A stretch of 64,000 nucleotides of DNA, taken from the IMG/VR virus record IMGVR_UViG_3300019458_000020, positions 1 to 64,000 of that record; one strand, given 5' to 3'. The position numbers and the translations under genes are program-made. Positions 1 through 64,000 of the stretch are shown here, one piece after another; the stretch's first letter is position 1; the number at the start of each line of letters is the position of its first letter. The notes beneath the pieces are model-generated. The model was not told the DNA's origin. It was given only the letters and a program-made list of their open reading frames with translations, and searched no databases.

Positions 1-165
1 ATTAATAAAGACACTAAAAAATCATTCGGAGAATTATACAGAGATACTATATTAAAACTTGAAAAATTAAAATCAATGGGTTACAATGTAAAATACATTT
101 GGGAAAATGATTGGAAAAAATTTCAGTGTGGAATAGATAAAAAGATTAAAATACAGAATATTTAA
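1..165 (+). CDS. 3' end of a truncated ORF, probably a Vsr/PD-(D/E)xK-type homing endonuclease
   Basis: Frame 1 is open from base 1 to TAA at 163-165: INKDTKKSFGELYRDTILKLEKLKSMGYNVKYIWENDWKK. The G-Y-x-V-x-x-I-W-E-x-D-W tail is typical of phage Vsr-like endonucleases. Not in the ORF track. Confidence 0.6.
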   Translation: MNKDTKKSFGELYRDTILKLEKLKSMGYNVKYIWENDWKKFQCGIDKKIKIQNI

Positions 166-166
166 A

Positions 167-901
167 ATGAAAATACTGGCATCTACGCTCAATCATAATT
201 TACCGGAGCTAACAGACAACTTGACAGAACAACTTAGACGTTCAAAATTTACTGATTATGAATTGATGATTGTAGATAATGGCTCTAAGGAACCGTTGGC
301 TAAATCCACGACTCATGTTTCTCCTGAGAATACTTTCTTCGGTGGAGGAGTAAATCTTATTCTGGATTACTTTCTTAATGATACCAACCATGAATATCTA
401 TACATTTTCAATAACGATTTGATATTTCATGGACATGGATTCCTAGAACAATCCGTTAGAGAAATGGAGGCTGCTGGTGCAGACGTTTATTCACCATCAG
501 TAATCAATATGTCTCTTGACCAATGTGCATGGAAACAAATGCATTGTTGGGGAACGGGAGGAACAAGAGAAGTGAAGTGGATAGATTTTCAATGTCCAAT
601 ATTAAGTAGAAGATTGTGTCAACACATAAAAAGTTACCCTGACCAACTTGTGTATGGATGGGGTGTGGATTTTTATACCGGAATGGTGTGTCAACAATTG
701 GGATTCAAAACCGTCGTGTCTGATGCCAATTCTATAGGTCATTTAAATTCCCAAACTTTAAAACTTAATAAGGTAAACATCGGATTAAATGATTTTTGTC
801 AACGTGCCGACGCAAATATGTTTGCATTTTTTAACAGTCAACCAGAACTTACCTCACTATTTCATCATTACAGAGAGTGGGCTAAAAATTATACATTATG
901 A
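167..901 (+). CDS. Glycosyltransferase, GT-A fold (GT2-like)
   Basis: IVDNGS, N-x-F-F-G-G-G-V-N, IFNND (DxD-like) and YGWGVD motifs; first gene of a translationally coupled run. Confidence 0.7.
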   Translation: MKILASTLNHNLPELTDNLTEQLRRSKFTDYELMIVDNGSKEPLAKSTTHVSPENTFFGGGVNLILDYFLNDTNHEYLYIFNNDLIFHGHGFLEQSVREMEAAGADVYSPSVINMSLDQCAWKQMHCWGTGGTREVKWIDFQCPILSRRLCQHIKSYPDQLVYGWGVDFYTGMVCQQLGFKTVVSDANSIGHLNSQTLKLNKVNIGLNDFCQRADANMFAFFNSQPELTSLFHHYREWAKNYTL

Positions 902-1530
902 AATTACTTACCGAAATAGCTAGAAATCACAAAACTGATAAAGGAGAAGAAGGACACGTTTATACCGAAGTCTATGATGATTATCTTTTACCAATAAGAT
1001 TAAAGGAGATGAATTTTCTTGAAATAGGTGTATTCGACGGAGAATCTATGAGAATGTGGAAAGAATATTTGCCTAATGCGAATATTATTGGTTTGGATAT
1101 TAATCCTGAATGTAAGAAACATGAAGGAGAGAAAAACAAAGTTTATATAGGTTCTCAAGTAGATGAAATGGTTTTATGGAAGATTTTTAATGAAAACAAA
1201 CCCATTTCAGTTGTAATTGATGATGGAAGTCATCGATGGGATCACGTTATTAGAACTTTTGATATGGTATTTCCTTTATTGGCACCAGGCGGCTTATACT
1301 TTGTTGAAGATTTACATACTTCTTACGCAGGCGACCCTTGGGCCGCAGGTTCAGAGACGGCTATCAATTATCTGAAGGGATTAATTGATGATGTTAATCT
1401 TCGTGGTAAATCTTTTATGGGATTGAAGGAAGTTGCCGGAAAACCATTATCATACAATGAACGTTGTATTGAGTGGGTTCATAATTACAAAAGCCTAATG
1501 GTTATTAAGAAGCGTCAAGAATCACTATGA
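898..1530 (+). CDS. Class I SAM-dependent methyltransferase, MycE/TylE-like sugar O-methyltransferase
   Basis: TDK..H.Y...Y, LEIGVFDGES.RMWKEY, GLDIN, IDDGSH, LAPGGLYFVEDL. Confidence 0.8.
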   Translation: MKLLTEIARNHKTDKGEEGHVYTEVYDDYLLPIRLKEMNFLEIGVFDGESMRMWKEYLPNANIIGLDINPECKKHEGEKNKVYIGSQVDEMVLWKIFNENKPISVVIDDGSHRWDHVIRTFDMVFPLLAPGGLYFVEDLHTSYAGDPWAAGSETAINYLKGLIDDVNLRGKSFMGLKEVAGKPLSYNERCIEWVHNYKSLMVIKKRQESL

Positions 1531-2351
1531 TAAGTTGTGAATTCCACGGAAGACTAGGAAACAATATGTTTCAAGTCGCTGCGGCCGCGGCTTTAGCAAA
1601 AAAAGTCAATGTGGAATTTTCTGTACCAAAATACATGTTAGCAGGTCATAGAGGATCACTTCCATCCGACCTTAATGGTTTTGATTATCCATATAATTAT
1701 CACAATGATTCTGATGTAGAACATCATGAAAAAATCGGAGAGAAGGATTCCAAATTTACTGATTTGCCTATAAGGGATAACATCAAACTTTGTGGATTTT
1801 TTCAATCCAGCAAGTATTTTGATGATATTCGTGAAGAGTTGATTCAAAAATATTTTAAACCAGCAGATTGGGTATTGAAACTCTCGGAGAAATATAAAGT
1901 AAGTGATAAAAGTCTCGGAGTATGTGTAAGACGAGGCGATTATTTGATGTTACAACACAATCATTGTGTATTATCTCCAGAATTTTACCAAAATACCTGT
2001 TCTGATGTTGTTTCTAATGAGAGTATTGATTCGGTATATGTATTTTCCGATGATTTTGATTGGTGTGCTGATGTATTTAGTGAAATATCGCCCATATTTG
2101 TCAAGGATGATAAGTTTGTTCAAATGTATTTAATGACACAAATGAAACATATCATACTGGCTAACTCGACCTTTTCTTGGTGGGGTGCCTATCTCAACAA
2201 TAAAGGAGGTCGAATTTATTTTCCCGACCCTTGGTATGGCCCGGCCAACGATAATATAGATGTCAGTGGTTTGATTCTTCCTAATTGGAGAGTAACTAAA
2301 CACGAAAGAACAATTCAATCATATCTGCAACACGAAGCATTGAAAGGATAA
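1527..2351 (+). CDS. Glycosyltransferase family 11 (alpha-1,2-fucosyltransferase-like)
   Basis: GRLGNNMFQ, GFFQS.KYF, VRRGDY, VFSDD and IILANSTFSWWGAYL are GT11 motifs. Confidence 0.9.
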   Translation: MISCEFHGRLGNNMFQVAAAAALAKKVNVEFSVPKYMLAGHRGSLPSDLNGFDYPYNYHNDSDVEHHEKIGEKDSKFTDLPIRDNIKLCGFFQSSKYFDDIREELIQKYFKPADWVLKLSEKYKVSDKSLGVCVRRGDYLMLQHNHCVLSPEFYQNTCSDVVSNESIDSVYVFSDDFDWCADVFSEISPIFVKDDKFVQMYLMTQMKHIILANSTFSWWGAYLNNKGGRIYFPDPWYGPANDNIDVSGLILPNWRVTKHERTIQSYLQHEALKG

Positions 2352-3062
2352 ATGAAATTAGCAATATGTCTATCCGGCCAACCAAGATTGTTTGATGTCG
2401 CCTACGAATCGTTAAAGCGATTTTACTTTCCAAAGTATGAGTGTGATGTATTCATTCACACATGGAAGGATTCGAACTATAATTCTCAGTTCTCAAATAA
2501 AGTCGTCTCGAATTCCGAAGACCTTCATGGAAATTATATCAAACTGTTCAAACCTAAAAAGGTTATGATAGAAGACCAGATTGTATTCGATAAGACCGGT
2601 ATCTCAGACCCTATATGGGGATGTAAGTTAAATTCGGTATTATCTATGTTTTACTCTGTTCAATTGTCCAACAAACTAAAATGTAAATTTGAACGAGAGA
2701 ATGATTTCAAATATGATTACGTAATGAGAATTAGAACGGATTTGTCATTACACCGACCAATTATTCCGGAAGAAATTCTTCCAAAACACATTGGTTTATT
2801 TAATTGGACTCAGGATTCCGAATATAATGAAAGAGGATTTTCGGATGTATTCTCTGTCGGACCATCAGATTTAATGGATGTATATTCTAATGCTTTTGAT
2901 TCCTTACATCACTATCTATATACGGATAATACATGGAATTTTCATGATTCCAGATTAAGAAACGAATATTTGTTACGAAGACATTTAGAAGTGAATCAAA
3001 TCTCCGTTCAACGATTTCATCATTTAGATGCACAAGACCCTAGTTTCGGAATAGTAAGATGA
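2352..3062 (+). CDS. Putative glycosyltransferase-like protein of viral glycan clusters
   Basis: MKLAICLSGQPR, DVFIHTW, SMFYS, YDYVMRIRTD and SDVF pattern; lies within the GT operon. Confidence 0.55.
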   Translation: MKLAICLSGQPRLFDVAYESLKRFYFPKYECDVFIHTWKDSNYNSQFSNKVVSNSEDLHGNYIKLFKPKKVMIEDQIVFDKTGISDPIWGCKLNSVLSMFYSVQLSNKLKCKFERENDFKYDYVMRIRTDLSLHRPIIPEEILPKHIGLFNWTQDSEYNERGFSDVFSVGPSDLMDVYSNAFDSLHHYLYTDNTWNFHDSRLRNEYLLRRHLEVNQISVQRFHHLDAQDPSFGIVR

Positions 3063-3979
3063 AAACAGACATTATAATTCACGTTTTGCCGTTTGAGATT
3101 GATAGATTTGAATATCAAATACTAGAACTAAAAAAGTGCAGTTCCTTATTGAATACTGACGACCAAATAATTATTGATGCAACATTGAATATCAATGATA
3201 TGTTAATCGATTGGAAAAATTCATCCATTCCTAAAGATTTCTTTATTGACCGATTTCTTCATCTCAAAAATCTATGTGATTACGCCGAATGTGTATTTGA
3301 TGTGGATGATAAGGAAAAATGTCTAGGTATAAACGCCAAGAGAAGAAACAGTATTAGGGAACGAGCAGACAAGTGTGACTCGTTTTTGTATCTGGATAAC
3401 GATATGGTCTATCCACATCATGCTTTAAGATATGCATTAGATGCAGCAAAATTGGTAAATACAGAATATTACCTTATCTCTCCACAATCCACCCAACTAT
3501 GGGATGATTCGTGGAAGGTATTGGTCAATGATTCATATTCGAATGTAGGATGTGATAAAATCACAGAACAGAATCCATTTGAAGTCTGTTCAAGAGTATA
3601 TGGAGATATTGAAGTTGTTCCTGTAGATGGATTCAAATTCGGTGGTGGATGGTTTAATTTATTTTCATCCAAACTATTATCTTATACCGATATTCCTGAT
3701 GAATTGGGAGGATATGGATTAGATGATATGTATGTTATGCAGGCGTGCCAAATTATGAAAAGCTTCGGTATGCCCGTTCAACAGTATATATTAAAAAATC
3801 TTGTGGTAACGCAAAATTACCGTTATGGTTATCACATGCAGGATGTGTATAAGAAGTTTATACCATTCATAAATAAGAAAGAAATGTTCATAACCAATGC
3901 AAAGAACCATTATCAAATGGTGATTCAAAGATTTTGGGAGAAATGTAAACATGATATCATTCATAATCCCTACTCGTAA
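3059..3979 (+). CDS. Putative GT-A fold glycosyltransferase
   Basis: FLYLDND (DxD), GGGWFNL and GGYGLDD acceptor-site-like motif; operon context. Confidence 0.55.
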   Translation: MKTDIIIHVLPFEIDRFEYQILELKKCSSLLNTDDQIIIDATLNINDMLIDWKNSSIPKDFFIDRFLHLKNLCDYAECVFDVDDKEKCLGINAKRRNSIRERADKCDSFLYLDNDMVYPHHALRYALDAAKLVNTEYYLISPQSTQLWDDSWKVLVNDSYSNVGCDKITEQNPFEVCSRVYGDIEVVPVDGFKFGGGWFNLFSSKLLSYTDIPDELGGYGLDDMYVMQACQIMKSFGMPVQQYILKNLVVTQNYRYGYHMQDVYKKFIPFINKKEMFITNAKNHYQMVIQRFWEKCKHDIIHNPYS

Positions 3980-5195
3980 TAATTTGCCTTACGTAAAGAC
4001 GGCAATTTCTAGCATTCGAAAATTTTATTTGGGTGCAGAAATCGTATTATTAGATGACAACTCTACCGATGGAACTGATAAATGGGTTAGCGAAACTTAC
4101 GACCCACATCTTACATATTATAAAAACGAAGGCAGACAAGTGGGACACACCGTTCTCTATGATATCGGTATTAAAATGTGTAAACATGAAATCTTCTCAA
4201 TATTTCATGCCGATATGATTTGTGGGCCTAATTATGTTGAAAATCTTCTTAAACATTTGAAGCCAGAAGGTGTAATTTCAGCAACAAGAATAGAACCACC
4301 GTTACATCCTCCCGGAAAAGAAAAAATTGTGATGGATTTCGGCATGTATCCCGGGGATTTTAAACAATCCGAGTTTATTACATTTTGTCGTGATTCCCAA
4401 GAGAATTCGTCTAATAAGGATGTAACGACAAGGGGTATATTCGCACCGTGGGCAATGTATAAAGAAGATTTCCTAAAAATCGGCGGGCATGATTCTTTGT
4501 TTTCTCCATTCCCATACGAAGATTCCGATATATTTCAACGTTTTATTTTAGCCGGATACAATATCAAACAAAGTCGTGATTCTTTTGTTTATCATTTTAC
4601 ATGTCGTGGACACAGATGGACAGAACAAGTTCAAAAAGATGATAACTTCTATAAGTTATGTTGTGCAAAAAACATGAATCACTTTATACGAAAGTGGGGA
4701 AGCTGGATAGAAAACGACGAGTTATGTTATCCAGTTATCAAACCATTCTACAACATCGGATTTGTGGTTACAAATTGCAATCTCCAATTACTCGGTGCAT
4801 TGGAACCTTGGTGTTCTACCATCTCATGTGATTGTCCAGAATGGGAATCTTACATCAAACAAGTTCAATCAGGAACTCCATTCGACTTAAAAAAGAGGGT
4901 GTTTTATAGGTCGGCTGAAATCAAGAATGACATAATTGTTCATTTTGATGCTTCGCAGTTGACACAAGAAAGATTCACATTCCTTACTCAATTACCAAAA
5001 ATACTTTTGGATAGTGGAGATTTGGGAGAAATGAAATTCGACATATTTACGTTCTTCATAAAGAGAATGCCAAGGTTGGAGTCATTGTTGATTCACAATA
5101 ACAATGAACTCTATCGTTCACGATTAATTGAAATTCCGGTGACCGACGAATATTACACCAACGAATTATTTAGAGTCTTTCAAAATACCAAGTAA
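3951..5195 (+). CDS. Glycosyltransferase family 2
   Basis: ISFIIPTRN, LLDDNSTDGT, HADM, IGGHD..F....EDSD...R, VYHF. Confidence 0.85.
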   Translation: MISFIIPTRNNLPYVKTAISSIRKFYLGAEIVLLDDNSTDGTDKWVSETYDPHLTYYKNEGRQVGHTVLYDIGIKMCKHEIFSIFHADMICGPNYVENLLKHLKPEGVISATRIEPPLHPPGKEKIVMDFGMYPGDFKQSEFITFCRDSQENSSNKDVTTRGIFAPWAMYKEDFLKIGGHDSLFSPFPYEDSDIFQRFILAGYNIKQSRDSFVYHFTCRGHRWTEQVQKDDNFYKLCCAKNMNHFIRKWGSWIENDELCYPVIKPFYNIGFVVTNCNLQLLGALEPWCSTISCDCPEWESYIKQVQSGTPFDLKKRVFYRSAEIKNDIIVHFDASQLTQERFTFLTQLPKILLDSGDLGEMKFDIFTFFIKRMPRLESLLIHNNNELYRSRLIEIPVTDEYYTNELFRVFQNTK

Positions 5196-6135
5196 CGGTG
5201 TCTTTTAAAGCTTTGTCGAATGGTGTGTGTTCAATCTTACCAAACGTGTGTTCAAAATCTGTGGTGTCGATTGCATATCTAAAATCGTGACCTTTTCTAT
5301 CTTCTACGAATTGTATTGATTTTTCTGGGTCTTTATTACACAATACACAGAGTTTTTTGACCAGGTCAAGATTTCGGATTTCATTATTTCCACCAATCAA
5401 ATACTGGCCTCCTGGCTGTCCACGTTTTACAACTTCCCAAACACACTTACAATGGTCATCGACGTAAATCCAATCTCGAATGTTTGTTCCTATTCCATAA
5501 ACAGGAACCGGTTCGTCGTTCTTCAGCTTCTTAATTGCTAGAGGAATAAGTTTTTCTGGATATTGTCTTGGACCAAAGTTATTTGAACAGTTGGTTATCA
5601 TGACAGGAAAATTGTGTGTTCTATAGAATGATTTACACAATAAATCCGATGACGCCTTCGAAGCGGCATACGGTGAATTTGGATGGTATGGAGAACGTTT
5701 TGTAAATGGCAAATCACCATCACCTAAATCACCAAACACTTCATCGGTGGAAATGTGAATGAATCTTACATCTGTTCTTCCTTTCCATAATTCCAAGAAA
5801 GTATTCAATAGAGTGAAGGTTCCGTTGATATTGGTTGTAATGAACGATTGGCCGGATTCTATCGACCTATCCACATGTGATTCAGCAGCAAAATGAACAA
5901 TTGTGTCGATGTTATATCGTTCGTATATTGTCTTCAGAAGAGATACGTCATTTATGTCTCCTTTGTAAAACTCATATCTATTACGAAGAACAAAATAGTC
6001 AGGTAAATTTTTGTGGCTTGCTGCGTAGGTGCATAAGTCAAGATTCACCACTAATTCCACTTCATCCTTTTTGGCCAAGAGATGAATAAAATTGCTACCG
6101 ATAAAACCAAGTCCCCCCGTGCAAAGTATTCTCAT
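5170..6135 (-). CDS. rmlB: dTDP-glucose 4,6-dehydratase
   Basis: TGGLGFIGSNF, HFAAESHVDRSI, HISTDEVFG, SPYAASKASSD, NNFGPRQYPEKLIP, DRKGHDFRYA. Confidence 0.95.
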   Translation of the reverse strand: MRILCTGGLGFIGSNFIHLLAKKDEVELVVNLDLCTYAASHKNLPDYFVLRNRYEFYKGDINDVSLLKTIYERYNIDTIVHFAAESHVDRSIESGQSFITTNINGTFTLLNTFLELWKGRTDVRFIHISTDEVFGDLGDGDLPFTKRSPYHPNSPYAASKASSDLLCKSFYRTHNFPVMITNCSNNFGPRQYPEKLIPLAIKKLKNDEPVPVYGIGTNIRDWIYVDDHCKCVWEVVKRGQPGGQYLIGGNNEIRNLDLVKKLCVLCNKDPEKSIQFVEDRKGHDFRYAIDTTDFEHTFGKIEHTPFDKALKDTVTWYFERL

Positions 6136-6335
6136 ATATTTTTAAATTCTTTTCTAAGTTGTTTAATAGATTTATTGAATTTTGCGTTGCACTTTTGTGA
6201 ACAAAATTTAGTTTTTATTATATTTTCTGTTCCTTCTTTTTTGAATAATTTTTCACAAAAATCACATCGAATCGAAAAAATAAACACATCAGTATTTATT
6301 TGACTCTTTCTTAGGAATATCTTATTCAGTATCAT
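6132..6335 (-). CDS. Small CxxC...FCSxxC zinc-finger protein, possibly a homing endonuclease remnant
   Basis: CDFC-x15-FCSQKC; its stop overlaps the rmlB start (ATGA). Confidence 0.5.
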   Translation of the reverse strand: MILNKIFLRKSQINTDVFIFSIRCDFCEKLFKKEGTENIIKTKFCSQKCNAKFNKSIKQLRKEFKNI

Positions 6336-6402
6336 CCATCATACATATCATTTTAAATTCCGACCCACCAATAATAAAAATACGCTTGTATCATACAATT
6401 TC

Positions 6403-6410
6403 TATTTATT
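6403..6410 (+). promoter_or_regulatory. TATTTATW putative late promoter
   Basis: TATTTATT 5 nt before ATG 6416; the motif recurs before many genes in this window. Confidence 0.55.
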
Positions 6411-6415
6411 GCAAT

Positions 6416-6763
6416 ATGACACTGTTATTAATTTTATCCTGTTTTATCGCAATATTTTTACTTGCTTGGTTCAAATCCGATTTCATTATTGAATACGGAA
6501 AGTTACTGGGATTATCCAAGTTATTAAAACTTCGTGAATATAAAATGAAAAAATTGGAACATGCTAATCCCGTTCCAACATATACTCAATTCTTGAGAAT
6601 GACTTATGATAACTTCTTCGTTAAATTGATTACTTGTCCTATTTGCTTAGCCATTTGGTTATCAATCATCGTAGGAATATTCTATCATCTATCTACTTTT
6701 ATTCCTGTCATTTGTATAATGTCTTTGATATTTTACGGAATTTGTAGAAAACTATTAACTTAA
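6416..6763 (+). CDS. DUF1360-like membrane protein
   Basis: Hydrophobic segments with LITCPICLAIWLS. Start moved from TTG 6386 to ATG 6416 because of the upstream TATTTATT. Confidence 0.6.
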   Translation: MTLLLILSCFIAIFLLAWFKSDFIIEYGKLLGLSKLLKLREYKMKKLEHANPVPTYTQFLRMTYDNFFVKLITCPICLAIWLSIIVGIFYHLSTFIPVICIMSLIFYGICRKLLT

Positions 6764-6764
6764 T

Positions 6765-7055
6765 ATGGATGTCCGTGGCGTTGGTGCGTTCTTTTATTTT
6801 TTAACCAGCAATGGATTAAATGGAGTGAGTCCAGATACGAACGCATTTATAGTATGTGTTGAAGAATATAGCCGTCTTTGTGCATGTGACAGTCCTGAAT
6901 TTAGAGAGTCTAAACAAAATAATTGTAGAGCACTCTACGAAACATGTATATCTCGGTCGGATGGATTAAAATCTATATTCTTATCCAAGACACAAGGAAA
7001 CAGGATTACTTTTTATTCCGACCACGGAAAAATACTAAAAACTTTTTCTCGTTAA
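6765..7055 (+). CDS. Hypothetical protein (Cys-containing)
   Basis: 96-aa ORF starting 1 nt after the previous stop. Confidence 0.55.
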   Translation: MDVRGVGAFFYFLTSNGLNGVSPDTNAFIVCVEEYSRLCACDSPEFRESKQNNCRALYETCISRSDGLKSIFLSKTQGNRITFYSDHGKILKTFSR

Positions 7056-7321
7056 TTTCCGTCTTCTGGTTTAACATCAAATATATCCGATGGAAGTTCG
7101 GAACCATCAGGTAGATGCAATTTTCCATTTTTCAATTGTTCCTTGCCAGCTTCAAGTGTTCCTAAAACTACAGCCGCACCTGGGTCATGAGTCATATAAG
7201 ATAAGAAAGTAAGAAGGTCATAATCTACCTTTTCTCCATTATGAAACATAACTAATACTTCACAATCATCCATATCTTCGGGATAACGTGTTAATGCTTT
7301 TTTAAGATAACCTAATTTCAT
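7052..7321 (-). CDS. Hypothetical protein
   Basis: 89-aa ORF tightly packed in the minus-strand operon. Confidence 0.6.
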   Translation of the reverse strand: MKLGYLKKALTRYPEDMDDCEVLVMFHNGEKVDYDLLTFLSYMTHDPGAAVVLGTLEAGKEQLKNGKLHLPDGSELPSDIFDVKPEDGN

Positions 7322-7322
7322 A

Positions 7323-7589
7323 TTATTCGTATTTCTTTGTTTCGCCTTGTTTGAAATTTTTGAACATGACTTTCCCTTCTGCGGCTAAAATCAACATTTC
7401 ATCCAGTTCTTGAATTAAATCATTCCTTTGTATATTCAAGATATTAGTTTTCCTCGTTGCATCAGCCACATCTTTGTCTGTCTTTGACTTATCTCTCTTC
7501 AATTCTTCGAGATGCCAAATTTTTAGGTTTACTATTCCGAGTTGGTCTATTAAATTCCCGAATGATACATTCATAGTTTTTCTTTCCAT
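7323..7589 (-). CDS. DUF4254-like helical protein
   Basis: GNLIDQL.I.NLKIWHLEE..R and N.QRNDLI.ELD pattern; this family is often found beside glycan genes. Confidence 0.6.
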   Translation of the reverse strand: MERKTMNVSFGNLIDQLGIVNLKIWHLEELKRDKSKTDKDVADATRKTNILNIQRNDLIQELDEMLILAAEGKVMFKNFKQGETKKYE

Positions 7590-7655
7590 ATACCGAAATA
7601 ATTTGTCTCGGAATATAATTTGTTATCTACTCTAAAAATCCCATATATTAATTTT

Positions 7656-8885
7656 TTAATCATTTCCAATGACTTTAAATTGTGGGCATGGAACAATAAA
7701 TTTACCACCAGCTTTTATGTAATCTGATTCTCTTTTTATAAATTCCGACAAAAAATGCCACGGGAGTATAAGTAAATAATCAGGTTTAGCTTTTCTCATT
7801 TCATCTTCCGAAAAAATTGGTATATTGGTTCCAACCGTCTTCAACCCCCACTTATACGGGCTTCTTTCGGCCATACCATCAATCAGTGTATGATCCAAAC
7901 CAAAATATTGTAACAACGTGTTTCCCTTGGTAGATGCACCATATCCCCACACCGTCTTTCCGTTAACTTTTTCAGTTTTAACAAAATCAACAACTTGTTT
8001 CTTTAGATTTTCTATTTTGTAATAGAAACTTTCCCAAACAACTAATTGTTTATCACCGACATGTCCATTGATCTTTTCATGAAACAACAGAGACTCCATT
8101 CTGAAAAGACAAACGTCTCTGTATGGTTGAGTTGAAAAGTTTTCTGTTTTAAACGTATCCTTTACAACGTATATTCTGAACGACCCACCATTTACATCGT
8201 TCAATTGACAATCTATAACTCTAAATCCATTTGACTCAAGAAGGTTTTTCATATTAGTCAATGTATAGTAGTAAATGTGTTCGTGACAAATGTTATCAAC
8301 TGCCACTTGATGAATCATAAGTGGTGTGTAACTCAATTGCAAAACAAACAGACCATCATCATCCATAACGTTATATACATCTTGTAAAAATGGATTTGGA
8401 TTATCCAAATCATAAAACATTGCTATACACGTCACTACTTTTGCTTTAAGATGGCCGAATTTTTGACTTCTATATGCTTTTTCACTAAAGTAATCTTGAA
8501 CAATAACATTTGCGTGGGTTTCGGATTCTTTCTTAAATGTATCATCGGCGGGGTCTATTCCGATTCGGATTATATTATCATCCAAAAAGCTTAAAAGAGT
8601 CCCATCGTTACAAGCAATATCCAACCATACATCATTTTCTTTTAGATTAACTAAACCACAAATCGAATGAACTATAGACTTTAGTTCATTTTTCATGGTG
8701 GCATTAATTCCGGAACGATACCAGTATCTTCCATACATAGTATCCAATGGTGCAGGCTTTTCTAGTCTGACCGCCCCTAAATTATTATCATAAACAAGTT
8801 TTATTTCTTGTTTAGGATGTGCTGTTTGACCTTCTTTAATAAAGTCAGACACATGTAATTCTCCGAGTGTAAATAATTCTTTCAT
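7656..8885 (-). CDS. NDP-hexose C3-methyltransferase (NovU/TcaB9-like)
   Basis: YWYRSG, LDIACNDGTLL, IGIDP, ICHEHIYYY, NGGSFR, WGYGASTKGNTLLQY, LILPWHF, GGKFIVP.P. Confidence 0.85.
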   Translation of the reverse strand: MKELFTLGELHVSDFIKEGQTAHPKQEIKLVYDNNLGAVRLEKPAPLDTMYGRYWYRSGINATMKNELKSIVHSICGLVNLKENDVWLDIACNDGTLLSFLDDNIIRIGIDPADDTFKKESETHANVIVQDYFSEKAYRSQKFGHLKAKVVTCIAMFYDLDNPNPFLQDVYNVMDDDGLFVLQLSYTPLMIHQVAVDNICHEHIYYYTLTNMKNLLESNGFRVIDCQLNDVNGGSFRIYVVKDTFKTENFSTQPYRDVCLFRMESLLFHEKINGHVGDKQLVVWESFYYKIENLKKQVVDFVKTEKVNGKTVWGYGASTKGNTLLQYFGLDHTLIDGMAERSPYKWGLKTVGTNIPIFSEDEMRKAKPDYLLILPWHFLSEFIKRESDYIKAGGKFIVPCPQFKVIGND

Positions 8886-8886
8886 A

Positions 8887-9738
8887 TTACCAAATCCAAT
8901 TCTTTAAACATTCTTCCAACGATTCATGAACTTCTTTCATTTCTAATCCAACACTTTTTAATTTATCGGTATTCAACACCGTATTTGACCTTGGTGCCCT
9001 CACCATCGAATTAAATTGTTCCAAACTTTCGAAATATTGAAATTCCTTTTCTACTTTTAGCGTTTTCTTTATCATTTCTACAACTTCAGTTGTTGTGATT
9101 TCGCCTTTATTGGTTACATTATATATTCCAAACGGAACCTTGTTTTGTAGGGAATCCAAACACACCTTTACGTATTCTTTTTTATTTGATAAGGAATTCT
9201 TAACATTTAAAAGTGTGTTGTATCTTAACAATTTAGAAATGTAGTTTCTTTCATTGTTTCTTTCTTCAAATGGAATTCTCAATCTCCAAATGTATTTATC
9301 AGGCAACTCACTCAACATTTCTTCTCCTAATGCTTTCGTTCCACTGTAAAAACTACATGGTTGATTTTTAAAGGAAAAATTCGGTTCATCTTCCTCGGTA
9401 AATCCTCCATCTTTATATCCATTGTATATACAGCCCGATGAAACATGTCCCAACACTATGTTTTTTCTTGCACATAAAGTGGCTAATATTCTAGGAAATA
9501 CTACATTACCTGATAATGTTTCTGATTTAGCATCCTCACACACATCTACATTTGGTTTTCCGGTGTATCCAGCACAATTGATAATAGTGTCTATTTTAAA
9601 TGTAGATATAAATCTATCAATCTCATCGATATTTGCATCTATTGCAGACATTGGATATGACCCTATTCCACGACCTGCTAATTGTCGTTGAAATTCATGT
9701 CCTATATATCCACTAGACCCAAATAATAAAACTTTCAT
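8887..9738 (-). CDS. NDP-4-keto-6-deoxyglucose 3,5-epimerase/4-reductase (UER1/NRS-ER type, RmlD superfamily)
   Basis: GSSGYIG Rossmann motif; AGYTGKPNVDVCE, SSGCIY, SFYSGTKA and LRIP match the bifunctional type rather than classic RmlD. Confidence 0.8.
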   Translation of the reverse strand: MKVLLFGSSGYIGHEFQRQLAGRGIGSYPMSAIDANIDEIDRFISTFKIDTIINCAGYTGKPNVDVCEDAKSETLSGNVVFPRILATLCARKNIVLGHVSSGCIYNGYKDGGFTEEDEPNFSFKNQPCSFYSGTKALGEEMLSELPDKYIWRLRIPFEERNNERNYISKLLRYNTLLNVKNSLSNKKEYVKVCLDSLQNKVPFGIYNVTNKGEITTTEVVEMIKKTLKVEKEFQYFESLEQFNSMVRAPRSNTVLNTDKLKSVGLEMKEVHESLEECLKNWIW

Positions 9739-10598
9739 ACCAATCTCTCTAAGTAACTTTTATAATCACTTTTTGGTAGGCTTCCTACCGATTCCTTAAA
9801 TTGTTCTTTAGAAATGAAACCATTTACTAAACATGATTCTTCATAACATCCAATCATTATTCCCTGTCTTTCTTGGACAGATTGAATGTATGCTGATGCT
9901 TGAAATAATGTGGCTGGGGTACCGGCATCCAACCATGCTGTTCCTCTTTCCATAATTTTGGCTGTTAGTGTTCCTTCTTGCATATACATTTTTAACAAAT
10001 CCACTATTTCTAACTCCCCTCGTGTGGATGGCCTTAATGTATTAGCAAAATTAGAAGCCATTCCATCAAAATAATACAGACCCGGTATAGCATATTTACT
10101 CTTTGGTTGTATTGGTTTTTCTTCTAAAGAAATAACGTTACCCATTTTATCGAACTCAACTACACCATAAGCTCTTGGATTATTAACTTCGTATCCAAAC
10201 ACCGACGCTCCTTTTGGTGGAGTTATAACATATTTGTATTTATCAGGAGGTTGAATATTTCCATGAAATATGTTATCTCCGAGAATCAAACAGGAGGGTT
10301 TTTCTTCCAAGTAATCCTCAGCAATAATTAATGCCTGAGCTAATCCTTTTGGTTGGTCTTGAATCGCATATTGTATGCACAATCCCCATTTGTTTCCGTT
10401 TCCTAATAAGTTTTTGTAAAAATCAATGTATTGAGGGCTTGTTATCAATAATATCTCTTTTATTCCGTTATTGATTAAAGTGGTCAACGAATAATAGACC
10501 ATCGGTTTATCATATACAGGCAATAGTTGTTTATTAACCATTGTTGTCAATGGATATAATCGAGTTCCTGACCCACCTGATAAGATTATGCCTTTCAT
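9735..10598 (-). CDS. rmlA: Glucose-1-phosphate thymidylyltransferase
   Basis: KGIILSGGSGTRLYPLT, KQLLPVYDKPM, LILGDNIF, EEKP, RGELEI, WLDAGT. Confidence 0.95.
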   Translation of the reverse strand: MKGIILSGGSGTRLYPLTTMVNKQLLPVYDKPMVYYSLTTLINNGIKEILLITSPQYIDFYKNLLGNGNKWGLCIQYAIQDQPKGLAQALIIAEDYLEEKPSCLILGDNIFHGNIQPPDKYKYVITPPKGASVFGYEVNNPRAYGVVEFDKMGNVISLEEKPIQPKSKYAIPGLYYFDGMASNFANTLRPSTRGELEIVDLLKMYMQEGTLTAKIMERGTAWLDAGTPATLFQASAYIQSVQERQGIMIGCYEESCLVNGFISKEQFKESVGSLPKSDYKSYLERLV

Positions 10599-10850
10599 TT
10601 ATTTACTTTGATGATTTTGATTTAAATAATTAACAATTTCATTTACCAATTGATTACATCCTTCTTCGGATTCTAATAAAGCCAGATCGCCGTCGGTGAG
10701 GCCAAATACAAACACCTTTCCGAGAGTCCACACAGCAAGTTCAACATCTGTATCCTTACATGTAATAGAATGACTTCCAGTAAATGATTCCCCCATTGCT
10801 TTCAGGGGAAACGTTTCATTAAGTAGTTTGAATAGATGTCTGGTTTTCAT
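10599..10850 (-). CDS. Hypothetical protein
   Basis: 83-aa ORF abutting the rmlA start. Confidence 0.55.
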   Translation of the reverse strand: MKTRHLFKLLNETFPLKAMGESFTGSHSITCKDTDVELAVWTLGKVFVFGLTDGDLALLESEEGCNQLVNEIVNYLNQNHQSK

Positions 10851-11589
10851 TTTTGTTTAATCTTTCTTTCCAATTCCACACAAGAGGTTTTACAAACATT
10901 ATCTTTTGTGGTGATTTAGTTATTATGTATTCTTTTCCTTCGTCGTATCCATACTTCTCAAGAGCAGCTTTTGGGTCTTTTCTTGCTAATTCTCCCCTAG
11001 CTCCTGTTTCCTTTTTCCATAAACCCAATGGGCCTTTTCTAATAGAATTTCCTGATGTCTTTCCTACTTCTATCCAATTAGATGCACGGTATATCGCACC
11101 GTTTCTTAATTTCTCTCCATTATATTGTTCTACTCGTTCCGGTTGAACATAGGTTTCTATCATCAGTAACGGTTGATTATACTTCTCTTTCCATCTTTTT
11201 GCACCTTGTATGGATAATTGTTTTAAAACCATACTTCCGGTATTTTTTATGGTTATATTCTTTTGAATGAAACAACAACGAGAATTGTTTGCTAACATTC
11301 CTAAATTCTTGATTCTAGTTTCTTTATCCCATCCGATATAGTCATCTCGACAGGATATAGCAATAGTTGCAGAAGATAAGCCGATGGCTCCTATGTGATT
11401 ACCGGATTGAGTTTCGTAGATTAACCATCGTATGTTTCTGGTAGGGGAATCAGTATATTTTACGTAAGAATGGTATTTATCAATAGTTTCTCTGAATAAT
11501 TTGTTCTGTTCCGGAGAGGAACATTCTACTAAAAATACCGGCGTTTTTACAGTATCAGAGTAATCAAATATGGACAAAGAAAAAGACAT
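10819..11589 (-). CDS. DUF4338/DruA-like protein (Mom-like GNAT superfamily)
   Basis: YHSY, RNIRWLI, GAIGLSSA, RDDYIGWD, NNSR, W...Y....LMIETYV, GAIYRASNW..VG.T.G. Confidence 0.75.
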   Translation of the reverse strand: MSFSLSIFDYSDTVKTPVFLVECSSPEQNKLFRETIDKYHSYVKYTDSPTRNIRWLIYETQSGNHIGAIGLSSATIAISCRDDYIGWDKETRIKNLGMLANNSRCCFIQKNITIKNTGSMVLKQLSIQGAKRWKEKYNQPLLMIETYVQPERVEQYNGEKLRNGAIYRASNWIEVGKTSGNSIRKGPLGLWKKETGARGELARKDPKAALEKYGYDEGKEYIITKSPQKIMFVKPLVWNWKERLNKNENQTSIQTT

Positions 11590-11645
11590 ACATATAACCG
11601 TTTCTACGTTAATATGTATGTCCGAAAAACTAAAAACGTTTTATT

Positions 11646-12326
11646 TTAAACCGTAACTATTCCGCTATTTACTCTTAACATTGGGCATTTTGATAAACAA
11701 AGACGGGTGGTATCTATCATATATTGGTCTTTAGATATAGCTGCCAATTCAATAGAAGGGTCGCTCATACGAACATCTTCCCATTCTAATCTATAATCTG
11801 ATTTATATCTTACCAATGGGTCGTTCTTTGCTTCTTCTGCATTAGGGGCGTCATCAAATACTTGTTCTCCCATAAAACCTCTATGGAATTTAGAAAGGTG
11901 GAGAACCCAACCCTCCCAATTTTTATGAAGCCAATCTGCTTCATTTGGAAATCTTACATCCGAAACGAAAAATACCTTTTGAGATTTGGGGGAATCGTTC
12001 TGATGTTTTTTATATTCGGCCCTTAACACATCATCAACTTTCTTAATCCATATATCCGGGTCAACATTTTCTCTCATTCCACATCCTATCCACACCAAAC
12101 CCGGTCGAATGACTTTTTTCTCGTCAGTATTATCGGTAAAAGCCGAGATACCAAACAATTGTTGACAAACGGGGTCTGCTAATTTTTTTAATTCATCGGC
12201 AAAAGCAAGTTTTCTAACTTCATAACCTTCTTCCTGTAAAATTGATGATGCAATTTTACAAAAAGTATCCTTACCACATCTAGCATATCCAGAAATCCCT
12301 ATAACTGTAAAATTTTTGTTACTCAT
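11646..12326 (-). CDS. Deoxynucleoside monophosphate kinase (T4 gp1-like)
   Basis: GISGYARCGKDT P-loop, AFADELK, DIWIK, SDVRFPNEA. Confidence 0.85.
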   Translation of the reverse strand: MSNKNFTVIGISGYARCGKDTFCKIASSILQEEGYEVRKLAFADELKKLADPVCQQLFGISAFTDNTDEKKVIRPGLVWIGCGMRENVDPDIWIKKVDDVLRAEYKKHQNDSPKSQKVFFVSDVRFPNEADWLHKNWEGWVLHLSKFHRGFMGEQVFDDAPNAEEAKNDPLVRYKSDYRLEWEDVRMSDPSIELAAISKDQYMIDTTRLCLSKCPMLRVNSGIVTV

Positions 12327-12338
12327 AATAATTTCCTT

Positions 12339-12866
12339 TCAACTTTCTCCATTTAATAAAACATTTTCTATTTCTTTGTCGTTTAATCCATATCCTTGGC
12401 AAATATTAACCAATTCTTCCATTCCGCCTTCAAGATTTATTAACATAAATACATATTCATTCGCACGATCGACAGAAATATCAAATTTTTTAGAAACTAA
12501 ATTCAATAATTCTTTGTTAAACTTGTCTTTTTTCGATTTTACCCACGGATAAAATTTTCTATCAGGTTGAACCAATGTAATTAACAGTGTATAGAATTGT
12601 TCCGATGGAATAATATCGAAATATTTGAATAACCATGCCATATCTTCGATGTAATTTGGATTCATGGATATTGCTCTCAGAAGCATGAAGTGAGAAAAAT
12701 TCTTCTTATCGAATTCTGATAAATTTTTATAATAGTTCGGGTCTTGGATTTCCTTAATTTGTTTGACGTGTTCAAACAAACTCACGGGCTTAATCTTTTC
12801 CATCGACTGGTCTTCCGAATCTTGACAATCTTTCGATTTTTTGGGCTCTTTGAGCTTTCTTTTCAT
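12339..12866 (-). CDS. Clamp loader small subunit (T4 gp62-like), putative
   Basis: SLFEH...I, F..FML.R.ISM, QFY..L.......KFYPWVK.KK pattern. Alternative start at ATG 12803. Confidence 0.6.
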   Translation of the reverse strand: MKRKLKEPKKSKDCQDSEDQSMEKIKPVSLFEHVKQIKEIQDPNYYKNLSEFDKKNFSHFMLLRAISMNPNYIEDMAWLFKYFDIIPSEQFYTLLITLVQPDRKFYPWVKSKKDKFNKELLNLVSKKFDISVDRANEYVFMLINLEGGMEELVNICQGYGLNDKEIENVLLNGES

Positions 12867-13059
12867 ACAATGTTAATTTTGATAACAATCCTGCTTGTGT
12901 AGATTGTAATGTATTTTGGTTTTTTGATAGTATAACGACATTCTCTTCCGATTTAGTTACTCTATTTTTTAACCAACGATATCTTTTTTCACAAAAAACT
13001 ATATATCCTGATACCAAAGAAACCACCAACAGTATAATTAGATATGTTATTATAGACAT
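12790..13059 (-). CDS. Hypothetical membrane-anchored coiled-coil protein
   Basis: N-terminal hydrophobic helix followed by a heptad-like segment. Confidence 0.55.
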   Translation of the reverse strand: MSIITYLIILLVVSLVSGYIVFCEKRYRWLKNRVTKSEENVVILSKNQNTLQSTQAGLLSKLTLYEKKAQRAQKIERLSRFGRPVDGKD

Positions 13060-13103
13060 GATTATGATTATAATAGTTTATCGACAAACAATCTCAATAT
13101 TTT

Positions 13104-14312
13104 TTAACGTCCCACATCGTTAAAATATATCTGTCTAGCTTTTTCATAGGACATTCCACTCATATCTCCATAAAAGAGTTTCGTAGAGTTGAGCGGACCT
13201 GATGATTTTAATTTCTTATATCGTTCTATGGCTTTTGGTCGCCACCAATCCAATATGGCTTTTGTATCATACTGAAACAGTGGTTTCAAAATCAAATCCT
13301 TTTCTTCGATTTTATTTGATAGAAATTCTTTTGTGTTTTCGTAAAAACAAGAATAATATACACCCCGCTCAAATCCATGAACATAGTTAGATGATTTGAT
13401 TTGAGCAGAATCGAATATCATATTTATGACTCTTAATTTAGCTCCTGTAACAGGACCAGAAACATCTTCCTTCTGTGTCATCTTTTTCTCATATTCAGAT
13501 GATTTGTTTATCTTAATCCAATCATGCCACTTCTTATAAATTTTTTCTTCAGGTTGAATGGCAATCTTGCCGGCCGACGTTCCGCATTTATGCCACCATT
13601 TTAAACTATTATACATGGAGAATGAACCATAAAGGCTTGTCGTCGTCATTCCTACTAAAACAGAATCATACGTCCGTTTCCAAGCATCTCTGACTACTTT
13701 GGAAACTACCATTGCAGCGGATAACTTTCCTCCTAAGAATGGATAACCAAATGGTTGAGTAGAAACAATCGTTGTTCCAATTGCTGAATTAACTAATTTT
13801 CCTTCCTTGAGTTTATTATCCATTGACCATCCAATATAATTGTCTCTATCTCCAATGGAAATTACATCACTGGCAATTGAACATATTCCTAAGATTCTTG
13901 GATTATCAAGATTTCCATCATGGATCCAAAACTTCATAAATCTACCAGGTGCCTGATTAAATTCGGCAGAACTACAAAAATAACGAAGTGTGGTCCACAT
14001 TTTGTCATCTTCTTCGTTATCTATCAATTGAATTGTTGGAACCATGTTTTCAATTTCTTTTATGGTTCGTTCTTCATCCATGATATCTTCTGGTGCCCAT
14101 ATTTTTGCCTTGGCTACGCCAGCACGATTAAGGTGAGAATTCATAGCCTTTCTATCAGATATTTCTTCCCATTTTTTTCGAAAAGTAAATTCCTCAACAC
14201 TCAATGATTTAAGATAATCCATATTTTCTATCAACTTCCTTGTTTCTACATTAAGGTTAAATGAAGCTTGGGATGGTGCTGACTCAAAAAATATATCCGA
14301 TGTATCTGCCAT
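13104..14312 (-). CDS. DUF4338/DruA-like protein (long form)
   Basis: PGRFMKF, LGICSIASD, RDNYIGW, IVSTQPFG..FLGGKL, W...Y...LVGMTTTSLYG, W...G.SAG. Confidence 0.8.
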   Translation of the reverse strand: MADTSDIFFESAPSQASFNLNVETRKLIENMDYLKSLSVEEFTFRKKWEEISDRKAMNSHLNRAGVAKAKIWAPEDIMDEERTIKEIENMVPTIQLIDNEEDDKMWTTLRYFCSSAEFNQAPGRFMKFWIHDGNLDNPRILGICSIASDVISIGDRDNYIGWSMDNKLKEGKLVNSAIGTTIVSTQPFGYPFLGGKLSAAMVVSKVVRDAWKRTYDSVLVGMTTTSLYGSFSMYNSLKWWHKCGTSAGKIAIQPEEKIYKKWHDWIKINKSSEYEKKMTQKEDVSGPVTGAKLRVINMIFDSAQIKSSNYVHGFERGVYYSCFYENTKEFLSNKIEEKDLILKPLFQYDTKAILDWWRPKAIERYKKLKSSGPLNSTKLFYGDMSGMSYEKARQIYFNDVGR

Positions 14313-14317
14313 AAGGA

Positions 14318-14346
14318 ATTTTATCTCTATAAAAAGAGAAAGTCAA
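14318..14346 (-). promoter_or_regulatory. Sigma70-type promoter, probably giving a leaderless transcript
   Basis: TTGACT-17 nt-TAAAAT, then 5 nt to ATG 14312. Confidence 0.8.
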
Positions 14347-14356
14347 CATATCATAC

Positions 14357-14364
14357 TATTTATT
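14357..14364 (+). promoter_or_regulatory. TATTTATW putative late promoter
   Basis: TATTTATT 4 nt before ATG 14369. Confidence 0.55.
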
Positions 14365-14368
14365 ATAT

Positions 14369-14659
14369 ATGCAATTCAAAAAAATAAATCCGGCGATGTT
14401 GGTGTATCATTACTTTCAAAGATCGCCCAGTGAATTTGTTTTATTTGATGATGAAATGGATTTACCTATTATTTACGGTAGTCGAAATCTCGTCGATTCT
14501 ACCGTTAGGAAACTTTCCTCTTCTGTAACGATTATTTATTACAAAAGAGATAATTCTGAGAAGGCCGCATTTAAGAGAAACGTTATATACAAAGGTAAAA
14601 AACCAGAACCTTCACTGAAGCCAACCATTGAAGTTGAAAGGGTAAAACCTAGCCCTTAA
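14369..14659 (+). CDS. Hypothetical protein
   Basis: 96-aa ORF with an upstream TATTTATT motif. Confidence 0.6.
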   Translation: MQFKKINPAMLVYHYFQRSPSEFVLFDDEMDLPIIYGSRNLVDSTVRKLSSSVTIIYYKRDNSEKAAFKRNVIYKGKKPEPSLKPTIEVERVKPSP

Positions 14660-14823
14660 AGTTCTAACAAAATATCGAATTCACACTTACTGAATCGTTC
14701 TTCATCCATGAAAGCTATTTCCGTATCGATTTCATCTTCATCAAGACTTACTTTGACGACCTTCTTGGTTTTTAGATCGAAAACCCCACATATATGAACC
14801 GGTATTTTTTTTGATTTCGGCAT
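14656..14823 (-). CDS. Small hypothetical protein (55 aa, below the ORF-track cutoff)
   Basis: MPKSKKIPVHICGVFDLKTKKVVKVSLDEDEIDTEIAFMDEERFSKCEFDILLEL; fills the gap and shares a TTAA stop overlap with the convergent gene. Confidence 0.6.
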   Translation of the reverse strand: MPKSKKIPVHICGVFDLKTKKVVKVSLDEDEIDTEIAFMDEERFSKCEFDILLEL

Positions 14824-14855
14824 ATATGTGGGGAATTTTCGTTCACCGATGATTA

Positions 14856-15290
14856 TTACACGGTGACAGGCTTTGTGACGGAAACAACCGGCGTAGGAGT
14901 TGTTGGAGCCGGAGCCGGAGTCGAAACGGGGGCCACGGTCATAACATTGACGAGCTTCGTTTGGTCATCTAATTGAATTCCGGCAGACTTGGCAGAATCC
15001 AAAACCGATTGAAGAACGGGACGCATAGCGAACACCAAACAAGGACGGCCTTTGCCTGGATTGGTTGTGCCAATGACGCCGACCGTCTTTTCACTGTCGA
15101 TTGCCTTCTTTAGTCGAACACGAAGAGTAATCGGTACGAAATCAGGGTTTAAATTAAAAAGGTCTTTTATCGTAAAATAAACCGAAGCCGAAGGCCAGAC
15201 GACCGTGAGGTTCGTGTTATTTTTTCTTTGTGTCTTCTTCGTCGCGGGAGAAGACGTTACTGTGTTTGTTGTGTTTGTTGTATCATTCAT
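14856..15290 (-). CDS. Putative winged-helix DNA-binding protein with a Pro/Thr-rich tail
   Basis: FTIKDL...ITLRVRL.. helices followed by a GKGRP wing-like motif; has its own promoter. Confidence 0.5.
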   Translation of the reverse strand: MNDTTNTTNTVTSSPATKKTQRKNNTNLTVVWPSASVYFTIKDLFNLNPDFVPITLRVRLKKAIDSEKTVGVIGTTNPGKGRPCLVFAMRPVLQSVLDSAKSAGIQLDDQTKLVNVMTVAPVSTPAPAPTTPTPVVSVTKPVTV

Positions 15291-15339
15291 AATGTGTTTT
15301 TATACTTTTTCTGTATTCCTCCTGTGGAATTACAGGTTT

Positions 15340-15368
15340 ACTTTAACGTAAACAAATAAAATTGTCAA
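15340..15368 (-). promoter_or_regulatory. Sigma70-type promoter
   Basis: TTGACA-17 nt-TAAAGT upstream of 15290. Confidence 0.75.
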
Positions 15369-15378
15369 CCCATTTTTT

Positions 15379-17649
15379 TCATACCTTCTTTAAAAAAAGT
15401 CCGTTCATCGTTTTTGCAATCTGCCCAACCTGCGTAACATCAATCATACTAGCGTCTTTTCCATACATTGAACGGAATTGTTTTTCCGTTGTTTGGGTCG
15501 CCATTCCTAAAAATCCACCGAAAGCATTTACACTTTTATAATCCGATTCTATAAAATAACTCAGTATTTTAATACCATGTGACCGCATAATATTAACCTG
15601 ACGTTTGGTGTGTTTCACAGCTTCTTCACCACCATAAGAAAATCCTTTTCCACCGCCGCGGTCATAAAAACAATAACACGGTTCACCGTCTGAAATGTTT
15701 ACGAAGTAATGGTCTTCTCCATTGGATCGTTTATTTATTACACAATCCGTCATGATTGCTTCAAAGGCCAATCCTTCAGGAGTTGCACCACCAGCTTTCA
15801 AAAATGGAAAAATCTGGCGTATCTTACTTGGTTTATCAACTTCTGAATCATATATGATAACAATATATGGAAGACTTGCCTTATCCATATCATGTGTTGT
15901 ACGAAGAGAAACCGACACATGTAAATTTTGAATCATCGAACATGCTTGACACAATGCTGCCAACAGTGTCATCGTAGGCAACCATTTTGTACTACAATCC
16001 ATCGAACCACTGGCATCCACCGAAATATGAAGTTTGGCTGTATTAAACTGGTCCATCTGAATCTTATAAAAGAGATTTTCTACTCCTGCACCAAACTCCG
16101 CTATAATTCTTTTTTCTAATTTACCGGAAGAGCGTCTAATATATTTAATGATGTTGGTTTCATTTCTGATTTGAAGTTTTCTTCCCAATCTTTTACCCAT
16201 AGCAATACCCTTCATTATTGCTTCCAAATTTTCTTTATTAGGTTCAATTCCACCTAATGCTATTCCGGGAGATTCTTCATGTGTAGAAAGAGGAAAGATT
16301 TCCTTTCCAGAAAACAATAACGATTTTGTCAGATTTTTTACAACGATACAATCGACTTTTCTTATGACTCCTTCAGAATTTTCTGGACTAAAATGAGCAT
16401 GAGAAATATGAATTCCTGATTGTTCAACGATTTCTAAAATCTTAGCTCTTTCGGCCGTCAAGGTTTCCTTTACCGAATCAAAATCATTCATTAACATTTC
16501 TTTCGTCTGTTCAAAATGTTTTTGAATTTTATCTCGTTGTGATGGGGTGAATTCACTTAAATCACCACGAGGGTCATCTTCCGTAGTCTTACCATCTTCA
16601 ATTTTTTCGGCTTGAGTAGGCATGCCTCCCAATACGTCCTCAATTGATTCAGATTCCGACTCTGCCAACTTTTCTTTTTCAGATGATGGTTCACCGGTTT
16701 TTTCTTCTTTATTTTCGGAATGTTCTCCGGATTTGCTTATTTGTGTCGCGGACGGATCATCTTTATTCCCATCAGGTTCATTAGATGGTTCATTAGAATT
16801 ACCACTCAACACATTTTTTATCTGCTTAATTGTAGAATTGGCTCCACCACCGTTATTGGCTTCTTTTTTCTTTTTATCGATTGCATCTAATATCATTTCG
16901 ACAATTTTGAATGAGAGAGTCATTCTATCCGATGTAGTCTTTTCTCTTAAAATGGTTGATATATCGAATAAAGCATTTATCTTTCTTAATTCCGGCAAGG
17001 CATCTAAATCAGTCGCGGGATTGGTCAAATATATGATTCTATATTCGTAGGATTCCAAATTATTGAGACGATATCCCTTCGATTTAAGCGTTGCACTTAT
17101 TGCTTTGGAATTCCAAAGCTTATCATACAATGCTTTATAATATCCTCGGTATCCGGGACATGTTTTGAAGGCATAGGCATCAATATATCTGTCTTCGACA
17201 ACATTGAACATCATTTTACAAAAGTGAGCTACTTCTTCTTTTGTGACTCGCTTTTCTTTGCCCTTCTTATACAGTTCCGATGGAATCTTATTCCAAATAG
17301 ACCTAAATATATTAAAATCCGTTTTAACGATGTGCATTGATTCGTGTAATGCTAATCCGACACACCAATCAAAGTCGGATTTTTTTCTAACGGAAGCTGA
17401 CAAAAAAACAGTTTTTCCATCGGTTGCTCCGGTACTTCCGGCAGGTAAATATTTAACAGGTATGGATGGGTTTGTAGCAATGGATACAAAGTTAGAAATG
17501 ACTTTTCGATACGATGCCAATAAAATTAAATCCATTGTAAATAACTTACCCTCAGTTGTGGTTTCTTTATCATGATTTATATAATCATCGATAGACGTGC
17601 CGTCCAACCAGAAATCGGAATAACACGTATCTTTATCTACAACATCCAT
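15379..17649 (-). CDS. VWA-domain protein with N-terminal HExxH metallopeptidase-like domain (CobT-like MoxR partner)
   Basis: ATDGK, GLALHESMH, NVVEDRYID; acidic linker; MIDAS VDASGSM, GATPEG, ISDGEP. Confidence 0.85.
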   Translation of the reverse strand: MDVVDKDTCYSDFWLDGTSIDDYINHDKETTTEGKLFTMDLILLASYRKVISNFVSIATNPSIPVKYLPAGSTGATDGKTVFLSASVRKKSDFDWCVGLALHESMHIVKTDFNIFRSIWNKIPSELYKKGKEKRVTKEEVAHFCKMMFNVVEDRYIDAYAFKTCPGYRGYYKALYDKLWNSKAISATLKSKGYRLNNLESYEYRIIYLTNPATDLDALPELRKINALFDISTILREKTTSDRMTLSFKIVEMILDAIDKKKKEANNGGGANSTIKQIKNVLSGNSNEPSNEPDGNKDDPSATQISKSGEHSENKEEKTGEPSSEKEKLAESESESIEDVLGGMPTQAEKIEDGKTTEDDPRGDLSEFTPSQRDKIQKHFEQTKEMLMNDFDSVKETLTAERAKILEIVEQSGIHISHAHFSPENSEGVIRKVDCIVVKNLTKSLLFSGKEIFPLSTHEESPGIALGGIEPNKENLEAIMKGIAMGKRLGRKLQIRNETNIIKYIRRSSGKLEKRIIAEFGAGVENLFYKIQMDQFNTAKLHISVDASGSMDCSTKWLPTMTLLAALCQACSMIQNLHVSVSLRTTHDMDKASLPYIVIIYDSEVDKPSKIRQIFPFLKAGGATPEGLAFEAIMTDCVINKRSNGEDHYFVNISDGEPCYCFYDRGGGKGFSYGGEEAVKHTKRQVNIMRSHGIKILSYFIESDYKSVNAFGGFLGMATQTTEKQFRSMYGKDASMIDVTQVGQIAKTMNGLFLKKV

Positions 17650-17652
17650 AAT

Positions 17653-18627
17653 TTAGAATTTATGGGTTTTTAACCCTCCCTTTTTTCCCTTGATAGGATT
17701 AGGTGCGGCAGAAGCATTGGTATCAATATATTTCTGAACCAATTGTTTGATATAAAGTCTTTCGGATTCCGTTCCGCCATCTTTATCAAACATTGGATAG
17801 ATGGATAATTCTGCTAACTCTTTAAGAGAAAATCCGTCAATAACCATCTGAGCCATTTCAATAACAATACCGGTGGGAATGAATCGGGAAATAGGAGCGT
17901 CGTCTAATTTAGCCTGTTTCTTTGTATCATGTGAAATATTACAAATATCATTGAAGTAGTCCTTGTTTTCTTCAAAATCATTTTCAAATAAAATTTTCAA
18001 TAACTTCATCTCTCCGTCAAAATCCAACGGTTCCATTTCAACGATGACCGGAAATCGACGAGACGTGGCTTCATCGATGACTTTCGTTGCGGTATATTGT
18101 AATCCTATGTTTGTAGTAGAAACAAACGTAATACTGGTAGGAATCTTGATGATTGAGGATTCTACTGATTCATCCAACCGTAAATATCTTTGTGTAGAAT
18201 CCAAGACCGGCATCAATATATTCCAAGCATCATGATGTCCACGAGAAAGTTCATCTAGTAGAATTACTGCATTCTCAGTTTGTATTGCTCTAACAAATTC
18301 CGATGGATTAAATATCGTTCCTTGCTCTTTTTTGAATGTGGTATTTCCAATAAGTGTTGCCCGGGCATCTTGTGTAGAACCAAGATTGAAATAGAAGAAG
18401 GGTCTATTCAATGCTTTTGCGACGGATTGAGCGGCTTTGGTTTTTCCGCATCTTGTCGGTCCTACTATTAAAACGTTTCGACCTCGTAACACTGCCCATA
18501 CCAAACCCTTCCATTGTGTTTCGTCTATAATCAAATCCTTTGGAATTAAAGACTTGGAATCAGTAAGCATTTGCGTAACATCTACGTTTGACATATCGTT
18601 GAGAATGGAGTTTTTCATTACCTCCAT
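17653..18627 (-). CDS. MoxR/CobS-like AAA+ ATPase
   Basis: GPTRCGKT Walker A, ILLDELSR Walker B, TTN sensor, DEATSRRF arginine finger. The true start may be ATG 18618. Confidence 0.9.
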   Translation of the reverse strand: MEVMKNSILNDMSNVDVTQMLTDSKSLIPKDLIIDETQWKGLVWAVLRGRNVLIVGPTRCGKTKAAQSVAKALNRPFFYFNLGSTQDARATLIGNTTFKKEQGTIFNPSEFVRAIQTENAVILLDELSRGHHDAWNILMPVLDSTQRYLRLDESVESSIIKIPTSITFVSTTNIGLQYTATKVIDEATSRRFPVIVEMEPLDFDGEMKLLKILFENDFEENKDYFNDICNISHDTKKQAKLDDAPISRFIPTGIVIEMAQMVIDGFSLKELAELSIYPMFDKDGGTESERLYIKQLVQKYIDTNASAAPNPIKGKKGGLKTHKF

Positions 18628-18656
18628 ACTATTCCATACTTTTTATACAATGTCAA
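18628..18656 (-). promoter_or_regulatory. Sigma70-type promoter (weaker -10)
   Basis: TTGACA-17 nt-AATAGT directly after a terminator. Confidence 0.5.
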
Positions 18657-18688
18657 GAAAGAAAAAACGTGTTGTGAACCAACACGTT
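18657..18688 (-). terminator. Rho-independent terminator
   Basis: AACGTGTTG/CAACACGTT stem with a 5-nt loop, followed by a U-rich tract on the minus strand. Confidence 0.7.
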
Positions 18689-18705
18689 CTATATTAGAAA
18701 GCGAA

Positions 18706-19209
18706 TTAAGCTACCGGTGCAGTAGGGGCCGGTGGTGTTGCGGCTGCCGGTGCTGGTGTAGGTTCACCCGTAGGAATGGTATCGGATTCGTAACGAGCCA
18801 TTCTCTCAAGAATATTTTCAAGTTTTTCATATTCAGGAAACTCTGAAAATCTCGATTGAATTCCTTCTCCATTGTTTGCATTTTTTACTGTTCTAACAAA
18901 AATAACAGGCATCGTATGAGACGGAGAAAAATAAACACTTTCTACTACATCAATATCATTATCCGTAATATAATGTCTCGTGTATGCATGATGATTGGCA
19001 TCCCATTTGAATCCGAATAATTCCAATGAATCTAAGTGGAGTTGTTCTGTAGCCTGCTGACCATCGACGATTTGGGGGACAGGGAATTTCATTTTCATAA
19101 ATCCCAATTCCTTCAACGTCTCAATTTGGTCTTCGGTAAAAGCATCCATTCCTTTCAATACTTCACGAATGGTTTCTTTTATTAATGCTTTAATCTCATG
19201 TTTTTTCAT
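18706..19209 (-). CDS. Hypothetical protein with shared helical leader (putative internal head protein)
   Basis: N-terminus MKKHEIKALIKETIREVL. Confidence 0.65.
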   Translation of the reverse strand: MKKHEIKALIKETIREVLKGMDAFTEDQIETLKELGFMKMKFPVPQIVDGQQATEQLHLDSLELFGFKWDANHHAYTRHYITDNDIDVVESVYFSPSHTMPVIFVRTVKNANNGEGIQSRFSEFPEYEKLENILERMARYESDTIPTGEPTPAPAAATPPAPTAPVA

Positions 19210-19210
19210 A

Positions 19211-19477
19211 TTATTTCTTGAATCCTAATCCGGCCACGTCACCTATTCCAGCTATGAATTTTCCGATCTTATCACTCCAATTAGCATTTCGTGCAGACCT
19301 CCATCCGTGTTTAAATCCAGCTTTAAATTCTTCAGACATGTGTGAATAGTCTCCGGCTTCTCCCTTTAGATGGTCGTTCATTCCTTGTCTAAATCCTTTT
19401 TTGTATTCGTTGGATTTTCCAGATAAATCAGTAGTAATTATCTCTTTAATGACTTGTTTAAGTTCATCCCTCTTCAT
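19211..19477 (-). CDS. Hypothetical protein with shared helical leader
   Basis: N-terminus MKRDELKQVIKEII; two Y/F-x-x-G-F-x-x-G repeats. Confidence 0.65.
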   Translation of the reverse strand: MKRDELKQVIKEIITTDLSGKSNEYKKGFRQGMNDHLKGEAGDYSHMSEEFKAGFKHGWRSARNANWSDKIGKFIAGIGDVAGLGFKK

Positions 19478-19481
19478 ATCA

Positions 19482-20270
19482 TTATTTTAATTTAGGTGTT
19501 TTCTTAGGATTTACTACCAATTTTTTATCAACCTTATGTTTCAGAGGCTTGACTTTGTTCTCAGTTTCCTTGAAATCTCTTTGGTGCTTGATATCCTTTT
19601 CATCTACCGTTTTCATTGGTTGATTTGGCTGGTCTTCATCCTTTTTGACTGCCTTCTCATTGTAATCTTTTTCATCGTTTTTGGTGTCGCCGACTTCTTT
19701 TCTTTTTGGCTTATTATGTTGTGGCAAATCACTCTTGTCTGATTTATCTTCCAAATGGTTCATCGCCTTTTCTCTTGCTTGGTCCACCTTCGTATCCTCT
19801 ACATCTTGGAAATTAGCTTTTACAAAATTCTTTACTTGTTCCCACGTCAAGGCTATGGCACGAACTCGGTCATCGAGATTTACCATTGCTTCAATGTTGA
19901 ACATGTCTTCGGCAGTTTGAGAAATACGAACACGGAGTAGCGGCTTTGCATCTACATTTAAATCGTTATGGTCATCCCAATAAACCAAAAAATCTTTATC
20001 AATTTCTTTTACAATTTTACTAAGTTGATCCATCATTTCGGCTCTAGTTGCATCCAATCGTTCGTTACCCGTTTTCTTATATCCCTTATCGATGGTTTCT
20101 TTTTCTTCTTTGGTTGGTTCGGGTTTTGTTACGTTGGTTATTTCAGATAAAACCTTCTTGACAATTTTTCGTAACGACTCCTTGACAACTTGTTTTTTAG
20201 ACGTGGCTCTCTCGGTTAGGACTTCATCCCAAGATTCTCTTACAAGTTTTTTTAATTGGTCTTTATTCAT
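19482..20270 (-). CDS. Hypothetical charged protein with two leader-like helices
   Basis: MNKDQLKKLVRESWDEVLTE and VKESLRKIVKKVLSE; K/D/E-rich tail. Confidence 0.7.
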   Translation of the reverse strand: MNKDQLKKLVRESWDEVLTERATSKKQVVKESLRKIVKKVLSEITNVTKPEPTKEEKETIDKGYKKTGNERLDATRAEMMDQLSKIVKEIDKDFLVYWDDHNDLNVDAKPLLRVRISQTAEDMFNIEAMVNLDDRVRAIALTWEQVKNFVKANFQDVEDTKVDQAREKAMNHLEDKSDKSDLPQHNKPKRKEVGDTKNDEKDYNEKAVKKDEDQPNQPMKTVDEKDIKHQRDFKETENKVKPLKHKVDKKLVVNPKKTPKLK

Positions 20271-20288
20271 ATTTATCTCCGATATGAG

Positions 20289-20296
20289 TATAAATA
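20289..20296 (-). promoter_or_regulatory. TATTTATA putative late promoter
   Basis: 18 nt upstream of ATG 20270. Confidence 0.6.
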
Positions 20297-20304
20297 TTAC
20301 AAAG

Positions 20305-21078
20305 TCAACTAAAAAACGGATTTTCGGTCTTATTATCGACTTTGATTTCCTCTATTTGTTCCTTATAGATAGTATCTTTTGGATAGGGTAAAAATGGGTG
20401 TTTTAGATTGGCTAATATTTTCTTCTTTTCGACCTTATTTCCCAATAAATACACATATCGATGTTTGGTGGATTCTTTTTTCCTCCAGAACGTTTTACCG
20501 ATGGTCTTTTTCAAATGTTCTACGTTATGAGAACCATAAGTGGAAAAGGCGGTTCTTGAATGCATCCATTTATACGGTGGCCCGATTTCTGAAATAGAAT
20601 AATTAGGCATTAAAGCTAATGAAGAATTCCCTTGATAGTAAAATCCTGAAGCCTGATAGATGGTTCCTCTGTGACCTTGTTCATTATCAGCATAACTTAT
20701 TACGGCTTTAACGTTAGGAAGATGCTTTGTCAACATCGATAAAGTCTTTGATATACAATAACTTTCTATATTTTTGCCGTATCCATCATAAATGACTAAT
20801 CGGGTTAATTCCGTAACTTGTTCCAAGGTTATGAGTGGAGATATAGATTCGGCTGCACTTCTTCCAACCGGGCCGCCGTAGATGACTGTTCCGATTAATT
20901 TTTCCTCATTGCCTTCAATGAATTGGGAGGGAGTTTTTGTATTAATGAAGATACCAAAAGCCACATCACATAGGGTCCATTTGTGACTATAATGATTTTT
21001 TTCGACAAATGATTTACCTATATCTTTAGGAATTACCCGTATTGACACGAGTGATGTATCGACATAACCTTCTTCCAT
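20305..21078 (-). CDS. Mom-family adenine-modification-like GNAT protein
   Basis: FVEKNHYSH, LIG..IYG.P, ELTRL, ESYCISK, VISYAD..QGHRGTIYQASGF.Y.G, KHRYVY. Confidence 0.85.
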   Translation of the reverse strand: MEEGYVDTSLVSIRVIPKDIGKSFVEKNHYSHKWTLCDVAFGIFINTKTPSQFIEGNEEKLIGTVIYGGPVGRSAAESISPLITLEQVTELTRLVIYDGYGKNIESYCISKTLSMLTKHLPNVKAVISYADNEQGHRGTIYQASGFYYQGNSSLALMPNYSISEIGPPYKWMHSRTAFSTYGSHNVEHLKKTIGKTFWRKKESTKHRYVYLLGNKVEKKKILANLKHPFLPYPKDTIYKEQIEEIKVDNKTENPFFS

Positions 21079-21092
21079 AACTTCTTTTAAAG

Positions 21093-21389
21093 TTACACCA
21101 GTTTGGATTCCAACAAAAGATTTTTTAATTCGGTTTCGTTTTTATATATTACCAGCTTAATGTGAGGGTGGACGCTTTGGATATAATTCTTTAAAAACGT
21201 TGTTAGTGAAACCGACCCGTTCTGATGAATGAATCCTATACTACATGCATCTACTTTACCCATATTTACATCCAACAAAAAACTTTTATAGTCGTTATAT
21301 GCATTTGTTACACATTTAACAGAGGATATTGTTGATTTTACATTGTTTTTTTCGTCGAAGATGAAAGCTTTTAATTTTGGAGTATTCAT
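21093..21389 (-). CDS. Hypothetical protein
   Basis: 98-aa ORF in the operon. Confidence 0.55.
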   Translation of the reverse strand: MNTPKLKAFIFDEKNNVKSTISSVKCVTNAYNDYKSFLLDVNMGKVDACSIGFIHQNGSVSLTTFLKNYIQSVHPHIKLVIYKNETELKNLLLESKLV

Positions 21390-21394
21390 TGTTG

Positions 21395-21763
21395 TTACTT
21401 GTTTTCCAACTCGGAAATCCGGGTTTTTTGACGAAGAATTTCTTCTTCATTGATAGAGTTTTGTTTGTTAAGGAGAGTGATTTCTCCCTCACAACGTTCC
21501 AATAACTCTTTAGTATGAGTGAGTTCAATAGTCATCGACTCAATTTTTTTCTTATACTCCGAAACTTCTTCTTGAGACTTTTCTAGTTCTTCCCAAATTT
21601 CCTTCCTCATTTGAGCTTCCGCATTAGTCACCGACTCTATTGCTCTTACCTGCATATCCGTCATTAGTTTCATCTGTTGTAATCTAACTCGTTTATTAGC
21701 AATAAAATACGTAACAATCATTGTTATTAGAGCCGGTATAATCGTTGCTAATAATTCCATCAT
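21395..21763 (-). CDS. Membrane-anchored coiled-coil protein
   Basis: N-terminal TM helix and long E/K coiled coil; late motif upstream. Confidence 0.6.
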   Translation of the reverse strand: MMELLATIIPALITMIVTYFIANKRVRLQQMKLMTDMQVRAIESVTNAEAQMRKEIWEELEKSQEEVSEYKKKIESMTIELTHTKELLERCEGEITLLNKQNSINEEEILRQKTRISELENK

Positions 21764-21796
21764 ATAAGAAATCGCCCACCTTATGTGGACTCATAT

Positions 21797-21804
21797 TATA
21801 AATA
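21797..21804 (-). promoter_or_regulatory. TATTTATA putative late promoter
   Basis: 33 nt upstream of ATG 21763. Confidence 0.55.
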
Positions 21805-21833
21805 TGATTGGGTTTTTCTAAAACTATAAAGAA

Positions 21834-24800
21834 TTAAGATTTTGGTTTGATTTCGCAAACATCATTGCTGCAAAACCTTTCTACGTCCGCTTCTTCGTGT
21901 TTTATTCCTTTAAACCTCACAGGTTTTAATTTAGAGGATAGTTCATCGTAAGTTTCAATAGAAATGGTTTCGTAGGGCATCTGTTCGTATGCACCCTTTT
22001 CTGTAATAGGCAAAAATGAAATACCTTTTAGTTGATATTGATAGAAATTTAAAAGATGTTTGATTTGGTTCGCTTCATCCTTTCTAAAAGAAATGGTACA
22101 TGAAACTTGATTGTCTGCCCAATATCTTTGTAAGAACGCTGCCAGTGCAGCTTGTTCCCATATACTTACATCTTTAACTGGTCTTAGATTATCACCAATC
22201 TTGACAGGAATTTCTACAACAACAGTGGTATCTTCCGACCCCTTACAATCTTCGATGTGATATCCGGCTTCTTTTAATGGTCCAACTAAATCACTATATT
22301 TTGAAAGTCGCATTCTCCTTATGTAACAAACATTTTCTGGAAAATGAACGCCGGGGGTCGCACCGGCGACCAAACTCACCGTTCCACTTGGTTTGATAGA
22401 AGTCTTCTTTATACTTTTTGGTATGGCTAACCAATCGGAATATACTTCATCATAATACTCAATTTTTTTGTATCCCTTTTCGCACCATGTTTTAAATTCG
22501 TCTATTCCACGGTTAGCTAAAAATTGAACTATACCACTCATACTACAACCTATTCTTCTATTTCTTAACATTACTCTATTAGTTTCCGGCCAATGAGTTT
22601 GACCCAACGTCACTGTCTTGGCATACAAATATGCATATTTAAGTGTAACGAGAAAATCATCAAGATTTTCATGATTATTTGGGAATGTTTCAACTAAGCA
22701 GCATAATTCATAGCTTTCCAATGATTGTTCGAGACAATTGATTATTATAATCCCATCTACTTGATTATCAGAAACTTGTGTAATAATTGAATAATTATAA
22801 TTATCATCTACTGTAATGTTATATACATCTTCTTTTTCTGATAAAAATGTCACCGATTTAACTCGATGATTGTATCCTTTTTCTTTTTCAATTAATTCTT
22901 TGTAGCTTTTTAGAACGTAAGGATTTTCGGTTTTAAGAGATTCTGGATTTCTTATTCTAAAAGAAATTTTTCTATTTCGGCATTCTCTTTCCCATTCTTT
23001 CTTTAAAGGATTCCTATCCAAAGATTGTTTCAAGTCTTTGAATATCATAATTTGTTGATGTAATGTGTCTCTTTGTTTATTCTCAAAGTGGATCTTCTGC
23101 CCCTCTTTTCTAAATTTGATTTGTCCTTCGTGTTTATTTTGACATGAATGTGAACAAAATACAACATGGCGACTTCCCCAAGATACTATCATTTCATCAT
23201 TACATGTAATACATTTCTTCTTTGCAAACATTCGTTCGTTTACCCAAACTGTTTCTAAATCTGTCTTTTTTGATTGTTCTATATAGTATTCTTTATCCCA
23301 TTCTTTTTTATTTTTTTTCATTTTTGATGAATATAGTTCTCTACATTCGTCAGTATGAGAATTGGACAATCTTTTTAAATACTCTACATCTTTGCATCTT
23401 TCTTTCGTTTTTTCTCCAATTAATTTTTTCGATTCTTCCGTATGTTGTCTTCCAAACATAGGATTGTTTTCTCCTTGATTATCGTGGTCAGCATGAAATT
23501 TACAATGATCCTTAAATGTCATTAATTCTAGGTTATCTATAGAATTATTTAATCCATTATAATCTTTGTGATGAACAACTATTCCACCTTTACACCACCC
23601 ATTTGATTTCGATTCATTATATAGTTCGTTCCATTTTTCTGGATTGTGAAATTTAACAATTAAACGATGTTCCATTTCTCTTTTCCTTTTTACATCATTT
23701 GTATCCATGCTTACAATATAATATTTATTAGGATTATCCTTAAACATCTTTTCTTTTCTTTTTTGAAATCTTGGAAGAGAGTCTCCAATTTTTAAATCTT
23801 TAGCACGACACGTTTCTCCATTTAATAAAATCATTTTGTGGTCTGGAGTGACTCTTAATTTTCCTCCTTCTTCAAATTCTATTTCTACCAATTCTGCATT
23901 TTCTCTAGTCTTTCTTGGATTTCTTCCCCACTTTATTTCTACCATTCCACTTTTATTCATAGAATATACTGCAACATCATTTCCTTCTTCTGCTAATTCT
24001 TTTATAGAAACTGCATTTCTTCCGTCTGCAACTGCAATGAGAGTGTCTCCGGTTAAACAAGGATTACCCCCTTCAACCCGATGGTCTTTGTGGTCCATTC
24101 CATTATTCATCCTTGAATATCCTTTCATATTTTCCAACCAAGCATATCCCGGCTCACCATTTACTTTAGTTCTCTCGGCAGCATTGGAATAATCCATTCC
24201 CAAATCACAAAAGATAGAATTGTTTGATGTCCATCCATATTCAGACCGATGTGGATTCTTTTTATAATTTTTTAAATCCAAATATTCTTCTGAGTTGTAG
24301 TCACCAAATACAATTTCAGCCGTTCTTCTTACATTTCCAGCAACAACACACTTTCCAATAAGATTCATAACATCAACAATAGTAGTTGTTGTTATTAGGT
24401 GTCCTACATTTTTATCAAAAATTACACGAAGGGTTTTATGAAGTTCAATCAAGGGTTGAGAACCGGATGAAACACCACCGAACCCTTTAATTGGTTCGCC
24501 CGCGGCTCTTATTAATGAATAATCGAAATGAACTTCCTTGGTTTCAAGTAGATAGGATTCGATTAAAAGTTTTGTTGATTCGACCCAACCCTCTCTCGTA
24601 TCAGCAATTTTATAAATATTGTCGGGTGATGGGCTTGGTTTCCCTACTTTAATTTTCCCTGACCCTTTACAATCAAATCCAACACCAACACCCAACATTG
24701 ACATATCCATCAAAAAACAGAATGATTTTGACACATCCTCTTTTATGGTTGAGGTCGAAACGAATGCACAGTTATTTAGTGCGGCATATAAATGTCTTTC

Positions 24801-25133
24801 TTCGGTTATGGGGCTTCCCATCGACCACAATCCTCTTCCGGGAGGAAGAAATTTCATATTGAACATTCTATCATACATCTCTTGGGCAGATTTTTGAGCC
24901 TTTATTGAATTCCATCCAAGTTTATGTTGTTCAATCCATACCTTTTGCATGTTGAACGTTCCTTCTACTACTCGTTGAATTGTTTCCCACCATCTTTCAT
25001 TATCTCCATTGGCTTTCAAACGGGAGTATGTTCTTAAATAAACTAATGCACCTAGTCCATTGAATCCGAACGGTGGTTTTTGTCTTTTATATTTATCGAG
25101 GAAGCTATCAGTCAGCCGAAATTTACCATTCAT
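21834..25133 (-). CDS. nrdJ: Class II (adenosylcobalamin-dependent, RTPR-type) ribonucleotide reductase, intein-containing
   Basis: RTYSR, PPGRGLW, LNNCAF, GVGVGF, VVAGNVRRTA, GEPG, NP[intein]CLEQSL, TSIKPSGTVS, DNQVSCT, C-terminal CSNDVC. Confidence 0.95.
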   Translation of the reverse strand: MNGKFRLTDSFLDKYKRQKPPFGFNGLGALVYLRTYSRLKANGDNERWWETIQRVVEGTFNMQKVWIEQHKLGWNSIKAQKSAQEMYDRMFNMKFLPPGRGLWSMGSPITEERHLYAALNNCAFVSTSTIKEDVSKSFCFLMDMSMLGVGVGFDCKGSGKIKVGKPSPSPDNIYKIADTREGWVESTKLLIESYLLETKEVHFDYSLIRAAGEPIKGFGGVSSGSQPLIELHKTLRVIFDKNVGHLITTTTIVDVMNLIGKCVVAGNVRRTAEIVFGDYNSEEYLDLKNYKKNPHRSEYGWTSNNSIFCDLGMDYSNAAERTKVNGEPGYAWLENMKGYSRMNNGMDHKDHRVEGGNPCLTGDTLIAVADGRNAVSIKELAEEGNDVAVYSMNKSGMVEIKWGRNPRKTRENAELVEIEFEEGGKLRVTPDHKMILLNGETCRAKDLKIGDSLPRFQKRKEKMFKDNPNKYYIVSMDTNDVKRKREMEHRLIVKFHNPEKWNELYNESKSNGWCKGGIVVHHKDYNGLNNSIDNLELMTFKDHCKFHADHDNQGENNPMFGRQHTEESKKLIGEKTKERCKDVEYLKRLSNSHTDECRELYSSKMKKNKKEWDKEYYIEQSKKTDLETVWVNERMFAKKKCITCNDEMIVSWGSRHVVFCSHSCQNKHEGQIKFRKEGQKIHFENKQRDTLHQQIMIFKDLKQSLDRNPLKKEWERECRNRKISFRIRNPESLKTENPYVLKSYKELIEKEKGYNHRVKSVTFLSEKEDVYNITVDDNYNYSIITQVSDNQVDGIIIINCLEQSLESYELCCLVETFPNNHENLDDFLVTLKYAYLYAKTVTLGQTHWPETNRVMLRNRRIGCSMSGIVQFLANRGIDEFKTWCEKGYKKIEYYDEVYSDWLAIPKSIKKTSIKPSGTVSLVAGATPGVHFPENVCYIRRMRLSKYSDLVGPLKEAGYHIEDCKGSEDTTVVVEIPVKIGDNLRPVKDVSIWEQAALAAFLQRYWADNQVSCTISFRKDEANQIKHLLNFYQYQLKGISFLPITEKGAYEQMPYETISIETYDELSSKLKPVRFKGIKHEEADVERFCSNDVCEIKPKS
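22737..24059 (-). mobile_element. Intein (441 aa) with HNH endonuclease, NUMOD3 and zinc finger
   Basis: Starts CLTGDTLI after GGNP; block B VTPDH; HNH EHRL..VHHKDYNGLNNSIDNL; GENNPMFGRQHTEESK; block F DVYNITV; ends IIIIN before +1 Cys. Confidence 0.93.
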
Positions 25134-25260
25134 AATTATTCATCTTTTCAATTTTTAATTCAGTATTGACTAATAATTATTTTGCTAAATACAATTAGTT
25201 CAAGAAATTATTTATTACCAAAAAATATTTATTGGCGTTTACTTTTTCTGAAAAGTACTA

Positions 25261-26673
25261 TCAGTTGAAATCATCATCGCTAGGAATTTCTGCTTCGTCT
25301 AACGACTTATTTTTCTTAATTTTATTCCACTGGTCCCTAAGAACATTTTTAACTGTATCTTCGGCACTGCTCATCTTTTGTTGAACTTCGATTCCTTCTC
25401 TCGTAGCGGGGTCAAACACTTGAATGTTTCCGTTAGATGAATCAAATATTGTTGGGAATGTCAAACCATCGGCACCGAAACGATTCTTCATTATATGAAT
25501 TCTTGCCGTCCCGGAGGCTTTGTCTTCCATTTTTCTTGATAAAGATAAAATTAAATCTCCGGTCATAATTTTTCTATAAGAATCGGCTACATTATGAGCT
25601 TGGATGACATCTTCTTCATGTGAAGAACGATTAGATTGAGATGCCGTCCAAATAGGAATCTGAAGTTCACCGGCAACGGCACGGAGTTCTTCATAGACAC
25701 TACCGGCTTCAGAATATGAGTTAGAATTCCTTTCAGCTGTCATTGGTCTTAATAAGTCCGCATAATCTACAACAGCCATATCAATTTTTTCTCCGGTTAA
25801 CATTTGAATCCTCTCAATGTGAGTCTTTAAATTATGAGGAGCAATGGTTTTCATTGGAAAATACTTAATAAAAAGTTTTCCAGTAACCTCGGCAATCTTT
25901 TTCTTAACTACATCAACATTCTTTCTTATACTTTGAAAGTCAATTCCTGTGAAGCAGGCATCATATCTTAATCCGACATAATTTTCATTTAATTCCAAGG
26001 TAAAGTGAACAACGTTTTTACCTTTCTTCATTGCCTCGGCACCTAATCTAGCCAATACCCATGATTTACCCGAACCAGCAGGAGCCACTATAAATGCTAA
26101 TTCACCCTTAGCCAAACCACCATCACAAACTTGGTCTATAATATCCCATCCAGTTGGAACTGTGTCTCTAGCCATTTCACTCATACGCTTTTCAACGTCT
26201 TCAAAATAAACGTGGCCCAGATTTCTTTCGGTTCCAGCCTTCAAGGCTTCATCAACGACGACTTTTATGTTTTCGTATTGTCCCTGTTTTAAATAATCCA
26301 CCGAATTAAGAATAGCGTTTTTCAATTTTTGATTTTTGCAAAATTCCAAAAAGGTTTCTTTTACAAACTTTAAATCAGTATCGTTTATCTTACTATAAAC
26401 CAACTTCAACTGGTCTATTGCTGACCGTTTTAATACTTCATTCTCTATTGAATCGGATTTTATTTTGAATACGTTAAGTGTAGGAATGTCTTTGTATTGC
26501 ACAAAATATTCCTTCGTGGTTTCAACTATCCATTTATTTGCATCGGTTTCCCAATATTCTACATTGAGAATGTCGAAAATTCGTTCCAAAAATAATCGGT
26601 CTGAAGTCAATGCTGTTACGCATTTGGTTTGAAATTCCTGTCCAAATTTCTTGAGATTATCTATTTCTGCCAT
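25261..26673 (-). CDS. Replicative DNA helicase (DnaB/T4 gp41-like)
   Basis: PTGW..ID....GGL..GEL, APAGSGKS, FTLE, VVDYADLL, WTASQSNR, KNRFG. Confidence 0.93.
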   Translation of the reverse strand: MAEIDNLKKFGQEFQTKCVTALTSDRLFLERIFDILNVEYWETDANKWIVETTKEYFVQYKDIPTLNVFKIKSDSIENEVLKRSAIDQLKLVYSKINDTDLKFVKETFLEFCKNQKLKNAILNSVDYLKQGQYENIKVVVDEALKAGTERNLGHVYFEDVEKRMSEMARDTVPTGWDIIDQVCDGGLAKGELAFIVAPAGSGKSWVLARLGAEAMKKGKNVVHFTLELNENYVGLRYDACFTGIDFQSIRKNVDVVKKKIAEVTGKLFIKYFPMKTIAPHNLKTHIERIQMLTGEKIDMAVVDYADLLRPMTAERNSNSYSEAGSVYEELRAVAGELQIPIWTASQSNRSSHEEDVIQAHNVADSYRKIMTGDLILSLSRKMEDKASGTARIHIMKNRFGADGLTFPTIFDSSNGNIQVFDPATREGIEVQQKMSSAEDTVKNVLRDQWNKIKKNKSLDEAEIPSDDDFN

Positions 26674-26892
26674 ACTTTATTCTTTCTATGTTATTGATGT
26701 ACTGTATCATCCGTACCTTTGGTGTAAACTTAAAATAACCTCGGATGATGAGGATATTGATTTGTATTATGTAGAAGTACTTTTTACATAAATGTCCCTG
26801 TAATTTTATTTTGACTTTTTTGTTTTTGATGATACTTATATTATGAAATCGCCTGTAGAGGCGCTCAACAATTAAAAGAAAGAGATAAGATT

Positions 26893-27771
26893 ATGAACTA
26901 TCCAGATATTAACATTCTAGTCAACGGCAACCGTTGCAAATTCTATTACCACGAAGGAAAAACATACATTGAGGCTAAACATGGCTCTGAGTATGAAATT
27001 GAAATTAAAAATACCGGCTGGGGTCGTATAGAAGCTGTGTGTTCCGTTGATGGACTTTCCGTAATGACCGGAAAAAGTGCGGACGAAAAAGAAAATGGAT
27101 ACGTAATTGACGCGTATCATCCTCTAAGAATCAAGGGATTTAGATATTCTAATGACCATGTAGGTTCTTTTAAATTCGAGTTAAAGGAAAATTCCTACGC
27201 AGCTTCTAAAGGAAAGAAAGCCAAAAGAAATTGTGGTGTAATTGGAATTCGTTTGTTTGAAGAAGAACAGGAGCCTGTTCTTCTTCCGACTGTATGGATA
27301 AATCACATTTATCATCATGATGATTTTAATCCAAAACCATATACAAAACCTTATAAACCATATTGGGATGACAATATTACATGGTGTGGAACGAATTCTT
27401 TGGGTGGAAATTTTAGTACAACTCATGAAATAAACCTATCAGGATTAAATTCATCGGTATCTACAAAAGGTTTGTCAGTACAGCCTATGAAATCTTGTTA
27501 TGATGCTAATGTTCTTCGTTCGGTTGAACAAAAAGCAAAAAAACAACCAAAGGGATTTGATATGGGTACAGCATGGGGGTCTAAAAAGGAAAGCAAGGTT
27601 GTCACGGTATCATTCAACCGTGGCTCTATGGGATTCTCTACGGATATCTATTATGCAAGTCGAGACTCATTGATTGAAATGGGGGTGCCTATTGAAAATC
27701 ATACAAAAGTCGTGGCACCAAAAAGTTTTCCTGGTGGATATGCCCAACCGCCTAAAGGATGGAACGGATAA
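26893..27771 (+). CDS. Conserved hypothetical protein
   Basis: 292-aa ORF (SVDGLSV..G, GVIG.RLFEE, MGTAWG) with its own terminator. Confidence 0.75.
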   Translation: MNYPDINILVNGNRCKFYYHEGKTYIEAKHGSEYEIEIKNTGWGRIEAVCSVDGLSVMTGKSADEKENGYVIDAYHPLRIKGFRYSNDHVGSFKFELKENSYAASKGKKAKRNCGVIGIRLFEEEQEPVLLPTVWINHIYHHDDFNPKPYTKPYKPYWDDNITWCGTNSLGGNFSTTHEINLSGLNSSVSTKGLSVQPMKSCYDANVLRSVEQKAKKQPKGFDMGTAWGSKKESKVVTVSFNRGSMGFSTDIYYASRDSLIEMGVPIENHTKVVAPKSFPGGYAQPPKGWNG

Positions 27772-27787
27772 CTAAGTTACAAAATAC

Positions 27788-27817
27788 AAAAGCCTCCGGA
27801 TTTCTCCGGAGGCTTTT
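27788..27817. terminator. Bidirectional Rho-independent terminator
   Basis: AAAAGCCTCCGGA-TTTC-TCCGGAGGCTTTT between convergent genes. Confidence 0.9.
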
Positions 27818-28003
27818 TTAGTCTTCATAAAGTGGTCCCCATTCACCTGGCTCTATTTTTTGATAGGCAATTATTCTTTTTACGACTTTTGGTTTTAGAG
27901 AGTCTTCTTTTTTTGCTTCCTGCATCTCTCCGAATTTTTCCATCCTTTGTTGACCTTTTTTATCGGCTTCTTTTTCTTTGTCGGTCTTTTTTCTTCTGGG
28001 CAT
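27818..28003 (-). CDS. Small basic hypothetical protein
   Basis: 61 aa; ends exactly at the terminator. Confidence 0.5.
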   Translation of the reverse strand: MPRRKKTDKEKEADKKGQQRMEKFGEMQEAKKEDSLKPKVVKRIIAYQKIEPGEWGPLYED

Positions 28004-28191
28004 GATATCACCACCGTTTCATACAGTTCTTTGTTCAACTCCGTTTCGAGGTATCTCTTCAATAATTTTTCAGTTTTTGGATTGACTTCAACGTGAAGTT
28101 TTTGTTCTAATTCACACGTCCATTTACCCTTTAGTTTTTTTCCCCGTTTGGTTATAGGAGCAGAAACAAATTGAAAAGTAATAGTTTTCAT
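27895..28191 (-). CDS. Hypothetical protein
   Basis: ATG 28191 overlaps the exonuclease stop (ATGA); overlaps the next ORF by 109 nt. Confidence 0.45.
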   Translation of the reverse strand: MKTITFQFVSAPITKRGKKLKGKWTCELEQKLHVEVNPKTEKLLKRYLETELNKELYETVVISCPEEKRPTKKKKPIKKVNKGWKNSERCRKQKKKTL

Positions 28192-29264
28192 TCTCTGACA
28201 TAACCATCTAACTTCATGAAGCAATCATTTGCCCATGTTTGATAGTTTGGAATATTATTCCACAACTTGTCTTCGGTTATTAACTTTGAAAACTCGAATC
28301 GATTCAACTTTGTGATGGGTTGGTCTAATGTATCCTTGACATGTAATTGAGCAAAAGTTTGTAATTGAGTATCATGCAATTGCATCAACTCATAGTTTCT
28401 ACTAAGAATAGATTCGGCGGTCTTGATATTTTCATATATCTTCCAGTCATGTTCAGGATTTTGACACAATTGTAACAAGTCTTGTGTGGTAAGTTTCTTT
28501 TCATCCTTCAACTGAGGAAACGCTTTCAACAACGTTTTTAGACCACACCCTCTGACGCCAGGAATATTATCTGACACATCTCCATCCAAGGCTCTATATA
28601 AGGCGAAATTAATCGGATGAATACCGTATTCATTTACTACTTCGGCCGGGCCGTAAAGCTTCTTCTTTGTTGGACTCCACACCGTAACACGTTCGTTGAT
28701 TAATTGTAAAAAGTCTTTGTCTGAGGACATAATACAAACATCCCAATCTTTGAAATGTTCCACCGAACAATATGCAATTGTATCGTCGGCTTCTACATTA
28801 TCAAGGGATAAAATATTTACAGGCAAAATTTGCAAATAGGAAACGGTTCTTTGAAGTTGTTTCTTTAGATTCTTTTCTTCTTCGTTCAATCCTTCTTCGG
28901 TATTTTCATACGCCCGATTTAAACGAATTTTTGTTTTTCTTTTATCTTTGTATTCAGGATAAATTTTACGTCTTTTAAGTGATCCACCGGGACCGTCAAA
29001 GATGATAACACATCGGTCCGGTTGTGTTAATTTTAATGCATAACCTACACTTTTTAAAAATCCGGATATTCCTCCTGTGTGGACACCATCTTCATTCATA
29101 GCAGGAATTGCAGCAAAACACCGTAAGAAAGTATTGTATCCATCTACAAGTAGTACCTTCTTACGAATAGAGTTAGTTAAACCATTTGATTGTGCTTGAG
29201 TTTTGGAATCCTTAATGTTTTCCCAGATGGAAAATAGCTTACCCTTTTGTGTCCCATCCATCAT
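28188..29264 (-). CDS. 5'-3' exonuclease / flap endonuclease (T4 RNase H, PolI N-terminal-like)
   Basis: LLVDGYN, IFDG, YK.KR, EADD, SSDKDFLQL, GDVSDNIPGVRGCGLKT. Confidence 0.92.
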   Translation of the reverse strand: MMDGTQKGKLFSIWENIKDSKTQAQSNGLTNSIRKKVLLVDGYNTFLRCFAAIPAMNEDGVHTGGISGFLKSVGYALKLTQPDRCVIIFDGPGGSLKRRKIYPEYKDKRKTKIRLNRAYENTEEGLNEEEKNLKKQLQRTVSYLQILPVNILSLDNVEADDTIAYCSVEHFKDWDVCIMSSDKDFLQLINERVTVWSPTKKKLYGPAEVVNEYGIHPINFALYRALDGDVSDNIPGVRGCGLKTLLKAFPQLKDEKKLTTQDLLQLCQNPEHDWKIYENIKTAESILSRNYELMQLHDTQLQTFAQLHVKDTLDQPITKLNRFEFSKLITEDKLWNNIPNYQTWANDCFMKLDGYVRE

Positions 29265-29267
29265 AAC

Positions 29268-30437
29268 TTATTCGTCAGATACTTCCTTTCCTGCAATTTC
29301 TGAATCCTCGTCGTTGGTTACAGTAATGTCTTCGTCGATTTTACTGTTTGGGTCCCTGTATTTCATTATATAGGAATTACAGATTACTCCGTAAACCTTC
29401 TGTTTGAAGTCAGCGTCTGTGTTAACCTTTTCAACGAATTCTCTGGTAGTAAGTCTGAATGACTCTTCTCCTATATCAATGGTATATGCGCCACTTGCGG
29501 CCTTTGCATGTCCATTTTCCTTCAACCAATCAAGCCAGCTGGCAAGGTCTTGAATACCAGAATCAAAGAAGATACTGAAATCAGCAGTTCTTTGCGGCGG
29601 TCCCATACGATTCTTTACCACTTGGGCTTTACACTTATTTCCTATAACATCATCGCCCTTCTTGATTTTACCAAGGTTGCTCAAACGAACACGAACCGAA
29701 CAGTGATATGCAAGTGATTTTCCACCACTTACTACATATTTATCACCAAATGCCATGGCAGCCATGTTCATACGAAGTTGGTTTGTAAATACAATCAATA
29801 CTCTCTGTTTTCCAATGAGATTAGTAATCTTTCTCATGGCCTTGGAAATAATGATTGACTTGGATGTATTGTATCCGTCCTTGCCGTGTTCCGATTCCAT
29901 TTCGGTTTCACAACTAGCAGCGGCCACGGAATCAACCACGATGGTTAATATACGGTCGCTATTAGATTTACGGATAGTACCAATAATGTGTTCCATATAA
30001 GCAAAAATCTCTTCAACCGTTGTAAGATTGACGTATGGACACGCACCAAGATTAACGCCGATTGCCTTCCAAAAATCAGGAGCAGCGGCGGTTTCGGTAT
30101 CAATCATTACACCAATGCCGCCTTTCTTTTGGGTGTTAGCGATAATGTGAGCAGCAATAAGGGATTTTCCTGACCCCTCCAAACCATTTAATTCAACCAT
30201 TCTTCCAACCGGCAAGCCGCCGTCGGCACGATTAGAAATAGCTAAATCAAGTAATGTGGAACCAGTAGATATCCAATCGGTAATAACCGATGGGTCTTCT
30301 TGGTCGTCTAAGAAGAAGGCGACCTTACCACCTTCTTTGTTTAATTTATTCAACGAATCAACTAACAAATCGGCTAATTCATCACGTCCGACTTTATCAG
30401 TAGTGGACACGACTGATCCTTTTTCTCTTTTCTTCAT
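29268..30437 (-). CDS. recA: RecA/UvsX recombinase
   Basis: ISTGS..LD.A, GGLPVGRMVE, GLEGSGKS, IDTE, VVDSVAA, FTNQLR, GGKSL....SVR, KNRMGPP. Confidence 0.93.
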   Translation of the reverse strand: MKKREKGSVVSTTDKVGRDELADLLVDSLNKLNKEGGKVAFFLDDQEDPSVITDWISTGSTLLDLAISNRADGGLPVGRMVELNGLEGSGKSLIAAHIIANTQKKGGIGVMIDTETAAAPDFWKAIGVNLGACPYVNLTTVEEIFAYMEHIIGTIRKSNSDRILTIVVDSVAAASCETEMESEHGKDGYNTSKSIIISKAMRKITNLIGKQRVLIVFTNQLRMNMAAMAFGDKYVVSGGKSLAYHCSVRVRLSNLGKIKKGDDVIGNKCKAQVVKNRMGPPQRTADFSIFFDSGIQDLASWLDWLKENGHAKAASGAYTIDIGEESFRLTTREFVEKVNTDADFKQKVYGVICNSYIMKYRDPNSKIDEDITVTNDEDSEIAGKEVSDE

Positions 30438-30458
30438 AATGATATCTTTCTAATAATT

Positions 30459-30493
30459 CTGAAAGGGAAGTCTTTTCAGACTCCCCGTTTCAG
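30459..30493 (-). terminator. Stem-loop between the SSB and recA genes (terminator or processing site)
   Basis: CTGAAACGGGGAGTCT-GAAA-AGACTTCCCTTTCAG, a GNRA-capped hairpin with a weak U tract. Confidence 0.55.
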
Positions 30494-30504
30494 TTTATTT
30501 ATGA

Positions 30505-31434
30505 TTAACTGTTGAATAACTTGTCAAACGCTGAATTAAACTCAGTAACACTGGCTTTTGCGGCCGCTACAGCGGTAGGCGACTTTGGAGTGGTTACAGG
30601 AGACTTTGTTTGGCTGGGAGTGGAAACCGTTGGTGCGGGTTCTTCCACTTGAGCTTCTACAGACGTTGATTCGATTTCTGGTGTAGCCTCGACAGCCGTT
30701 TCATCGGTTGAGTCCGTTGTTTCGGTTTCAGTAGAACCATCAGTTCCGTCTTCACGCTTCTTTAGATACTCTTCGAGATTGTTTTTCAAATCGTCGTAGG
30801 TAGCTACTTCATAGACTTCAAGAAGGTTTGGTTGTTTCTTGAGAATGTTTTCAACAAGTGATTTTGCGTTAGGCAACTTCGTATCAATGACCGGACAAGG
30901 ACGAGGCTTTGGGAGAATTGAAGTGTCAGGATATTGTTTTCCTGCAACCGACTTACATTCTACAACCATATCAAATCCATTTGAAACGTCTGTGATATCA
31001 CCGTAATCTGGTTCCGACATAAATCCAAGCAATTGCTTGTAAACCGTCTGTCCAAAACCCCAGAAACGAACACCCTTATCTTCTTCTCCACGAACGATTA
31101 CGGGAACATAGGTTCGAAGTTTAGGTTCAAGGTTTCTTCCCAATCTCCATTGGTCTTTATCTCCACTCTTCTTTAAGTGGTCGGATAATTCTACAACCGG
31201 GTCAGGTTGATTAAACGTAGCTGGACTCAAAAACGTCTTGTTGTTTAGTCCGTAATGGAACTTTAATTCCACGAAAGGATTTTCTGGTTGGTGTTGGTAA
31301 GGAACAATACGTACAACATACTTTCCTTTATCCTTTTCAGGCTTCCAGATAAATTGTTTGGTTTTGGAGGATTTCTCGTTTTTCTTGTCCAGTTGTTGGA
31401 GACGAGCTTTAATTGCGGCTAAGTCAATAGGCAT
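30505..31434 (-). CDS. Single-stranded DNA-binding protein (T4 gp32-like)
   Basis: WKP, VRIVP, PF.E..FHY, DPV.E, Y.PVIVRGEE, WGFG..VY..L, YGDITD..G.D; low-complexity tail ending AFDKLF. Confidence 0.85.
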   Translation of the reverse strand: MPIDLAAIKARLQQLDKKNEKSSKTKQFIWKPEKDKGKYVVRIVPYQHQPENPFVELKFHYGLNNKTFLSPATFNQPDPVVELSDHLKKSGDKDQWRLGRNLEPKLRTYVPVIVRGEEDKGVRFWGFGQTVYKQLLGFMSEPDYGDITDVSNGFDMVVECKSVAGKQYPDTSILPKPRPCPVIDTKLPNAKSLVENILKKQPNLLEVYEVATYDDLKNNLEEYLKKREDGTDGSTETETTDSTDETAVEATPEIESTSVEAQVEEPAPTVSTPSQTKSPVTTPKSPTAVAAAKASVTEFNSAFDKLFNS

Positions 31435-31492
31435 AATTTTTTAATTGTTTAAATGTTTAATTAGTAATTCAATCGTTAACTCAATAAGTTAA
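31435..31492 (-). promoter_or_regulatory. A/U-rich SSB leader, candidate translational operator
   Basis: Hairpin UUAACU-UAUUG-AGUUAA, then AAUUAAAC AUUUAAAC AAUUAAAA AAUU AUG. Confidence 0.45.
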
Positions 31493-31540
31493 TTCTTGGT
31501 TACTAATACATATAAACCTTACCGCCTAAAGATTCAATTC

Positions 31541-31945
31541 TCAACTTATAATATCAAAAATTTTTATCGGAATAATTTTAACGGAAATTTCGTTTGTTAT
31601 AATCAGAGAATTTTGATACAACGACCAATTCACGGAAAACTTTTTATCAAACACACCATTATTTTCGTCTTCAATCAATCGATTCATTGCGTTCAATGTG
31701 TAAAGAGTGTTCGTTAATTTTTTTCTATGAATAGAAATTGTGTCGTGTAATTTATTTTTAGATTGATTTTCTTGGATGCCTATCACGTTGTAGGTAATGA
31801 ATATCTCTTTTGGAGAAATAGTATTCAAGAACACAAAAAATTTTCCATCATCGGATATTCTATAAAACCGTTTTATTTCTTCAATGGTTTTTTCGAATGT
31901 AGTGTCTGTGGAAAACGTACATAATAACTGTCGTTTTTCATTCAT
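31541..31945 (-). CDS. Conserved hypothetical phage protein
   Basis: QLLCTF, ITYNV, IHRKK.TNTLYTLNAMN. Confidence 0.7.
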   Translation of the reverse strand: MNEKRQLLCTFSTDTTFEKTIEEIKRFYRISDDGKFFVFLNTISPKEIFITYNVIGIQENQSKNKLHDTISIHRKKLTNTLYTLNAMNRLIEDENNGVFDKKFSVNWSLYQNSLIITNEISVKIIPIKIFDIIS

Positions 31946-31949
31946 AGAA

Positions 31950-32636
31950 TTAACTCTTTGGATGATTTTTTAATGCATCCAAGATATATTGTGGGCCATT
32001 ATTTTCAATCCACGTTGATACCTCTTGTAACAATGAATCATCGGATTGTAAAATCTTTTTTATTACCGTCGAGTCCGCTTTTTTCTCTGCCGAACTTTTT
32101 GGTTCGGGTGGAGGGAGTTTAGTTGGTTCTGGTTCAGGTTCTGCGGCCGGTGCATCAACCGATACAACATTAGTAGGAGCAGGTGCTTCTGGAGTTGCAG
32201 GCACTTCTGCTGGTTTTTCTGAAGCCACAGAAGAAATAGGTAACGATGTTGTTGGTGGTTTTTGTTCTGCACCGGGAGAATCTTTTGGAGGTTCTTCTTT
32301 TGTTGGTGTTCCGCCCTCTGGTGGTTGTCCGAATAAATTAGTTTGCGGTGCCGGCTTCTTTTCAAAATGAGTTCCACGCTGAATGGCACGTTGTTTATAT
32401 TCTGGTGTAGGAAAGGTTACTAAAAGACCGTCTTTGTTGTATGCTTGACGTTCTGGATATTTTCCCTCAAGAACCTTATTGGAAAACTCTACAACTTCTT
32501 TGGTAGGTATTCCTTTTTTGGTTAAATAATCACGTAATGCCTCCATGTGTTCATTACAAGAAATTTCAAAAACACCATCTTTAACACGGGGGTCAACACT
32601 TACTTGGTTAAGAATCTTTTCTATAATCGTTGTCAT
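31950..32636 (-). CDS. Hypothetical protein with Pro/Glu-rich linker (possibly virion-associated)
   Basis: 228 aa; late motif upstream; VLE and LQE candidate cleavage sites. Confidence 0.7.
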   Translation of the reverse strand: MTTIIEKILNQVSVDPRVKDGVFEISCNEHMEALRDYLTKKGIPTKEVVEFSNKVLEGKYPERQAYNKDGLLVTFPTPEYKQRAIQRGTHFEKKPAPQTNLFGQPPEGGTPTKEEPPKDSPGAEQKPPTTSLPISSVASEKPAEVPATPEAPAPTNVVSVDAPAAEPEPEPTKLPPPEPKSSAEKKADSTVIKKILQSDDSLLQEVSTWIENNGPQYILDALKNHPKS

Positions 32637-32652
32637 AACTTGTCGCTATGAC

Positions 32653-32660
32653 TATAAATA
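32653..32660 (-). promoter_or_regulatory. TATTTATA putative late promoter
   Basis: 16 nt upstream of ATG 32636. Confidence 0.6.
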
Positions 32661-32681
32661 TTCAAATAAATTCGAAAACCC

Positions 32682-34028
32682 TTATAATTGTATCTGTTTT
32701 ACTTCGTTGTAAGAATCTCCGACATATATCTTTAATGGGAATCTATCTCCCATTTTCATAATTGATATAATGTCATTAAGTGTGTTGGCTCCATCGTCCT
32801 TACAAAAATCAAATAATATAGAATCATACGTATATAATACCGTTTTTGTTTGCTTATCTCTCAAATACTGATTGATTTGTTTTAACGATGTCATCGCAAT
32901 TTCAGTTTCCGTCGCTTGAAGAATATAATTAAACAACTTACTCGGATTTGGGTCGAGAACGTGTTGATTCGTAATTCTCCGTTTAAAAATTGGTGTCAAT
33001 ACAAATCCATTCGATAAGAAAAATTCCCAATTAGTTTTTATAAAATTATCTAAGTTTTTCAAATATTTTATGGTTCTATATTCATCTTCTACTCCACCAT
33101 AAAGTTGTCTAAAAGTTAATGTTTTTGATTCATCCATTTCATATTCAGATAATTCTTTTTTCTTAAAATACAACTCTCCCAAATATCGATAGATATCTAC
33201 ATCGATGGATAAATTGAATTTTGTTAAGTGACAAATAATTCGAGGATGGAATGCGGAATAGTCAATTAACACCATTTTTCCATCTTTTCCAAATCTTGAT
33301 TTAAAACACGACCTTACACCATTTTCTTTATTCAGAGCAGCATAGTTAACATTTTGAAATCTGTTGCTAGGTCTTCCTGTAGAAGTGTAGATGTTGTATT
33401 GACTATAAACCATATCTCCTTTATACACGTCTGCATTTTCATGAAATTTGTTAAAACATGTTTTGTTTACATAGATTCCATTTTCTTCTAATTCTGATAA
33501 CGTTTCGATAATGATTTCATTCTCTTTATCATAACCATCATCCTTTTTACAGTTTGGAATCGATTCAAAAAACACTGTACACATTTTATCAAATAATTCC
33601 TTATGTTTCAAAATTGGTATTGATTGATTTGCATCTTTCTTTGTTAAAGATTTTATCAATTTATGTGCAGCAGTTTCGTATTGAGATTCTTCGACCATTT
33701 TATTTTCCGACAAAAATATTAATAAATTTATATCATTTATAGATGGAAGTCTTATTTGTTGTATCGTTGACTTTTTATCAAATGCCCATCTTGATTTAGT
33801 GACTCGATTCAAATCAAAAATCAGTTTGTCTTTGTCTGTAAGTATTTTTCCATCGGGATGAGAAATAGATACGTTATAAGTTTTTTTGGTCGAGACATCT
33901 TTTACTAATACAACTGATGTGGGAGATTGTGTCGGATGGACATGAGGATTTCTCGGAATGGCTTGAATGATTACACCATGACCTTCAATCTCCGATAAAA
34001 ATCGATTATACTCTTCCACCGAATTCAT
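32682..34028 (-). CDS. Family A DNA polymerase, minimal/divergent
   Basis: TSTGRPS, motif A LIDYSAFHPRI, motif B K...F...YG, NYILQATE, motif C YTYDSILFD. Start corrected to ATG 34028 because the track's TTG start is the -35 box. Confidence 0.85.
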   Translation of the reverse strand: MNSVEEYNRFLSEIEGHGVIIQAIPRNPHVHPTQSPTSVVLVKDVSTKKTYNVSISHPDGKILTDKDKLIFDLNRVTKSRWAFDKKSTIQQIRLPSINDINLLIFLSENKMVEESQYETAAHKLIKSLTKKDANQSIPILKHKELFDKMCTVFFESIPNCKKDDGYDKENEIIIETLSELEENGIYVNKTCFNKFHENADVYKGDMVYSQYNIYTSTGRPSNRFQNVNYAALNKENGVRSCFKSRFGKDGKMVLIDYSAFHPRIICHLTKFNLSIDVDIYRYLGELYFKKKELSEYEMDESKTLTFRQLYGGVEDEYRTIKYLKNLDNFIKTNWEFFLSNGFVLTPIFKRRITNQHVLDPNPSKLFNYILQATETEIAMTSLKQINQYLRDKQTKTVLYTYDSILFDFCKDDGANTLNDIISIMKMGDRFPLKIYVGDSYNEVKQIQL

Positions 34029-34035
34029 TATCAGT

Positions 34036-34064
34036 ACACTACTTAAAGGGTGAGGTAGTGTCAA
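34036..34064 (-). promoter_or_regulatory. Sigma70-type promoter, probably giving a leaderless transcript
   Basis: TTGACA-17 nt-TAGTGT, then 7 nt to ATG 34028. Confidence 0.7.
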
Positions 34065-34076
34065 TTTTTATTATAC

Positions 34077-36683
34077 TTACAAGAGTCTGGTCTTTATGTA
34101 TTTGGTCAACGGAAGAAGCCCGGCTTGAATGGTCGTTTTCCATTCTCCACTCTGTAATCCATGAGTTACATTTACAACTCGAAAGATAATATTTTCTTCA
34201 CTGTATGGTTGTGGTAGGTTTCTAACTAAAAAGTATTGAAATGTTCTTATTCCGCCAATTCCCGAAATAGTCAGTTCTAAAGTTATGCCGGGTTGTATTC
34301 CGCAGTATCGTTGATTCTTTTCTTCATTACCATCATCAAATGTTGACCGAAGAAGTTTTTGTTGACCTGATGGAAGAACGAGTTTTATAATTTCTCCATT
34401 ATCGAGAGTCATTTGTAGGGTGTCAATACTGTTGTCATTGATAGTGTGTAGTCCCTTTATTATATCTCTCATTTGTTCTTTGGCATATTTTTCTTGTTCT
34501 GCATCTGTTCCAGCGCCGTTTCTTGGTTTTAGGTCTTGTGCAAACACCAAATCTTTGAATTGATAGTTTAGTAAATCCTCTTTATCAGTCAATGAAGCCT
34601 TGGAGCCTGAATTATTAGAACCACCGTATATCGCTCTCGTGGCTTGGGCATCGGATAATTGTGGTCTAAATTTCAAAGACTCAATAAAGCTGTCGGCATC
34701 ATAATAATCAAACGTATAAACCTTGTTCTCAATAGTCTTATTATTTAAGTTAATATAATTCTTATCTACAATGGTCATCTGACCTTCGGCTTCTATCAAG
34801 GATAAATCCCAAAATCCATCAACCGACTTCATCAACAAATCAAGTATTTTTGTATAAATGTCTTGATAGGTTTTTACCGATTCATCATCTATTATATTTT
34901 TAAACGATTGAAAACTTATATAAACGTTTGTTAGCAGTCCGGAATAATCCTTTTCCACAATTTGATTATTATACAAACGTCTTTCCGTTTTTGCTGGAAA
35001 ACTAAATGACCTATTTCTGTCTTCTTCATTAGCTGATGTTCCACCCAAAATGTATCTATTTACATTTATTACGTCATCCAAATTTATTCGGAAACATTTA
35101 TTTTCAGGTGTTTGATAATAAACTTGTCGAATTTTTTCGTCGGCCGGAGATAAGTTAGTTATAGCTTTTCTTTTTGCTAATTGATACTGTTTGTAATATT
35201 CGTTATTTTGTTGTGGATTTTTGATTGCATCATTACCACTGTATTTTGTTAACCCCTGTGTTCCCATGTGGTATTTTGGTGCCTGATAGTTAGGAATCAA
35301 AACATTTGGGTCACAGGAAATCATGTTTGGATGACCACCTATAATTGATGTGGTTATATCCACTTTAAATGGAGGGATGTCTCCTGTTCCAGGAAGATAG
35401 GAAAAATAGTTCAATATATCAACTATCAATCCCATGTTTATCCATAACTTACTTAGGTCTTTTGTTTCTGTGGCGTCAAAATCATATTTCTGTGGGTCGC
35501 CTAAACTTTGTGCTTGTGGAGTCAAGAAATTTGCATACTCACCCTTTTCCCTACCAGTGAATATCCCTCGAATATAAGACATCTTAGCATCCTTTAAGAA
35601 ATTAACCTTCTCTCTTAATCTTTCTTTCTTTTGGGTGTCAGTTTCGCCTGGTAAATTTGAAAACTGTGATAAATCTCCCTTTTCCAAAGCAAATAAATCA
35701 GCCAATATAGAAGCAAATGGTCTTTTTGATGTTCCTGAATAATTAGCAAAGAAATTCGTTATAGAATTTCGGTCGTTAATATTAATATTCTTTAACAGTT
35801 TGAAATTAGTGAACATACTTGATTGTTTCTCTTCAAGGTTCACAAATGTCTTTATTCCTTGTAATATTCCTGGTCCCTCTTTATCTCCCGGTGTTGTGGA
35901 ATTGATTATTAATGCACTATTCTTTGTGAGGCCGGAATAGAGTTTGTCTTTGGATGTTATTTCCGTGGAACAGATAATCTTACTTCCTTCGACCGTCCAA
36001 TTAAAATTAGTAACAATTCCATATACAACTTCATAATTACCTTTTGATAAGATAGAACTATTATATAGGTCTGTTGTATCCTGAAATAATCGTTTCATGT
36101 TGGAAAGATCTTTTATATCCACCAATGAAATTGGATTAAAATGATTCCATCCAAACTCTAATAGAATTGTTATTCCAGGCACCAAAAAATATGGAGTAAG
36201 ATACTCTAGTTGTTTAGGGGAAAAACAAACCCACTCCACTGTTGCACGTCTGAATAGTTCTTTTTGAACAGTTACGTCTATTTTGGAAATTTCGGGGGTT
36301 CCGGTGTGAATAGGGTAATCACTGTTTCTAATATCTTGGTCTAGGGTATGTGGAGAACCGTCTGGTTGATACCCTATTATTTGTCTGTATTTACTATTTC
36401 CTCCATTTGGAATAAAGCCGTACGTTTGGTCATATCCTTTTCCACCAAACAATACAAAACGAGGTTTGTTCTTACTTAAAGACCCTTCACTATTTGAACA
36501 CATTCTGGCCCAAGAAACCATTGGCCCTTTATATTTTGACCAGTCTCCGGTTGCTAAATCCCATCCGCCTGCAGTATCATTTTTTACATAATTCAGTCCC
36601 CTACTCAATTTTCGTCGATTGAGTTCTTGTTGGATTTCAGTTGGTAAATTATGAGGAATCCAAGGAATGAATGGTATAGGCAT
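34077..36683 (-). CDS. Putative baseplate hub protein (gp27/gpD-like)
   Basis: Tail module position; C-terminal LTISGIGG...FRV..V.H.L..GEW.T.I signature. Confidence 0.6.
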   Translation of the reverse strand: MPIPFIPWIPHNLPTEIQQELNRRKLSRGLNYVKNDTAGGWDLATGDWSKYKGPMVSWARMCSNSEGSLSKNKPRFVLFGGKGYDQTYGFIPNGGNSKYRQIIGYQPDGSPHTLDQDIRNSDYPIHTGTPEISKIDVTVQKELFRRATVEWVCFSPKQLEYLTPYFLVPGITILLEFGWNHFNPISLVDIKDLSNMKRLFQDTTDLYNSSILSKGNYEVVYGIVTNFNWTVEGSKIICSTEITSKDKLYSGLTKNSALIINSTTPGDKEGPGILQGIKTFVNLEEKQSSMFTNFKLLKNININDRNSITNFFANYSGTSKRPFASILADLFALEKGDLSQFSNLPGETDTQKKERLREKVNFLKDAKMSYIRGIFTGREKGEYANFLTPQAQSLGDPQKYDFDATETKDLSKLWINMGLIVDILNYFSYLPGTGDIPPFKVDITTSIIGGHPNMISCDPNVLIPNYQAPKYHMGTQGLTKYSGNDAIKNPQQNNEYYKQYQLAKRKAITNLSPADEKIRQVYYQTPENKCFRINLDDVINVNRYILGGTSANEEDRNRSFSFPAKTERRLYNNQIVEKDYSGLLTNVYISFQSFKNIIDDESVKTYQDIYTKILDLLMKSVDGFWDLSLIEAEGQMTIVDKNYINLNNKTIENKVYTFDYYDADSFIESLKFRPQLSDAQATRAIYGGSNNSGSKASLTDKEDLLNYQFKDLVFAQDLKPRNGAGTDAEQEKYAKEQMRDIIKGLHTINDNSIDTLQMTLDNGEIIKLVLPSGQQKLLRSTFDDGNEEKNQRYCGIQPGITLELTISGIGGIRTFQYFLVRNLPQPYSEENIIFRVVNVTHGLQSGEWKTTIQAGLLPLTKYIKTRLL

Positions 36684-36684
36684 A

Positions 36685-37437
36685 TTACACCCACTCCTTT
36701 CCAGAAATGACTTCTACAAATTTACCGAATTTTTCTTTGTATCTTATAAACATCATAGGCTTAATTTTTTCAATAATTCTTTGTTGTCTCACTTCGTCTC
36801 GTTTTTTAATCGACAAGACTTCGTGTTTTGGTTCGTCATACTCAAATATAATGTTTCTTTCTTTATCATAACCATCTACAAAATATCCATATATTTCTAT
36901 TTCTCCACCGTTCATTGCGTGTTGAAGATTCCATCCTTTTTCTTTATTTATATTATCTATGAATCCACAAGCAATTGGATTATAATTTTTTTGTGATGGT
37001 AATAATCTTTTATTTTGTAAATCTTTAATTGTGGCAAGTCTGAGTTTATATTTTGTTTCTTCTGTGTGATGTTTTCCCCTCATAAATGATACTTTTCCAA
37101 ACATCGGATTGTTTTTTCCCATTTTTTGTAATGATAATTTTCTTTTTACTTCATCATTTCTTTTCGTTCCTTTTTTTGCACAAGAATTACACCTTACATC
37201 TCTATATTTCATGGCACTATTCCTCGATACGTATGTCATTATATCGTTACAAGAAGGACATCTTTTACACCAATTTTCATTTAAAAAGAAAATGAAATCC
37301 ACCATTTTTCTTTGTTTTTTACCTCTACATTTATAACATAAAGAATTCTCGATAATAGCTTTATTTAAAGATAATTTACAAGAATAAATTTGTTCTTTAT
37401 CACACACAGGACATAACTTTTTATATATTAAATTCAT
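36685..37437 (-). CDS. Free-standing homing endonuclease (Zn ribbons + NUMOD3 + PD-(D/E)xK)
   Basis: CxxC pairs; GKNNPMFGK and GKHHTEETK NUMOD3 motifs; YFVDGYD....IFEYDE. Confidence 0.8.
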   Translation of the reverse strand: MNLIYKKLCPVCDKEQIYSCKLSLNKAIIENSLCYKCRGKKQRKMVDFIFFLNENWCKRCPSCNDIMTYVSRNSAMKYRDVRCNSCAKKGTKRNDEVKRKLSLQKMGKNNPMFGKVSFMRGKHHTEETKYKLRLATIKDLQNKRLLPSQKNYNPIACGFIDNINKEKGWNLQHAMNGGEIEIYGYFVDGYDKERNIIFEYDEPKHEVLSIKKRDEVRQQRIIEKIKPMMFIRYKEKFGKFVEVISGKEWV

Positions 37438-37733
37438 GATTTATTTAAATTATGAAATTCTGTTATTATAGATGAAATATTAGTAGGCACACGAAGTTGA
37501 AGACCCGGCTCGATACTCATTCTTCCTTTTCCGATGTTGTTAGCTAAAGCAATTACCCACCACAAAGTAGGGTCATTATAAAATTTAAAAGCCAATGTAT
37601 CAAGATAATCTGCTTCTCCCGATATCAATATAATATCCGACTCTTGTGGAGTTATGACAGGGTATTCTGTGGTTTTATATACCCTTTTCCCATCAAATCG
37701 TTTTTCTACTTGAGTTGATTCGTAACGTTTCAT
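37434..37733 (-). CDS. Baseplate wedge LysM-like protein (gp53/tail X-like)
   Basis: D.LDTLAFKFYNDPTLWWVIALAN, PGLQLRVP. Confidence 0.8.
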   Translation of the reverse strand: MKRYESTQVEKRFDGKRVYKTTEYPVITPQESDIILISGEADYLDTLAFKFYNDPTLWWVIALANNIGKGRMSIEPGLQLRVPTNISSIITEFHNLNKS

Positions 37734-37735
37734 GA

Positions 37736-40090
37736 TTATATTATTGACTTACCGGCCTTTGCTCCGGATGTAGTTGGAAGTTTAGTTGGGTCTTGTGAAT
37801 CTTGAGCAGGAAGTCCTGGTTCTTCTCCTGCCGGACTACGATTAACATCTACATCAGAACTAGGATTTGATTCTTCGACGTTAATTCTCTTGGATACATC
37901 CAATGTGGTTCCTGTGTCTCCATTATACTCCACCATATTTTTATGAAATTCCGTTGGCTCTGGTAAGAAAGGAGTATTTTTATCTGATGGAATAAACACA
38001 TTGTTTATATAATCATCCGTGAATGGAGCGTGACCAAAGTTTGCATTACCCACTATTGCACGATCTTTTTCTAAGACATCACATGTTACAGCAATTTCCA
38101 CTTCCCTAGGAAGTTGTGCGTAGTTTTTTCCAACCATCTTCGACCTTATAGATTTATTTAAATAATTCCATTCCTCTAATGGATTATTGATTTCATTCAT
38201 CGTTTCCCACGAAGCATCGTCTGGTATGTTTATGTTTACACTCTTTAATACAATCGGTTGAAATTTGTATAAATCACCAATCGTTACCATGAACATTGGA
38301 GGAACAATAAATCTATTGAATGCGTCCGGTCCTCCTTTTTTAGTGTAATTGGATGGTTTTACTGCACCAGCCATATAATTGATTTTTCTCCAAGTAGGAA
38401 GAAGTTCCTTAATACTATTAACAACCACATTAAATGTAAATGATAGGGTTCTGCTATATCCACTGTATGTATAAACTTGATCGGCACGGCCAATAAATCT
38501 TAATTCATCCCAAAATGCTGTACCACCTTCCGATATACCCTTGACGGTTGCTCTAAACGGAATGTATTTTTCATTAACAATATCATAAAAATAAAATGCA
38601 ATAATGTCATCGTGATATGGTTTCCACTCAGTCCACCCAGCGAAATCATCCAAAGGTATTTTTTCTTTGGATTGCCCATTGTTGGAAAGTATTCTGTCTT
38701 TTCCTATTACGGATATTCTATTTAATCCATCCGATTTATTTGTTGTTGAAAACTTTTGATTAAACGCTGTTAAATTATTTTCCAAAGTCCTAGTATGAGA
38801 AAAATACTCTCGTTGATATCCTTGGTTCGAACCAATTTTGTTATATCCCATACTTGTAGGGTCAGTATTAGGTAATGATATTGCCCTACTTCCTTGATTA
38901 ATTACTGTTTCGTATCTGGCATACTTTAATCCATCTATAACGTCTTTTAATGTTTGATTAATCTTCTTGACTGCATCTATTTTTGGATTATCCATCTTGG
39001 TTTCCCAAAATCGATTATTTGGTCCTGGCCTTTCAGAAGAATATCTGGAATAATTAACTAGAATGTCAGAATTTGTAAATTCTCCATCATCTACCCTCTT
39101 TACATACTGTGCATATTTTGTTAGTTCACTCGTAAGGTCGTATCCTGTATTTGAACCCTTTACGGTGACTCCGGTGAATCCTATATTTATAGGAATAACG
39201 GCCCATACTCCACCGGCCATAGGTATAAGTTTGGAACGATTAGTCACGTTTTGATTGTTTGATGCGAACCAAGATTGAATCAATGGTATTCTATTAGATT
39301 GAACCATTAATTCATAGGCTTTTTCATCGGCTCTAAATTGATTTGATGGTGGAATTAAATTGGTTGTAGCAAATAAGGATTTCATTGCATTCTTCATTGA
39401 CTCGAATAGGTTTTGAATTCCTCTACCTGATACTGTTTTTGGCCAACTGGTTTGTAATTTATAATATGCCTGTCCTGCATTTGGCGATCTAATTAATCCT
39501 CTTCCACCCGTGACGGCCTCTCTTGATAAAGCATTCACACCAACCGTAGATAATGGTGTTCCGGTTGTTCCGGTTAATAAACCAACAACATCTATGTGTC
39601 TAGTAACTCTTGGTGCCAACCCTAAAGTAGCCGGTTGGCCGACGGATAACATTACAGACAATGGATTGTAAATTCTCGTTTCTGGATAAGGTTGTAATAA
39701 TTGTAATGCTCCTTGTTTAACATAAAACATTACACCATCCGGAGATATGGAAAACTTACCTATACGAACTAAGTCGTTTAGTGTTGATTGAATTGGGGCC
39801 GCACGAGATTCAATAAATTTAAATGGTCTTGGTAAATCTCCAACGAATGTCCTATTTCCTTCTCCGGGATATTTGTAAATAAATGGTTGTTTATTTGGTA
39901 GAAAATTCAACAAAGAATCATGATCTGTATATGGAGAAAATTTACGATATAGATTTTCTGAATTTGCATTAAATAATAAACTAATTTTTCCCGGTTGTGG
40001 CCCTAATGGATAATTAGGGGGTACATTTTGTACAAGCGGAGGGAATCCCTGTAATGGGGCTATCGCATCTATTCTGTTATTATCTGCCAT
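37736..40090 (-). CDS. Putative tail tube initiator/baseplate protein
   Basis: C-terminal FRA...ISE....W.....GRAD..Y.Y.GY.R.LSF.F...P....TIGD tube-fold pattern; directly after the tape measure gene. Confidence 0.6.
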   Translation of the reverse strand: MADNNRIDAIAPLQGFPPLVQNVPPNYPLGPQPGKISLLFNANSENLYRKFSPYTDHDSLLNFLPNKQPFIYKYPGEGNRTFVGDLPRPFKFIESRAAPIQSTLNDLVRIGKFSISPDGVMFYVKQGALQLLQPYPETRIYNPLSVMLSVGQPATLGLAPRVTRHIDVVGLLTGTTGTPLSTVGVNALSREAVTGGRGLIRSPNAGQAYYKLQTSWPKTVSGRGIQNLFESMKNAMKSLFATTNLIPPSNQFRADEKAYELMVQSNRIPLIQSWFASNNQNVTNRSKLIPMAGGVWAVIPINIGFTGVTVKGSNTGYDLTSELTKYAQYVKRVDDGEFTNSDILVNYSRYSSERPGPNNRFWETKMDNPKIDAVKKINQTLKDVIDGLKYARYETVINQGSRAISLPNTDPTSMGYNKIGSNQGYQREYFSHTRTLENNLTAFNQKFSTTNKSDGLNRISVIGKDRILSNNGQSKEKIPLDDFAGWTEWKPYHDDIIAFYFYDIVNEKYIPFRATVKGISEGGTAFWDELRFIGRADQVYTYSGYSRTLSFTFNVVVNSIKELLPTWRKINYMAGAVKPSNYTKKGGPDAFNRFIVPPMFMVTIGDLYKFQPIVLKSVNINIPDDASWETMNEINNPLEEWNYLNKSIRSKMVGKNYAQLPREVEIAVTCDVLEKDRAIVGNANFGHAPFTDDYINNVFIPSDKNTPFLPEPTEFHKNMVEYNGDTGTTLDVSKRINVEESNPSSDVDVNRSPAGEEPGLPAQDSQDPTKLPTTSGAKAGKSII

Positions 40091-40099
40091 ATTCTATAA

Positions 40100-42481
40100 T
40101 TACGTTATACGAGGATTATTGACCCCATATCCATTCTTAAATTTAGTAGTTCGGTCTGTCTGAGAAGATAACAATTGACTATCCAAGTAAACAACGGAAG
40201 AAATTCCTCCATTCAACATATCTTTTCTCAAAGCACAGATTTCATCGTATATTAATTTAAATGTATCTGGCTGTTCGGATTTGTTGTTTCTTACACCTTC
40301 TGTAGAAGCATTGTTGAATCCTACTGATATATCCCTTAGTTTATCAAATTTTACATCAGGAATAGAATTTATAGCAATAGCCAAATCCTTTAACGCACTT
40401 GTTAAACTGACTACTTGAATTATTGTTCCTGCCAAACTTAAAGATTGAAGGTCTTTGAAACCGTTGACTACAATTTGAAATCCGTTAGCAAAATTTTGTA
40501 TTGCCTTAGATGCAATCCACATTGCTGCTGAAAATGGAATTAATGATGCACCTAATGCTGCAATAGCCAATGCTCCCAATCCTATTAATGGAAGAATTGG
40601 TCCAAGAACTGCGGCACCAATAGCCAATGCAGTTATACCGGCCGCGGCTATAAAGAATGTCTTCCATTCTACTCCATTCATCAATTTCATAGCAAAAGCA
40701 AATGGAATCAATGCAGCACTAAGAGCTAATACACTAAACACACCACGTAATACCGATGGATTCCCCATTGCTTTTAATCCACTAGCAGTTCCTTGTAGGA
40801 ATCCTCCCAATCCTTTACCTATACCGGCACCTATACCAGCAAAGAATTTTCCTAATCCAAAAAATATTGCTGCAAGTCCTCCCACTAAAACTATACCAGC
40901 GGCAATTCCAGCTACCCATTTATTCGTATTTAAGTTTATCCAATTTAGGGTATTAGCTATCCCTCCCAATACAGTATCAATAATAGGAAGAAATATTTCT
41001 GCAACTCTTTGAGTTAGTGCTTTCCATGATTGTTGAATCGATTCAATTCTAGCACTATTGTTTTTTATCATTAACGTATGTTTTTCACTCTTAGCTTCAA
41101 GTTCTGCACGCTTTGCTGTAGCTCGTGTTAGGTCTTCGTAAATTTTAAGTTGTTTTCTTATCTCCGGGTCTGAAGACTGACGTATTTTTTGCATTTCTCT
41201 ATCAGCTTGAAGTATTCTACCAACTTCATCGGCTGATTTACCCAATGCTTCAGCAACGGCACGTTGTTGGAATGGATCTAATTGTTCAAAACTTGTTTCT
41301 TTTGCAATTCGAAGTATTTCAGAATTCAATCCTTTTATATCTTTTCTGTATGCTAACTCTCTCGCAGTTTGTAAATTAATACTTTGTCCAAGTAATACAC
41401 TGGCTTCCATTTCACTTCTTACAGAAGATGTAAAATCAATTAATTTTTCTGCTGAGCTTGCCGCCGAACTTAAACTCGTTCCCAATCTTTTTGCTTCTAC
41501 AGCAGCTTTAGCTATCTCAATTGGGGAACGAGACATGAATGCAAAATGTGATTTCGTTGCACTTGAAATGTCTTTCATTACATCGTCAAGATTGGTTCCA
41601 GCTGCTCTTGATAATCTAGCAGTGAATAACAACATGTTCTCTTGCATCTTGGATGTACTTCCAGCAACGGAAGACATGTTCTTTAAAAATTCGGCAGAAG
41701 ATGCCGATGTGATACCCAATTGTTGACTCATCAACGACATGGTTTCACTTACACTCTTACTGGATACAAGGGTTGTTCCGAACGCATCGGCCATAGCCTG
41801 AACAGATTCATAAACATTTCTAGCAGTCACTCCTACAGCACCGAGGGTAAAGTGTATATCTCTTGTATCCTTATCTATGATTCCAGTAAACTCTCTGGTT
41901 ATACCCATACTTTTTCTGAAATCAGCTGCAGCTTTATCTATTTCATTAAATACATCCAGAATAAATTTAAACAATGAAACCGCTAGGGTTATACCAACTA
42001 AAATTGGTCCACCCTTACTCCACAACCTAGAATACTCAGAGAAAGATTCTTTTAACTTAGAAAACCCTAAAGCATCAGCGACATATCCCCTTGAACGTTC
42101 AGCGGAAAGTTTGGCGTATTCTTGTGACATCGATTTAATCGTGTCTCGATGATCCATTAACGCATTAAGTTGTCTCGTTAATTCATTAGATTCTGCGGCA
42201 GTTAGTGCCCTACCCATTGTTCTTAATTGATGAATTCTTTGGTGGGCTTCCATCGATGCCCTCAATCGTTCCTGAATATTGATTTCAATAGCTGATAATT
42301 TTTGTTGTGTGGTGAGTTGTTCTTCTTGGATGGATTTAATGATACCTTGTTCTACACCATGCATCTTTAAGAACCTACTTTGAATTTCTAAGGAACGTTC
42401 GATATTCTTGAAATTCTGTAATACATTGAGACTGGCATCTTGATAAGCCTCTAATGTTTTTTTGTCTAGGTTTTCCGGCAT
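40100..42481 (-). CDS. Tape measure protein
   Basis: Long Ala/Ser-rich helical protein with Gly/Ala hydrophobic repeats; downstream of the chaperone pair. Confidence 0.8.
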   Translation of the reverse strand: MPENLDKKTLEAYQDASLNVLQNFKNIERSLEIQSRFLKMHGVEQGIIKSIQEEQLTTQQKLSAIEINIQERLRASMEAHQRIHQLRTMGRALTAAESNELTRQLNALMDHRDTIKSMSQEYAKLSAERSRGYVADALGFSKLKESFSEYSRLWSKGGPILVGITLAVSLFKFILDVFNEIDKAAADFRKSMGITREFTGIIDKDTRDIHFTLGAVGVTARNVYESVQAMADAFGTTLVSSKSVSETMSLMSQQLGITSASSAEFLKNMSSVAGSTSKMQENMLLFTARLSRAAGTNLDDVMKDISSATKSHFAFMSRSPIEIAKAAVEAKRLGTSLSSAASSAEKLIDFTSSVRSEMEASVLLGQSINLQTARELAYRKDIKGLNSEILRIAKETSFEQLDPFQQRAVAEALGKSADEVGRILQADREMQKIRQSSDPEIRKQLKIYEDLTRATAKRAELEAKSEKHTLMIKNNSARIESIQQSWKALTQRVAEIFLPIIDTVLGGIANTLNWINLNTNKWVAGIAAGIVLVGGLAAIFFGLGKFFAGIGAGIGKGLGGFLQGTASGLKAMGNPSVLRGVFSVLALSAALIPFAFAMKLMNGVEWKTFFIAAAGITALAIGAAVLGPILPLIGLGALAIAALGASLIPFSAAMWIASKAIQNFANGFQIVVNGFKDLQSLSLAGTIIQVVSLTSALKDLAIAINSIPDVKFDKLRDISVGFNNASTEGVRNNKSEQPDTFKLIYDEICALRKDMLNGGISSVVYLDSQLLSSQTDRTTKFKNGYGVNNPRIT

Positions 42482-42499
42482 AAATCACTATATTACTAT

Positions 42500-42507
42500 T
42501 ATAAATA
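42500..42507 (-). promoter_or_regulatory. TATTTATA putative late promoter
   Basis: 18 nt upstream of ATG 42481. Confidence 0.6.
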
Positions 42508-42524
42508 GTGTCTATGTCTGTCTT

Positions 42525-42734
42525 TTAGAACGGTTTTGCGATAACTTTTTTTGGCTTTTTATCATCGGGTTGTGCTTCTTTTTCTTTTTTCATTTGTTCT
42601 AACAACCATTTTGTATAAAAAAATCTTAATGGGACAGGTAGTGCATATACTTCATCATGAGTAAATGCACCATTTGAATGATATGCTAAAGAAATAATGT
42701 CCGAATGAATTCGGACTTTATCTTCAGGTTTCAA
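42525..42734 (-). CDS. Tail assembly chaperone C-terminal ORF (gp51/T-like), probably expressed by frameshift
   Basis: No ATG start; VY.LP..LR.FY...L pattern; overlaps the upstream gene in the +1 frame. Confidence 0.65.
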   Translation of the reverse strand: MKPEDKVRIHSDIISLAYHSNGAFTHDEVYALPVPLRFFYTKWLLEQMKKEKEAQPDDKKPKKVIAKPF

Positions 42735-43557
42735 TGTCAGGCCATAGAAAGGAAGCTCCCAATGGGATATCTATCCTCCTTTCATGGTCGCATCGTTCAC
42801 ATGTAAAATCAAAGGTCAAATCGATATTTGGAATAACTTCTTTCATGTGTTTTCTTAATGCTAAACTATCTTTTGATAAGAAATCTTGTTCAATAAACTT
42901 TCTAATGATTGCCTTGTCGGCATTTCCATCTACCGAAGTTATAACATATTTTAAACGAGTAGTTAAATCGTTATTAGATTCTTTGTTTATTTTCTTTAGA
43001 TTTTTTAATTCTTGTTCTATGGAAAGTTCATCAACTTGATTCAATAACTTGAATGTAAGCTTTTTCTTAGAATGAGGCAATTCATACGAGAATTCATTCA
43101 CTCCTTCTACCACGTTATCAAGGTTTACTTCTTTATTGCCGATTTCACTTAGGTTTATTTTTACTTTGTTTTCCTCTAAGCAATTTGGACATTTTATAGA
43201 AACAGGGTATTCATCTCCATAAGCTAAACGTCTTACTGCAATTAGTATTGCATTTTTATCTTGTGCAAATATTTCAGCAACTTGAACTGCTTTGTCAACC
43301 AATAGAGATTCAATAAGTTTATCTAATACTGTTCCCTTCCTAATTAACTCTTGGTTGGCTAATATATCTTCTTCCTTTGCGGTCATCTGTTTTAATTCAA
43401 TTACACCTGACGATAGTGGATGACCTTTAGGGTATAGTTTTCCCTTTGTAGGAAGTGGAACCATTTCAGTTGGATACTTTGTAACTTCTTTTGTTGGTGT
43501 TGAAACTGGTGGATTCATACCACCTGGCCTTCGTAACGGAATTACTTCATCACTCAT
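42724..43557 (-). CDS. Baseplate hub assembly/tail chaperone (T4 gp26-like)
   Basis: LPTKG..Y, MTAKEEDIL, R.LAYG..Y, CPNC and CERC, ends FLWP. Confidence 0.8.
   Translation of the reverse strand: MSDEVIPLRRPGGMNPPVSTPTKEVTKYPTEMVPLPTKGKLYPKGHPLSSGVIELKQMTAKEEDILANQELIRKGTVLDKLIESLLVDKAVQVAEIFAQDKNAILIAVRRLAYGDEYPVSIKCPNCLEENKVKINLSEIGNKEVNLDNVVEGVNEFSYELPHSKKKLTFKLLNQVDELSIEQELKNLKKINKESNNDLTTRLKYVITSVDGNADKAIIRKFIEQDFLSKDSLALRKHMKEVIPNIDLTFDFTCERCDHERRIDIPLGASFLWPDIET
42745..42753 (-). other. Candidate programmed +1 ribosomal frameshift site UCC-UUU-CUA
   Basis: A UUU-to-UUC slip joins 42724..43557 to the ATG-less ORF ending at 42525. The +1 frame is open only from the TAG at 42771-42773. 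Confidence 0.55.
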
Positions 43558-43611
43558 AATATTAACCTATCATTCAATTAATATATAGGGGAATGTCCAA
43601 ATTTTTCGTTA

Positions 43612-44559
43612 TTATATTTGACCCGAAATCCGTTTGTTTAATTCCTGTCTTTGCTTTTCAAGATCAGGTATAACATCTCTTCTCATTCTCTCTACATCCC
43701 TTTTCTTGTAGTCAAGTTCTTTTTTCTTTGTAGCTAAATCTCTTTCAGTGGCTTGTTTTTCTTTTTGTGCATTAATTTTAGCTTGTGCAGTATCTTTAGC
43801 TCTTTGTTCCGAACTGTAATCAGGTTCATCCAATCCAATCTCTATCCCACTAGGCGTTGCAGATAGCGGAGGATCACCCATTAATTCCAAAATACATTCT
43901 CTTACTAAATTAGTAATGTATTCTTTCATATCAGGTTTAGAGGGCTTAAAATTTACATCTTGTGAAGAAAATTTATCTACCAAGAGTCTAAAAAGGCTTG
44001 GGTCGAACCAACCGAATACCCATTGAAAGAATTTTCTTTTATTGTCTTCGGATTGTGTTTTTGCTCCTAATGCGTTTCTTATATCGGTAGAGTTTACTTC
44101 CTTCCCATCTACCTTAGCATCTTCTACAAAGATGACATATCCATGTTTTCTTCCTACTTCCATGTTGTTTTTATTTGATTCGTAAGGTTGAAAATATGAC
44201 TCTGTTCCCTTGCCTGTTAACCACACTTCTTTTCCGTTTTTTTGTCCAACGGAAATTATAAATCTAGGTTTATCTTTGTTGCTGACAGCAAATACAATTG
44301 CAGCATCAGGATATTTTTGAACAACTTCAACCGGAGAATATCCATTTTTTACTTTGATAACATGACTTGAAGGGATTCCATGTTTTACCCATATTGCTTC
44401 TTTTTCTGCAAAGGATAAAGGAAAATGAGTCGGCTCTACTTTATCCGAAGAAACAATAAATGTATCAGGACCAACCACACTTTTTAATTTGTTATAAATA
44501 GACAAATGTCCTTTATGTGGTGGTTGAAATCGTCCGTTGTATATTCCTATTGTTTTCAT
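43612..44559 (-). CDS. Cytidylyltransferase-like (HxGH) nucleotidyltransferase with C-terminal coiled coil
   Basis: IGIYNGRFQPPHKGH, PLSF.EK, NSTDIR; internal KEYITNLVRECILE helix. Confidence 0.8.
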   Translation of the reverse strand: MKTIGIYNGRFQPPHKGHLSIYNKLKSVVGPDTFIVSSDKVEPTHFPLSFAEKEAIWVKHGIPSSHVIKVKNGYSPVEVVQKYPDAAIVFAVSNKDKPRFIISVGQKNGKEVWLTGKGTESYFQPYESNKNNMEVGRKHGYVIFVEDAKVDGKEVNSTDIRNALGAKTQSEDNKRKFFQWVFGWFDPSLFRLLVDKFSSQDVNFKPSKPDMKEYITNLVRECILELMGDPPLSATPSGIEIGLDEPDYSSEQRAKDTAQAKINAQKEKQATERDLATKKKELDYKKRDVERMRRDVIPDLEKQRQELNKRISGQI

Positions 44560-45341
44560 TATGACACGTAATTCGTGAGTTCATATCTTCCAGTAGGCAT
44601 TCTGTAAATGCTTATATGGAGATATTTCTTGGTCGGCTTGCCCTTATATTGTAAAAGTTTGTAATGGGTATCCTTATGTTGTTCATATCCAATGCCACCA
44701 TACATATATGGTTGACGAATACCGTATTTGTCGGCTTCGCTTTGTTTATGTTCACTTGGGTCAATAACAATCTTGTTACTTTCAATGAACTGTTCAACCG
44801 CTGCTAGTGTTTCAGAAAGATTTTCGTAGAAGGGTTTATTTGTTTCAGTGACCGGGTCTTTCTCAGGTTGTGGTTTAATTATTGCATGACTATAACCCAA
44901 ATTTTCTCTAATTAAAGACTTGATGATTTCTTTCAATTCTTCTACGGATATTTTTGATTCTCGGATATCAGCCCAAGTGAGTCTATCAGGACCATTCGTT
45001 TCATAGTCGCCGATTCCTTGATCATCATCGTAGTGATATCGAGATGCTTTAACATATCCTTGTATGTTTCCCACTTCGTAAAAATTGTAATTGGCTTGGG
45101 CCACATCTTTTGCTACTTGATCTACATCTTCCTCAGTTTCTAAATCCATTCTTCCTTCACCATATTCGTAACGAATAAATAAAACTTCATCGCCTTGAAC
45201 TCTTTTTTCCACGGCAATCCATTGATAGTTGTTTCCTTGAGTTGGGTAAAACGCAATGAATTCGCCTTCTTTAATTTTATAAATAAGACCTAAAATGTCA
45301 TCTGGCGATTTTGACGGAAGTGGCTTAATTTCTCTATTCAT
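44559..45341 (-). CDS. Hypothetical two-domain protein with internal leader-like helix
   Basis: IRESKISVEELKEIIKSLIRE; C-terminal IYRMPTGRYELTNY. Confidence 0.7.
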   Translation of the reverse strand: MNREIKPLPSKSPDDILGLIYKIKEGEFIAFYPTQGNNYQWIAVEKRVQGDEVLFIRYEYGEGRMDLETEEDVDQVAKDVAQANYNFYEVGNIQGYVKASRYHYDDDQGIGDYETNGPDRLTWADIRESKISVEELKEIIKSLIRENLGYSHAIIKPQPEKDPVTETNKPFYENLSETLAAVEQFIESNKIVIDPSEHKQSEADKYGIRQPYMYGGIGYEQHKDTHYKLLQYKGKPTKKYLHISIYRMPTGRYELTNYVS

Positions 45342-45348
45342 ATCACCA

Positions 45349-45356
45349 TATAAATA
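45349..45356 (-). promoter_or_regulatory. TATTTATA putative late promoter
   Basis: 7 nt upstream of ATG 45341. Confidence 0.6.
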
Positions 45357-45371
45357 TGTTACATATCTTCT

Positions 45372-45404
45372 AAAAACAAAAAAGCCGTCCGTCAGGACGG
45401 CTTT
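45372..45404 (-). terminator. Rho-independent terminator after hsp20
   Basis: AAAGCCGTCC-4 nt-GGACGGCTTT followed by a U tract. Confidence 0.85.
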
Positions 45405-45419
45405 GTTATATTTTGTTAA

Positions 45420-45902
45420 TTACCTCACTTCTATTTGTTTAACTGTATCCGTCTTTGGAGTCGGCTTTACCTTGTTGAGAGTAATTTCTAATATTCCATT
45501 TTCAAATTTAGCAGATACGTTGTTTTTATCAACATTCTCACCTAGGGAGAATGAACGACAAAAAGACGACCGTTTCAATTCCTTATGGATATATTTGTGT
45601 TCTTTTGTCTCAATGGATTGTTTTTCCCCTTTAATTCTAAGGACATTATCTTCTACTTCAACTAATACTTGTTCCTTTTTAAGACCTGGAACCTCTGCTT
45701 CAATAACCACTTTATCCAATTCATCTCTTATATCAACTTTTGGATAAGACCCTTTTCCAAAAAAATCCACTCCGAAATTTGAATGTAATTCCGGAAAGTT
45801 ATCGTTGAAGAATGTTTCAAATAGTGAAGAGAATGGAGTTAAAAACTCATCTCTATTTAAGGATGGAACCGATGTATTGTATCTAACTAATGAATTTTTC
45901 AT
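45420..45902 (-). CDS. Small heat shock protein (Hsp20/alpha-crystallin)
   Basis: PKVDI.D, EAEVPGL.KE, L.IKGEK, SF.RSF.L, A.FENGILEI. Confidence 0.95.
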   Translation of the reverse strand: MKNSLVRYNTSVPSLNRDEFLTPFSSLFETFFNDNFPELHSNFGVDFFGKGSYPKVDIRDELDKVVIEAEVPGLKKEQVLVEVEDNVLRIKGEKQSIETKEHKYIHKELKRSSFCRSFSLGENVDKNNVSAKFENGILEITLNKVKPTPKTDTVKQIEVR

Positions 45903-46091
45903 AATTGACCTTTCTTTTAATAACGTTTTAGTCTATTAAACGATTTACCCTCACAAGAAGCGTAAACCTTATCAGAATATATATAGAGTAAAAATAAGGT
46001 TTCAAGTTATTTTATTCAGATAAAATTCAATGATGGATGTTGTTTTTAACTCCATTCTTAAACTCTTTATTGTCTATTGAACATGTGATTA

Positions 46092-46134
46092 TAAAAACGA
46101 AAACTCTCTACTACTAAAACAAGCAGTAGAGAGT
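46092..46134 (-). terminator. Rho-independent terminator after the tail tube gene
   Basis: ACTCTCTACTGCT-6 nt-AGTAGTAGAGAGT followed by TTTCGTTTTT. Confidence 0.75.
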
Positions 46135-46166
46135 GTCCCTTAATAGGATTATTAGGCAGTATATAA

Positions 46167-46658
46167 TTAAAACTGTAGTATGGCGTAGTCGTACGACAAA
46201 GTAAGTGTAATTCCGAGTGGGTCGCCATTGTTCGTCCAGTCTAGGGTCTGGAAATCGGCATTAGTGATGAATGCACCTTTCAATGTCCATTCCTCAACCT
46301 TATCACCGACTGGTCCAAGGACATTTATGGTTATGTCCTTTTTATAGAAATCTTGATATCCATCACGGCCAGTAACCGATTCGTGAGAAAGACGAATCCA
46401 TTCCATTACAGCTTGGGCACCGGATGGAACAACTGGGTCATAAAGTTCAGCAGTAATTTCGTTCCAAATCGTCTTTCCTTTGTAGTATCTTTGAAGGTTG
46501 ATGTGGTCGAGGGCCTTGCGTTCGCTAGTTGGCTTTGGTCGGTCACATTTCTTCAAAATGAACGATGGGATACCATCGACATACATGATGAAACGATTTT
46601 GTGTTTTTGTTTCGAAGGCCGTCCAGAATATCTCATTGGAATTTAGTAAATCTGCCAT
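46167..46658 (-). CDS. Tail tube protein (T4 gp19-like)
   Basis: NRF, RP, GK..W..IT..LYD, VMEW, YKKDI....L...G..VE.W.LKGAF, TL.YDY. Confidence 0.9.
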   Translation of the reverse strand: MADLLNSNEIFWTAFETKTQNRFIMYVDGIPSFILKKCDRPKPTSERKALDHINLQRYYKGKTIWNEITAELYDPVVPSGAQAVMEWIRLSHESVTGRDGYQDFYKKDITINVLGPVGDKVEEWTLKGAFITNADFQTLDWTNNGDPLGITLTLSYDYAILQF

Positions 46659-46698
46659 AAAATTATCTTTCTTTTAATGTTTTATAATCCAACACTAA

Positions 46699-46706
46699 TA
46701 TAAATA
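46699..46706 (-). promoter_or_regulatory. TATTTATA putative late promoter
   Basis: 40 nt upstream of tube ATG 46658. Confidence 0.6.
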
Positions 46707-46782
46707 TACATCAAATAATAATTTGATTTTTTTTGTATTCGATTCTTAATTATTGTTACTGCGTTTGAACCAATGGATCAAT

Positions 46783-48339
46783 ATGAATAAAGAACCGATT
46801 ATTAAAAAATGTGAAGTCTGTGATAAGGATTATGAAATTCCACATCGAAAAAGGAGCAAAGCGTCTCAACGGAGATTTTGTTCTAAGTCATGTTCTAATA
46901 GAAGTCCCGATGTTTTAGAAAAAATACAACGTAACAAGTTACTTACATATAGGAAAAAATATGGCGTGGATCACCCAATGAAAACCAAAGAAGTTGTTTC
47001 TAATTTTAAGTCATCTATGAAGGAAAAATATGGGATAGAACATGCTTTACAGTCGTCGATTTTTTTACAAAAATCCAAAGATACTAAATTAGAAAAATAT
47101 AGTGATGAAAATTTTAATAATGTAGAAAAGATGAAAAAAACATGTTTGGATAAGTATGGTGTAGAAAATTATGTTTTAACAGATGAGTATAAGGAAAAAA
47201 CAAAACAGACTTGTTTAGAAAAATACAACGTAGAATTTCCTTCACAAGCAAATTCATATAAGGAAAAATACAAAAATACAATTTTTGATAGATTTTTATC
47301 ATCTGGAAGATTCGATAATTTTACTCCATTATTTGATATAAAAGAATACAACGGTGTTCTTAAAAATAAAAAATATGAATTTAAATGTGATAGATGTGAT
47401 CAGACAGTTTTGTGTAATTTAAATGATGGCAGGTTTCCATTTTGTTTCAAATGTGACAAAGATGACACTTCATACGGTCAAAAGGAAATATACGATTTCT
47501 TAAAAGAAGAATTGGGAAACGATGTAACAATTTTAACAAACGAACGAACTATTTTATATCCTAAAGAAATAGATATTTATATACCTTCATTAAAACTAGC
47601 CATCGAATTCAATGGAACATATTGGCATTGTGAATTAACAGGAAATAAAAATAAAACGTATCATCTTAATAAATCAAATAAATGTATATCTAAAGAAATT
47701 CGTTTACTTCATATTTTTGAATACCACTGGATAAAAAATAAAGAAATAGTGAAATCTATATTAAGAAATAAAATAAATGTTACAAAAAATAAAATATATG
47801 CTAGAAATTGTTTTATTAAATCCGTAGATATGCATGATTGTATCGAGTTTCTTGACAACAATCACATTCAGGGACGTGATAAAAGTAGTTTTAAATACGG
47901 ATTATACTATGATGATGAGTTAATATCCATTATGACTTTTTGTAAATCCAGATTTGATAAAAAATATGAATATGAAATGTCACGTTTTTGTAATAAATTA
48001 AATCTATCTGTGATTGGTGGATCATCCAAACTTTTTAGTTATTTTATTAACAACCAAAATCCAAAATCTATAGTGACATACTGTGATAGAAAATATTTTG
48101 ATGGTTCTGTTTATAGTAATTTAGGGTTCACCTTTGTAGGCCATACACCACCAAATTATTATTATGTTAATCAAGAACACACTGAATTATTTAATAGAAT
48201 GTCTTTTCAAAAACACAGACTCCAGAAAAAATTATTTTCCTTCGATAAAAATCTATCTGAGTGGCAAAATATGAAAAATAACGGATTTGATAGAATATGG
48301 GATTGTGGAAACTCTAAGTGGGTATGGAAGATAAATTAA
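46783..48339 (+). CDS. Hef-like homing endonuclease: Zn finger + KYG repeats + PD-(D/E)xK + GNAT-like C-terminal domain
   Basis: CEVC..FCSKSC; five KY(G/S/N) repeats; EIDIYIP...AIEFNGTYWH; FL..NHIQG, EMSRFC, TYCDR, IWDCG. Start moved to ATG 46783. Confidence 0.8.
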   Translation: MNKEPIIKKCEVCDKDYEIPHRKRSKASQRRFCSKSCSNRSPDVLEKIQRNKLLTYRKKYGVDHPMKTKEVVSNFKSSMKEKYGIEHALQSSIFLQKSKDTKLEKYSDENFNNVEKMKKTCLDKYGVENYVLTDEYKEKTKQTCLEKYNVEFPSQANSYKEKYKNTIFDRFLSSGRFDNFTPLFDIKEYNGVLKNKKYEFKCDRCDQTVLCNLNDGRFPFCFKCDKDDTSYGQKEIYDFLKEELGNDVTILTNERTILYPKEIDIYIPSLKLAIEFNGTYWHCELTGNKNKTYHLNKSNKCISKEIRLLHIFEYHWIKNKEIVKSILRNKINVTKNKIYARNCFIKSVDMHDCIEFLDNNHIQGRDKSSFKYGLYYDDELISIMTFCKSRFDKKYEYEMSRFCNKLNLSVIGGSSKLFSYFINNQNPKSIVTYCDRKYFDGSVYSNLGFTFVGHTPPNYYYVNQEHTELFNRMSFQKHRLQKKLFSFDKNLSEWQNMKNNGFDRIWDCGNSKWVWKIN

Positions 48340-50357
48340 ATCTTTTGGTCAATAAAGACCTCCAAGTGGTCAAGGGCATATCCTTTTGATAATCGGTTTG
48401 GATTCATTCCTTGAGATTTTGCATCCGTGGCCATCTTATGTAATTCCTTCTTGAACGCTTCCCTAAAGGTTGCCATATCGGTTTTAACCCACTCATTTTT
48501 TCTATCTAACACGTTTTCTTCCTTAACGTGACTTCCGAGATGATGCCAAATCGGTCCACTATAAGAGAATTTCTTTCGATAGTCGTTATTGTATAAGAAT
48601 GATGTATATTTTTCATCATAATCTATATCATCGTCATCATTGAATCCTTTATTTTTCCTTGAAAATGACCACGCACCGTTTGGTTTGTCTGTCATCGATA
48701 GATAGTCAGGGTGTTTGTTTGTTATTACATTTCCATTCTTGTCTCTGATGTAAGTAATTCTTTGTCTCTGACCCTTTCCTCGTTTCTTTGGGTCAACAAA
48801 TTCACTACCACCTAACAACAATTTTTCAATATACGGCCAGACAAAAGCGTAAATTCCCCTCTTCGATGGAGGTCCATGAAATGTGGTAGGCGGTCCTTTG
48901 TATCCTTTTTGTTTTGTTAAACTAAGACCACCAAAAGTAACAAACTCCATTTTTTTATCTTTAAATGGATTATGTTTTCCTTCAGCAACTTTTCTACCCC
49001 ACGTTATGTATGGGTCATGCATTCTAAATTTATCCATATCTGACATGTGCATTGACGAACGGTGTTTTACTATATTTTTACCTGTTTTTGTTTTAATCCA
49101 ATCTGACACTGAATCTTTTACATCGGAACTTGGATTTCCCCACCAAAAAATAAAATCAGAGTCTTCTCTCCATCTATCATCATTCCTATTATATCCTGGA
49201 ACCTGCTGATGCGTCATAGTTTCACTATCTGATGATATAGCTTTTACATGTAAATCATCATCAACTAGACCAATCCATATACGTGTTCCTTTTGATTCTT
49301 TGTAAAATGATTTTTTGTATTCTGGATGTTTTAAATCAAATGCAGCATCTTTTGGATGTGGAATTAAATACTCTTCCGGAGTATATTTTTTCTTTATGGT
49401 TTTTGAATATTTAGGGTTTTCTTCTCCTGATAAATTAAACTGAACGATGGTAGGGTCAAGGACTGTTCCATCTTTTAATTCTATCCAAGTATGTTGATGT
49501 CTTCCTTGTCTAATAATATAACCTTCTACAACCCAAAAATCTTTCATACCCCTTTTTATTGCCTCTTCTGAAAATACTTTAGTAAATTCCATACAAACAC
49601 CAGATTTATCACAGTGTAATTTATCAGAGACTTCTTTAGCTAAATCGGTGTAATTTTTTTTTAAATCTACTGATTCTTTTAATGTAACTTCTTTATCATA
49701 TAACTGATTAGTTGCATCTTTTAATCTCTTTAAGTCACCAAAATTACGAAGAGCTTTAAACACAATGTTTTCGTTACTAAATTCCCCCTCTTTATTAAGT
49801 CCAGATTCACGATAAGCGGTTATTGATTTCATTAATGATTTCAATTTATCAACATCTTCCGTCTCGATAAATTTTGTTATTTGATCTTTTAACTGATGAT
49901 ACTTCTTTTTAATTTTTTCTTTATCTAATTCTATGTTTTCTCTTTTTGGTTCCTGTATCCATTCATCATGTAAAATAGAATAGATTCCTATGGATCTATT
50001 TGTGTCAGCAATATCTTGAAGATACACTTCAACTTTATGACCTTTAATGTCAATATTTTGGTGTTGAGTATTCCACTTAAAACCAAAATTATCCATTATC
50101 TTTCTTAGGTATTCTGGATTTATTTTCTCCTTGGAAGCATCAACTAATATATGAAGGTCTATATCACTTGTTGGGGTCCAGTTATAATTTGCTGCCGAAC
50201 CTAAAAAGTAAATATCTTGAATACCACCTTTAAGGTCCGTGGAATCATAAAAGTCCTTGGAGATTTTTAATAATCGTTTGCGAATCTCCGGTTTGAGTTT
50301 CATATCCTCATTCCAAAGATTCGGGTCTAACGTTTTATTGTAAACCCTAAGTTTCAT
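48336..50357 (-). CDS. Multidomain protein: Pol-beta-type nucleotidyltransferase + papain/transglutaminase-like domain + two unknown domains
   Basis: GSAANYNW...SDIDLH...EVY.QD; GVC..F...VEG...HTWIE..DG...DPT..QF; junctions at LKE, YKE and VAE. Confidence 0.75.
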   Translation of the reverse strand: MKLRVYNKTLDPNLWNEDMKLKPEIRKRLLKISKDFYDSTDLKGGIQDIYFLGSAANYNWTPTSDIDLHILVDASKEKINPEYLRKIMDNFGFKWNTQHQNIDIKGHKVEVYLQDIADTNRSIGIYSILHDEWIQEPKRENIELDKEKIKKKYHQLKDQITKFIETEDVDKLKSLMKSITAYRESGLNKEGEFSNENIVFKALRNFGDLKRLKDATNQLYDKEVTLKESVDLKKNYTDLAKEVSDKLHCDKSGVCMEFTKVFSEEAIKRGMKDFWVVEGYIIRQGRHQHTWIELKDGTVLDPTIVQFNLSGEENPKYSKTIKKKYTPEEYLIPHPKDAAFDLKHPEYKKSFYKESKGTRIWIGLVDDDLHVKAISSDSETMTHQQVPGYNRNDDRWREDSDFIFWWGNPSSDVKDSVSDWIKTKTGKNIVKHRSSMHMSDMDKFRMHDPYITWGRKVAEGKHNPFKDKKMEFVTFGGLSLTKQKGYKGPPTTFHGPPSKRGIYAFVWPYIEKLLLGGSEFVDPKKRGKGQRQRITYIRDKNGNVITNKHPDYLSMTDKPNGAWSFSRKNKGFNDDDDIDYDEKYTSFLYNNDYRKKFSYSGPIWHHLGSHVKEENVLDRKNEWVKTDMATFREAFKKELHKMATDAKSQGMNPNRLSKGYALDHLEVFIDQKI

Positions 50358-50365
50358 TAACTTTA

Positions 50366-51310
50366 TTATTGAACACCTAAATAGCGTTCTGCATTAGCTA
50401 ATGACTCTTCATGACACGATGGGCAAAGAGTAGAAGATGTACCTGGATTTATTTTCTTTCCACATTTCATACATTTTCCGGTTTTTATAGCCAGTTTAAC
50501 CTTTTCTTGATGGTCATCTTTTTTATCTTCCTGAAGTTCATTATGCATTTTCAGTAATTCATCTGATAGTTTCTTAATCAATTCTAAATCTTGAATCACT
50601 GCTTGTTTACGATGAATACCTACCTGAGCAACACGATTTATATCTTTTATCAAATTAATTTCATGTTTTTCACTGTAACCATGTTCTTGTTCATGATCTT
50701 CGTTAATTATTTCACATAAAATACTAAGAATGTTTTCTTTTAATTTTGATGTAATTTCATCAGGCTTGCTACTAATACCATATTCTTTTCCCTTTGGCTG
50801 GGCACCCCAATAATGTAATTTTCCATGTTCTTCATTAACCGGAATGATATTAAGTTGTGGGTGTTTGGATTGAATTGCATCCATTTTTGTAGGATGTTGT
50901 GTAAATATCATTGCATCCTCTACTGATGGTTCATAACCTTTTTTAGTCAAATATTTACCATCTAATTTTCTTTGAACAATGTAATTCTCTCCACTTATTT
51001 CATTTTCCATTAAACCTAATTCTTTTTTACCATACATGGATGCGTATGCCGATTTTAGATCAACAGGAGAAGGTTTACCATCTATACGAAAATTTTTATT
51101 ATCTAATGGAACGTTATTTCTGACTTCAGGTTTCCCATCAGGCATTTGAACCGTAACGGTTGCTGTCTTTCCATCTTTACTGGGTTCGATGGTTAAAACC
51201 TTAAATGTTTTTGGTTGAAGACCTGTGGTCACGAGGGTTATCTTTGAATAGGTTTGTACACCCTTTGTATCCTTATCACCGCCACTTGTTATTTGAGATG
51301 TAGATATCAT
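50366..51310 (-). CDS. Hypothetical multidomain protein with C-terminal Zn ribbon
   Basis: LME, VNE, LKENILSILCEIINE and LQE sites; CMKC..CPSC. Confidence 0.65.
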   Translation of the reverse strand: MISTSQITSGGDKDTKGVQTYSKITLVTTGLQPKTFKVLTIEPSKDGKTATVTVQMPDGKPEVRNNVPLDNKNFRIDGKPSPVDLKSAYASMYGKKELGLMENEISGENYIVQRKLDGKYLTKKGYEPSVEDAMIFTQHPTKMDAIQSKHPQLNIIPVNEEHGKLHYWGAQPKGKEYGISSKPDEITSKLKENILSILCEIINEDHEQEHGYSEKHEINLIKDINRVAQVGIHRKQAVIQDLELIKKLSDELLKMHNELQEDKKDDHQEKVKLAIKTGKCMKCGKKINPGTSSTLCPSCHEESLANAERYLGVQ

Positions 51311-51810
51311 ACGTATTGACTTAAAATTTTTATTGTTTCTCGGGCAGACTTATGCAATATGCCGGTGCCACCCTTGTTATTCCATTCAGTAATAACGACC
51401 TCTGTATCATCTATAATTATATCTCCAGGCCTCGAATACTCTTGTTTTTTATGTTTGTTTGCAACTAAAATGATGTCCGATTCTCTGAGATTAGGTATAT
51501 TTTTTCTTAACCAACTATGTTTACCTCTATAAACCCCATTATTCCTTTCATTCTCCTTCCCCATAGCACTTAATATTTTAACAATCATGAAGTTAGAATA
51601 AATATAATTCCACATATCCTTGGAATAAGGCAACCATTCTAATTCCGAAAAAAACCTTTCTACCCCATGTTTTCGTATTTGAACCCATATAGGGTCATCA
51701 TCGTTAAAATAATAATTCATTCTTTTTCCGGTAGTTTTTTCTACACCGGAGTCGAAGTCTGCTAAGACTCCATCCATATCGACATAAATAATTTTATTAA
51801 CATCACTCAT
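51307..51810 (-). CDS. HAD-family 5'(3')-deoxyribonucleotidase-like protein
   Basis: YVDMDGVLADF, FF..L, ILSA, K..W, IIIDD, W...GG.GILH. Confidence 0.88.
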   Translation of the reverse strand: MSDVNKIIYVDMDGVLADFDSGVEKTTGKRMNYYFNDDDPIWVQIRKHGVERFFSELEWLPYSKDMWNYIYSNFMIVKILSAMGKENERNNGVYRGKHSWLRKNIPNLRESDIILVANKHKKQEYSRPGDIIIDDTEVVITEWNNKGGTGILHKSARETIKILSQYV

Positions 51811-51813
51811 GAG

Positions 51814-51821
51814 TATAAATA
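51814..51821 (-). promoter_or_regulatory. TATTTATA putative late promoter
   Basis: 3 nt upstream of ATG 51810. Confidence 0.5.
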
Positions 51822-51842
51822 TAAAGAAAGATATATAAGAAA

Positions 51843-51871
51843 TTGACGGAAGTTTTTTTGTTCTGTACTTT
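51843..51871 (+). promoter_or_regulatory. Sigma70-type promoter with no downstream sense ORF
   Basis: TTGACG-17 nt-TACTTT pointing into a GC-rich non-coding element. Confidence 0.5.
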
Positions 51872-51994
51872 AGAGCGTCGAGCGAAACAATGAGCGATAG
51901 CGAAGTGAAGCGACGGGCTCGATAGATACAATAAAGAAATAATTAGTACTGATCTTAAAAGATCAAGAATAAAGTACTTTAAAAGTACAGTACT
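51872..51994. other. Non-coding AGCG-repeat and palindrome element (candidate origin/primosome site or small RNA)
   Basis: Five AGCG in 39 nt; TCGAGC/GCTCGA and CGTCG/CGACG inverted pairs; TGATCTT-AA-AAGATCA; GTACTTT-A-AAAGTAC; three AGTACT. Confidence 0.45.
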
Positions 51995-52197
51995 CAGTAA
52001 GGATGTATCCTCACAGGATTTTTTAAAATCTTACTTCCGATTTGTCGAACAAATGATGGATACTCTTTAGAGTCAATTTCTGTCCATGCGTGGGATGCAC
52101 TCCAGGGTTGTCCGTAGTCATGCCCACTAGAAACATGCGACAGATTTTCGTCATCATATTCTACAAAAACCGGCGTTATATCAGATGATTTTTTCAT
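51994..52197 (-). CDS. Small hypothetical protein
   Basis: 67 aa; late motif upstream. Confidence 0.55.
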   Translation of the reverse strand: MKKSSDITPVFVEYDDENLSHVSSGHDYGQPWSASHAWTEIDSKEYPSFVRQIGSKILKNPVRIHPY

Positions 52198-52211
52198 AAA
52201 CTCTCATCTAA

Positions 52212-52219
52212 TATAAATA
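52212..52219 (-). promoter_or_regulatory. TATTTATA putative late promoter
   Basis: 14 nt upstream of ATG 52197. Confidence 0.55.
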
Positions 52220-52245
52220 TCAGGAAATAAAACCAATCGAAGAAC

Positions 52246-52869
52246 TTAATAGGTAAATTTCTTAAAAACAGAATACGGTTTATTCAAAGCTTTTAAGGCA
52301 ATTTCTACTTCTTTAAGACATTCATTTATTCCTCCACCTGTCAAAACAATATTGTTATATTGTTTCAAAAAATCCATCAAATCAGGAATATGAACACAGT
52401 CGGCCGCTGCCTGTAATAATGTATAAACTTCTTTCTTATCTATACGTCTATACTGTCTTAAATATTTTGCCCACATTTCTCTATCCATATCTCGTGAATC
52501 ACGAATGTTATTTTCATACATGAATCTTACAAAGTTAGCGACAGAATCTTCATCAATACTGTTATCCATACAATACCTAAAGAAAGCATAACCCTTATCG
52601 TAGAAAATTGAGGTATCTAAAACACTTTCGTCTAAAGCGTTGTCTAATAACCACGTCTTATAGTCTTGTTCGGACACCATTCCCATTGTGTCTTCTCCAT
52701 TATACAAGAAAATAATTTTGTAAGCTTCGTTATCTATACTGTTTAACCACTCACACCATTCGTGAGGTTTAAAAAATATTCCACCTTCATATTCTGGTTG
52801 AATATCAACATTCATTATAACTTTTCCCGAAAAAGATTCTTCTATTATAATGGATTTAAGAGAAGTCAT
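52246..52869 (-). CDS. Isochorismatase/nicotinamidase-like cysteine hydrolase fold protein with short leader
   Basis: IMNVDIQPEY and VLTGGGINECL; probable start MTSLKSIIIEE at 52869 (track start 52887). Confidence 0.55.
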   Translation of the reverse strand: MTSLKSIIIEESFSGKVIMNVDIQPEYEGGIFFKPHEWCEWLNSIDNEAYKIIFLYNGEDTMGMVSEQDYKTWLLDNALDESVLDTSIFYDKGYAFFRYCMDNSIDEDSVANFVRFMYENNIRDSRDMDREMWAKYLRQYRRIDKKEVYTLLQAAADCVHIPDLMDFLKQYNNIVLTGGGINECLKEVEIALKALNKPYSVFKKFTY

Positions 52870-53350
52870 TATAATTTTTTCCCTCATTATTTAAATCAAT
52901 GATTCTTTTTATTTCATTACCAGAATGTTGAATCAATGCTTTTAATCCAAAATGTAATGGATGTGGCCATTGTCCATATTCTACCCATTTATATTTGTCC
53001 GTTTCCCAATTTAAACGGGGGTCAAATTCGTCATCAACAATGGCCAAAAAATTATGATATTTAAATCCAGATTGTTTATCTTCATAAACATAAAGAGGAA
53101 TAAGTTTTTCAATGATTCCTCTATATCCTACTTCTTCAGTGGCTTCTCTTTTTACAGCCTTAGCAGGATTTTCACCTGAATCTATAGCGCCGCCCCACAC
53201 TCCCCAAGTCCCTGGTTGTAACACCATCATAGAACGGAGTGGTAACAATAACCTACCAGTGGTTTTCGCCATAAAAATACATCCAGCACCCTGTTTTCCC
53301 CAGAATCCGGTTCTTGATAAGGCACCACCATGTAGTTCGTCGTTACTCAT
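52856..53350 (-). CDS. Nudix hydrolase
   Basis: Nudix box GGAIDSGENPAKAVKREATEEVG. Confidence 0.92.
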   Translation of the reverse strand: MSNDELHGGALSRTGFWGKQGAGCIFMAKTTGRLLLPLRSMMVLQPGTWGVWGGAIDSGENPAKAVKREATEEVGYRGIIEKLIPLYVYEDKQSGFKYHNFLAIVDDEFDPRLNWETDKYKWVEYGQWPHPLHFGLKALIQHSGNEIKRIIDLNNEGKNYNDFS

Positions 53351-53352
53351 AA

Positions 53353-54732
53353 TTAAACATCTTCTATTTTTGTAACCCTATTCCAAGGTATTATATCACA
53401 GGAATAAATTTCATATCCTACACCAGAAGAATATAATTCCAATCCTTCGGTATTTATAGTTAAAATAACAAGAGGTTCATCCTCGTCAAATTTATCAGAA
53501 AGCCAGTTCATCAAGGCATCTTCAAGTGAAGCTCTATCATCAAAGAGATACACAGCTTTTGAACAAAATTTGGCAGGTCTATCGGGTTTAGGCAATATAC
53601 CATTAATTTTCATATTTGGTATATTCTTTTTTGGGGTTACATGATATACCACTTTAGGTTGAACAGTGATATTTTCTGCCACTAAATCTTTCCAACTACC
53701 AACCACATCTTGATCCCAATATAACACTTCAATTATATTTTTGTGTTTAAAAAATGGATGATTATAAATAAACTCTTCTGTCTTGGGATTATGATGTAGG
53801 GTGGATTCTTTTGTATCGTCTGTAACAAGAAGAGAAACATTATCACCCTCCACATACACCAACAAACAAACATAATTGTTATCTACCTTGTTTTTTAAGA
53901 ATTTCCTGACTTGATAATGATATGCTTTATCTCTATCCCAACCATAAGCATTGTTACCACTTAAAATTAATCCATATTGGTCATATTTAGTTATTTCTTT
54001 TATTTCTCTTGGTGTAGGATTTATAAAAACTTCTACATAATCCGACTTACCTGCTAAATTACTTTCAAATGAATCAAGAAATTTTTCTGATATGGTTCCA
54101 GTATTTACTATTCCCTTAGCCTGATAATCTCTTATGTCATCTAACGTAGATTCACCACCCTCAACGAACCAATGAGCCATAGAACCTAATCCATGAATAA
54201 AATTTAAAAGTTGGTCTATTTTTAAGAGTTGGCCTTCCGGAGTGTGTTCCAATTCCACAGATTTAGCCATTTTATATAATGTTCTACTTCTATCGCTGTA
54301 TCTTCCGTTCCCACCGGAACCAATTTCACCAAAATTTCTAACTAACTTAGAACCAGATTTATCTGAAATAAAAGTGAACCATCTTTCCCATTCTTCCTCG
54401 GTAATATCTTTATAATTCTCCTTTTCAAAGAAGCTATCTGCTAATACACCATCTTTTATATCACTGTTTATAAATAACTTAGATATCAAAACTCTTAAAA
54501 TATCCCATATCTTTTTTAAGGAAGATTCATCTACACGTCCATATTTTGCAAACTTCGCCCATATTAATTTTAAGTCTCTAGCAGGTACAAGTTTCCAAGA
54601 CTGATGTTTTTGACCAGAATGAAATTCAGACTTAACATCTTCTAAGATATCAATCCAATCATCATCGATAGTAGCATGTATTGATTCAACAATACATTTA
54701 TCTATTATCTTTTGAAGTTTTGATACTTTCAT
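53353..54732 (-). CDS. Multidomain protein with leader and C-terminal ADP-ribosyltransferase-fold (Tpt1/KptA-like) domain
   Basis: MKVSKLQKIIDKCIVE; junctions ISE and VAE; VYHVT...N.....NGILP...VYL...E...IP. Confidence 0.65.
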   Translation of the reverse strand: MKVSKLQKIIDKCIVESIHATIDDDWIDILEDVKSEFHSGQKHQSWKLVPARDLKLIWAKFAKYGRVDESSLKKIWDILRVLISKLFINSDIKDGVLADSFFEKENYKDITEEEWERWFTFISDKSGSKLVRNFGEIGSGGNGRYSDRSRTLYKMAKSVELEHTPEGQLLKIDQLLNFIHGLGSMAHWFVEGGESTLDDIRDYQAKGIVNTGTISEKFLDSFESNLAGKSDYVEVFINPTPREIKEITKYDQYGLILSGNNAYGWDRDKAYHYQVRKFLKNKVDNNYVCLLVYVEGDNVSLLVTDDTKESTLHHNPKTEEFIYNHPFFKHKNIIEVLYWDQDVVGSWKDLVAENITVQPKVVYHVTPKKNIPNMKINGILPKPDRPAKFCSKAVYLFDDRASLEDALMNWLSDKFDEDEPLVILTINTEGLELYSSGVGYEIYSCDIIPWNRVTKIEDV

Positions 54733-54737
54733 ACCTA

Positions 54738-54745
54738 AATAAATA
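54738..54745 (-). promoter_or_regulatory. TATTTATT putative late promoter
   Basis: 5 nt upstream of ATG 54732. Confidence 0.55.
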
Positions 54746-54780
54746 TCAATTTCTAAAACGTTTATTTACGAGAATTTGCC

Positions 54781-54816
54781 AGAAAGCCGCGGTCCTTTAG
54801 GGAGTGGAGTAAATCA
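54781..54816 (+). mobile_element. IS200/IS605-family end-like hairpin relic
   Basis: AGAAAGCCGCGGTCCTTTAGGGAGTGGAGTAAATCA resembles the GAAGCC-stem-CTTTAG-stem-GGAG..TCA subterminal palindrome; no tnpA/tnpB nearby. Confidence 0.4.
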
Positions 54817-54898
54817 GAATGCCAATAATCTCCGTGACATTCTATGATTTTATTTAATGAAGGTAAAATCCTCTTTTCTTTTGTGTCTAATTTAACTG

Positions 54899-57800
54899 TT
54901 ATGCATTCGGGAAAGACGCACCGCTTGGAAGTACATTAAAATCAAGAACAATGAATTCTGCGGTTCTCGTTGGCTTAATGAAAATCTGACCATAGAGAAT
55001 GTTTCTATCAACAATGTCGGCTGTGTTGTTTTCTTCATCCATTTTAACGAAGAAAGCAAACAAACCAGAACGTTGTTGAACCGATTCCATGTAAGGGTTA
55101 ACAATGCTCAAGAATTTGTTTCTAGTAGCAGCTGTATTTTGTTCAAATACCAAGAATTTCGATGTAGAAGCGATAAACTTCTTCAAGTTAATCAACAATC
55201 TACGAACGTTAATTCTATCCAAAGCAGATGCATCGTTTTGTAGAGTCTTTTGACCCCAAACAACAACACCTTGACCTGGGAAGGCAGCAATTGGATTAAC
55301 CTTACCATCATACAGAGTGTCACGTTCTTCGTGAGTAGTTCTATCAGTTACCTGAATTGCCGTTGGGATACCACCACGGTTCAAACCAGCAGGAGCGAAC
55401 CATTCAGCAGCAACCTTGTCGTTAGCAGCATAAACTGCTGGAAGAACAACAGATGGAGGAACCGTTACAACTTTGTTAGTGTTTGTATCAAGGATTTTAA
55501 CCCAAGGATAATAAGCACCGGCGTAGTTGGTATCGTAAGCGGCAGCGTCAGACACAACTTCATCAATCTGACCGGCTGTTGGATTTCCATCATCAACATA
55601 CAAATCCATGATGAAGAAACAATCTCCACGAGCTTCACACATATCAACAACACGTCCGGTGACGTATGGGTGATGTTGGTGAACAATACCTGGAACCACA
55701 ATTAAGTTAATATCGAATTCATCGGAATTTCCTAAAGCGGTGATTGCTTGGTTATAAGCAACCGAACCAGCAGATGAAACCGTAGTACAATCTAATCCTT
55801 GGGTGTTACCAGGTATAATATCTCCACCCACATTAATTGCTGTGGCTGGTGATTGACCATCGAAACCACCTTGGAAACCAACAATGAATTTACGCATCTT
55901 GACGTAAGTGGATTCGTTAGCAGCATCGAATTCGGATGGTACAACGTTACTTCCACTTAGGAAAGAACCAATACCAACACCACCGATTCTGTAATCGTCA
56001 TCCAAAGCGAACGGAATGTTTCTTCCGATAGAACCGTAAGAACCAAACTCAGGCAATGGAGCAAAATATTCCTTATTATCGTCAGATGAACCAATTCCGG
56101 TTGAAGAAGTTGGATACAATCCAGCGAGTTCTACGTCCGCTCCGGTAGGAGCATCATCAAACGTCACGCCGGACGGATATTTGCCAGGATTTAGACCATA
56201 GACTGAAGCTTTGGTGTACTTCATAGCAGGAATCCAATGTCCAGCGCTAGAATTCATAGGAACTGTTAGAGCTTCGAATCCGTAAGGAATTGCTGTTTCA
56301 GGAAGAACCGAATCAGACATTTCGATACGAATATGTTTGCTGTTGTTGGAATACGTTCCAAATTCAATAATCTTACCCTTGAAATCAATGTAATCATATC
56401 TATCACCAATTCTACGAGCAATAAAGTTTGAAGAATTTGGGTCAAGATTTAAGTTATTGAATTGTTCAAGAACAACCGGACGTTTATCGGTATCACTCCA
56501 CCTTCTCAAAGTAAGAGTGAATGAACCCCAATCACTTCCAGGAACAGTTCCAGCCAATTTTACGTTACTAATTTCAATCTTGAACTGTTTGTTCATGATT
56601 GTTCCATCAGCTAACGTATGAACACGGAACAAACGGAATCTCGTTGGGTCTTGACCGGACTGCCAAGGAGCAATCTTTTGTGATAAGAACCAAGGAGTGA
56701 TAGCGTTAGTAATAGAAAATTCACTGTCTCCATTTGTCAAATCATCACTGAATTCATCGGTGAAGTTGAGTGGATCACCGGTGAATTGAGAAGCGTCTGG
56801 AAGAGCACTTCCAGAAACAAACCACTCGGTTCTATTACCATAAATTTCTGCAATAGCATTATTGAACACTTTATACAAGTAAGCAGCCTCAATTTTTTGA
56901 CCAGTCACTTGTAAGTCAGGGTCACCGACAGCAGCATTTAATCCGAATACATTCGTGATATATTTATTACTGGATGGGTTCAATGAGAATTGATATGTTC
57001 CAATAGTAGTCGAACTGTTACTGTTTTTCAACGTTAAGTTGAAATCGGAAGTGATATCCGAAGCATTAGTGTTTGCACTAGCGGTGATTAGTGAAGAATT
57101 CAAGAATCCCGGAGCAATTAAATCATTTATTCCACCAAACAAGGTATCATTCAATACTGCTAAGACTCTCAAATCCACAGTTGAACCGGATGACCACAAG
57201 TTTGTGCAAGGATCGAATGTTGGTTGACCATTTGGTGTGAAGTTACCATTGTATCTACCAAACGAACCGGATAGAACACCAGCCAATTGAATTGTTGGAG
57301 TTCCACAAGAACCAGTCGAAGTATAGAACGAACCACTGATTAGGTGAATAGATAAGAACGGAGCCGCACCACCGTTGTTGAAATTCAACGTCACATCATT
57401 AGCGAAAGAACCTGAAAATGTTCCGGCTGCAATTGAAGCAGAAATACTTGAACCAGTGTACCATGAGGCCGAAGGAGACGTTAATGTAGTAAAGCCCAAA
57501 CTAATGGTTTGTCCAGAATACAATACAGAACCACTTTGAGACGTTTTTGATAATAATGCGTTGTCCGCTGCTTGAGATTGGAACGTTACTGTTACCGATG
57601 CTGAATTCATCGTTAATATATTTGATGAGATGGAAACGCTTTGACTAAATTGTGCTCCGATAGAACCAGATAGAGTAATAAATGAACTACCTGATATTAA
57701 AGCACCAGCAGAACCGTGACGATTCCAAGTTCCTTTTACTGCCCAAAGAACAAATGGGTAATTTTGTTTATATCCAGTCAAACCACCTACACGACACACC

Positions 57801-58069
57801 GTTACAAGACCACGTTCTTTAAGGTATTCAGCGGCAGTATAAGGACCGTAATATACACCATCCGGAACACCGAATTGAGCTTGAAGTTCATTAATATCGG
57901 TAATTAGCTTAGGTGAAAATGCCGGACCTTTTGCGAATGGTGCCACAACAACGGCACCAATGTCAGCAACACCTTGTGCAATACCTGATTGGTCATTCTC
58001 ACGGGTAAATACACCAGGACTCACTATTCTGTCAACTGGACTAAATCTTCCACCTTCTTGGATCGGCAT
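54899..58069 (-). CDS. Contractile tail sheath protein (T4 gp18-like)
   Basis: SPGVFTREND, YYPWV, WFAPAGLNRG, LY...VNPI..FPG.G..VWGQKTL, RINVRRLL, FEQN, I.IKP.RTAEFI. Confidence 0.96.
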   Translation of the reverse strand: MPIQEGGRFSPVDRIVSPGVFTRENDQSGIAQGVADIGAVVVAPFAKGPAFSPKLITDINELQAQFGVPDGVYYGPYTAAEYLKERGLVTVCRVGGLTGYKQNYPFVLWAVKGTWNRHGSAGALISGSSFITLSGSIGAQFSQSVSISSNILTMNSASVTVTFQSQAADNALLSKTSQSGSVLYSGQTISLGFTTLTSPSASWYTGSSISASIAAGTFSGSFANDVTLNFNNGGAAPFLSIHLISGSFYTSTGSCGTPTIQLAGVLSGSFGRYNGNFTPNGQPTFDPCTNLWSSGSTVDLRVLAVLNDTLFGGINDLIAPGFLNSSLITASANTNASDITSDFNLTLKNSNSSTTIGTYQFSLNPSSNKYITNVFGLNAAVGDPDLQVTGQKIEAAYLYKVFNNAIAEIYGNRTEWFVSGSALPDASQFTGDPLNFTDEFSDDLTNGDSEFSITNAITPWFLSQKIAPWQSGQDPTRFRLFRVHTLADGTIMNKQFKIEISNVKLAGTVPGSDWGSFTLTLRRWSDTDKRPVVLEQFNNLNLDPNSSNFIARRIGDRYDYIDFKGKIIEFGTYSNNSKHIRIEMSDSVLPETAIPYGFEALTVPMNSSAGHWIPAMKYTKASVYGLNPGKYPSGVTFDDAPTGADVELAGLYPTSSTGIGSSDDNKEYFAPLPEFGSYGSIGRNIPFALDDDYRIGGVGIGSFLSGSNVVPSEFDAANESTYVKMRKFIVGFQGGFDGQSPATAINVGGDIIPGNTQGLDCTTVSSAGSVAYNQAITALGNSDEFDINLIVVPGIVHQHHPYVTGRVVDMCEARGDCFFIMDLYVDDGNPTAGQIDEVVSDAAAYDTNYAGAYYPWVKILDTNTNKVVTVPPSVVLPAVYAANDKVAAEWFAPAGLNRGGIPTAIQVTDRTTHEERDTLYDGKVNPIAAFPGQGVVVWGQKTLQNDASALDRINVRRLLINLKKFIASTSKFLVFEQNTAATRNKFLSIVNPYMESVQQRSGLFAFFVKMDEENNTADIVDRNILYGQIFIKPTRTAEFIVLDFNVLPSGASFPNA

Positions 58070-58118
58070 ATAAGTTTCCTCTCTTTAGTTCTTTAAACGT
58101 CACGTTTATTTAACTAAA

Positions 58119-58126
58119 TATAAATA
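58119..58126 (-). promoter_or_regulatory. TATTTATA putative late promoter
   Basis: 49 nt upstream of sheath ATG 58069. Confidence 0.6.
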
Positions 58127-58162
58127 TGTCATATTTTTTCAAAAGATAATTCAATTTATTTT

Positions 58163-58747
58163 TTAATTTATATATTTTCTCCACCCTTTATATTGACGAT
58201 ATCTACCCTTATTCACTCCATACATTCCACCCTCATTTAACTTATTTTCCCTACAAAATGATTTTAAATTACGAATTGAAACGACTTCACCAGAAGTAGA
58301 TATAAATCTATGGATTTTTGATTTGGAGTCGGACATTTTCTTCTTGGTTTCCGACGAAAGTTTTTTACCATAACTGGGATTTTTATTTCCCGTTCTTAAC
58401 CTCGATAACAATTTTTTGGTTTTTTTCGACAACCTACGACCCCTAGGGGAAGGTGGTTTGGATGATAAAAAATTAAAATTATAGTATTTCTGTGGTTCCA
58501 CCGAAGCATTAGTTAGATAGAACTGTTCGATTAAAAGCAGAAATGGTTCAAAACACGTTTCTATTACCTTAAATTCAAAATTCTCTTCACCGTGTTTATT
58601 CCATGCGTTTTGAAGATAGGGGTTTTCGTGTATCCCCTTTTTTAACTTCCACCTATGTTTGTAAAACCTTACATCCGTGTTATTCGAAGACCCAACATAT
58701 ATCTTACCGTCAATTCGGTTTACTATATAATAAATCCCACACATCAT
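58163..58747 (-). CDS. GIY-YIG homing endonuclease with NUMOD3
   Basis: CGIYYI.N....KIYVGSS....R...H, H.N..LQNAW.K.G..NF, EQ.Y, YN; GNKNPSYGKKLS.ETKKKMS. Confidence 0.9.
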   Translation of the reverse strand: MMCGIYYIVNRIDGKIYVGSSNNTDVRFYKHRWKLKKGIHENPYLQNAWNKHGEENFEFKVIETCFEPFLLLIEQFYLTNASVEPQKYYNFNFLSSKPPSPRGRRLSKKTKKLLSRLRTGNKNPSYGKKLSSETKKKMSDSKSKIHRFISTSGEVVSIRNLKSFCRENKLNEGGMYGVNKGRYRQYKGWRKYIN

Positions 58748-59022
58748 CTCTTATCTGGAACGAAAACCCCTTCATTTAGGTCGAGAGAACCCTCACCATA
58801 TTTTTTAATTAATTTATCAATTAACTCGTTTTCAGATTTTTTAAGACCCTCCCAATCATCTCTTAATGTCTGTTCCTTGTTTGTAACATTTTTTATAAAT
58901 TCATCCACTTGCATCTTTTCAAGATATAAAAGACCCATTTCAAAGGTTTTACTCTGAAACTTGTCTCTCAAAAGCTTGACTTCAACAAGCTCACTATCGG
59001 TCATTTTCATTGGCTCTGGCAT
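58744..59022 (-). CDS. Small coiled-coil protein (possible fibre chaperone)
   Basis: Helical; ends L.KKYG.G.LDL..G.F.P; lies next to the fibre genes. Confidence 0.55.
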   Translation of the reverse strand: MPEPMKMTDSELVEVKLLRDKFQSKTFEMGLLYLEKMQVDEFIKNVTNKEQTLRDDWEGLKKSENELIDKLIKKYGEGSLDLNEGVFVPDKR

Positions 59023-59060
59023 AACTTTTACTTTCTACGTTTTTACATATATCTTTCAAA

Positions 59061-62000
59061 TTATCTCAATCGAATATATTTAATCGAAGTTAAACTACTT
59101 GATACGACACCACGAGCAGCTGTTACATTTCTCGCAAAAATAGAAGCACTCACGGAACCCGTAACTGTCGTAACATTAGATAAATAGAAATAAACCTTAG
59201 CATTGGTAGCAGGTACATTAGCCATAGGTTCGACGGTTATATCTATATTATTTGTTGTATTTCTTAATTTGGCCCTTACTTCATCTCCTGACGTAGTACC
59301 AACAATTTGAACCATAGCTGTTACCTCGTATGTTCCGGCACCAGGTAATAGAACATCTGTATCACCTTGACCAAAATCCACACGAGCAGAAGTTTGCGTC
59401 AAAGAATAATTCGTTCCAGACCCAGTTACACTACTACATGTAATCAAAGAACAATAAGATGCCGAACCAACAATAGGCCCTTCAAAATAATTTGTATTAT
59501 CTGTTCCTAATTGATATACACCAAACTGCCCCGCGGCGTTAGAAGCAGAAGTTCTATTGATATAAACACCGTATGAAGCAGAATGTGCAACATTTGTTTC
59601 TACAAAAAATCCTGAAGCACTTACGATTGTACCCCTAGAACCAACATTTCTAATTATTGAATTAAACCCTTTTGCATTTATTATTGTACTACTAAATGGA
59701 TTGTTAGTAATAAATCCCTGCATGTTTGTTTGATAACCTACTGAACTTGTTACTGAACAAGACTGATTCAACGTCATTACGGAATTTGCTCCATACACTA
59801 TTGGGAATACTCTTGTTGTTCCTGTTAATGTAGTAAATAAACTTAATGCAGTAATATCACTAGTGATATCTACTGTGTTTTGCAATCCTACCGTGCAACC
59901 TATTTGTGCTCCTATTGCATCTGTATAACTTCCCGTTGTTCCGTTTGTTGATGTATCAGTTTCTACAAGAATGGTTCTAGGAAACGAGGATTGGGAATTC
60001 CTCATAGTAACCTGAAAGAATGTGCTTGGATTTAAAGTACCTAGAGAAATTCTTCCCGTTGATGAAATAGACATCCATCTGTTTTGATTAGCCACAAATG
60101 TTAACAAATTATTGTCTAAAGTTCCCATTGTAGCAGCCGCACCAAAAGAATTCCCGCCTTGTAAAAACGCATTGGAATCTGGTGTCAACTTACTAGCACT
60201 AATAGAATAAGATGATGTAACAGAATTATTTGACCAACTAGATGTTCCGAATAATGTTCCGGTGATTGGACCACGGAAAAAATTATGATCTGAGGTACCC
60301 TCTTGCCATATTCCATACGTGGAAGAAGCGGTTGCTGGATTTAAAAATATCCCGTATGCAGTATCATTTGCTTCATTAAATTGAACAAATAAACCTACAC
60401 TATTACTTACGTAGTTAGCAAATTTTCTACCATCAACATAATAATGATAAAGATTTCCCAGGCTTCCGCTGCCTATAAAATTAGTTTGAGCTGAAAATCC
60501 ATGAGCCGTAGTTGCACTACCAGTGTTTTGAATTTGTGTTATACCCTGTACACCTATCATTAAACTGGCACTCTGATTCCCCTGTATATTAGACCTAGCA
60601 TCTATAGCCGTAGCATACTGTGACGGAGCTGCATTATTTGAAATAGTAGAAACAATAGCGGCACCAACAAATCGTGTACCGTGAGAGTTGGGAGCAACGG
60701 TTATACTCATTCCTTGAGAAAATCCTGAACTTCCCGTTCTAGCATTAGATATACTAACGGCATCAATAGATGCGGTATCTACTTTAGAAACATAAAGGTT
60801 GGCAACAGGATTTGCACCTATACCTACCCATCCAGAACCAGTAGGTTGTATCGTAACCGCTGTGGTATTATTTACCTCTAATTGAAGTGCATTATTATCA
60901 TTCGTTCCTAAAATACCGGCGGCACCAAAAGAATTACCATCCTGAATAAAGGCATTGGAATCTGATGTTAATTTACTAGAGGATACTGCGTATGATGCAC
61001 TAACTGCATTACTAGATGTTCCAAATAAGGATGCTGTAGCATTACCGTTTAAAAAGCTAGAACTTATTGAATTATTTGACCACGAAGATGTAATTTGATA
61101 TGTCGAACCTGTAAACAGTGTAGTTCCCCCCTCACTACTAGGAGAAGATAAGGCAAACGATGCAGTTAAAGCATAAGAAGAACTCACTGCATTACTAGCA
61201 GTACCAAACAATGAAGCAGTGGCATTACCATTCAAGAAGCTGGAGCTTATTGAATTATTAGCCCATGAGGATGTAATTTGATAAGTCGAACCAGTAAATA
61301 ACGTGGTTCCGCCGCCGGCACTCGGTGATGTCAAAGCAAATGAAGCTGTAAGAGAATATGATGAACTAACTGCATTACTTGACGTACCAAATATTGACGC
61401 AGTGGCATTACCATTCAAGAAGCTGGAGCTTATTGAATTTCTCGAATTATTTGCCCAAGAAGCCGTTCCCTCCAAACTTCCACTTTGTCTTACAAATACA
61501 CCCGTTCCTACTCCTGTATATTCTGCTGATGTTAAATGATAATACTCATTAACCTGTCCACCCTGTAGATTAGATAATGCATTGTGATCCGATGCTGGGG
61601 ACGGAGTAAATAAAGTAACAAATGTAGAATCTATTTCTGTTGCTGATGATGCTCCATTTGCTACTATTATTCTTCCTATTAATATAGACAGTCCGGTTTG
61701 TGGAGATAATACATTAGGTAGATTAGCTGGCGGCTGCGACGCCACAGCCTGAAACAAAAGGTAATTACCTGTACCTAATACAACGTAGGTATCCCCACTA
61801 GAAACAGACCTATAAACGAAATTCACCGCATACCTAGTGCCGAAACCGGACAAACTAACTAAATTTGTTCCATCATCATATTGAGTATTGTTGTATTGTG
61901 TAGTTAAAGAACTTGTCCACTCTCCCCCAACATGAAAAAAGAATCGATATGGTGTAGTAAATGTATTTGTAGAAGCGATATCAATCGATGTCGCTCCATA

Positions 62001-62759
62001 CCACACTGTTCCTGATGTGGCTGTTATATATCGGGAACCACTTTCCCCGAGTGCTAATCCAGTTTCCCAAGCAAATCTCCATGTTCGGATGAATCGTTTA
62101 TTGAGCTTATTTCCCATTCCGAATGCCAAATCATCAATGGTAATATATTCAAAAGAATTATAAATAGTTCTATTTATAGTTGCAACGGTAATGATATTTG
62201 TTCCTGTAATTCCTGCTCGATTATCCAGTATATCAAATCGGGGATTGCCGCTATTATAGTCCGCAACTATAAAATAGGTACTTCCTGTCATTGATGCGCT
62301 TAGGGATGCACTCTGAAGGAAATAATTCTTTAGAGTTCCATTCGCTGTAGGTGTGTCAAACAACTGAGCGGAAGCAGAAGATACTAAAATGATGTTACCT
62401 GTTAATTCAAGAGTTGGTTGGTTAGTTAATCCTGCATTAATCAATAATACCGGTCCAGGAATAATGTGAGAAGATGATAATGCATACGATGCCGACAACG
62501 ACGTAGGTGAAAACGTAGAGTATGATGATGAAATAGATAAACTTGATGTCGTGGAGAAACTAGATGATACAGAAATTAAAGTATTACTTGAAGTACCAAA
62601 AAGAGACGATGTTATAGATGTAGCATAAATATTTCTCCAATTTAGAGAAGAAGAACCAAAGTCAAAAGCATTATTAACCGTTGGTATCAAAGATCCCGAA
62701 CGGTTTAATACGTTCCTTTGTAAATTATCTCTATAAGATGCTGTATTTACATTCGACAT
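59061..62759 (-). CDS. Tail fibre/spike-like Ser/Thr-rich repeat protein
   Basis: SSSY/ASFA/SSWA repeats, HN.L.NLQGG...YYHLT motif, duplicated GNSFGAA modules. Confidence 0.75.
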   Translation of the reverse strand: MSNVNTASYRDNLQRNVLNRSGSLIPTVNNAFDFGSSSLNWRNIYATSITSSLFGTSSNTLISVSSSFSTTSSLSISSSYSTFSPTSLSASYALSSSHIIPGPVLLINAGLTNQPTLELTGNIILVSSASAQLFDTPTANGTLKNYFLQSASLSASMTGSTYFIVADYNSGNPRFDILDNRAGITGTNIITVATINRTIYNSFEYITIDDLAFGMGNKLNKRFIRTWRFAWETGLALGESGSRYITATSGTVWYGATSIDIASTNTFTTPYRFFFHVGGEWTSSLTTQYNNTQYDDGTNLVSLSGFGTRYAVNFVYRSVSSGDTYVVLGTGNYLLFQAVASQPPANLPNVLSPQTGLSILIGRIIVANGASSATEIDSTFVTLFTPSPASDHNALSNLQGGQVNEYYHLTSAEYTGVGTGVFVRQSGSLEGTASWANNSRNSISSSFLNGNATASIFGTSSNAVSSSYSLTASFALTSPSAGGGTTLFTGSTYQITSSWANNSISSSFLNGNATASLFGTASNAVSSSYALTASFALSSPSSEGGTTLFTGSTYQITSSWSNNSISSSFLNGNATASLFGTSSNAVSASYAVSSSKLTSDSNAFIQDGNSFGAAGILGTNDNNALQLEVNNTTAVTIQPTGSGWVGIGANPVANLYVSKVDTASIDAVSISNARTGSSGFSQGMSITVAPNSHGTRFVGAAIVSTISNNAAPSQYATAIDARSNIQGNQSASLMIGVQGITQIQNTGSATTAHGFSAQTNFIGSGSLGNLYHYYVDGRKFANYVSNSVGLFVQFNEANDTAYGIFLNPATASSTYGIWQEGTSDHNFFRGPITGTLFGTSSWSNNSVTSSYSISASKLTPDSNAFLQGGNSFGAAATMGTLDNNLLTFVANQNRWMSISSTGRISLGTLNPSTFFQVTMRNSQSSFPRTILVETDTSTNGTTGSYTDAIGAQIGCTVGLQNTVDITSDITALSLFTTLTGTTRVFPIVYGANSVMTLNQSCSVTSSVGYQTNMQGFITNNPFSSTIINAKGFNSIIRNVGSRGTIVSASGFFVETNVAHSASYGVYINRTSASNAAGQFGVYQLGTDNTNYFEGPIVGSASYCSLITCSSVTGSGTNYSLTQTSARVDFGQGDTDVLLPGAGTYEVTAMVQIVGTTSGDEVRAKLRNTTNNIDITVEPMANVPATNAKVYFYLSNVTTVTGSVSASIFARNVTAARGVVSSSLTSIKYIRLR
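60990..61440 (-). repeat. 183-nt (61-aa) tandem repeat, about 2.5 copies
   Basis: 41 nt identical at 61216-61256 and 61399-61439; a synonymously diverged copy at 61033-61073. Confidence 0.9.
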
Positions 62760-62807
62760 AGATGTTATAAAATGATATTAATATATAGGTAATTCCTAAA
62801 ACATTTA

Positions 62808-63737
62808 TTATGCTATTGAACAAGATCCCATAATATCATATACCAATATGGCACTAGGAATATCATAATTTCCAGAAAGAATAAATTGTAAACCAAAATT
62901 AGCACTTCCTGTAGCAACACCAGGGTCAAATATCTGTGATGAAATTGTCCGTCCACCAGCGTTATTATTAGTTTCATTTATAATAACGCCCGGTTGAGTA
63001 GAGGCAGTATCAAACGTTCCTTTCTGTAAAAGGAAATCAGCAACATATCCAATAGGTCCAACTCCCGGCCAAGCATTACCACAGATAGATAATTTTATAT
63101 AAGCACTTTGATTTGCTGCTAAACTAATCGTCAAAGCATTTGTATAAGATGATGTCGTTAAAGAAATTGTCTTAAATCCTCTTTGTGTATATTGATTGAA
63201 TAATACCGATGCTGTATTTGATAAATTAGAACTGCCAGCTGATGTAGCAAATAAAGCAAAACTTGAAGATAATGCATTTACTGAATGACTTGATGTTAGA
63301 GAATTAATTGCGTGACTTGCAGTTAAAGCATTTACCGCATGGCTAGAGGATAGAGACCCGATGGCATGAGACGCTGTGATTGCCCAACTTGCGGTAACTT
63401 GATAAGTTCCTGGAATAAGATAGGAAGCCGTATAAGCACTTGTTGCAAAGGATGACGATGTTGCGGTTTGGGAATGAACGGCATTACTTGCGGATTGTGC
63501 CCAACTTGAAGTAATAGCATACGTTCCTGGTATTAAATAAGATGCCGTGGCAGAAGTTGCAACACTTCCACTAATCTGTCCTGTTACAAAGACACTTTGA
63601 ACAAAAATATTTCTCCACTGCAAACTCGAAGTACCTAAATCATAAACTTGGTCTTGGGCCGGATTTAACGAACTCGAAAATCTCGACGAAGAAAGTGGTA
63701 TGTTATTTGAAAAAATTGGTCGATTTACATTTGCCAT
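62808..63737 (-). CDS. Tail fibre-like protein with 9-residue xASxA repeats
   Basis: YDLGTSSLQWRNIF motif; TASYLIPGTY twice; TASHA/SSSHA repeats. Confidence 0.7.
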   Translation of the reverse strand: MANVNRPIFSNNIPLSSSRFSSSLNPAQDQVYDLGTSSLQWRNIFVQSVFVTGQISGSVATSATASYLIPGTYAITSSWAQSASNAVHSQTATSSSFATSAYTASYLIPGTYQVTASWAITASHAIGSLSSSHAVNALTASHAINSLTSSHSVNALSSSFALFATSAGSSNLSNTASVLFNQYTQRGFKTISLTTSSYTNALTISLAANQSAYIKLSICGNAWPGVGPIGYVADFLLQKGTFDTASTQPGVIINETNNNAGGRTISSQIFDPGVATGSANFGLQFILSGNYDIPSAILVYDIMGSCSIA

Positions 63738-63751
63738 ATTTAACCTTTATT

Positions 63752-64000
63752 TTATAAAATTGAATTAATTTCCCCTCTTATCTCATACGCTATTATAGCA
63801 TTATTGAAATTAAAATTACCCTCTACAATGTATTGAATAATAATATCCGCTGCACCAGCTACAGGTCCAGGGTCAACAATCTGTGATAAAATTCTTCTTG
63901 CACCTTTATTATTGTTATCTTCTCTAATAATTACGCCGGGTTGAGTTTCGGTATCTGTCAACGTTCCTTTCTGAAGGAAATATTCCGATACATAACCAAC
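63752..64000 (-). CDS. 3' end of a truncated paralog of the 62808..63737 fibre protein
   Basis: Frame is open to the window edge: VGYVSEYFLQKGTLTDTETQPGVII aligns with IGYVADFLLQKGTFDTASTQPGVII. Confidence 0.8.
   Translation of the reverse strand, partial: VGYVSEYFLQKGTLTDTETQPGVIIREDNNNKGARRILSQIVDPGPVAGAADIIIQYIVEGNFNFNNAIIAYEIRGEINSIL

What the first reader, a model, noticed from the sequence alone, without database searches (positions are those of the whole stretch)
167..10598. Largely self-contained phage glycan-building island (donor synthesis, five transferases, two sugar methylases)
Seen: two convergent operons. The + operon has five GT-like genes (GT2, GT2-like, GT11, two divergent) and an O-methyltransferase. 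The - operon has RmlA, an epimerase/reductase, a C3-methyltransferase and RmlB. Established: RmlA, RmlB and an epimerase/reductase make NDP-L-rhamnose-type donors. No flippase, polymerase or undecaprenyl-P transferase is present in this window, and the GTs lack TM anchors. Inference: a cytoplasmic stepwise pathway builds a methylated oligosaccharide on a phage substrate. The best candidate is virion protein (see the [S/T]-G-S finding); DNA is the alternative.
Basis: partly seen in the sequence, partly recalled or inferred. Interest (0 to 1): 0.82.

Follow-up and report, generated by a model that had tools for sequence, protein, structure and literature searches.

The report
Phage sugar-building and glycan-assembly gene island
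A very large tailed phage carries genes to make a methylated rhamnose-type sugar and five enzymes to string sugars together, much as giant viruses do for their coats; the genes look real and intact, but what the glycan is attached to is still unknown.

Summary
Window 167-10598 carries six tightly coupled + strand genes: four GT-A-fold glycosyltransferases, one GT11, and one MycE/TylE-type sugar O-methyltransferase. On the - strand are RmlA, a bifunctional 3,5-epimerase/4-reductase of the plant/Mimivirus L780 type, a TylC3/TcaB9-type sugar C-methyltransferase, and RmlB. Catalytic residues are conserved wherever I could map them.

Four corrections:
- No RmlC is needed, because the reductase is the bifunctional type.
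- The - strand genes form two units, split by a + strand pair (a 3-TM DUF1360 protein and a Cys-rich ORF).
- The island is cut by the contig end, and relatives carry more glycan genes upstream.
- Only one donor pathway is encoded, so "largely self-contained" is overstated.

The flanks are phage genes, so this is not a host LPS locus. No flippase-, polymerase- or priming-transferase-like membrane protein occurs in the window or in 65 related viral loci.

The acceptor was not determined. I rank virion protein first (~0.4), because the toolkit is shared with giant viruses, evolves at core-gene rate and is viral in the atlas searches. Host envelope glycan follows (~0.3), then DNA (~0.1). This is a new variant of a known kind, of moderate interest.

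The parts
1..165 (+). Last 54 codons of an ORF cut by the contig end. It marks an assembly break, not the island's true boundary. Function not determined.
   Evidence: Sequence and frame. A second assembly (ENA, 340,916 bp) ends 18 bp further out. No similarity to the NUMOD3 endonuclease at the equivalent place in relative L030.
167..901 (+). Divergent GT2-like (GT-A) glycosyltransferase, 244 aa, soluble.
   Evidence: PF00535, 27 bits against a cutoff of 23.3. The family occurs in 25 viral loci. N38, D84 (in 'NND' in place of DxD), H88, D140, D168, D186 and H192 are at least 90% conserved. No TM segment.
898..1530 (+). Metal-dependent sugar O-methyltransferase. It is a MycE/TylE-type catalytic domain only, 210 aa.
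   Evidence: Methyltransf_24. PDB hits 3ssm (which I recognise as MycE; the PDB label is only 'Methyltransferase') at 4.6e-20 and 8ia9 (demethylmacrocin O-MT) at 1.5e-18. D109, H112, E137 and D138 align with chain D295, H298, E323 and D324, which are MycE D275, H278, E303 and D304 after a 20-residue tag (residue roles recalled from memory). These residues are at least 90% conserved in the family.
1527..2351 (+). GT11-family glycosyltransferase (alpha-1,2-fucosyltransferase family), 274 aa.
   Evidence: PF01531, 4.6e-22, 79 bits. R135, D138, Y139 ('RRGDY') and 'NSTFSWWG' are conserved across 10 viral homologues.
2352..3062 (+). DUF7796 protein: a GT-A fold closest to GT6 (blood-group A/B type) transferases, 236 aa.
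   Evidence: PF25072, 1.7e-8. AF2 pLDDT 88. All top 50 PDB fold hits are GT6 enzymes; the best is 4ayl (the Bacteroides GT6 enzyme BoGT6a) at E 1.8e-8, TM 0.58/0.64. Viral fold relatives occur in cyanophages and giant viruses. Invariant residues: G9, D32, R128, D130, D165, E205. Co-occurs with GT11 in 8 loci.
3059..3979 (+). Glycosyltransferase of a GT-A family that appears viral and has no Pfam model, 306 aa.
   Evidence: No Pfam or NCBIfam hit. 119 metagenomic clusters, none with a Pfam hit and none named beyond 'hypothetical protein'. Invariant D113-x-D115, D222 and D223. AF2 pLDDT 93, pTM 0.92. PDB fold hits are mainly GT-A glycosyltransferases (plus related nucleotidyltransferases), E about 1e-6. 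The nearest atlas clusters are 100% viral, and the other clusters listed by features 76-98%. No relative in 185,579 species genomes, though only one search pattern was used.
3951..5195 (+). GT2 glycosyltransferase (residues 1-225) with an uncharacterised C-terminal region of about 190 aa, 414 aa in all.
   Evidence: PF00535, 6.2e-19; Glyco_transf_7C, 7.9e-6. D34/D35, 'HAD' at 86-88 and 'EDSD' at 189-193 are present. Its 3' end overlaps the 3' end of RmlB by 26 nt.
5170..6135 (-). RmlB, dTDP-glucose 4,6-dehydratase, 321 aa.
   Evidence: TIGR01181, 3.4e-117, 391 bits against a cutoff of 365.
6132..6335 (-). 67-aa Cys-containing ORF overlapping the RmlB start by 4 nt. Possible zinc ribbon; function unknown.
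   Evidence: Sequence. Only sub-threshold treble-clef/TRASH hits. No homologue in the related loci; it is a singleton in the clustering.
6416..6763 (+). Small membrane protein (DUF1360, about 3 TM segments), 115 aa from the ATG.
   Evidence: PF07098, 22 bits against a cutoff of 21. TM windows at 1-25 and 66-114. Conserved in 5 relatives. In L029 it follows the GT2b homologue with a 4-nt overlap on the same strand.
6765..7055 (+). 96-aa Cys-rich ORF, always paired with the DUF1360 protein. Function unknown.
   Evidence: No family hit. Conserved with the membrane protein in 5 relatives.
7052..7321 (-). 89-aa ORF of unknown function, last gene of the RmlA unit.
   Evidence: No family hit. Conserved in L026, L030 and L041.
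7323..7589 (-). DUF4254 mini-protein (83-88 aa, predicted helical) that travels with the sugar C-methyltransferase.
   Evidence: PF14063, 1.6e-9. Present in 13 other viral loci, 12 of which also hold a full-length C-methyltransferase (the 13th holds a longer fused form), often adjacent. Atlas clusters are 80-100% viral.
7656..8885 (-). NDP-4-keto-hexose C-methyltransferase of the TylC3/TcaB9/MtmC type, 409 aa.
   Evidence: Methyltransf_14, 2e-40, plus Methyltransf_23. PDB hits: D-mycarose 3-C-MT 4rv9 at 8.4e-36, TcaB9 at 4e-27, and the sugar 3-C-MT 5t64. The 'HEH' motif is conserved in the alignment. There is no Cys in the first 75 residues, so the Zn site I recall in TcaB9 is absent.
8887..9738 (-). 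Bifunctional NDP-4-keto-6-deoxyglucose 3,5-epimerase/4-reductase (NRS/ER or UGER type), 283 aa.
   Evidence: PDB hits: 4qqr, labelled '3,5-epimerase/4-reductase' and which I take to be Arabidopsis NRS/ER, at 4.8e-38; Mimivirus L780 UDP-L-rhamnose synthase 7jid at 6.7e-30; bacterial RmlD no better than 8e-13. Below the TIGR01214 cutoff (82 against 224 bits). S101, C103, Y131, K135 and K169 align with 4qqr T113, C115, Y144, K148 and K183 (roles recalled from the NRS/ER literature), and with L780 C108 and K175. The L780 catalytic residues are stated in PMC9614988.
9735..10598 (-). RmlA, glucose-1-phosphate thymidylyltransferase, 287 aa.
   Evidence: TIGR01207, 1.7e-112, 375 bits against a cutoff of 360.65.
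10599..10850 (-). 83-aa ORF abutting RmlA and overlapped by the DruA-like gene upstream. It links the sugar genes to the DNA-metabolism gene array. Function unknown.
   Evidence: No family hit. Conserved in L026 and L030.

Best explanation
This is a phage-encoded glycan-building island with three layers of certainty.

Donor synthesis (shown by homology, not by assay):
- RmlA turns glucose-1-phosphate and dTTP into dTDP-glucose.
- RmlB makes dTDP-4-keto-6-deoxyglucose.
- A TylC3/TcaB9-type enzyme can add a C-methyl branch next to the keto group. C3 is most likely; C5 is not excluded.
- A single bifunctional epimerase/reductase of the plant/Mimivirus L780 type finishes the sugar and replaces RmlC plus RmlD.
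- The products would be dTDP-L-rhamnose and/or a C-methyl-6-deoxy-L-hexose.

Assembly and tailoring (inferred):
- Five soluble transferases (three GT2-like GT-A enzymes, one GT11 and one GT6-like DUF7796) extend an oligosaccharide step by step in the cytoplasm. Other donors come from the host or from the rest of the genome.
- The adjacent, co-occurring GT11 and GT6-like pair suggests a 6-deoxyhexose-alpha-1,2 cap plus an alpha-1,3 branch, as in blood-group A/B antigens.
- A MycE/TylE-type O-methyltransferase methylates a hydroxyl of a 6-deoxyhexose that has already been transferred.

Acceptor (inferred, least certain): a phage-made virion protein, so that progeny particles carry a methylated deoxyhexose glycan as chloroviruses, mimiviruses and mycobacteriophages do. 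The enzymology deserves about 0.8 confidence and the virion-protein acceptor about 0.4. The confidence of 0.42 below covers the whole statement, acceptor included.
For: Enzyme identities:
- RmlA and RmlB score above the NCBIfam equivalog cutoffs.
- The epimerase/reductase matches 4qqr (NRS/ER) at 4.8e-38 and L780 at 6.7e-30, and keeps the catalytic Cys and Lys and the SDR triad. L780 accepts dTDP-linked substrate (PMC9614988).
- The C-methyltransferase is homologous to three solved sugar 3-C-methyltransferases.
- The O-methyltransferase has all four MycE active-site residues.
- GT-A folds and motifs are present in the transferases.

Phage context:
- The flanks hold a dNMP kinase homologue, a weak clamp-loader-like ORF, RNR, DnaB, UvsX, gp32, baseplate and sheath genes.
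- G+C content is uniform.

Conserved and vertically inherited:
- Relative L026 has the same gene order. Its island proteins are 67-82% identical, against 83% for the sheath and 59-84% for neighbouring genes.

Viral toolkit:
- The atlas clusters nearest the 3059-3979 family and DUF7796 are mostly viral.
- DUF7796 fold relatives occur in cyanophages and in Catovirus, Tupanvirus, chlorovirus, CroV and Fadolivirus.
- The epimerase/reductase type and 2-O-methylated rhamnose are hallmarks of giant-virus capsid and fibril glycans (PMC9614988).

No lipid-linked machinery:
- No multi-pass membrane protein occurs in the window.
- None of Wzx/Wzy size occurs among 1083 ORFs of at least 150 aa in 65 related viral loci.

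Precedents and candidate acceptors:
- Mycobacteriophage capsid and tail-tube glycans (as described in PMC12619734) and glycoproteins detected in virions of jumbo phage XacN1 (PMC5852040).
- The window encodes a Ser/Gly/Thr-rich sheath insert and a 1232-aa Ser-rich fibre-like protein.
Against: - No datum identifies the acceptor.
- The island sits in, and is co-oriented with, an array of DNA-metabolism genes, not structural genes.
- The TATTTATA motif found upstream of the sheath, tube and baseplate genes is absent from 1-14500.
- A conserved 3-TM protein is translationally coupled to the transferase operon in relative L029, which hints at a membrane-associated step.
- Soluble transferases are equally typical of host O-antigen and capsule pathways.
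- Only 64 kb of a genome of at least 341 kb was seen, so a priming transferase or a base hydroxymethylase could lie elsewhere.
- GT11 enzymes normally need GDP-fucose, for which no genes are present.
- The regiochemistry of the C-methylation, and whether the epimerase/reductase accepts the methylated intermediate, are inferred only.
Confidence: 0.42

Rival explanations
1. The island remodels a host envelope glycan during infection. The phage transferases act on the host's undecaprenyl-phosphate-linked O-antigen, capsule or glycolipid intermediates, or on S-layer or flagellar glycans. They rely on the host's priming transferase, flippase and ligase. The result would be a changed cell surface, for example to block superinfection or to stop progeny sticking to debris.
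For: - Large cyanomyoviruses carry comparable clusters: 13 transferases including GT11, plus sugar-nucleotide epimerases. Their authors read these as cell-surface modification genes (PMC12801897).
- Synechococcus phage DSL-LC02 has an analogous set of GDP-mannose dehydratase, C-methyltransferase, fucose synthase and seven transferases.
- From my own knowledge: GT11 and GT6 enzymes of bacteria work on O-antigen-type acceptors, and soluble transferases are the norm in such pathways.
- A conserved 3-TM DUF1360 protein is coupled to the transferase operon in L029.
- The sugar genes are co-oriented with early/middle-type DNA-metabolism genes, and the structural-gene motif is absent.
Against: - No priming transferase, flippase, polymerase or ligase occurs in the window or in 65 related viral loci.
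- The transferase families are mostly viral and not close to bacterial genes. Recently captured host surface genes would look otherwise.
- Island proteins diverge at the same rate as core phage proteins rather than being hypervariable.
- The phage looks lytic. No integrase was found among the ORFs scanned in the window.
Confidence: 0.3
2. The island hypermodifies the phage DNA. The transferases attach a mono- to oligosaccharide to a modified base (5-hydroxymethyl-pyrimidine or another handle), which protects the genome from host nucleases.
For: - The island is embedded in DNA-metabolism genes: two DruA-like genes, a dNMP kinase homologue (PHROG only; no Pfam hit on record) and a weak, sub-threshold clamp-loader-like hit.
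- DruA-like genes flank it in all five relatives.
- A strong Mom homologue lies 10 kb away.
- Phage DNA glycans of up to three sugars made by clustered transferases are on record: Pyle et al. 2024, whose title I saw cited in PMC12619734; the details are from my own recollection.
Against: - No pyrimidine hydroxymethylase, cytosine methyltransferase or TET/JBP-type oxygenase was found among the roughly 50 ORFs scanned.
- None of the transferases resembles the T4 alpha/beta-glucosyltransferase type. Fold hits are to glycan- and protein-modifying GT-A enzymes.
- I know of no report of a five-transferase chain with O- and C-methylated deoxyhexose on DNA.
- A Mom-type modification would already account for the neighbouring genes.
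Confidence: 0.12
3. The island makes a product that is not attached to virion, envelope or DNA. Candidates are a free or secreted oligo- or polysaccharide, a glycosylated small molecule, or glycosylation of a host cytoplasmic protein to take over the cell.
For: - The closest solved relatives of both methylases (MtmC, TcaB9 and KijD1; MycE and TylE) tailor sugars of secondary metabolites.
- From my own knowledge, dTDP-rhamnose is used to modify the host translation factor EF-P in bacteria.
- No acceptor is identified.
Against: - No polyketide, aglycone or export genes occur in the island or in related loci.
- Five transferases are many for a regulatory protein modification.
- The same families occur in giant viruses, where virion glycans are the known use.
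Confidence: 0.08

Closest known systems
Giant-virus autonomous glycosylation (Mimivirus R141/L780 UDP-L-rhamnose pathway; chlorovirus PBCV-1 A064R/A061L)
   Same: - Virus-encoded 4,6-dehydratase plus a single bifunctional 3,5-epimerase/4-reductase. The phage enzyme hits L780 at 6.7e-30 and keeps its catalytic Cys and Lys.
- Soluble GT-A transferases.
- A SAM-dependent O-methyltransferase acting on terminal rhamnose after transfer (PMC9614988).
- DUF7796-fold proteins are shared with Catovirus, Tupanvirus, chlorovirus and CroV.
   Different: - This is a tailed phage of bacteria.
- The first two steps are bacterial-type dTDP enzymes (RmlA, RmlB) rather than a UDP-glucose dehydratase.
- A sugar C-methyltransferase is added. 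The giant-virus glycan review I searched does not mention one ('C-methyl': 0 occurrences).
- The O-methyltransferase is MycE/TylE-like.
- The glycan and its acceptor are unproven here.
Mycobacteriophage virion O-glycosylation (Freeman et al. 2023, as described in PMC12619734)
   Same: Phage-encoded cytoplasmic transferases that decorate the phage's own structural proteins. This is the mechanism I favour for the window.
   Different: - As I recall them, those systems comprise a few transferases and no donor-synthesis genes.
- Their targets are C-terminal tails of capsid and tail-tube subunits.
- No sequence relationship was tested, because the paper is not held in the library.
- Here a donor pathway, two methylases and five transferases are present, and no target is known.
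Glycosyltransferase-rich 'cell wall synthesis and modification' islands of large cyanomyoviruses (P-SSM2, S-SCSM1, S-SCSM2R; DSL-LC02)
   Same: - Long co-oriented runs of GT2, GT11 and other transferases with sugar-nucleotide dehydratases, epimerases and methyltransferases in T4-like aquatic phages.
- DSL-LC02 has a homologous C-methyltransferase (35% identity) next to a dehydratase and an epimerase/reductase.
- S-SCSM2R also carries a Mom gene.
   Different: - The cyanophage version is GDP-mannose-based.
- The window uses dTDP-glucose with an NRS/ER-type finisher.
- The function of the cyanophage islands is itself untested.
Branched-chain deoxysugar pathways of actinomycete antibiotics (L-mycarose TylC3/TylK/TylC2; nogalose; mycinose tailoring by MycE/TylE)
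   Same: The chemical logic is the same: 4-keto-6-deoxy intermediate, then C-methylation, epimerisation, 4-reduction, glycosyl transfer and O-methylation on the attached sugar. Both methylases are homologous.
   Different: - No 2-deoxygenation or amination genes are present.
- One bifunctional enzyme replaces separate epimerase and reductase enzymes.
- The C-methyltransferase lacks the Cys residues of the Zn site.
- The O-methyltransferase lacks the N-terminal auxiliary domain of MycE.
- There is no aglycone pathway.
Histo-blood-group antigen synthesis (GT11 H-antigen fucosyltransferase followed by a GT6 A/B transferase; bacterial BoGT6a)
   Same: A GT11 gene is immediately followed by a protein whose best solved-structure matches are all GT6 enzymes. 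The two families co-occur in 8 viral loci.
   Different: - DUF7796 is only 13% identical to BoGT6a and has no Pfam GT6 hit.
- It has neither a clear DXD nor a clear NXN motif at the expected place.
- Donors and acceptor are unknown. The pairing is a lead, not a demonstrated pathway.

Membership tests
Bacterial dTDP-L-rhamnose pathway (RmlABCD) | RmlA glucose-1-phosphate thymidylyltransferase | tested here: met
   TIGR01207, 375 bits against a cutoff of 360.65
Bacterial dTDP-L-rhamnose pathway (RmlABCD) | RmlB dTDP-glucose 4,6-dehydratase | tested here: met
   TIGR01181, 391 bits against a cutoff of 365.1
Bacterial dTDP-L-rhamnose pathway (RmlABCD) | Separate cupin-fold RmlC 3,5-epimerase | tested here: not met
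   No cupin or dTDP-sugar isomerase hit among the island ORFs, or among the roughly 50 window ORFs scanned
Bacterial dTDP-L-rhamnose pathway (RmlABCD) | RmlD-equivalog 4-reductase | tested here: not met
   TIGR01214, 82 bits against a cutoff of 224. Bacterial RmlD structures score no better than 8e-13, against 4.8e-38 for NRS/ER.
NRS/ER (UGER) bifunctional 3,5-epimerase/4-reductase | Full-length similarity to characterised members (Arabidopsis NRS/ER, Mimivirus L780) | tested here: met
   4qqr at 4.8e-38 over residues 3-274; 7jid at 6.7e-30 over residues 1-276
NRS/ER (UGER) bifunctional 3,5-epimerase/4-reductase | Epimerase acid/base Cys and Lys (L780 C108 and K175), plus the SDR Ser/Thr-Tyr-Lys triad | tested here: met
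   C103, K169, S101, Y131 and K135 align. The roles of C108 and K175 are stated in PMC9614988.
NRS/ER (UGER) bifunctional 3,5-epimerase/4-reductase | Converts NDP-4-keto-6-deoxyglucose to NDP-L-rhamnose with NADPH | not testable with these tools
   Needs an enzyme assay
Sugar C-methyltransferases (TylC3/TcaB9/MtmC/KijD1) | SAM-binding domain plus the Methyltransf_14 C-terminal domain | tested here: met
   PF08484, 2e-40; PF13489, 1.2e-14. 4rv9 at 8.4e-36.
Sugar C-methyltransferases (TylC3/TcaB9/MtmC/KijD1) | Catalytic Glu-His pair (TcaB9 E224/H225; roles recalled from memory) | tested here: met
   'CHEH' aligns with MtmC 'YHEH'. The preceding Tyr is Cys in the phage enzyme.
Sugar C-methyltransferases (TylC3/TcaB9/MtmC/KijD1) | N-terminal four-Cys zinc site (feature recalled from memory) | tested here: not met
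   No Cys in residues 1-75. The alignment to the solved enzymes starts at residue 36-39.
MycE/TylE metal-dependent sugar O-methyltransferases | Metal ligands Asp/Glu/Asp and the catalytic His | tested here: met
   D109, H112, E137 and D138 align with MycE D275, H278, E303 and D304 (roles recalled from memory). Conserved in 9 viral homologues.
MycE/TylE metal-dependent sugar O-methyltransferases | N-terminal auxiliary (oligomerisation) domain | tested here: not met
   The 210-aa phage protein matches only chain residues 184-389 of 419
CAZy GT11 | Pfam Glyco_transf_11 above threshold and conserved donor-binding motifs | tested here: met
   79 bits against a cutoff of 23.9. 'RRGDY' and 'NSTFSWWG' are conserved (motif identity recalled from memory).
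CAZy GT11 | Uses GDP-L-fucose | not testable with these tools
   No GDP-fucose synthesis genes in the window. The donor could be host GDP-fucose or the phage's own 6-deoxy-L-hexose.
CAZy GT6 | Sequence membership (Pfam GT6 model, conserved motifs) | tested here: not met
   Only DUF7796 is hit. No PDB sequence hit at E up to 10. 13% identity in the structural alignment.
CAZy GT6 | GT6-like GT-A fold | tested here: met
   All top 50 Foldseek PDB hits are GT6 enzymes. The best has E 1.8e-8 and TM 0.58/0.64.
Wzx/Wzy-type O-antigen or capsule locus | Priming phosphoglycosyl transferase, flippase and polymerase (multi-pass membrane proteins) | tested here: not met
   No ORF with at least 4 hydrophobic segments in the window other than the tape-measure protein. 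None of flippase or polymerase size in 65 related loci. The rest of the genome was not seen.
Phage DNA glycosylation systems (T-even type; MT/TET-dependent 5hmC glycans) | Enzyme that creates the hydroxymethyl handle (dCMP/dUMP hydroxymethylase, or cytosine MT plus TET/JBP) | tested here: inconclusive
   None among the roughly 50 window ORFs scanned, but at least 277 kb of the genome is unseen
Virus-encoded virion glycosylation (chlorovirus, mimivirus, mycobacteriophage) | Glycan covalently attached to virion proteins and dependent on the viral genes | not testable with these tools
   Needs virions.

The most novel reading that the evidence does not exclude
A jumbo tailed phage coats its own virion, for example the Ser/Gly-rich outer domain of the sheath or the Ser-rich fibre. 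The coat would be an oligosaccharide bearing a C-branched, O-methylated 6-deoxy-L-hexose and a blood-group-like GT11/GT6 branch. The toolkit that makes it (NRS/ER-type synthase, DUF7796, the orphan GT-A family and the DUF4254 partner of the C-methyltransferase) is shared between Caudoviricetes and giant viruses. If so, autonomous virion glycosylation would be a cross-realm viral trait, and this would be the first branched-chain sugar reported on a virus particle.
Probability: 0.22. Interest if true: 0.78.

Novelty: new variant of a known kind. Interest (0 to 1): 0.5.

Why it matters
- Virus-encoded glycosylation is established for giant viruses and a few mycobacteriophages. For the many transferase-rich islands of large aquatic phages, the product and the acceptor are unknown.
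- This island is a compact case with intact active sites and a predicted distinctive sugar (C-methyl and/or O-methyl 6-deoxyhexose). That sugar would be easy to trace by mass spectrometry, so it can settle whether such islands decorate virions, host envelopes or DNA.
- It shows a hybrid pathway: bacterial RmlA and RmlB feeding a eukaryote/giant-virus-type bifunctional synthase.
- It gives first functional leads for three unannotated families: DUF7796 as a GT6-like transferase, an orphan GT-A family with DxD, and DUF4254 as a companion of sugar C-methyltransferases.

Tried and rejected
- **Nucleotide similarity.** Megablast of 1-12000 against GenBank phages found no match.
- **Host LPS locus.** Rejected. 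The flanks are phage replication, recombination and tail genes, and G+C content is uniform.
- **Classical RmlC/RmlD route.** Rejected in favour of the bifunctional NRS/ER type.
- **A split RmlC.** I suspected the two small ORFs at 7052-7589 were a split RmlC. They are in different frames; one is DUF4254 and the other has no hit.
- **Upstream continuation in the same phage.** Not recovered. The second assembly ends at the same place. Searches with the relatives' upstream GT2, as a single protein and as a profile, did not return the window's contig.
- **Cellular homologues of the orphan GT-A family.** None in 185,579 species genomes, but only one peptide pattern was usable. The DUF7796 alignment was too variable to search.
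- **Co-occurrence of the island with the Ser/Gly-rich sheath.** Only one contig, a close relative, carries both. The other sheath-bearing contigs are too short, so the test is uninformative.
- **Sigma-70-type promoters and intrinsic terminators.** No enrichment over shuffled sequence. Operon limits therefore rest on gene spacing only.
- **Literature.** The Freeman et al. 2023 paper is not held. DUF4254 appears in two papers, found by full-text search; I did not open them, so whether they give a functional lead is unchecked.
- **Lineage.** I could not confirm whether the phage belongs to the 'moraphage' lineage.

Full report
**Where the window comes from.** The window is positions 1-64000 of IMG/VR contig IMGVR_UViG_3300019458_000020, which is 250,813 bp. 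The same sequence lies at the end of a 340,916-bp ENA metagenome contig. The element is a very large T4-like myovirus. Its genes include:
- a ribonucleotide reductase with an HNH-bearing insert, a DnaB-type helicase, a UvsX-like recombinase, an exonuclease and a gp32-like protein;
- a T4-type baseplate protein, a gp19-like tube protein, a tape-measure-like protein and a 1056-aa tail sheath.

There is no nucleotide match in GenBank phages. The nearest deposited relatives by sheath protein are Microcystis phage Mel-JY01, a 484-kb metagenomic phage (LR756508) and the Flavobacterium 'immuto' phages. G+C content is 0.30-0.41 throughout, with no step at the island. The refutation condition 'flanking sequence shows this is a host LPS locus' is therefore not met.

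**The observation.** All ten large ORFs are present as described.

On the + strand six genes run from 167 to 5195, with starts and stops overlapping or abutting:
- a weak GT2 (27 bits; cutoff 23.3);
- a Methyltransf_24 protein;
- a GT11 (79 bits);
- DUF7796;
- an ORF with no family hit;
- a clear GT2 (69 bits) with an extra C-terminal region of about 190 aa.

On the - strand are:
- RmlA and RmlB, both above the NCBIfam equivalog cutoffs;
- a C-methyltransferase (Methyltransf_14, 2e-40);
- an RmlD_sub_bind protein that falls well below the RmlD equivalog cutoff.

**The two unannotated transferases.**
- The ORF at 3059-3979 belongs to a family of 119 metagenomic clusters, none with a Pfam hit and none named beyond 'hypothetical protein'. 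In an alignment of 44 members D113-x-D115 is invariant. The AlphaFold model is confident (pLDDT 93, pTM 0.92). Its PDB fold matches are mainly GT-A glycosyltransferases at E of about 1e-6, with some related nucleotidyltransferases. They include GpgS, hyaluronan synthases, TarS/TarP, GalNAc-T2 and collagen galactosyltransferase.
- The DUF7796 model has pLDDT 88. Its top 50 PDB matches are all GT6 enzymes: BoGT6a of Bacteroides ovatus, human GTA/GTB and alpha-3-GalT. The best has E 1.8e-8 and TM 0.58/0.64.
- Against predicted viral structures, DUF7796 matches uncharacterised proteins of cyanophages (S-PRM1, three paralogues in S-SKS1, S-SCSM1). It also matches proteins of giant viruses (Catovirus, Sylvanvirus, Tupanvirus, chlorovirus MT325, Fadolivirus, CroV).
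- The weak GT2 at 167-901 has 'NND' in place of DxD. D84, H88, D140, D168, D186 and H192 are at least 90% conserved across 25 viral homologues.
- The GT11 keeps 'RRGDY' and 'NSTFSWWG'.

None has a hydrophobic segment.

**The donor pathway.**
- Its best solved relatives are 4qqr (4.8e-38), labelled '3,5-epimerase/4-reductase' in the PDB and which I take to be Arabidopsis NRS/ER, and Mimivirus L780 UDP-L-rhamnose synthase (7jid, 6.7e-30). Bacterial RmlD structures score 8e-13 or worse.
- In the alignments, C103 and K169 match L780 C108 and K175. The giant-virus glycan review names these as the catalytic residues confirmed by mutagenesis.
- S101, Y131 and K135 match the SDR triad.
- The same review states that L780 accepts dTDP- as well as UDP-linked 4-keto-6-deoxyglucose.

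This explains why no RmlC is present: one enzyme does the work of RmlC and RmlD. The family is abundant in metagenomes, with more than 8000 clusters at about 50% identity. JGI often labels them after the plant RHM enzyme. It has no close counterpart in deposited phage genomes, where the best match is about 31% identical over 61% of the query.

**The two methylases.**
- The C-methyltransferase is homologous over residues 36-405 to three solved sugar 3-C-methyltransferases: MtmC, TcaB9 and the enzyme of 5t64.
- It keeps the Glu-His pair ('CHEH' against 'YHEH'). It has no Cys in its first 75 residues, so the zinc site I recall in TcaB9 is absent.
- Enzymes of this family act on NDP-4-keto sugars, which is what RmlB supplies.
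- C3 methylation is the most likely outcome. Family members that methylate C5 exist, so the position is an inference.
- The + strand methyltransferase matches the catalytic domains of MycE (3ssm, 4.6e-20) and TylE (8ia9, 1.5e-18). As I recall, both methylate the 2-hydroxyl of a 6-deoxyhexose that is already attached.
- D109, H112, E137 and D138 align exactly with MycE D275, H278, E303 and D304 after allowing for a 20-residue tag. The roles of these residues are from memory.

**Inferred chemistry.** The chain would run Glc-1-P, dTDP-Glc, dTDP-4-keto-6-deoxy-Glc, an optional C-methylation, epimerisation and 4-reduction, then transfer, then O-methylation. The product would be L-rhamnose and/or a nogalose- or vinelose-like branched sugar. 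Every step rests on homology.

**Anatomy corrections.** The - strand genes are two units.
- RmlA-ER-CMT, a 66-nt gap, then DUF4254 and an 89-aa ORF run from 10598 to 7052.
- A 67-aa Cys-containing ORF and RmlB run from 6335 to 5170.
- Between them lie two + strand genes: a DUF1360 membrane protein with about three TM segments (6416-6763) and a 96-aa Cys-rich ORF.
- In the more distant relative L029 this pair follows the GT2b homologue directly on the same strand with a 4-nt overlap. It therefore belongs with the transferase operon, and the RmlB module looks like an insertion.
- Upstream, RmlA abuts an 83-aa ORF and a DruA-like gene. The same strand continues with only short gaps (12-56 nt) through a dNMP kinase homologue, a weak clamp-loader-like gene and a second DruA-like gene.

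**The left boundary is an assembly break.** Both assemblies end within 18 bp of each other, inside an ORF. Five relatives share the island at the same genomic position: L026, L029, L030, L041 and L042.
- L026 is syntenic along the whole island. Its island proteins are 67-82% identical and its sheath is 83% identical.
- In L030 and L026 the + operon continues upstream with another GT2, DUF6492, a second Methyltransf_24, several unknown ORFs and an NTP-transferase/RpiB fusion.
- L029 instead has a cupin, an NTP transferase, a RuBisCO-large-like protein and the C-methyltransferase upstream.
- I could not find these genes on the window's contig.

The island in the window is thus probably incomplete. 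With one donor pathway for five transferases, 'largely self-contained' is too strong.

**Wider distribution.** Searches with the C-methyltransferase and with the relatives' GT2 returned about 60 viral loci. These carry long co-oriented runs of SDR dehydratases and epimerases, GT2, GT1/GT4, DegT aminotransferases, FkbM methyltransferases and nucleotidyltransferases.
- Among 1083 ORFs of at least 150 aa in these loci, none looks like a flippase, polymerase or priming transferase.
- GT11 and DUF7796 co-occur in 8 loci, including contigs only 26-31% identical to the window proteins.
- DUF4254 accompanies the C-methyltransferase in 13 other loci, among them the 735-kb metagenomic phage LR756501.
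- Synechococcus phage DSL-LC02 has the GDP-based analogue: GMD, C-methyltransferase, fucose synthase and seven transferases.

**What the glycan is attached to.** Nothing I could run identifies the acceptor.

In favour of a viral acceptor, most simply a virion protein:
- the transferase families are mostly viral in the atlas searches, and no relative was found in 185,579 species genomes, though that search used a single pattern;
- the toolkit overlaps with giant viruses, where capsid or fibril glycosylation is the demonstrated use;
- the island evolves at the pace of core genes rather than as a hypervariable surface-antigen locus;
- lipid-linked machinery is absent across all related loci;
- phage precedents exist;
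- Ser-rich candidates are encoded nearby, namely the sheath insert and a 1232-aa fibre-like protein.

Against it:
- the sugar genes are embedded in, and co-oriented with, DNA-metabolism genes;
- the motif TATTTATA lies upstream of the sheath, tube, baseplate and several other - strand genes, but is absent from 1-14500. It occurs 20 times in the window against 9.5 +/- 2.9 expected, and 15 of the 20 read on the - strand;
- a conserved small membrane protein is coupled to the operon in L029;
- soluble transferases are also the rule in host O-antigen and capsule pathways, so their lack of anchors does not discriminate;
- authors of the comparable cyanophage islands favour host-surface modification.

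For DNA, the neighbourhood is suggestive: two DruA-like genes, a dNMP kinase and a strong Mom homologue at 20305-21078. However, no enzyme that would create a hydroxymethyl handle was found in the window. The folds also resemble glycan- or protein-modifying GT-A enzymes rather than the T4-type DNA glucosyltransferases.

My ranking is virion protein about 0.4, host envelope about 0.3, DNA about 0.1 and other about 0.1.

**Comparison with known systems.** The island works most like the autonomous glycosylation machinery of giant viruses, with chemistry borrowed from actinomycete deoxysugar tailoring. It sits in a genomic setting like the transferase islands of large cyanomyoviruses.
- It is not a member of the classical RmlABCD pathway. 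RmlC is absent, and the fourth enzyme fails the RmlD equivalog test.
- It is not a Wzx/Wzy locus.
- DUF7796 is GT6-like in fold but is not a GT6 family member by sequence.
- I rate it a new variant of a known kind. The differences are the hybrid dTDP/NRS-ER route, the C-methyltransferase with its DUF4254 companion, and the GT11/GT6-like pair in a tailed phage.

**Limits.**
- Only 64 kb of a genome of at least 341 kb was seen.

Noticed in passing
window 20305-21078 (-); 10819-11589 (-); 13104-14312 (-): A strong Mom-family protein (PF25680, 4.6e-43) and two DruA-like (PF14236) proteins. The first DruA-like protein has a Mom-like C-terminus (phrog_1384). Three paralogues of a DNA-modification fold in one phage suggest base modification by a non-sugar chemistry. 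The DruA-like genes flank the glycan island in all five relatives.
   Followed up: partly
window 7323-7589 (-); loci L001, L004-L011, L024-L026, L030: An 83-88-aa DUF4254 protein, predicted helical, accompanies the sugar C-methyltransferase in 13 other viral loci and is often directly adjacent. The phage C-methyltransferase lacks the Cys residues of the N-terminal Zn site seen in solved homologues, so a partner protein is conceivable.
   Followed up: partly
window intergenic sites at 20289, 21797, 32653, 42500, 45349, 46699, 51814, 52212, 58119 (reading on the - strand): The motif (A)TATTTATA lies just upstream of the sheath, tube, tape-measure/baseplate and several unknown - strand genes. It occurs 20 times against 9.5 +/- 2.9 expected, and no shuffle reached 20. 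No copy lies in 1-14500. It may be a phage-specific (late?) promoter element.
   Followed up: partly
window 1-165, and the end of ENA contig k141_279683 (L028): Two independent assemblies (250.8 kb and 340.9 kb) stop within 18 bp of each other inside the same ORF. This could be a repeated mobile gene or a true genome end. What lies beyond is unknown.
   Followed up: partly
window 54899-58069 (-): The 1056-aa tail sheath has an insert of about 400 aa rich in Ser, Gly and Thr (many S-G-S triplets) ahead of a conserved C-terminal sheath domain. The full-length form is conserved at 60-83% identity in more than 20 IMG/VR contigs.
   Followed up: partly
window 59061-62759 (-): A 1232-aa Ser/Thr-rich protein with internal repeats (recurring 'LFGTSSNAVSSSY..LTASFAL.SPS' units) and no PHROG hit. 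It looks like a tail fibre.
   Followed up: no
window 21834-25133 (-): The ribonucleotide reductase gene matches its PHROG family (phrog_367) in two stretches. HNH-endonuclease families match residues about 460-680, which suggests an intein- or intron-like insert.
   Followed up: no
window 46753-48339 (+); 36685-37437 (-): Two further homing-endonuclease-type genes: a 528-aa protein matching phrog_3339 and phrog_559, on the opposite strand to its neighbours, and a NUMOD3 protein.
   Followed up: no
L029 3406-4608 (+), a 363.8-kb ENA contig: A distant relative carries a RuBisCO-large-subunit-like gene next to a cupin and an NTP transferase inside its glycan island. That is an unusual setting for a RuBisCO-like protein.
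   Followed up: no
window 6416-7055 (+); L029 12149-12804: A DUF1360 3-TM protein and a 96-aa Cys-rich ORF always occur together. In L029 they are translationally coupled to the last transferase gene. In the window they are separated from it by the inverted RmlB module.
   Followed up: partly
window 45420-45902 (-); 17653-18627 (-): The phage encodes an Hsp20/alpha-crystallin small heat-shock protein and an AAA-type ATPase whose best PHROG carries a 'porphyrin biosynthesis' label.
   Followed up: no

What the first reader, a model, noticed from the sequence alone, without database searches (positions are those of the whole stretch)
10819..21078. Three Mom/DruA-type GNAT-fold genes within 10 kb, next to a dNMP kinase and a clamp loader subunit
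Seen: two distinct DUF4338/DruA-like genes (10819..11589, 13104..14312; both with RD.YIGW) and a Mom-like gene (20305..21078). The short DruA-like and Mom-like proteins share G.IY.AS.[WF]...G. Established: Mu Mom converts adenine to N6-(1-acetamido)adenine. DruA is a function-unknown component of the Druantia anti-phage system. No Druantia helicase is present here. Inference: a multi-enzyme DNA hypermodification or counter-defence module, with the phage using DruA-like proteins as modifiers or decoys. The short copy is co-oriented with and almost adjacent to rmlA, so a link to sugar donors is possible.
Basis: partly seen in the sequence, partly recalled or inferred. Interest (0 to 1): 0.75.

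Follow-up and report, generated by a model that had tools for sequence, protein, structure and literature searches.

The report
Three Mom-related GNAT genes, one phage
A large uncultured T4-like phage carries, inside its DNA-replication gene block, one classical Mom DNA-modification gene and two distant relatives of it, one of which matches the function-unknown DruA protein of the bacterial Druantia defence; they most likely mark the phage's DNA against host nucleases, which makes DruA's function testable.

Summary
ORFs 10819-11589 and 13104-14312 hit Pfam DruA (E 5e-25 and 2e-19). ORF 20305-21078 hits Pfam Mom (E 5e-43). A T4 gp1-type dNMP kinase and a gp62-type clamp-loader subunit lie between the two DruA-like genes.

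Both DruA-like proteins model confidently (pLDDT 88) as GNAT folds, and phage Mu Mom (8bv8) is the best PDB match for each. They belong to two different subfamilies:
- The short protein is homologous to Mom over its whole length (hhalign E 6e-10). It keeps Mom's His, essential Arg and Ser, and Tyr.
- The long protein shares its motifs with genuine Druantia type I DruA. It lacks that Arg and Ser.

All three genes recur in the same order in a clade of uncultured large phages. The long type also sits between the clamp-loader genes gp44 and gp62 of the two marine cyanophages examined. No Druantia helicase is present. The proposed sugar link is not supported.

My best reading is three separate nucleic-acid-modifying enzymes expressed with the replication genes, not one pathway. 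The chemistry is inferred, not shown. The GNAT fold and the Mom likeness of DUF4338 were already in the literature. New here: the conserved trio, the split into two subfamilies, and the testable idea that DruA writes a non-methyl adenine mark.

The parts
20305..21078 (-). Mom-like GNAT (257 aa), a classical Mom-family member
   Evidence: Pfam Mom E 4.6e-43. PHROG Mom-like E 1.6e-46. phmmer to Mu Mom 8bv8, E 2.8e-6. Alignment with Mu Mom and 12 others keeps H29/Y30, R93, S106, D131, Y141 (Mu H58/Y59, R111, S124, D149, Y159); Mu R151 corresponds to E133 here. pI 9.1.
13104..14312 (-). Long DruA-type protein (402 aa): N-terminal helical region, GNAT core (about 87-334) with a helical insertion (about 252-310), and a C-terminal helical region. 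It belongs to the 'DruA proper' subfamily.
   Evidence: Pfam DruA E 2.2e-19. PADLOC DruA model PDLC00002, E 5.9e-18, residues 117-366 against profile 117-375 of 407. Model pLDDT 88.3. Best PDB match is Mu Mom: Foldseek E 2.7e-3, probability 1.0; VIA Z 10.0 over 184 residues. Shares RD..IGW, LGGKL, TTS, S.YN.LK with DruA of two complete Druantia I loci. T181 and G195 stand where Mom has its Arg and Ser.
10819..11589 (-). Short DUF4338 protein (256 aa), the 'Mom-proximal' subfamily: a GNAT core with a basic helical insertion (about 186-229) before the last strand
   Evidence: Pfam DruA E 5.1e-25. C-terminal residues 162-247 hit PHROG Mom-like, E 3.1e-5. hhalign against a diverse Mom alignment: probability 96.6, E 5.9e-10, 198 columns. 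Model pLDDT 88. Best PDB match is Mu Mom: Foldseek E 4.9e-7; VIA Z 14.3 over 184 residues. H40, R104, S119, Y167 align with Mu H58, R111, S124, Y159; Q149 stands at the D149 position. pI 9.5.
11646..12326 (-). T4 gp1-type dNMP kinase-like gene, directly upstream of the short gene
   Evidence: PHROG 139, E 1.2e-24. P-loop GYARCGKDT. This position is conserved in relatives, where the gene is sometimes replaced by a dGTP_diPhyd_N-domain gene.
12339..12866 (-). Clamp-loader small subunit (gp62-like)
   Evidence: PHROG 225, E 1.8e-11; Pfam Phage_clamp_A 22 bits, below cut-off. The order long-DruA then gp62 is the same as in cyanophages S-CAM9 and S-SCSM2R.
14318..14346 (-). Sigma-70-like promoter match (TTGACT, 17 nt, TAAAAT) directly upstream of the long gene
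   Evidence: 10 of 12 consensus positions. It is one of five such top-scoring minus-strand matches that all lie in intergenic gaps ahead of genes. Overall the count of matches is not above chance, so this is weak evidence.
15379..18627 (-). AAA_5/CobS-like ATPase (17653-18627) and a 756-aa partner (15379-17649), conserved between the Mom-like and long genes
   Evidence: Pfam AAA_5 E 6.6e-16. PHROG 249, E 8.5e-18. The pair is found in most relatives whose fetched stretch covers that region. Its relation to the GNAT genes is unknown.

Best explanation
The phage carries three separate enzymes of the Mom branch of the GNAT superfamily. They are transcribed with its T4-like replication genes, and each most likely puts a covalent group on DNA bases of the newly made phage genome.

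1. The Mom-like protein (20305-21078) most likely works like Mu Mom. It would take glycine from host Gly-tRNA(Gly) and transfer it to N6 of adenine in double-stranded DNA, where it rearranges to carbamoylmethyl-adenine.

2. The short protein (10819-11589) keeps the Mom fold, the basic helical insertion that is essential in Mu Mom and proposed there to bind DNA, and Mom's signature Arg and Ser. I infer the same type of acyl or aminoacyl transfer onto nucleic acid, with another donor, base or sequence context. It is always found next to gp62 and a nucleotide-metabolism gene.

3. The long protein (13104-14312) is the phage counterpart of genuine Druantia type I DruA. It has the Mom-like fold but different residues at the catalytic Arg and Ser positions. 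I infer that it writes, or binds, the same mark that DruA makes in bacteria carrying Druantia type I. It would then be an orphan 'self-mark' enzyme, used the way phages use orphan methyltransferases.

Shown here: family membership, folds, residue conservation and gene order. Inferred: donors, targets and any protective effect.
For: Family and residues of the Mom-like gene. The mechanism of Mu Mom, the essential R111 and S124, and the essential insertion are from PMC13219725.

Short protein:
- hhalign to Mom, E 5.9e-10 over the whole length.
- Mu Mom is its top structural match, covering 184 residues against about 140 for other GNATs.
- In 145 representative DUF4338 proteins the His is present in all that have a residue there. 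The Arg is present in 128 of 131, the Ser in 123 of 131, and the Tyr in 127 of 129. An acidic residue stands at the D149 position in 91 of 130.
- In the protein-language-model search, 74 of its 100 nearest clusters are Mom and 24 are DruA.

Long protein:
- Full-length match to the PADLOC DruA model.
- Shared motifs with DruA from two loci that carry DruA to DruE.
- Mu Mom is its top structural match.
- Homology to the short family, E 2.1e-21.

Context:
- All three proteins are basic (pI 8.6-9.5) and have basic insertions, while their neighbours are acidic.
- Of 28 viral loci with about 10 kb upstream of the short gene, 24 have the long gene upstream and 18 also have the Mom gene. In two of the rest that I checked, Mom lies just beyond 10 kb.
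- In the two cyanophages examined, the long type sits between gp44 and gp62.
- DruA domains elsewhere are fused to DDE transposases, to ParB_N and to DndF, all DNA-handling contexts.
- A preprint reports a PacBio 'm6A' signal at CAGCTGNC only when Druantia type I is expressed, although that system has no methylase domain (10.1101/2024.04.14.589459). Naming DruA as the writer of that signal is my inference.
Against: - No chemistry was tested and no read-level modification data were available.
- The long protein and genuine DruA lack the Arg and Ser that are essential in Mu Mom. Its direct profile comparison with Mom is not significant (E 0.086). It may therefore use other chemistry or be non-catalytic.
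- The short protein has Gln where Mu Mom has D149.
- Mu R151, essential in Mu, is Glu in the window's Mom-like protein and is not conserved across the family.
- No tRNA-Gly is among the 41 tRNA genes of the held record. This is only a weak point, because Mu uses host tRNA.
- The three genes are not one operon and occur separately in other phages, so a joint function is not shown.
- Pelagiphages carry the long type. From my own knowledge, untested here, their SAR11 hosts are poor in defence systems, which argues against a role limited to Druantia evasion.
Confidence: 0.5

Rival explanations
1. The long DruA-type protein, and possibly the short one, is not an enzyme. It would be a DNA-binding factor or a decoy subunit that takes DruA's place in a host Druantia type I complex, or covers the sites that complex reads, and so blocks the defence.
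For: The long type and genuine DruA lack Mom's essential Arg and Ser. It resembles DruA over its full length. It is basic, with extra helical regions at both ends. No other Druantia gene is present in the phage.
Against: The long family keeps a tight set of invariant Gly, Arg, Gln, Lys, Ser and Tyr residues from this clade to cyanophages, and mostly to bacterial DruA (QP.G, GGK, TTS, S.Y). That pattern is typical of an active site. The gene holds a fixed place in the replication block of many phages, including pelagiphages, which suggests a general role rather than a host-specific counter-measure. The short protein keeps the catalytic set.
Confidence: 0.17
2. The DruA-like proteins are acyltransferases with targets other than DNA. 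Candidates are charged tRNA (as with the TacT and AtaT toxins), replisome or host proteins, nucleotides, or the nucleotide-sugars made by the neighbouring island.
For: GNATs have very diverse substrates, and fold does not predict substrate (PMC13219725). In the window the short gene is packed tightly with a small ORF, rmlA, an rmlD-like gene and a C-methyltransferase (gaps of -32, 0, -4 and 1 nt). It always follows a nucleotide-metabolism gene. Kre33/NAT10-type RNA acetyltransferases are among the structural matches of the long model.
Against: The best sequence and structure relative of both proteins is the DNA-modifying Mom, including its nucleic-acid-binding insertion. The tight packing with sugar genes is not conserved: L004 has opposite-strand ORFs downstream, and several relatives show no detectable sugar gene within 10 kb. 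The domain's other contexts (transposases, ParB, DndF, Druantia) are all DNA-centred.
Confidence: 0.2
3. The three genes are steps of a single hypermodification pathway that builds one complex base.
For: They co-occur in the same order in most members of the clade. A dNMP kinase lies among them.
Against: All three are the same kind of enzyme (transferase folds), not successive activities. Each occurs without the others in other phages. Mu Mom needs no partner enzyme (PMC13219725). No thymidylate-synthase-type hydroxymethylase or ThyX is in the held 250 kb.
Confidence: 0.08

Closest known systems
Phage Mu Mom (PDB 8bv8; Pfam PF25680)
   Same: The Mom-like gene is a family member well above the Pfam cut-off and keeps H58/Y59, R111, S124, D149 and Y159. 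The short and long proteins share the fold and an insertion before the last strand. Mom is the top PDB match for both.
   Different: The window's Mom-like protein is only 24% identical to Mu Mom, lacks R151 (Glu here) and has no com-like regulator gene next to it. It sits among early or replication genes, whereas Mu expresses mom late. The short protein is below detection for Pfam Mom and has Gln at the D149 position. The long protein lacks the Arg and Ser and adds helical regions at both ends.
DruA of Druantia type I (for example Ralstonia pUW163a and P. putida pKF715A; Pfam PF14236, PADLOC PDLC00002)
   Same: The long protein matches it in size (402 against 409-413 aa), in full-length HMM match and in the motif set RD..IGW, P..N..LGGKL, TTS..G, S.YN.LK and G.T.G.
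   Different: Identity is about 21%. The phage has no DruB, DruC, DruD or DruE; the gene lies between replication genes. The short protein matches the DruA models only in its N-terminal part.
DUF4338 genes of Kyanoviridae (Pelagibacter phages Mosig and HTVC008M; Synechococcus phages S-CAM9 and S-SCSM2R, whose ORF152 is annotated 'methylcarbamoylase mom')
   Same: They are homologues of the long protein (25-32% identity). In the two cyanophages the gene occupies the same place upstream of gp62 in the replication block.
   Different: In the regions I examined, those phages show the long gene without a short or Mom-like neighbour. The S-SCSM2R annotation as Mom rests on predicted structure; the catalytic Arg and Ser of Mom are absent from this subfamily.
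tRNA-using GNATs (FemX, TacT/AtaT, L/F-transferase)
   Same: GNAT fold, with charged tRNA as donor or target. This is the mechanistic class to which Mom now belongs.
   Different: No specific sequence relationship was found here. Their targets are peptidoglycan precursors, tRNA or proteins, not DNA.

Membership tests
Mom family (PF25680) | Profile HMM score above the curated cut-off | tested here: met
   This applies to 20305-21078 only: 147.7 bits against 27.1. The short and long proteins give no Pfam Mom hit. The short one hits PHROG Mom-like at E 3.1e-5 over residues 162-247.
Mom family (PF25680) | Mom-specific catalytic Arg (Mu R111) and Ser (Mu S124), both essential in Mu | tested here: met
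   Mom-like: R93 and S106. Short: R104 and S119 by hhalign, conserved in 128/131 and 123/131 representatives. Long: NOT met; T181 and G195 stand at those positions. The same holds in genuine DruA.
Mom family (PF25680) | Acidic residue at Mu D149 | tested here: inconclusive
   Mom-like: D131, met. Short: Q149; the wider DUF4338 family has D or E in 91/130. Long: Leu at that position by the shallow A1-A2 profile alignment.
Mom family (PF25680) | GNAT fold with an extra helical (HTH-like) insertion between the last two core strands, essential in Mu | tested here: met
   Short model: helices 188-213 between strands 181-185 and 230-235. Long model: helices 256-302 between strands 241-251 and 311-322. 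Mom aligns over 184 residues with each.
Mom family (PF25680) | Gly-tRNA(Gly) as donor and N6 of adenine in dsDNA as acceptor | not testable with these tools
   This needs biochemistry or nucleoside mass spectrometry.
DruA / DUF4338 (PF14236) | Profile HMM score above the curated cut-off | tested here: met
   Short 88.7 bits, long 70.2 bits, cut-off 27. Both were recovered again in the whole-record search.
Druantia type I defence system | DruA accompanied by DruB, DruC, DruD and the large DruE helicase (DUF1998/MZB) | tested here: not met
   No MZB/DUF1998 domain in the 250-kb record. The neighbours are replication and nucleotide genes. Genuine loci, for comparison, show DruA to DruE in a row.
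T4 gp1-type dNMP kinase | Family profile match and a GKD-type P-loop | tested here: met
   PHROG 139, E 1.2e-24. GYARCGKDT at residues 13-21. The Pfam DNMK hit is below cut-off (19.4 against 27.1 bits). That gp1 has this type of P-loop is from my own memory, not a tool result.
T4 gp62-type clamp-loader subunit | Family profile match and a position in the clamp/clamp-loader gene block | tested here: inconclusive
   PHROG 225, E 1.8e-11. Pfam Phage_clamp_A gives 22 bits, below the cut-off of 27. The order relative to the long gene is the same as for annotated gp62 in cyanophages.

The most novel reading that the evidence does not exclude
DruA proper would be a sequence-specific writer of a non-methyl (acyl or aminoacyl-derived) mark on adenine N6. 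That mark would be the unexplained 'm6A-like' self-mark of Druantia type I. T4-like phages of aquatic and cave habitats would have captured DruA as an orphan marker, built into their replication module. This phage clade, with three Mom-superfamily writers, would then carry up to three different non-methyl base marks on one genome.
Probability: 0.2. Interest if true: 0.85.

Novelty: new variant of a known kind. Interest (0 to 1): 0.6.

Why it matters
No function for DruA has been reported in the papers I could search. The one study that looked found an adenine modification signal in a Druantia type I strain but no methylase to explain it.

This work shows three things that turn that puzzle into a direct experiment:
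- DruA proper has the Mom fold.
- A sister subfamily keeps Mom's catalytic residues.
- Phages carry both, together with a true Mom, in their replication block.

The experiment is to delete or express DruA and look for a non-methyl adenine adduct.

The result also suggests that tRNA-dependent or related base acylation of DNA may be much more widespread than the Mom family itself. The profile search found 2,734 DUF4338 representatives, including many fused to transposases. It also warns against annotating the cyanophage DUF4338 genes simply as 'Mom'.

Tried and rejected
- Megablast of 10-22 kb against GenBank phages: no match. tblastn of the short protein against phages: no match.
- BLASTP between the three proteins: only short versus long is detectable (E 3e-7).
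- hhalign with shallow clade-only alignments (Neff about 2) gave no significant DruA-Mom link. It became significant only with diverse alignments. Long versus Mom stayed non-significant, so that link rests on transitivity and structure.
- phmmer and hmmsearch of the DruA-likes against PDB sequences: nothing.
- T4 late-promoter motif TATAAATA: more frequent than in shuffles across the window, but not placed upstream of these minus-strand genes.
- Sigma-70 scan: overall not above chance.
- Pre-replicative pyrimidine pathway: no ThyA-type or ThyX gene in the record.
- Phage tRNA-Gly to feed Mom: none among the 41 tRNAs.
- The 756-aa protein against the pelagiphage 'peptidase': no significant similarity.
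- The genome-contig scan with long-type patterns found only metagenome-assembled contigs (apart from one single-cell assembly) and no cultured isolate.
I rebuilt it without them.
- Read laying was not used. The only runs holding the stretch are kept as assembled contigs from a cave metagenome, and these carry no modification information.

Full report
**What the window is.** The window is the first 64 kb of a 250,813-bp linear IMG/VR virus record, estimated 74% complete. The same genome was also seen as a 340,916-bp contig. GC content is about 34%.

It encodes T4-like replication and recombination genes: a gp32-like protein, a RecA/UvsX-like protein, a DnaB-like helicase, a 5'-3' exonuclease and a class II ribonucleotide reductase with an intein. 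A large nucleotide-sugar and glycosyltransferase island lies at 167-10598. The only public runs that hold the stretch are labelled cave metagenome. No GenBank phage is close at the DNA level.

**The observation.** All three ORFs exist exactly as described, on the minus strand.
- 10819-11589 (256 aa) and 13104-14312 (402 aa) pass the Pfam DruA/DUF4338 cut-off (E 5.1e-25 and 2.2e-19).
- 20305-21078 (257 aa) passes the Pfam Mom cut-off (E 4.6e-43).
- Between the two DruA-like genes lie a gp62-type clamp-loader subunit and a dNMP-kinase-like gene with the P-loop GYARCGKDT.
- The held record has no further copy of either family and no DUF1998/MZB helicase domain.

**Folds.** AlphaFold2 models built on diverse alignments are confident: the short protein has pLDDT 88.0 and pTM 0.81, and the long protein has pLDDT 88.3 and pTM 0.83.
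- For the short model, the best of 350,542 PDB chains is the crystal structure of Mu Mom (8bv8): Foldseek E 4.9e-7; VIA-align Z 14.3 over 184 residues. Ordinary GNATs follow at Z 12.8 or less with about 140 residues aligned.
- For the long model, Mom is again first: Foldseek E 2.7e-3, probability 1.0; Z 10.0 over 184 residues, model residues 87-334. GNATs follow at Z about 9.
- Both models have a helical insertion between the last two core strands. That is where Mu Mom has its essential HTH-like insertion (PMC13219725).

**Sequence relationships.**
- With diverse alignments, the short family aligns with the Mom family (which includes Mu Mom) over its whole length: hhalign probability 96.6%, E 5.9e-10, 198 columns.
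- The long and short families are clearly related: probability 99.4%, E 2.1e-21, 219 columns.
- Long versus Mom directly is not significant (E 0.086).
- Shallow, clade-only alignments miss the DruA-Mom link.
- In a protein-language-model search, the 100 nearest clusters of the short protein are 74 Mom and 24 DruA clusters.

**Two subfamilies hide under 'DruA'.** I mapped residues through these alignments.
- The short protein keeps H40, R104, S119 and Y167. These correspond to Mu H58, R111, S124 and Y159.
- R111 and S124 are essential in Mu, and the Arg is a Mom signature absent from other GNATs (PMC13219725; PMC7261163).
- In 145 representative DUF4338 proteins the Arg is present in 128 of 131, the Ser in 123 of 131, the Tyr in 127 of 129, and the His in all that have a residue there. 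An acidic residue stands at the D149 position in 91 of 130. The window's short protein has Gln there.
- The long protein has T181 and G195 at the Arg and Ser positions. It has its own invariant set: RD..IGW, TQP.G, GGKL, TTSLYG and S.Y.
- I fetched two complete Druantia type I loci, in which DruA is followed by three genes and an approximately 1,850-aa helicase, from Ralstonia plasmid pUW163a and Pseudomonas putida plasmid pKF715A. Their DruA proteins share the long type's motif set and also lack the Mom Arg and Ser.
- The PADLOC DruA model matches the long protein over its full length (E 5.9e-18) but only the N-terminal part of the short one (E 1.7e-6).

The long gene is therefore the true DruA counterpart. 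The short gene belongs to a Mom-proximal branch, which also includes domains fused to Tn5, IS4, IS66, ISAs1 and IS701 transposases.

**The Mom-like gene.** I aligned it with Mu Mom and with phage homologues from Polaribacter, Bacillus, Microbacterium, Listeria and Elizabethkingia. It keeps every family-invariant residue, including those for Mu H58/Y59, R111, S124, D149 and Y159. Mu R151, essential in Mu, is not conserved in the family; it is Glu here, and most members have a His three positions later. Its nearest GenBank relative is Polaribacter phage P12002L at 42% identity.

**Conservation and gene order.** Each gene has hundreds of metagenomic homologues: 267, 1,184 and 549 proteins at E of 0.001 or better. 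They lie on contigs of up to 365 kb.
- Relatives at about 60% identity show the same order: Mom, AAA_5/CobS-like ATPase, a protein of about 755 aa, long DruA, gp62, a dNMP kinase or dGTP_diPhyd_N gene, short DruA, then a sugar island.
- Among 47 IMG/VR loci that hold the short gene, 28 have about 10 kb of upstream sequence. Of these, 24 have the long gene upstream on the same strand and 18 also have the Mom gene.
- In two of the six 'long only' cases, a search of the whole record found Mom about 10.2 kb away, just outside the fetched flank.
- More distant phages (43-53% identity) carry only the short gene in the stretch or record held. There it still directly follows gp62 and the dNMP-kinase-like gene.
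- The long type also occurs in Kyanoviridae: Pelagibacter phages Mosig and HTVC008M and many Synechococcus phages. In S-CAM9 and S-SCSM2R it sits between the clamp-loader genes gp44 and gp62, upstream of regA and the DNA polymerase gene. In the two pelagiphages it lies next to the CobS/'peptidase' pair.
- S-SCSM2R ORF152 was already annotated 'methylcarbamoylase mom' from predicted structure (PMC12801897). DUF4338 was already called a GNAT domain (PMC10853773).

**The sugar link.** In the window, the short gene, an 83-aa ORF, rmlA, an rmlD-like gene and a C-methyltransferase are packed with gaps of -32 to +1 nt. This packing is not conserved. In L004 two opposite-strand ORFs follow the short gene. 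The content of the island differs between relatives, and in several no sugar gene is detectable within 10 kb (my reference set was limited). I read the island as a variable region that abuts the replication block.

**How it most likely works.** Mu Mom transfers glycine from Gly-tRNA(Gly) to N6 of adenine in dsDNA. The glycyl group then rearranges on the base to carbamoylmethyl, which blocks many restriction enzymes (PMC13219725).
- The Mom-like gene most likely does the same, or something very close. I put this at about 0.7.
- The short protein keeps the fold, the basic insertion and the signature Arg and Ser. I infer an acyl or aminoacyl transfer onto nucleic acid with a different specificity, at about 0.5.
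- For the long protein the inference is weaker, about 0.35. The fold and the DNA-centred contexts of the domain point to DNA: Druantia, ParB_N fusions in viruses, DndF fusions and transposase fusions.
- A preprint found a PacBio 'm6A' signal at CAGCTGNC only in cells expressing Druantia type I, which has no methylase domain (10.1101/2024.04.14.589459). A bulky N6-adenine adduct written by DruA would explain that result. Linking the two is my inference.
- All three proteins are basic (pI 8.6-9.5), unlike their neighbours.
- The five best minus-strand sigma-70-like matches all lie in intergenic gaps ahead of genes in this block, including the long gene. The scan as a whole is not above chance.

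**What remains open.** Nothing here shows that the phage DNA is modified. The donors and targets are unknown. It is also unknown whether the long type is catalytic, since it lacks Mom's Arg and Ser. The three genes may act independently: each occurs alone elsewhere, and Mom needs no partner. The record has neither a thymidylate-synthase-type hydroxymethylase nor a tRNA-Gly gene, so I found no sign of a pre-replicative pathway or of a dedicated donor supply.

**Verdict.**
- The Mom-like gene is an ordinary new member of a known family.
- The GNAT nature of DUF4338 and its likeness to Mom were already noted in the literature.
- New here are the conserved trio, the split of 'DruA' into a Mom-proximal branch and a DruA-proper branch, the fixed place of both in T4-like replication blocks, and a concrete, testable function for DruA.
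- Scores: interest 0.6; novelty 'new variant of a known kind'.

Noticed in passing
G000:C1:160230-224528 (outside the window): There are 41 tRNA genes and a tmRNA-like gene (197242-197649). One tRNA has anticodon CUA (194949-195024), a possible amber suppressor. No tRNA-Gly, His, Asp or Tyr is in the held 250 kb.
   Followed up: partly
window 21834-25133 (-): A class II (B12-dependent) ribonucleotide reductase is interrupted by an intein that carries HNH and NUMOD3 endonuclease motifs.
   Followed up: no
window 167-10598: A large nucleotide-sugar and glycosyltransferase island: GT2, GT11, methyltransferases, a 4,6-dehydratase, a sugar C-methyltransferase, an RmlD-like gene and RmlA. Its gene content differs strongly between otherwise syntenic relatives.
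   Followed up: partly
window 15379-18627 (-): An AAA_5/CobS-like ATPase and a 756-aa protein with an acidic linker form a pair found in most relatives whose fetched stretch covers that region. This recalls the CobS plus 'peptidase' pair next to the DUF4338 gene in Pelagibacter phages. Only the ATPases are detectably similar (E 5e-6).
   Followed up: partly
L017:507-1240 (Microbacterium phage Blett): The Mom-like 'acetyltransferase' gene overlaps a ParB-like nuclease-domain gene and directly abuts a tRNA-Gly(ccc) gene. This fits the Gly-tRNA donor of Mom.
   Followed up: no
L020:359-2650; atlas clusters: DUF4338/DruA domains are fused to Tn5/IS4, IS66, ISAs1, IS701 and ISAZ013-type DDE transposases in bacteria. 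In viruses they are fused to ParB_N (644-aa proteins).
   Followed up: partly
G001:C1:249295-249690 (279-kb relative holding L064): A second, partial Mom-domain match (profile positions 4-132, E 4e-25) lies inside a 404-aa ORF, far from the main block.
   Followed up: no
window 11646-12326 versus L004:9578-9997 and L007:9530-9943: The slot between gp62 and the short gene holds a dNMP-kinase-like gene in some relatives and a dGTP_diPhyd_N-domain gene in others.
   Followed up: partly
window 14369-14659 (+): A 96-aa plus-strand ORF with no family match lies in the 343-nt gap upstream of the long gene. It is the only opposite-strand ORF in a gap between genes of this block, and an ORF in a similar position and orientation appears in relatives (L004:6721-7233, L007:6565-6825).
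   Followed up: no

Follow-up and report, generated by a model that had tools for sequence, protein, structure and literature searches.

Why should a phage place the same short helix at the start of proteins that otherwise have nothing in common? In this work we have examined this question in a giant uncultured T4-like phage, beginning with the first 64 kb of its 340-kb contig, the stretch of DNA which we call the window. The original prediction, made from the sequence alone, was that an amphipathic leader ending in I/L/V-x-E marks unrelated proteins in operons headed by a TATTTATW motif, that it can sit at the N-terminus or internally, and that it loads diverse enzymes into the prohead for ejection into the next host, as the capsid-targeting sequence (CTS) of phage T4 does for internal proteins. 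We found that the observation is real and more extensive than was first noticed. The interpretation as a capsid-targeting tag is partly supported: every computational test available here points its way, but packaging, cleavage and ejection are inferred from sequence.

Results

We first asked whether the leaders are where they had been placed, and all of the predicted peptides were present. Five of them are true N-termini of mutually unrelated proteins in late-promoter operons, and in four of these the core starts exactly at residue 6. Three of the proteins form a cassette on the minus strand. Its first gene encodes leader protein 3 (19482-20270, 262 aa), starting with MNKDQLKKLVRESWDEVLTE; the leader comprises residues 1-20 (nt 20211-20270), with h-x-E (hydrophobic, any residue, Glu) at 10-12, 14-16 and 18-20, it scores 19.1-19.4 bits with the external matrix described below, and homologues of the protein occur in the loci designated L149 and L150. 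Leader protein 2 (19211-19477, minus strand, 88 aa) starts with MKRDELKQVIKE, its leader being residues 1-12 (nt 19442-19477; 22.7 bits), and leader protein 1 (18706-19209, minus strand, 167 aa) starts with MKKHEIKALIKETIRE, its leader being residues 1-16 (nt 19162-19209; 26.4-26.7 bits). L149 has MKKHELKALIKEC.. in the place syntenic with protein 1. The mature parts are unrelated by BLAST, and proteins 1, 2 and 3 are singletons. The cassette is closed by an intrinsic-terminator-like hairpin of 11 pairs plus a T run (18664-18690, minus strand), which is followed by a sigma-70-like promoter for the CobS-like gene.

Leader protein 4 (53353-54732, minus strand, 459 aa) starts with MKVSKLQKIIDKCIVE. 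Its leader, residues 1-16 (nt 54685-54732), is followed by a conserved helical domain, a middle alpha/beta domain and a weakly ADP-ribosyltransferase-like (ART-like) C-terminus; this last assignment, which was part of the original prediction, rests on a weak transitive match (E 7e-5 against a 136-aa protein). Homologues of protein 4 carry either a 16-residue or a 10-residue leader. In the AlphaFold2 model the leader appears as a detached helix of low confidence (residues 5-16, pLDDT 33-40), followed by a linker and then by a confident domain. Leader protein 5 (52246-52869, minus strand, 207 aa) begins at the second Met, at 52869, of the reading frame 52246-52887, with the 10-residue leader MTSLKSIIIE (nt 52840-52869). 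Residues 8-207 are 58% identical to residues 214-414 of the homologous protein P0009, in which this domain is fused behind the protein-4 domain. The description of protein 5 as amidase-like, or isochorismatase-like, is only an Atlas lead.

The claim on the TATTTATW motif holds as well. In the sense orientation, TATTTAT[AT] precedes the operons starting at 20270, 45341, 51810, 52197 and 54732, and also the sheath, tube and tape-measure genes. The late-promoter-like motif at 20289-20296 (minus strand) reads TATTTATA on the gene strand, 19-26 nt before the ATG of protein 3, the same TATTTATA lies at 45349-45356 (minus strand) before protein 6, and the motif at 54738-54745 (minus strand), TATTTATT on the gene strand, ends 5 nt before the ATG of protein 4.

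The internal copies are a different matter. Only the one in protein 6 (44559-45341, minus strand, 260 aa), at residues 131-146 (nt 44904-44951), is significant, with 20.9 bits. The C-terminal half of this protein has stand-alone homologues which begin with the leader, P0011 (131 aa) and P0013 (114 aa), and the copy is an ancestral N-terminal leader made internal. The second motif of protein 3 (VKESLRKIVKKVLSE, residues 29-43, 20142-20186, minus strand) is present but lies below 8 bits, as do the motifs of proteins 7 and 8, and these three cannot be separated from ordinary amphipathic helices, the loose core occurring about once per 290 residues. Protein 7 (43612-44559, minus strand, 315 aa) is indeed a cytidylyltransferase-like HxGH nucleotidyltransferase (PF01467, residues 6-162), as had been predicted, but no homologue of its C-terminal part was found and its motif at residues 210-225 (nt 43885-43932) is not established as a tag. 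In protein 8 (50366-51310, minus strand, 314 aa) the motif at residues 188-204 (nt 50699-50749) lies inside a conserved domain of the family.

Could such a simple pattern arise by chance? We used three tests which had not been trained on the window. A pattern taken from T4 N-termini (M, 2-4 residues, then h..hh.[ED]) matched 14 of 94 N-termini, against about 1 expected from the internal rate, and its strict T4 form matched 7 against 0.26 expected (Poisson p about 1e-8). A position matrix built from 79 leaders of other IMG/VR contigs gave six hits of at least 15 bits in this genome, against 0.03 in shuffles. Lastly, a degenerate DNA pattern for the leader found more than 120 places in IMG/VR, a lower bound, mostly inside T4-like head and tail modules, whereas a scrambled pattern of equal degeneracy found 5. 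Of 80 IMG/VR leader loci, 44 contain head or tail markers of this clade.

In 112 kb of this genome about 24 proteins carry the leader, and their mature parts are mostly BLAST singletons. A motif equally common in early cytoplasmic proteins had been named beforehand as a refutation of the prediction, and this test was passed: the leader occurs on 23 of 81 genes in late or structural blocks against 1 of 46 elsewhere (Fisher p 1e-4), and not on replication or metabolic proteins. No leader was found on the sheath, tube, hub, neck, fibre or portal proteins.

The leader has two interchangeable forms. The 10-residue form is hydrophobic at positions 4, 7 and 8 with Glu at 10, and examples are MIKLKSLIKE, MIKLKNIIQE, MIKLSSILNE, MIRLKSLLQE and MTSLKSIIIE. 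The form of 16-20 residues (MKKSELKQIIKEEI..E) has the same core shifted by two residues and carries up to three h-x-E sites. One family may carry either form, so that orthologues swap them, and a domain which is fused in relatives has its own leader when it is encoded separately. Conserved domains start directly after h-x-E, with junctions, for example, between LNE and GKQVGTLYHFT and between EE and MSTTGA, which is only indirect evidence for cleavage after Glu. Selection acts at the amino-acid level, since Ser4 uses six codons from two codon families (TCN and AGY) and Leu6 uses all six Leu codons.

The same genome encodes a gp21-family prohead protease (PF03420, Peptidase_S77; 8306-8932 of the piece of the genome designated L288), which matches T4 gp21 at 30% identity (E 2e-18) with the His and Ser motifs, GELxHP and SSRGLG, conserved. 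A capsid protein of the T4 Gp23 family was also found. The protease is flanked by leader proteins, those of 157 and 336 aa lying directly before it, and outside the window a leader-tagged protein with a clear PARP domain lies before the large terminase TerL. In relatives the small genes around the protease carry the motif. The capsid protein of the closest relatives starts MSDIKSLLTE, whereas that of this genome starts MENVKQLLTN, with Asn at position 10. The putative scaffold, assigned by its position next to the capsid gene and by an N-terminus (..DMLKEAIADAK) resembling that of T4 gp22 (MLKEQLIAEA), has no detectable homology to gp22 (hhalign probability 5%).

Discussion

What, then, is the leader for? 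It is most likely, though far from certain, that it is the local version of the T4 CTS, an N-terminal propeptide. T4 N-termini read from NC_000866 give MKTYQEFIAE for IPII and IPIII, MAKINELLRE for gp24, MLKEQLIAE for gp22 and MNEPQLLIE for gp21, and in T4 residues 4 and 7 target the protein while residues 8 and 10 direct its processing (PMC9026906). The short leaders fit this template exactly. In this view each tagged protein would, late in infection, use its amphipathic helix to join the scaffolding core on which the prohead shell assembles. The Peptidase_S77 protease would then cut after a Glu in an h-x-E motif, the candidate sites being Glu10 of the short form and Glu12, Glu16 or Glu20 of the long form, and the mature protein would be released inside the head, stay with the DNA and enter the next host on ejection. 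The predicted cargo consists of small proteins of unknown function, ADP-ribosyltransferase-like proteins comparable to T4 Alt and, outside the window, a 2H-phosphoesterase (LigT/Acb1-like), a tRNA-ligase CPD-like protein and an acetyltransferase-lysozyme fusion. That enzymes of host-takeover type are transcribed together with virion genes from late-type promoters suits delivery into the next cell, as for Alt. Our analysis establishes that the leader exists, is modular and selected as protein, matches the T4 template, is confined (1 of 46 other genes apart) to late non-tail proteins and co-occurs with a gp21-type protease and head-module genes; binding to the core, cleavage, retention in the virion and ejection are inferences. 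Some observations speak against this view. The motif is a simple amphipathic helix, with a look-alike in TerL, the putative scaffold is not detectably homologous to gp22, and the capsid protein of this genome has Asn, not Glu, at position 10. About 24 tagged proteins in one third of the genome is far more than the roughly eight of T4, and a few leaders have Asp or Lys at the Glu position, where in T4 Asp blocks processing. No virion proteome or N-terminal sequencing was found for this phage or for its cultured relatives, Microcystis phage Mel-JY01 and the immuto phages of Flavobacterium.

Could the helix serve another purpose? It is possible, but in our view unlikely, that it is a general assembly or oligomerisation module, such as a coiled-coil or a chaperone-docking helix, which many late accessory proteins use without being directed into the capsid. 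The motif is a plain amphipathic helix, the TerL proteins of the clade have a look-alike near their N-terminus which belongs to the conserved terminase fold, several leader genes sit in neck and tail operons rather than head operons, and the putative scaffold shows no detectable homology to gp22. However, such a module does not explain the exact T4 spacing with a terminal Glu, the conserved junctions right after h-x-E, the motif on the capsid protein of relatives, the flanking of the protease or why a domain needs its own copy only when encoded separately, and bona fide tail and neck proteins lack it.

An amphipathic membrane-association signal, bringing late proteins to the inner membrane, for example for lysis, superinfection exclusion or envelope remodelling, appears improbable. 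N-terminal amphipathic helices often bind membranes, T4-type proheads assemble on the inner membrane (PMC9026906) and one tagged protein carries a lysozyme domain, but the helix is highly charged with a narrow hydrophobic face, the cargo includes ART-like and RNA-end-processing enzymes whose substrates are cytoplasmic, and membrane targeting predicts neither the conserved Glu nor the association with the protease gene. A Sec-type signal peptide, which has an uninterrupted hydrophobic core following a basic N-terminus, does not fit, since the sequence logo shows Lys or Glu every 3-4 residues and no hydrophobic stretch longer than two residues. Least likely of all is a feature of the nucleic acid, such as an AT-rich translation-initiation region or a recombination site for gene cassettes. 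The genomes are AT-rich, many proteins start with MK, and the conserved CTS region of T-even phages has also been discussed as a recombination site; however, the conserved residues are encoded by all synonymous codons, the leader DNAs within this genome differ at synonymous sites, the carrier loci range from 23 to 54% G+C, and highly expressed late structural genes lack the motif.

The closest parallel is the T4 system itself, with which this phage shares a short N-terminal peptide on otherwise unrelated proteins, its pattern, a gp21-family protease with tagged proteins encoded next to it and an ADP-ribosyltransferase, like Alt, among the tagged proteins. What differs is the consensus, (E)LKxhIKE against YQEFIAE, the longer form with up to three h-x-E repeats, one internal leader and the number of carriers, which amounts to 154 BLAST clusters across the relatives retrieved; unlike in T4, nothing has been shown experimentally. 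In the hypervariable internal-protein loci of T-even phages, diverse, fast-evolving small proteins also share only the leader and often occur in tandem clusters, as in the three-gene cassette at 18706-20270 and in the loci L107 and L126, but here the clusters are scattered through head, neck and separate late operons of a distant clade (Immutovirus and Mel-JY01 relatives) and the cargo includes multi-domain enzymes. The giant phages phiKZ, 201phi2-1 and SPN3US also load many proteins into the head and trim them with a gp21-related protease that cuts after Glu, although their propeptides are mostly longer than 100 residues and the cleavage motif is A/S/G-x-E (PMC5694885), whereas the leaders described here have 10-20 residues and I/L/V at P3, as in T4. 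The Dar anti-restriction proteins of phage P1 share the concept of counter-defence proteins carried in the capsid and injected with the DNA, but P1 uses ordered protein-protein incorporation that depends on Hdf and DarA, with no shared short leader and no homology.

Perhaps the leader marks a whole injected proteome. On this reading, which we offer as tentative and no better than an even chance, jumbo and mid-sized phages of the Immutovirus/Mel-JY01 clade would pre-load their heads with dozens of enzymes, among them several ADP-ribosyltransferases, RNA-end repair and 2H-phosphoesterase (Acb1-like) enzymes and an acetyltransferase-lysozyme fusion, each addressed by a tag of 10-20 residues that can be gained, swapped or made internal by fusion. 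The tag would then let the ejected effector repertoire of thousands of uncultured phages be read directly from sequence, and it could also serve as a packaging tag for engineering.

Results

The metagenomic contig whose first 64 kb we studied is 340,880 bp long (JGI Ga0187893_10000017). A second assembler produced a 340,916-bp version and IMG/VR holds a 250-kb piece. The two independent assemblies (JGI and ENA) end at almost the same positions, and it may therefore be that these are real genome ends rather than arbitrary breaks in a circular assembly. The DNA is about 35% G+C. The window carries tail genes, namely a 1056-aa sheath, a tube, a baseplate hub, a tape-measure-like protein and a gp25-like protein, together with CobS/CobT-like genes, a ribonucleotide reductase, a helicase, Hsp20, NUDIX and homing endonucleases. 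The nearest cultured relatives are Microcystis phage Mel-JY01 and the Flavobacterium immuto phages, with 43% identity in the sheath and about 54% in the capsid protein, whereas Rhodothermus phage RM378 is more distant. This is a distant T4-like jumbo phage, not a classical T-even phage or cyanomyovirus. A near-identity DNA search of cultured phages found no match, nor did tblastn searches of cultured phages with the leader proteins and with a 25-residue leader, and PHROGs and Pfam returned nothing for most of the tagged proteins.

Several other genes in the window stand out. A Mom-family protein (20305-21078, minus strand; PF25680, E 5e-43) suggests adenine modification of the phage DNA and lies in a late operon with a small transmembrane protein (21395-21763). 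A 673-aa protein in a late operon (48336-50357, minus strand) has a nucleotidyltransferase (NTP_transf_2 / Pol-beta-like) N-terminal domain and no leader, and its homologues lie near the sheath and tube genes in several relatives. A 448-aa protein next to the baseplate and tail genes (32682-34028, minus strand) gives a partial PHROG match to a DNA polymerase family (profile positions 954-1233 of 1445, E 9e-15) but no Pfam hit. Many homing endonuclease genes (HNH and GIY-YIG) are inserted among structural genes, at 46783-48339 (+) and 58163-58747 (-) in the window and at L003:6440-7174 and L286:15353-15922 (L numbers denote fetched loci), one of them between the capsid gene and the next operon.

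The observation on which this work is based held: all the peptides of the original prediction are at the places given for them. Five of them are N-termini, those of the proteins encoded at 18706-19209, 19211-19477, 19482-20270, 53353-54732 and, from the Met at 52869, 52246-52887. The first three genes form a compact cassette, in which a late-promoter-like motif is followed by the three genes and then by a terminator-like hairpin, after which comes a sigma-70-like promoter for the CobS-like gene. The mature parts of the tagged proteins are unrelated by BLAST. The late-promoter-like motif reads TATTTATA in the direction of transcription, which is the reverse complement of the T4 late promoter TATAAATA. 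It is found at 20289-20296, 21797-21804, 32653-32660, 42500-42507, 45349-45356, 46699-46706, 51814-51821, 52212-52219 and 58119-58126, and precedes the sheath, tube and tape-measure genes as well as the leader operons. In the window TATAAATA occurs 20 times against 9.5 expected, with 15 of the 20 on the plus strand.

To ask whether the leader is more than chance, we used tests that were not trained on the window. A pattern taken from T4 N-termini (M, 2-4 residues, then h..hh.[E/D]) matched 14 of 94 N-termini against about 1 expected, and the strict 10-residue T4 form matched 7 against 0.26 expected. A degenerate DNA pattern for the long leader found more than 120 places in IMG/VR, a lower bound, while a scrambled pattern with the same letters found 5. 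Nearly all of the real hits are true ORF starts, and they show conservation that the pattern did not ask for: Ser4, hydrophobic residues at 14, 17 and 18, and Glu at 16 and 20. A matrix built from those external leaders gave six hits of at least 15 bits in this genome against 0.03 in shuffles. The conserved residues use all synonymous codons and the carrier loci span 23-54% G+C; selection therefore acts on the peptide and not on the DNA. A looser regular expression also hit the N-termini of TerL and was replaced by the external matrix and the strict T4 template. The large terminase of the whole clade (L288:1098-2705 here, and the TerL genes of many relatives) begins with a leader-like helix, for example ..NLRDIIKEEYKKC..DP.YF, but this aligns with a conserved part of the terminase fold and is a trap for loose motif searches.

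The leader has two forms. The consensus of the long form is M-K-K-S-E-L-K-Q-h-I-K-E-E-h-x-E-h-L-x-E, with h-x-E (hydrophobic, any residue, Glu) at 10-12, 14-16 and 18-20. The short form has 10 residues, for example MIKLKSLIKE. The T4 proteins, read from NC_000866, begin with MKTYQEFIAE (IPII and IPIII), MAKINELLRE (gp24), MLKEQLIAE (gp22) and MNEPQLLIE (gp21). The short form has the same layout, hydrophobic at 4, 7 and 8 and Glu at 10. In T4, where these positions were mutated in IPIII, residues 4 and 7 carry targeting, residues 8 and 10 carry processing, and the first 10 residues are enough to package foreign proteins (PMC9026906, PMC3012670, PMC5694885).

The head genes of this genome were reached by walking along the contig. 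Four further loci of the contig were merged without any mismatch into 112,295 bases. These contain a Gp23-family capsid protein with a Glu-rich putative scaffold (L286:17724-19103) just before it, the large terminase TerL, an intein-containing T4-type portal and a Peptidase_S77 prohead protease. The protease matches T4 gp21 at E 2e-18, with the His and Ser-Ser motifs conserved. A profile comparison of the putative scaffold with T4 gp22 showed no detectable homology. The portal gene (L288:2757-5876, record about 106420-109539; 1039 aa) carries an intein with an HNH domain, and the 1099-aa reductase-like gene in the window (21834-25133) shares the intein-like segment (26% identity over about 300 residues).

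Leader proteins lie directly around these genes. A 157-aa protein (MDKVKLYALIKECVEEVLKE) and a 336-aa protein (MIRLKNLIKIQE) are encoded just before the protease, and a 318-aa protein (MIRLKSLLQE) just before TerL. The latter has a PARP catalytic domain scoring above Pfam's threshold and is the counterpart of T4 Alt, a packaged ADP-ribosyltransferase that also carries a propeptide. Proteins of 700, 129 and 220 aa are encoded downstream of the capsid gene in their own late-promoter operon. After its leader, the 129-aa protein (L286:11905-12294, record 84617-85006) continues ..VVE-TWGQ, while T4 gp21 has ..LIE-TWGQ at its own N-terminal site; this may be chance, or a preference on the far side of the cut. 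A further operon has at least seven consecutive genes whose products start with MIKLK.LI.E or a close variant, among them a tRNA-ligase CPD-like protein, an acetyltransferase-lysozyme fusion and a 2',5'-RNA-ligase/LigT/Acb1-like protein. A late-promoter operon at L086:7824-14807 (record about 70469-77452) looks like an RNA-end repair or counter-defence set: it opens with a 726-aa protein which combines poly(A)-polymerase/CCA-adding, acetyltransferase and HD domains and has no leader, and the leader-tagged CPD-like, acetyltransferase-lysozyme and LigT/Acb1-like proteins follow. The operon of at least seven genes and the others are preceded by the same TATTTAT[AT] motif as the sheath, tube and tape-measure genes.

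In the 112 kb, 23 of 81 genes in late or structural blocks carry a leader, but only 1 of 46 genes in the glycosyltransferase, replication and metabolic blocks, and that one is weak (Fisher p 1e-4). None of the sheath, tube, hub, neck, fibre or portal proteins has it, nor does the p276 homologue, the product of a conserved gene downstream of the portal. The leader is thus not a general late-gene feature. An even spread over the gene classes had been named beforehand as grounds for refutation, and the finding passed.

Of the 80 IMG/VR leader loci kept, 44 contain head, neck or tail markers of this clade within about 10 kb. In head-module loci fetched without regard to the leader, it recurs on the small genes between portal and capsid (families p178, p154 and p388) and on the gene after the capsid gene. 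It also occurs on the capsid protein of the closest relatives (MSDIKSLLTE). Across the fetched loci, 271 distinct leader proteins fall into 154 BLAST clusters. The cultured immuto phage (NC_055915) has clear examples, one of them next to its protease; the candidates are a 252-aa protein starting MKKSQLRQIIKE and a 73-aa protein starting MKKSQIVKAVQEVLEE, next to the protease.

The family of protein 4 (53353-54732) carries a 16-residue leader in some members and a 10- or 9-residue leader in others, and in every case it ends in h-x-E just before the conserved domain. Other families mix the two forms in the same way. In three homologues the protein-4 domain is fused to the domain of protein 5 (52246-52887), whereas in this genome protein 5 is a separate gene and has its own 10-residue leader, which is what a per-polypeptide address predicts.

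The internal copies of the motif held only in part. That of protein 6 (44559-45341) is significant, and the C-terminal half of this protein has stand-alone homologues which begin with this very leader. It is therefore an ancestral N-terminal leader that became internal when an N-terminal domain was added, and if the protease cuts there, the protein would be split. The motifs of protein 7 (43612-44559) and protein 8 (50366-51310) and the second motif of protein 3 (19482-20270) do not rise above the background of amphipathic helices. The motif of protein 8 lies inside a conserved domain, and a homologue search with the C-terminal part of protein 7 found nothing.

Of the proposed cargo identities, the HxGH nucleotidyltransferase in protein 7 is confirmed. 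The ADP-ribosyltransferase-like (ART-like) character of protein 4 rests on short matches linking its C-terminus to a 136-aa protein, which in turn links to the PARP-positive 318-aa protein. A jackhmmer search from the 136-aa protein found no family among the fetched loci, and only short pairwise matches link the four ART-like proteins. The AlphaFold2 model of protein 4 was mediocre (pTM 0.42) and gave no significant PDB fold match. The amidase-like assignment of protein 5 is only an Atlas lead to isochorismatase-like clusters, and its AlphaFold2 model was poor (pLDDT 44).

Discussion

In this work we asked whether a leader shared by otherwise unrelated late proteins could be a capsid-targeting signal. 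The original interpretation, a portable tag that loads diverse enzymes into the prohead, is partly supported. We consider it close to certain that the leader is a real, modular, peptide-level signal specific to late non-tail proteins of this clade. The best reading is a T4-type capsid-targeting propeptide system, in which the helix would dock the protein into the scaffolding core, the S77 protease would cut after Glu, and the mature protein would stay in the head and be injected. These latter steps are inferred from sequence alone, without proteomic data, and we regard this reading as more likely than not. The late transcription of enzymes of host-takeover and counter-defence type fits delivery into the next cell.

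This reading has weak points. The motif is simple, TerL has a look-alike helix, no homology is detectable between the putative scaffold and T4 gp22, and the number of carriers is unusually high. The rival explanations are a generic assembly helix, which we regard as unlikely, and a membrane helix or a feature at the nucleic-acid level, both of which we regard as very unlikely; codon use in the conserved residues speaks for selection on the peptide. Chance, a DNA-level repeat and a Sec signal were rejected.

The principle itself is known from T4, and reviews already suggest that the capsid-targeting sequence (CTS) lets T4-like phages load varied proteins (PMC9026906). In the literature searched, however, we found no description of this leader, of its two forms or of its breadth, and searches for the leader strings and for CTS in cyanophages or marine phages found nothing relevant. 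The T4 sequence has been studied almost only in T-even coliphages, with a handful of cargo proteins. If our reading holds, the same addressing logic operates in a large, mostly uncultured aquatic clade with a far larger and enzyme-rich cargo, and in the Flavobacterium immuto phages and Microcystis phage Mel-JY01 this clade has cultured relatives in which it is testable. The leader is also a candidate tag for protein packaging. A two-form leader next to a gp21-type protease would predict which phage proteins are delivered into the host at the moment of infection, including candidate anti-defence and host-takeover enzymes that are otherwise unannotatable ORFans, and it would explain why such enzymes are transcribed late together with virion genes.
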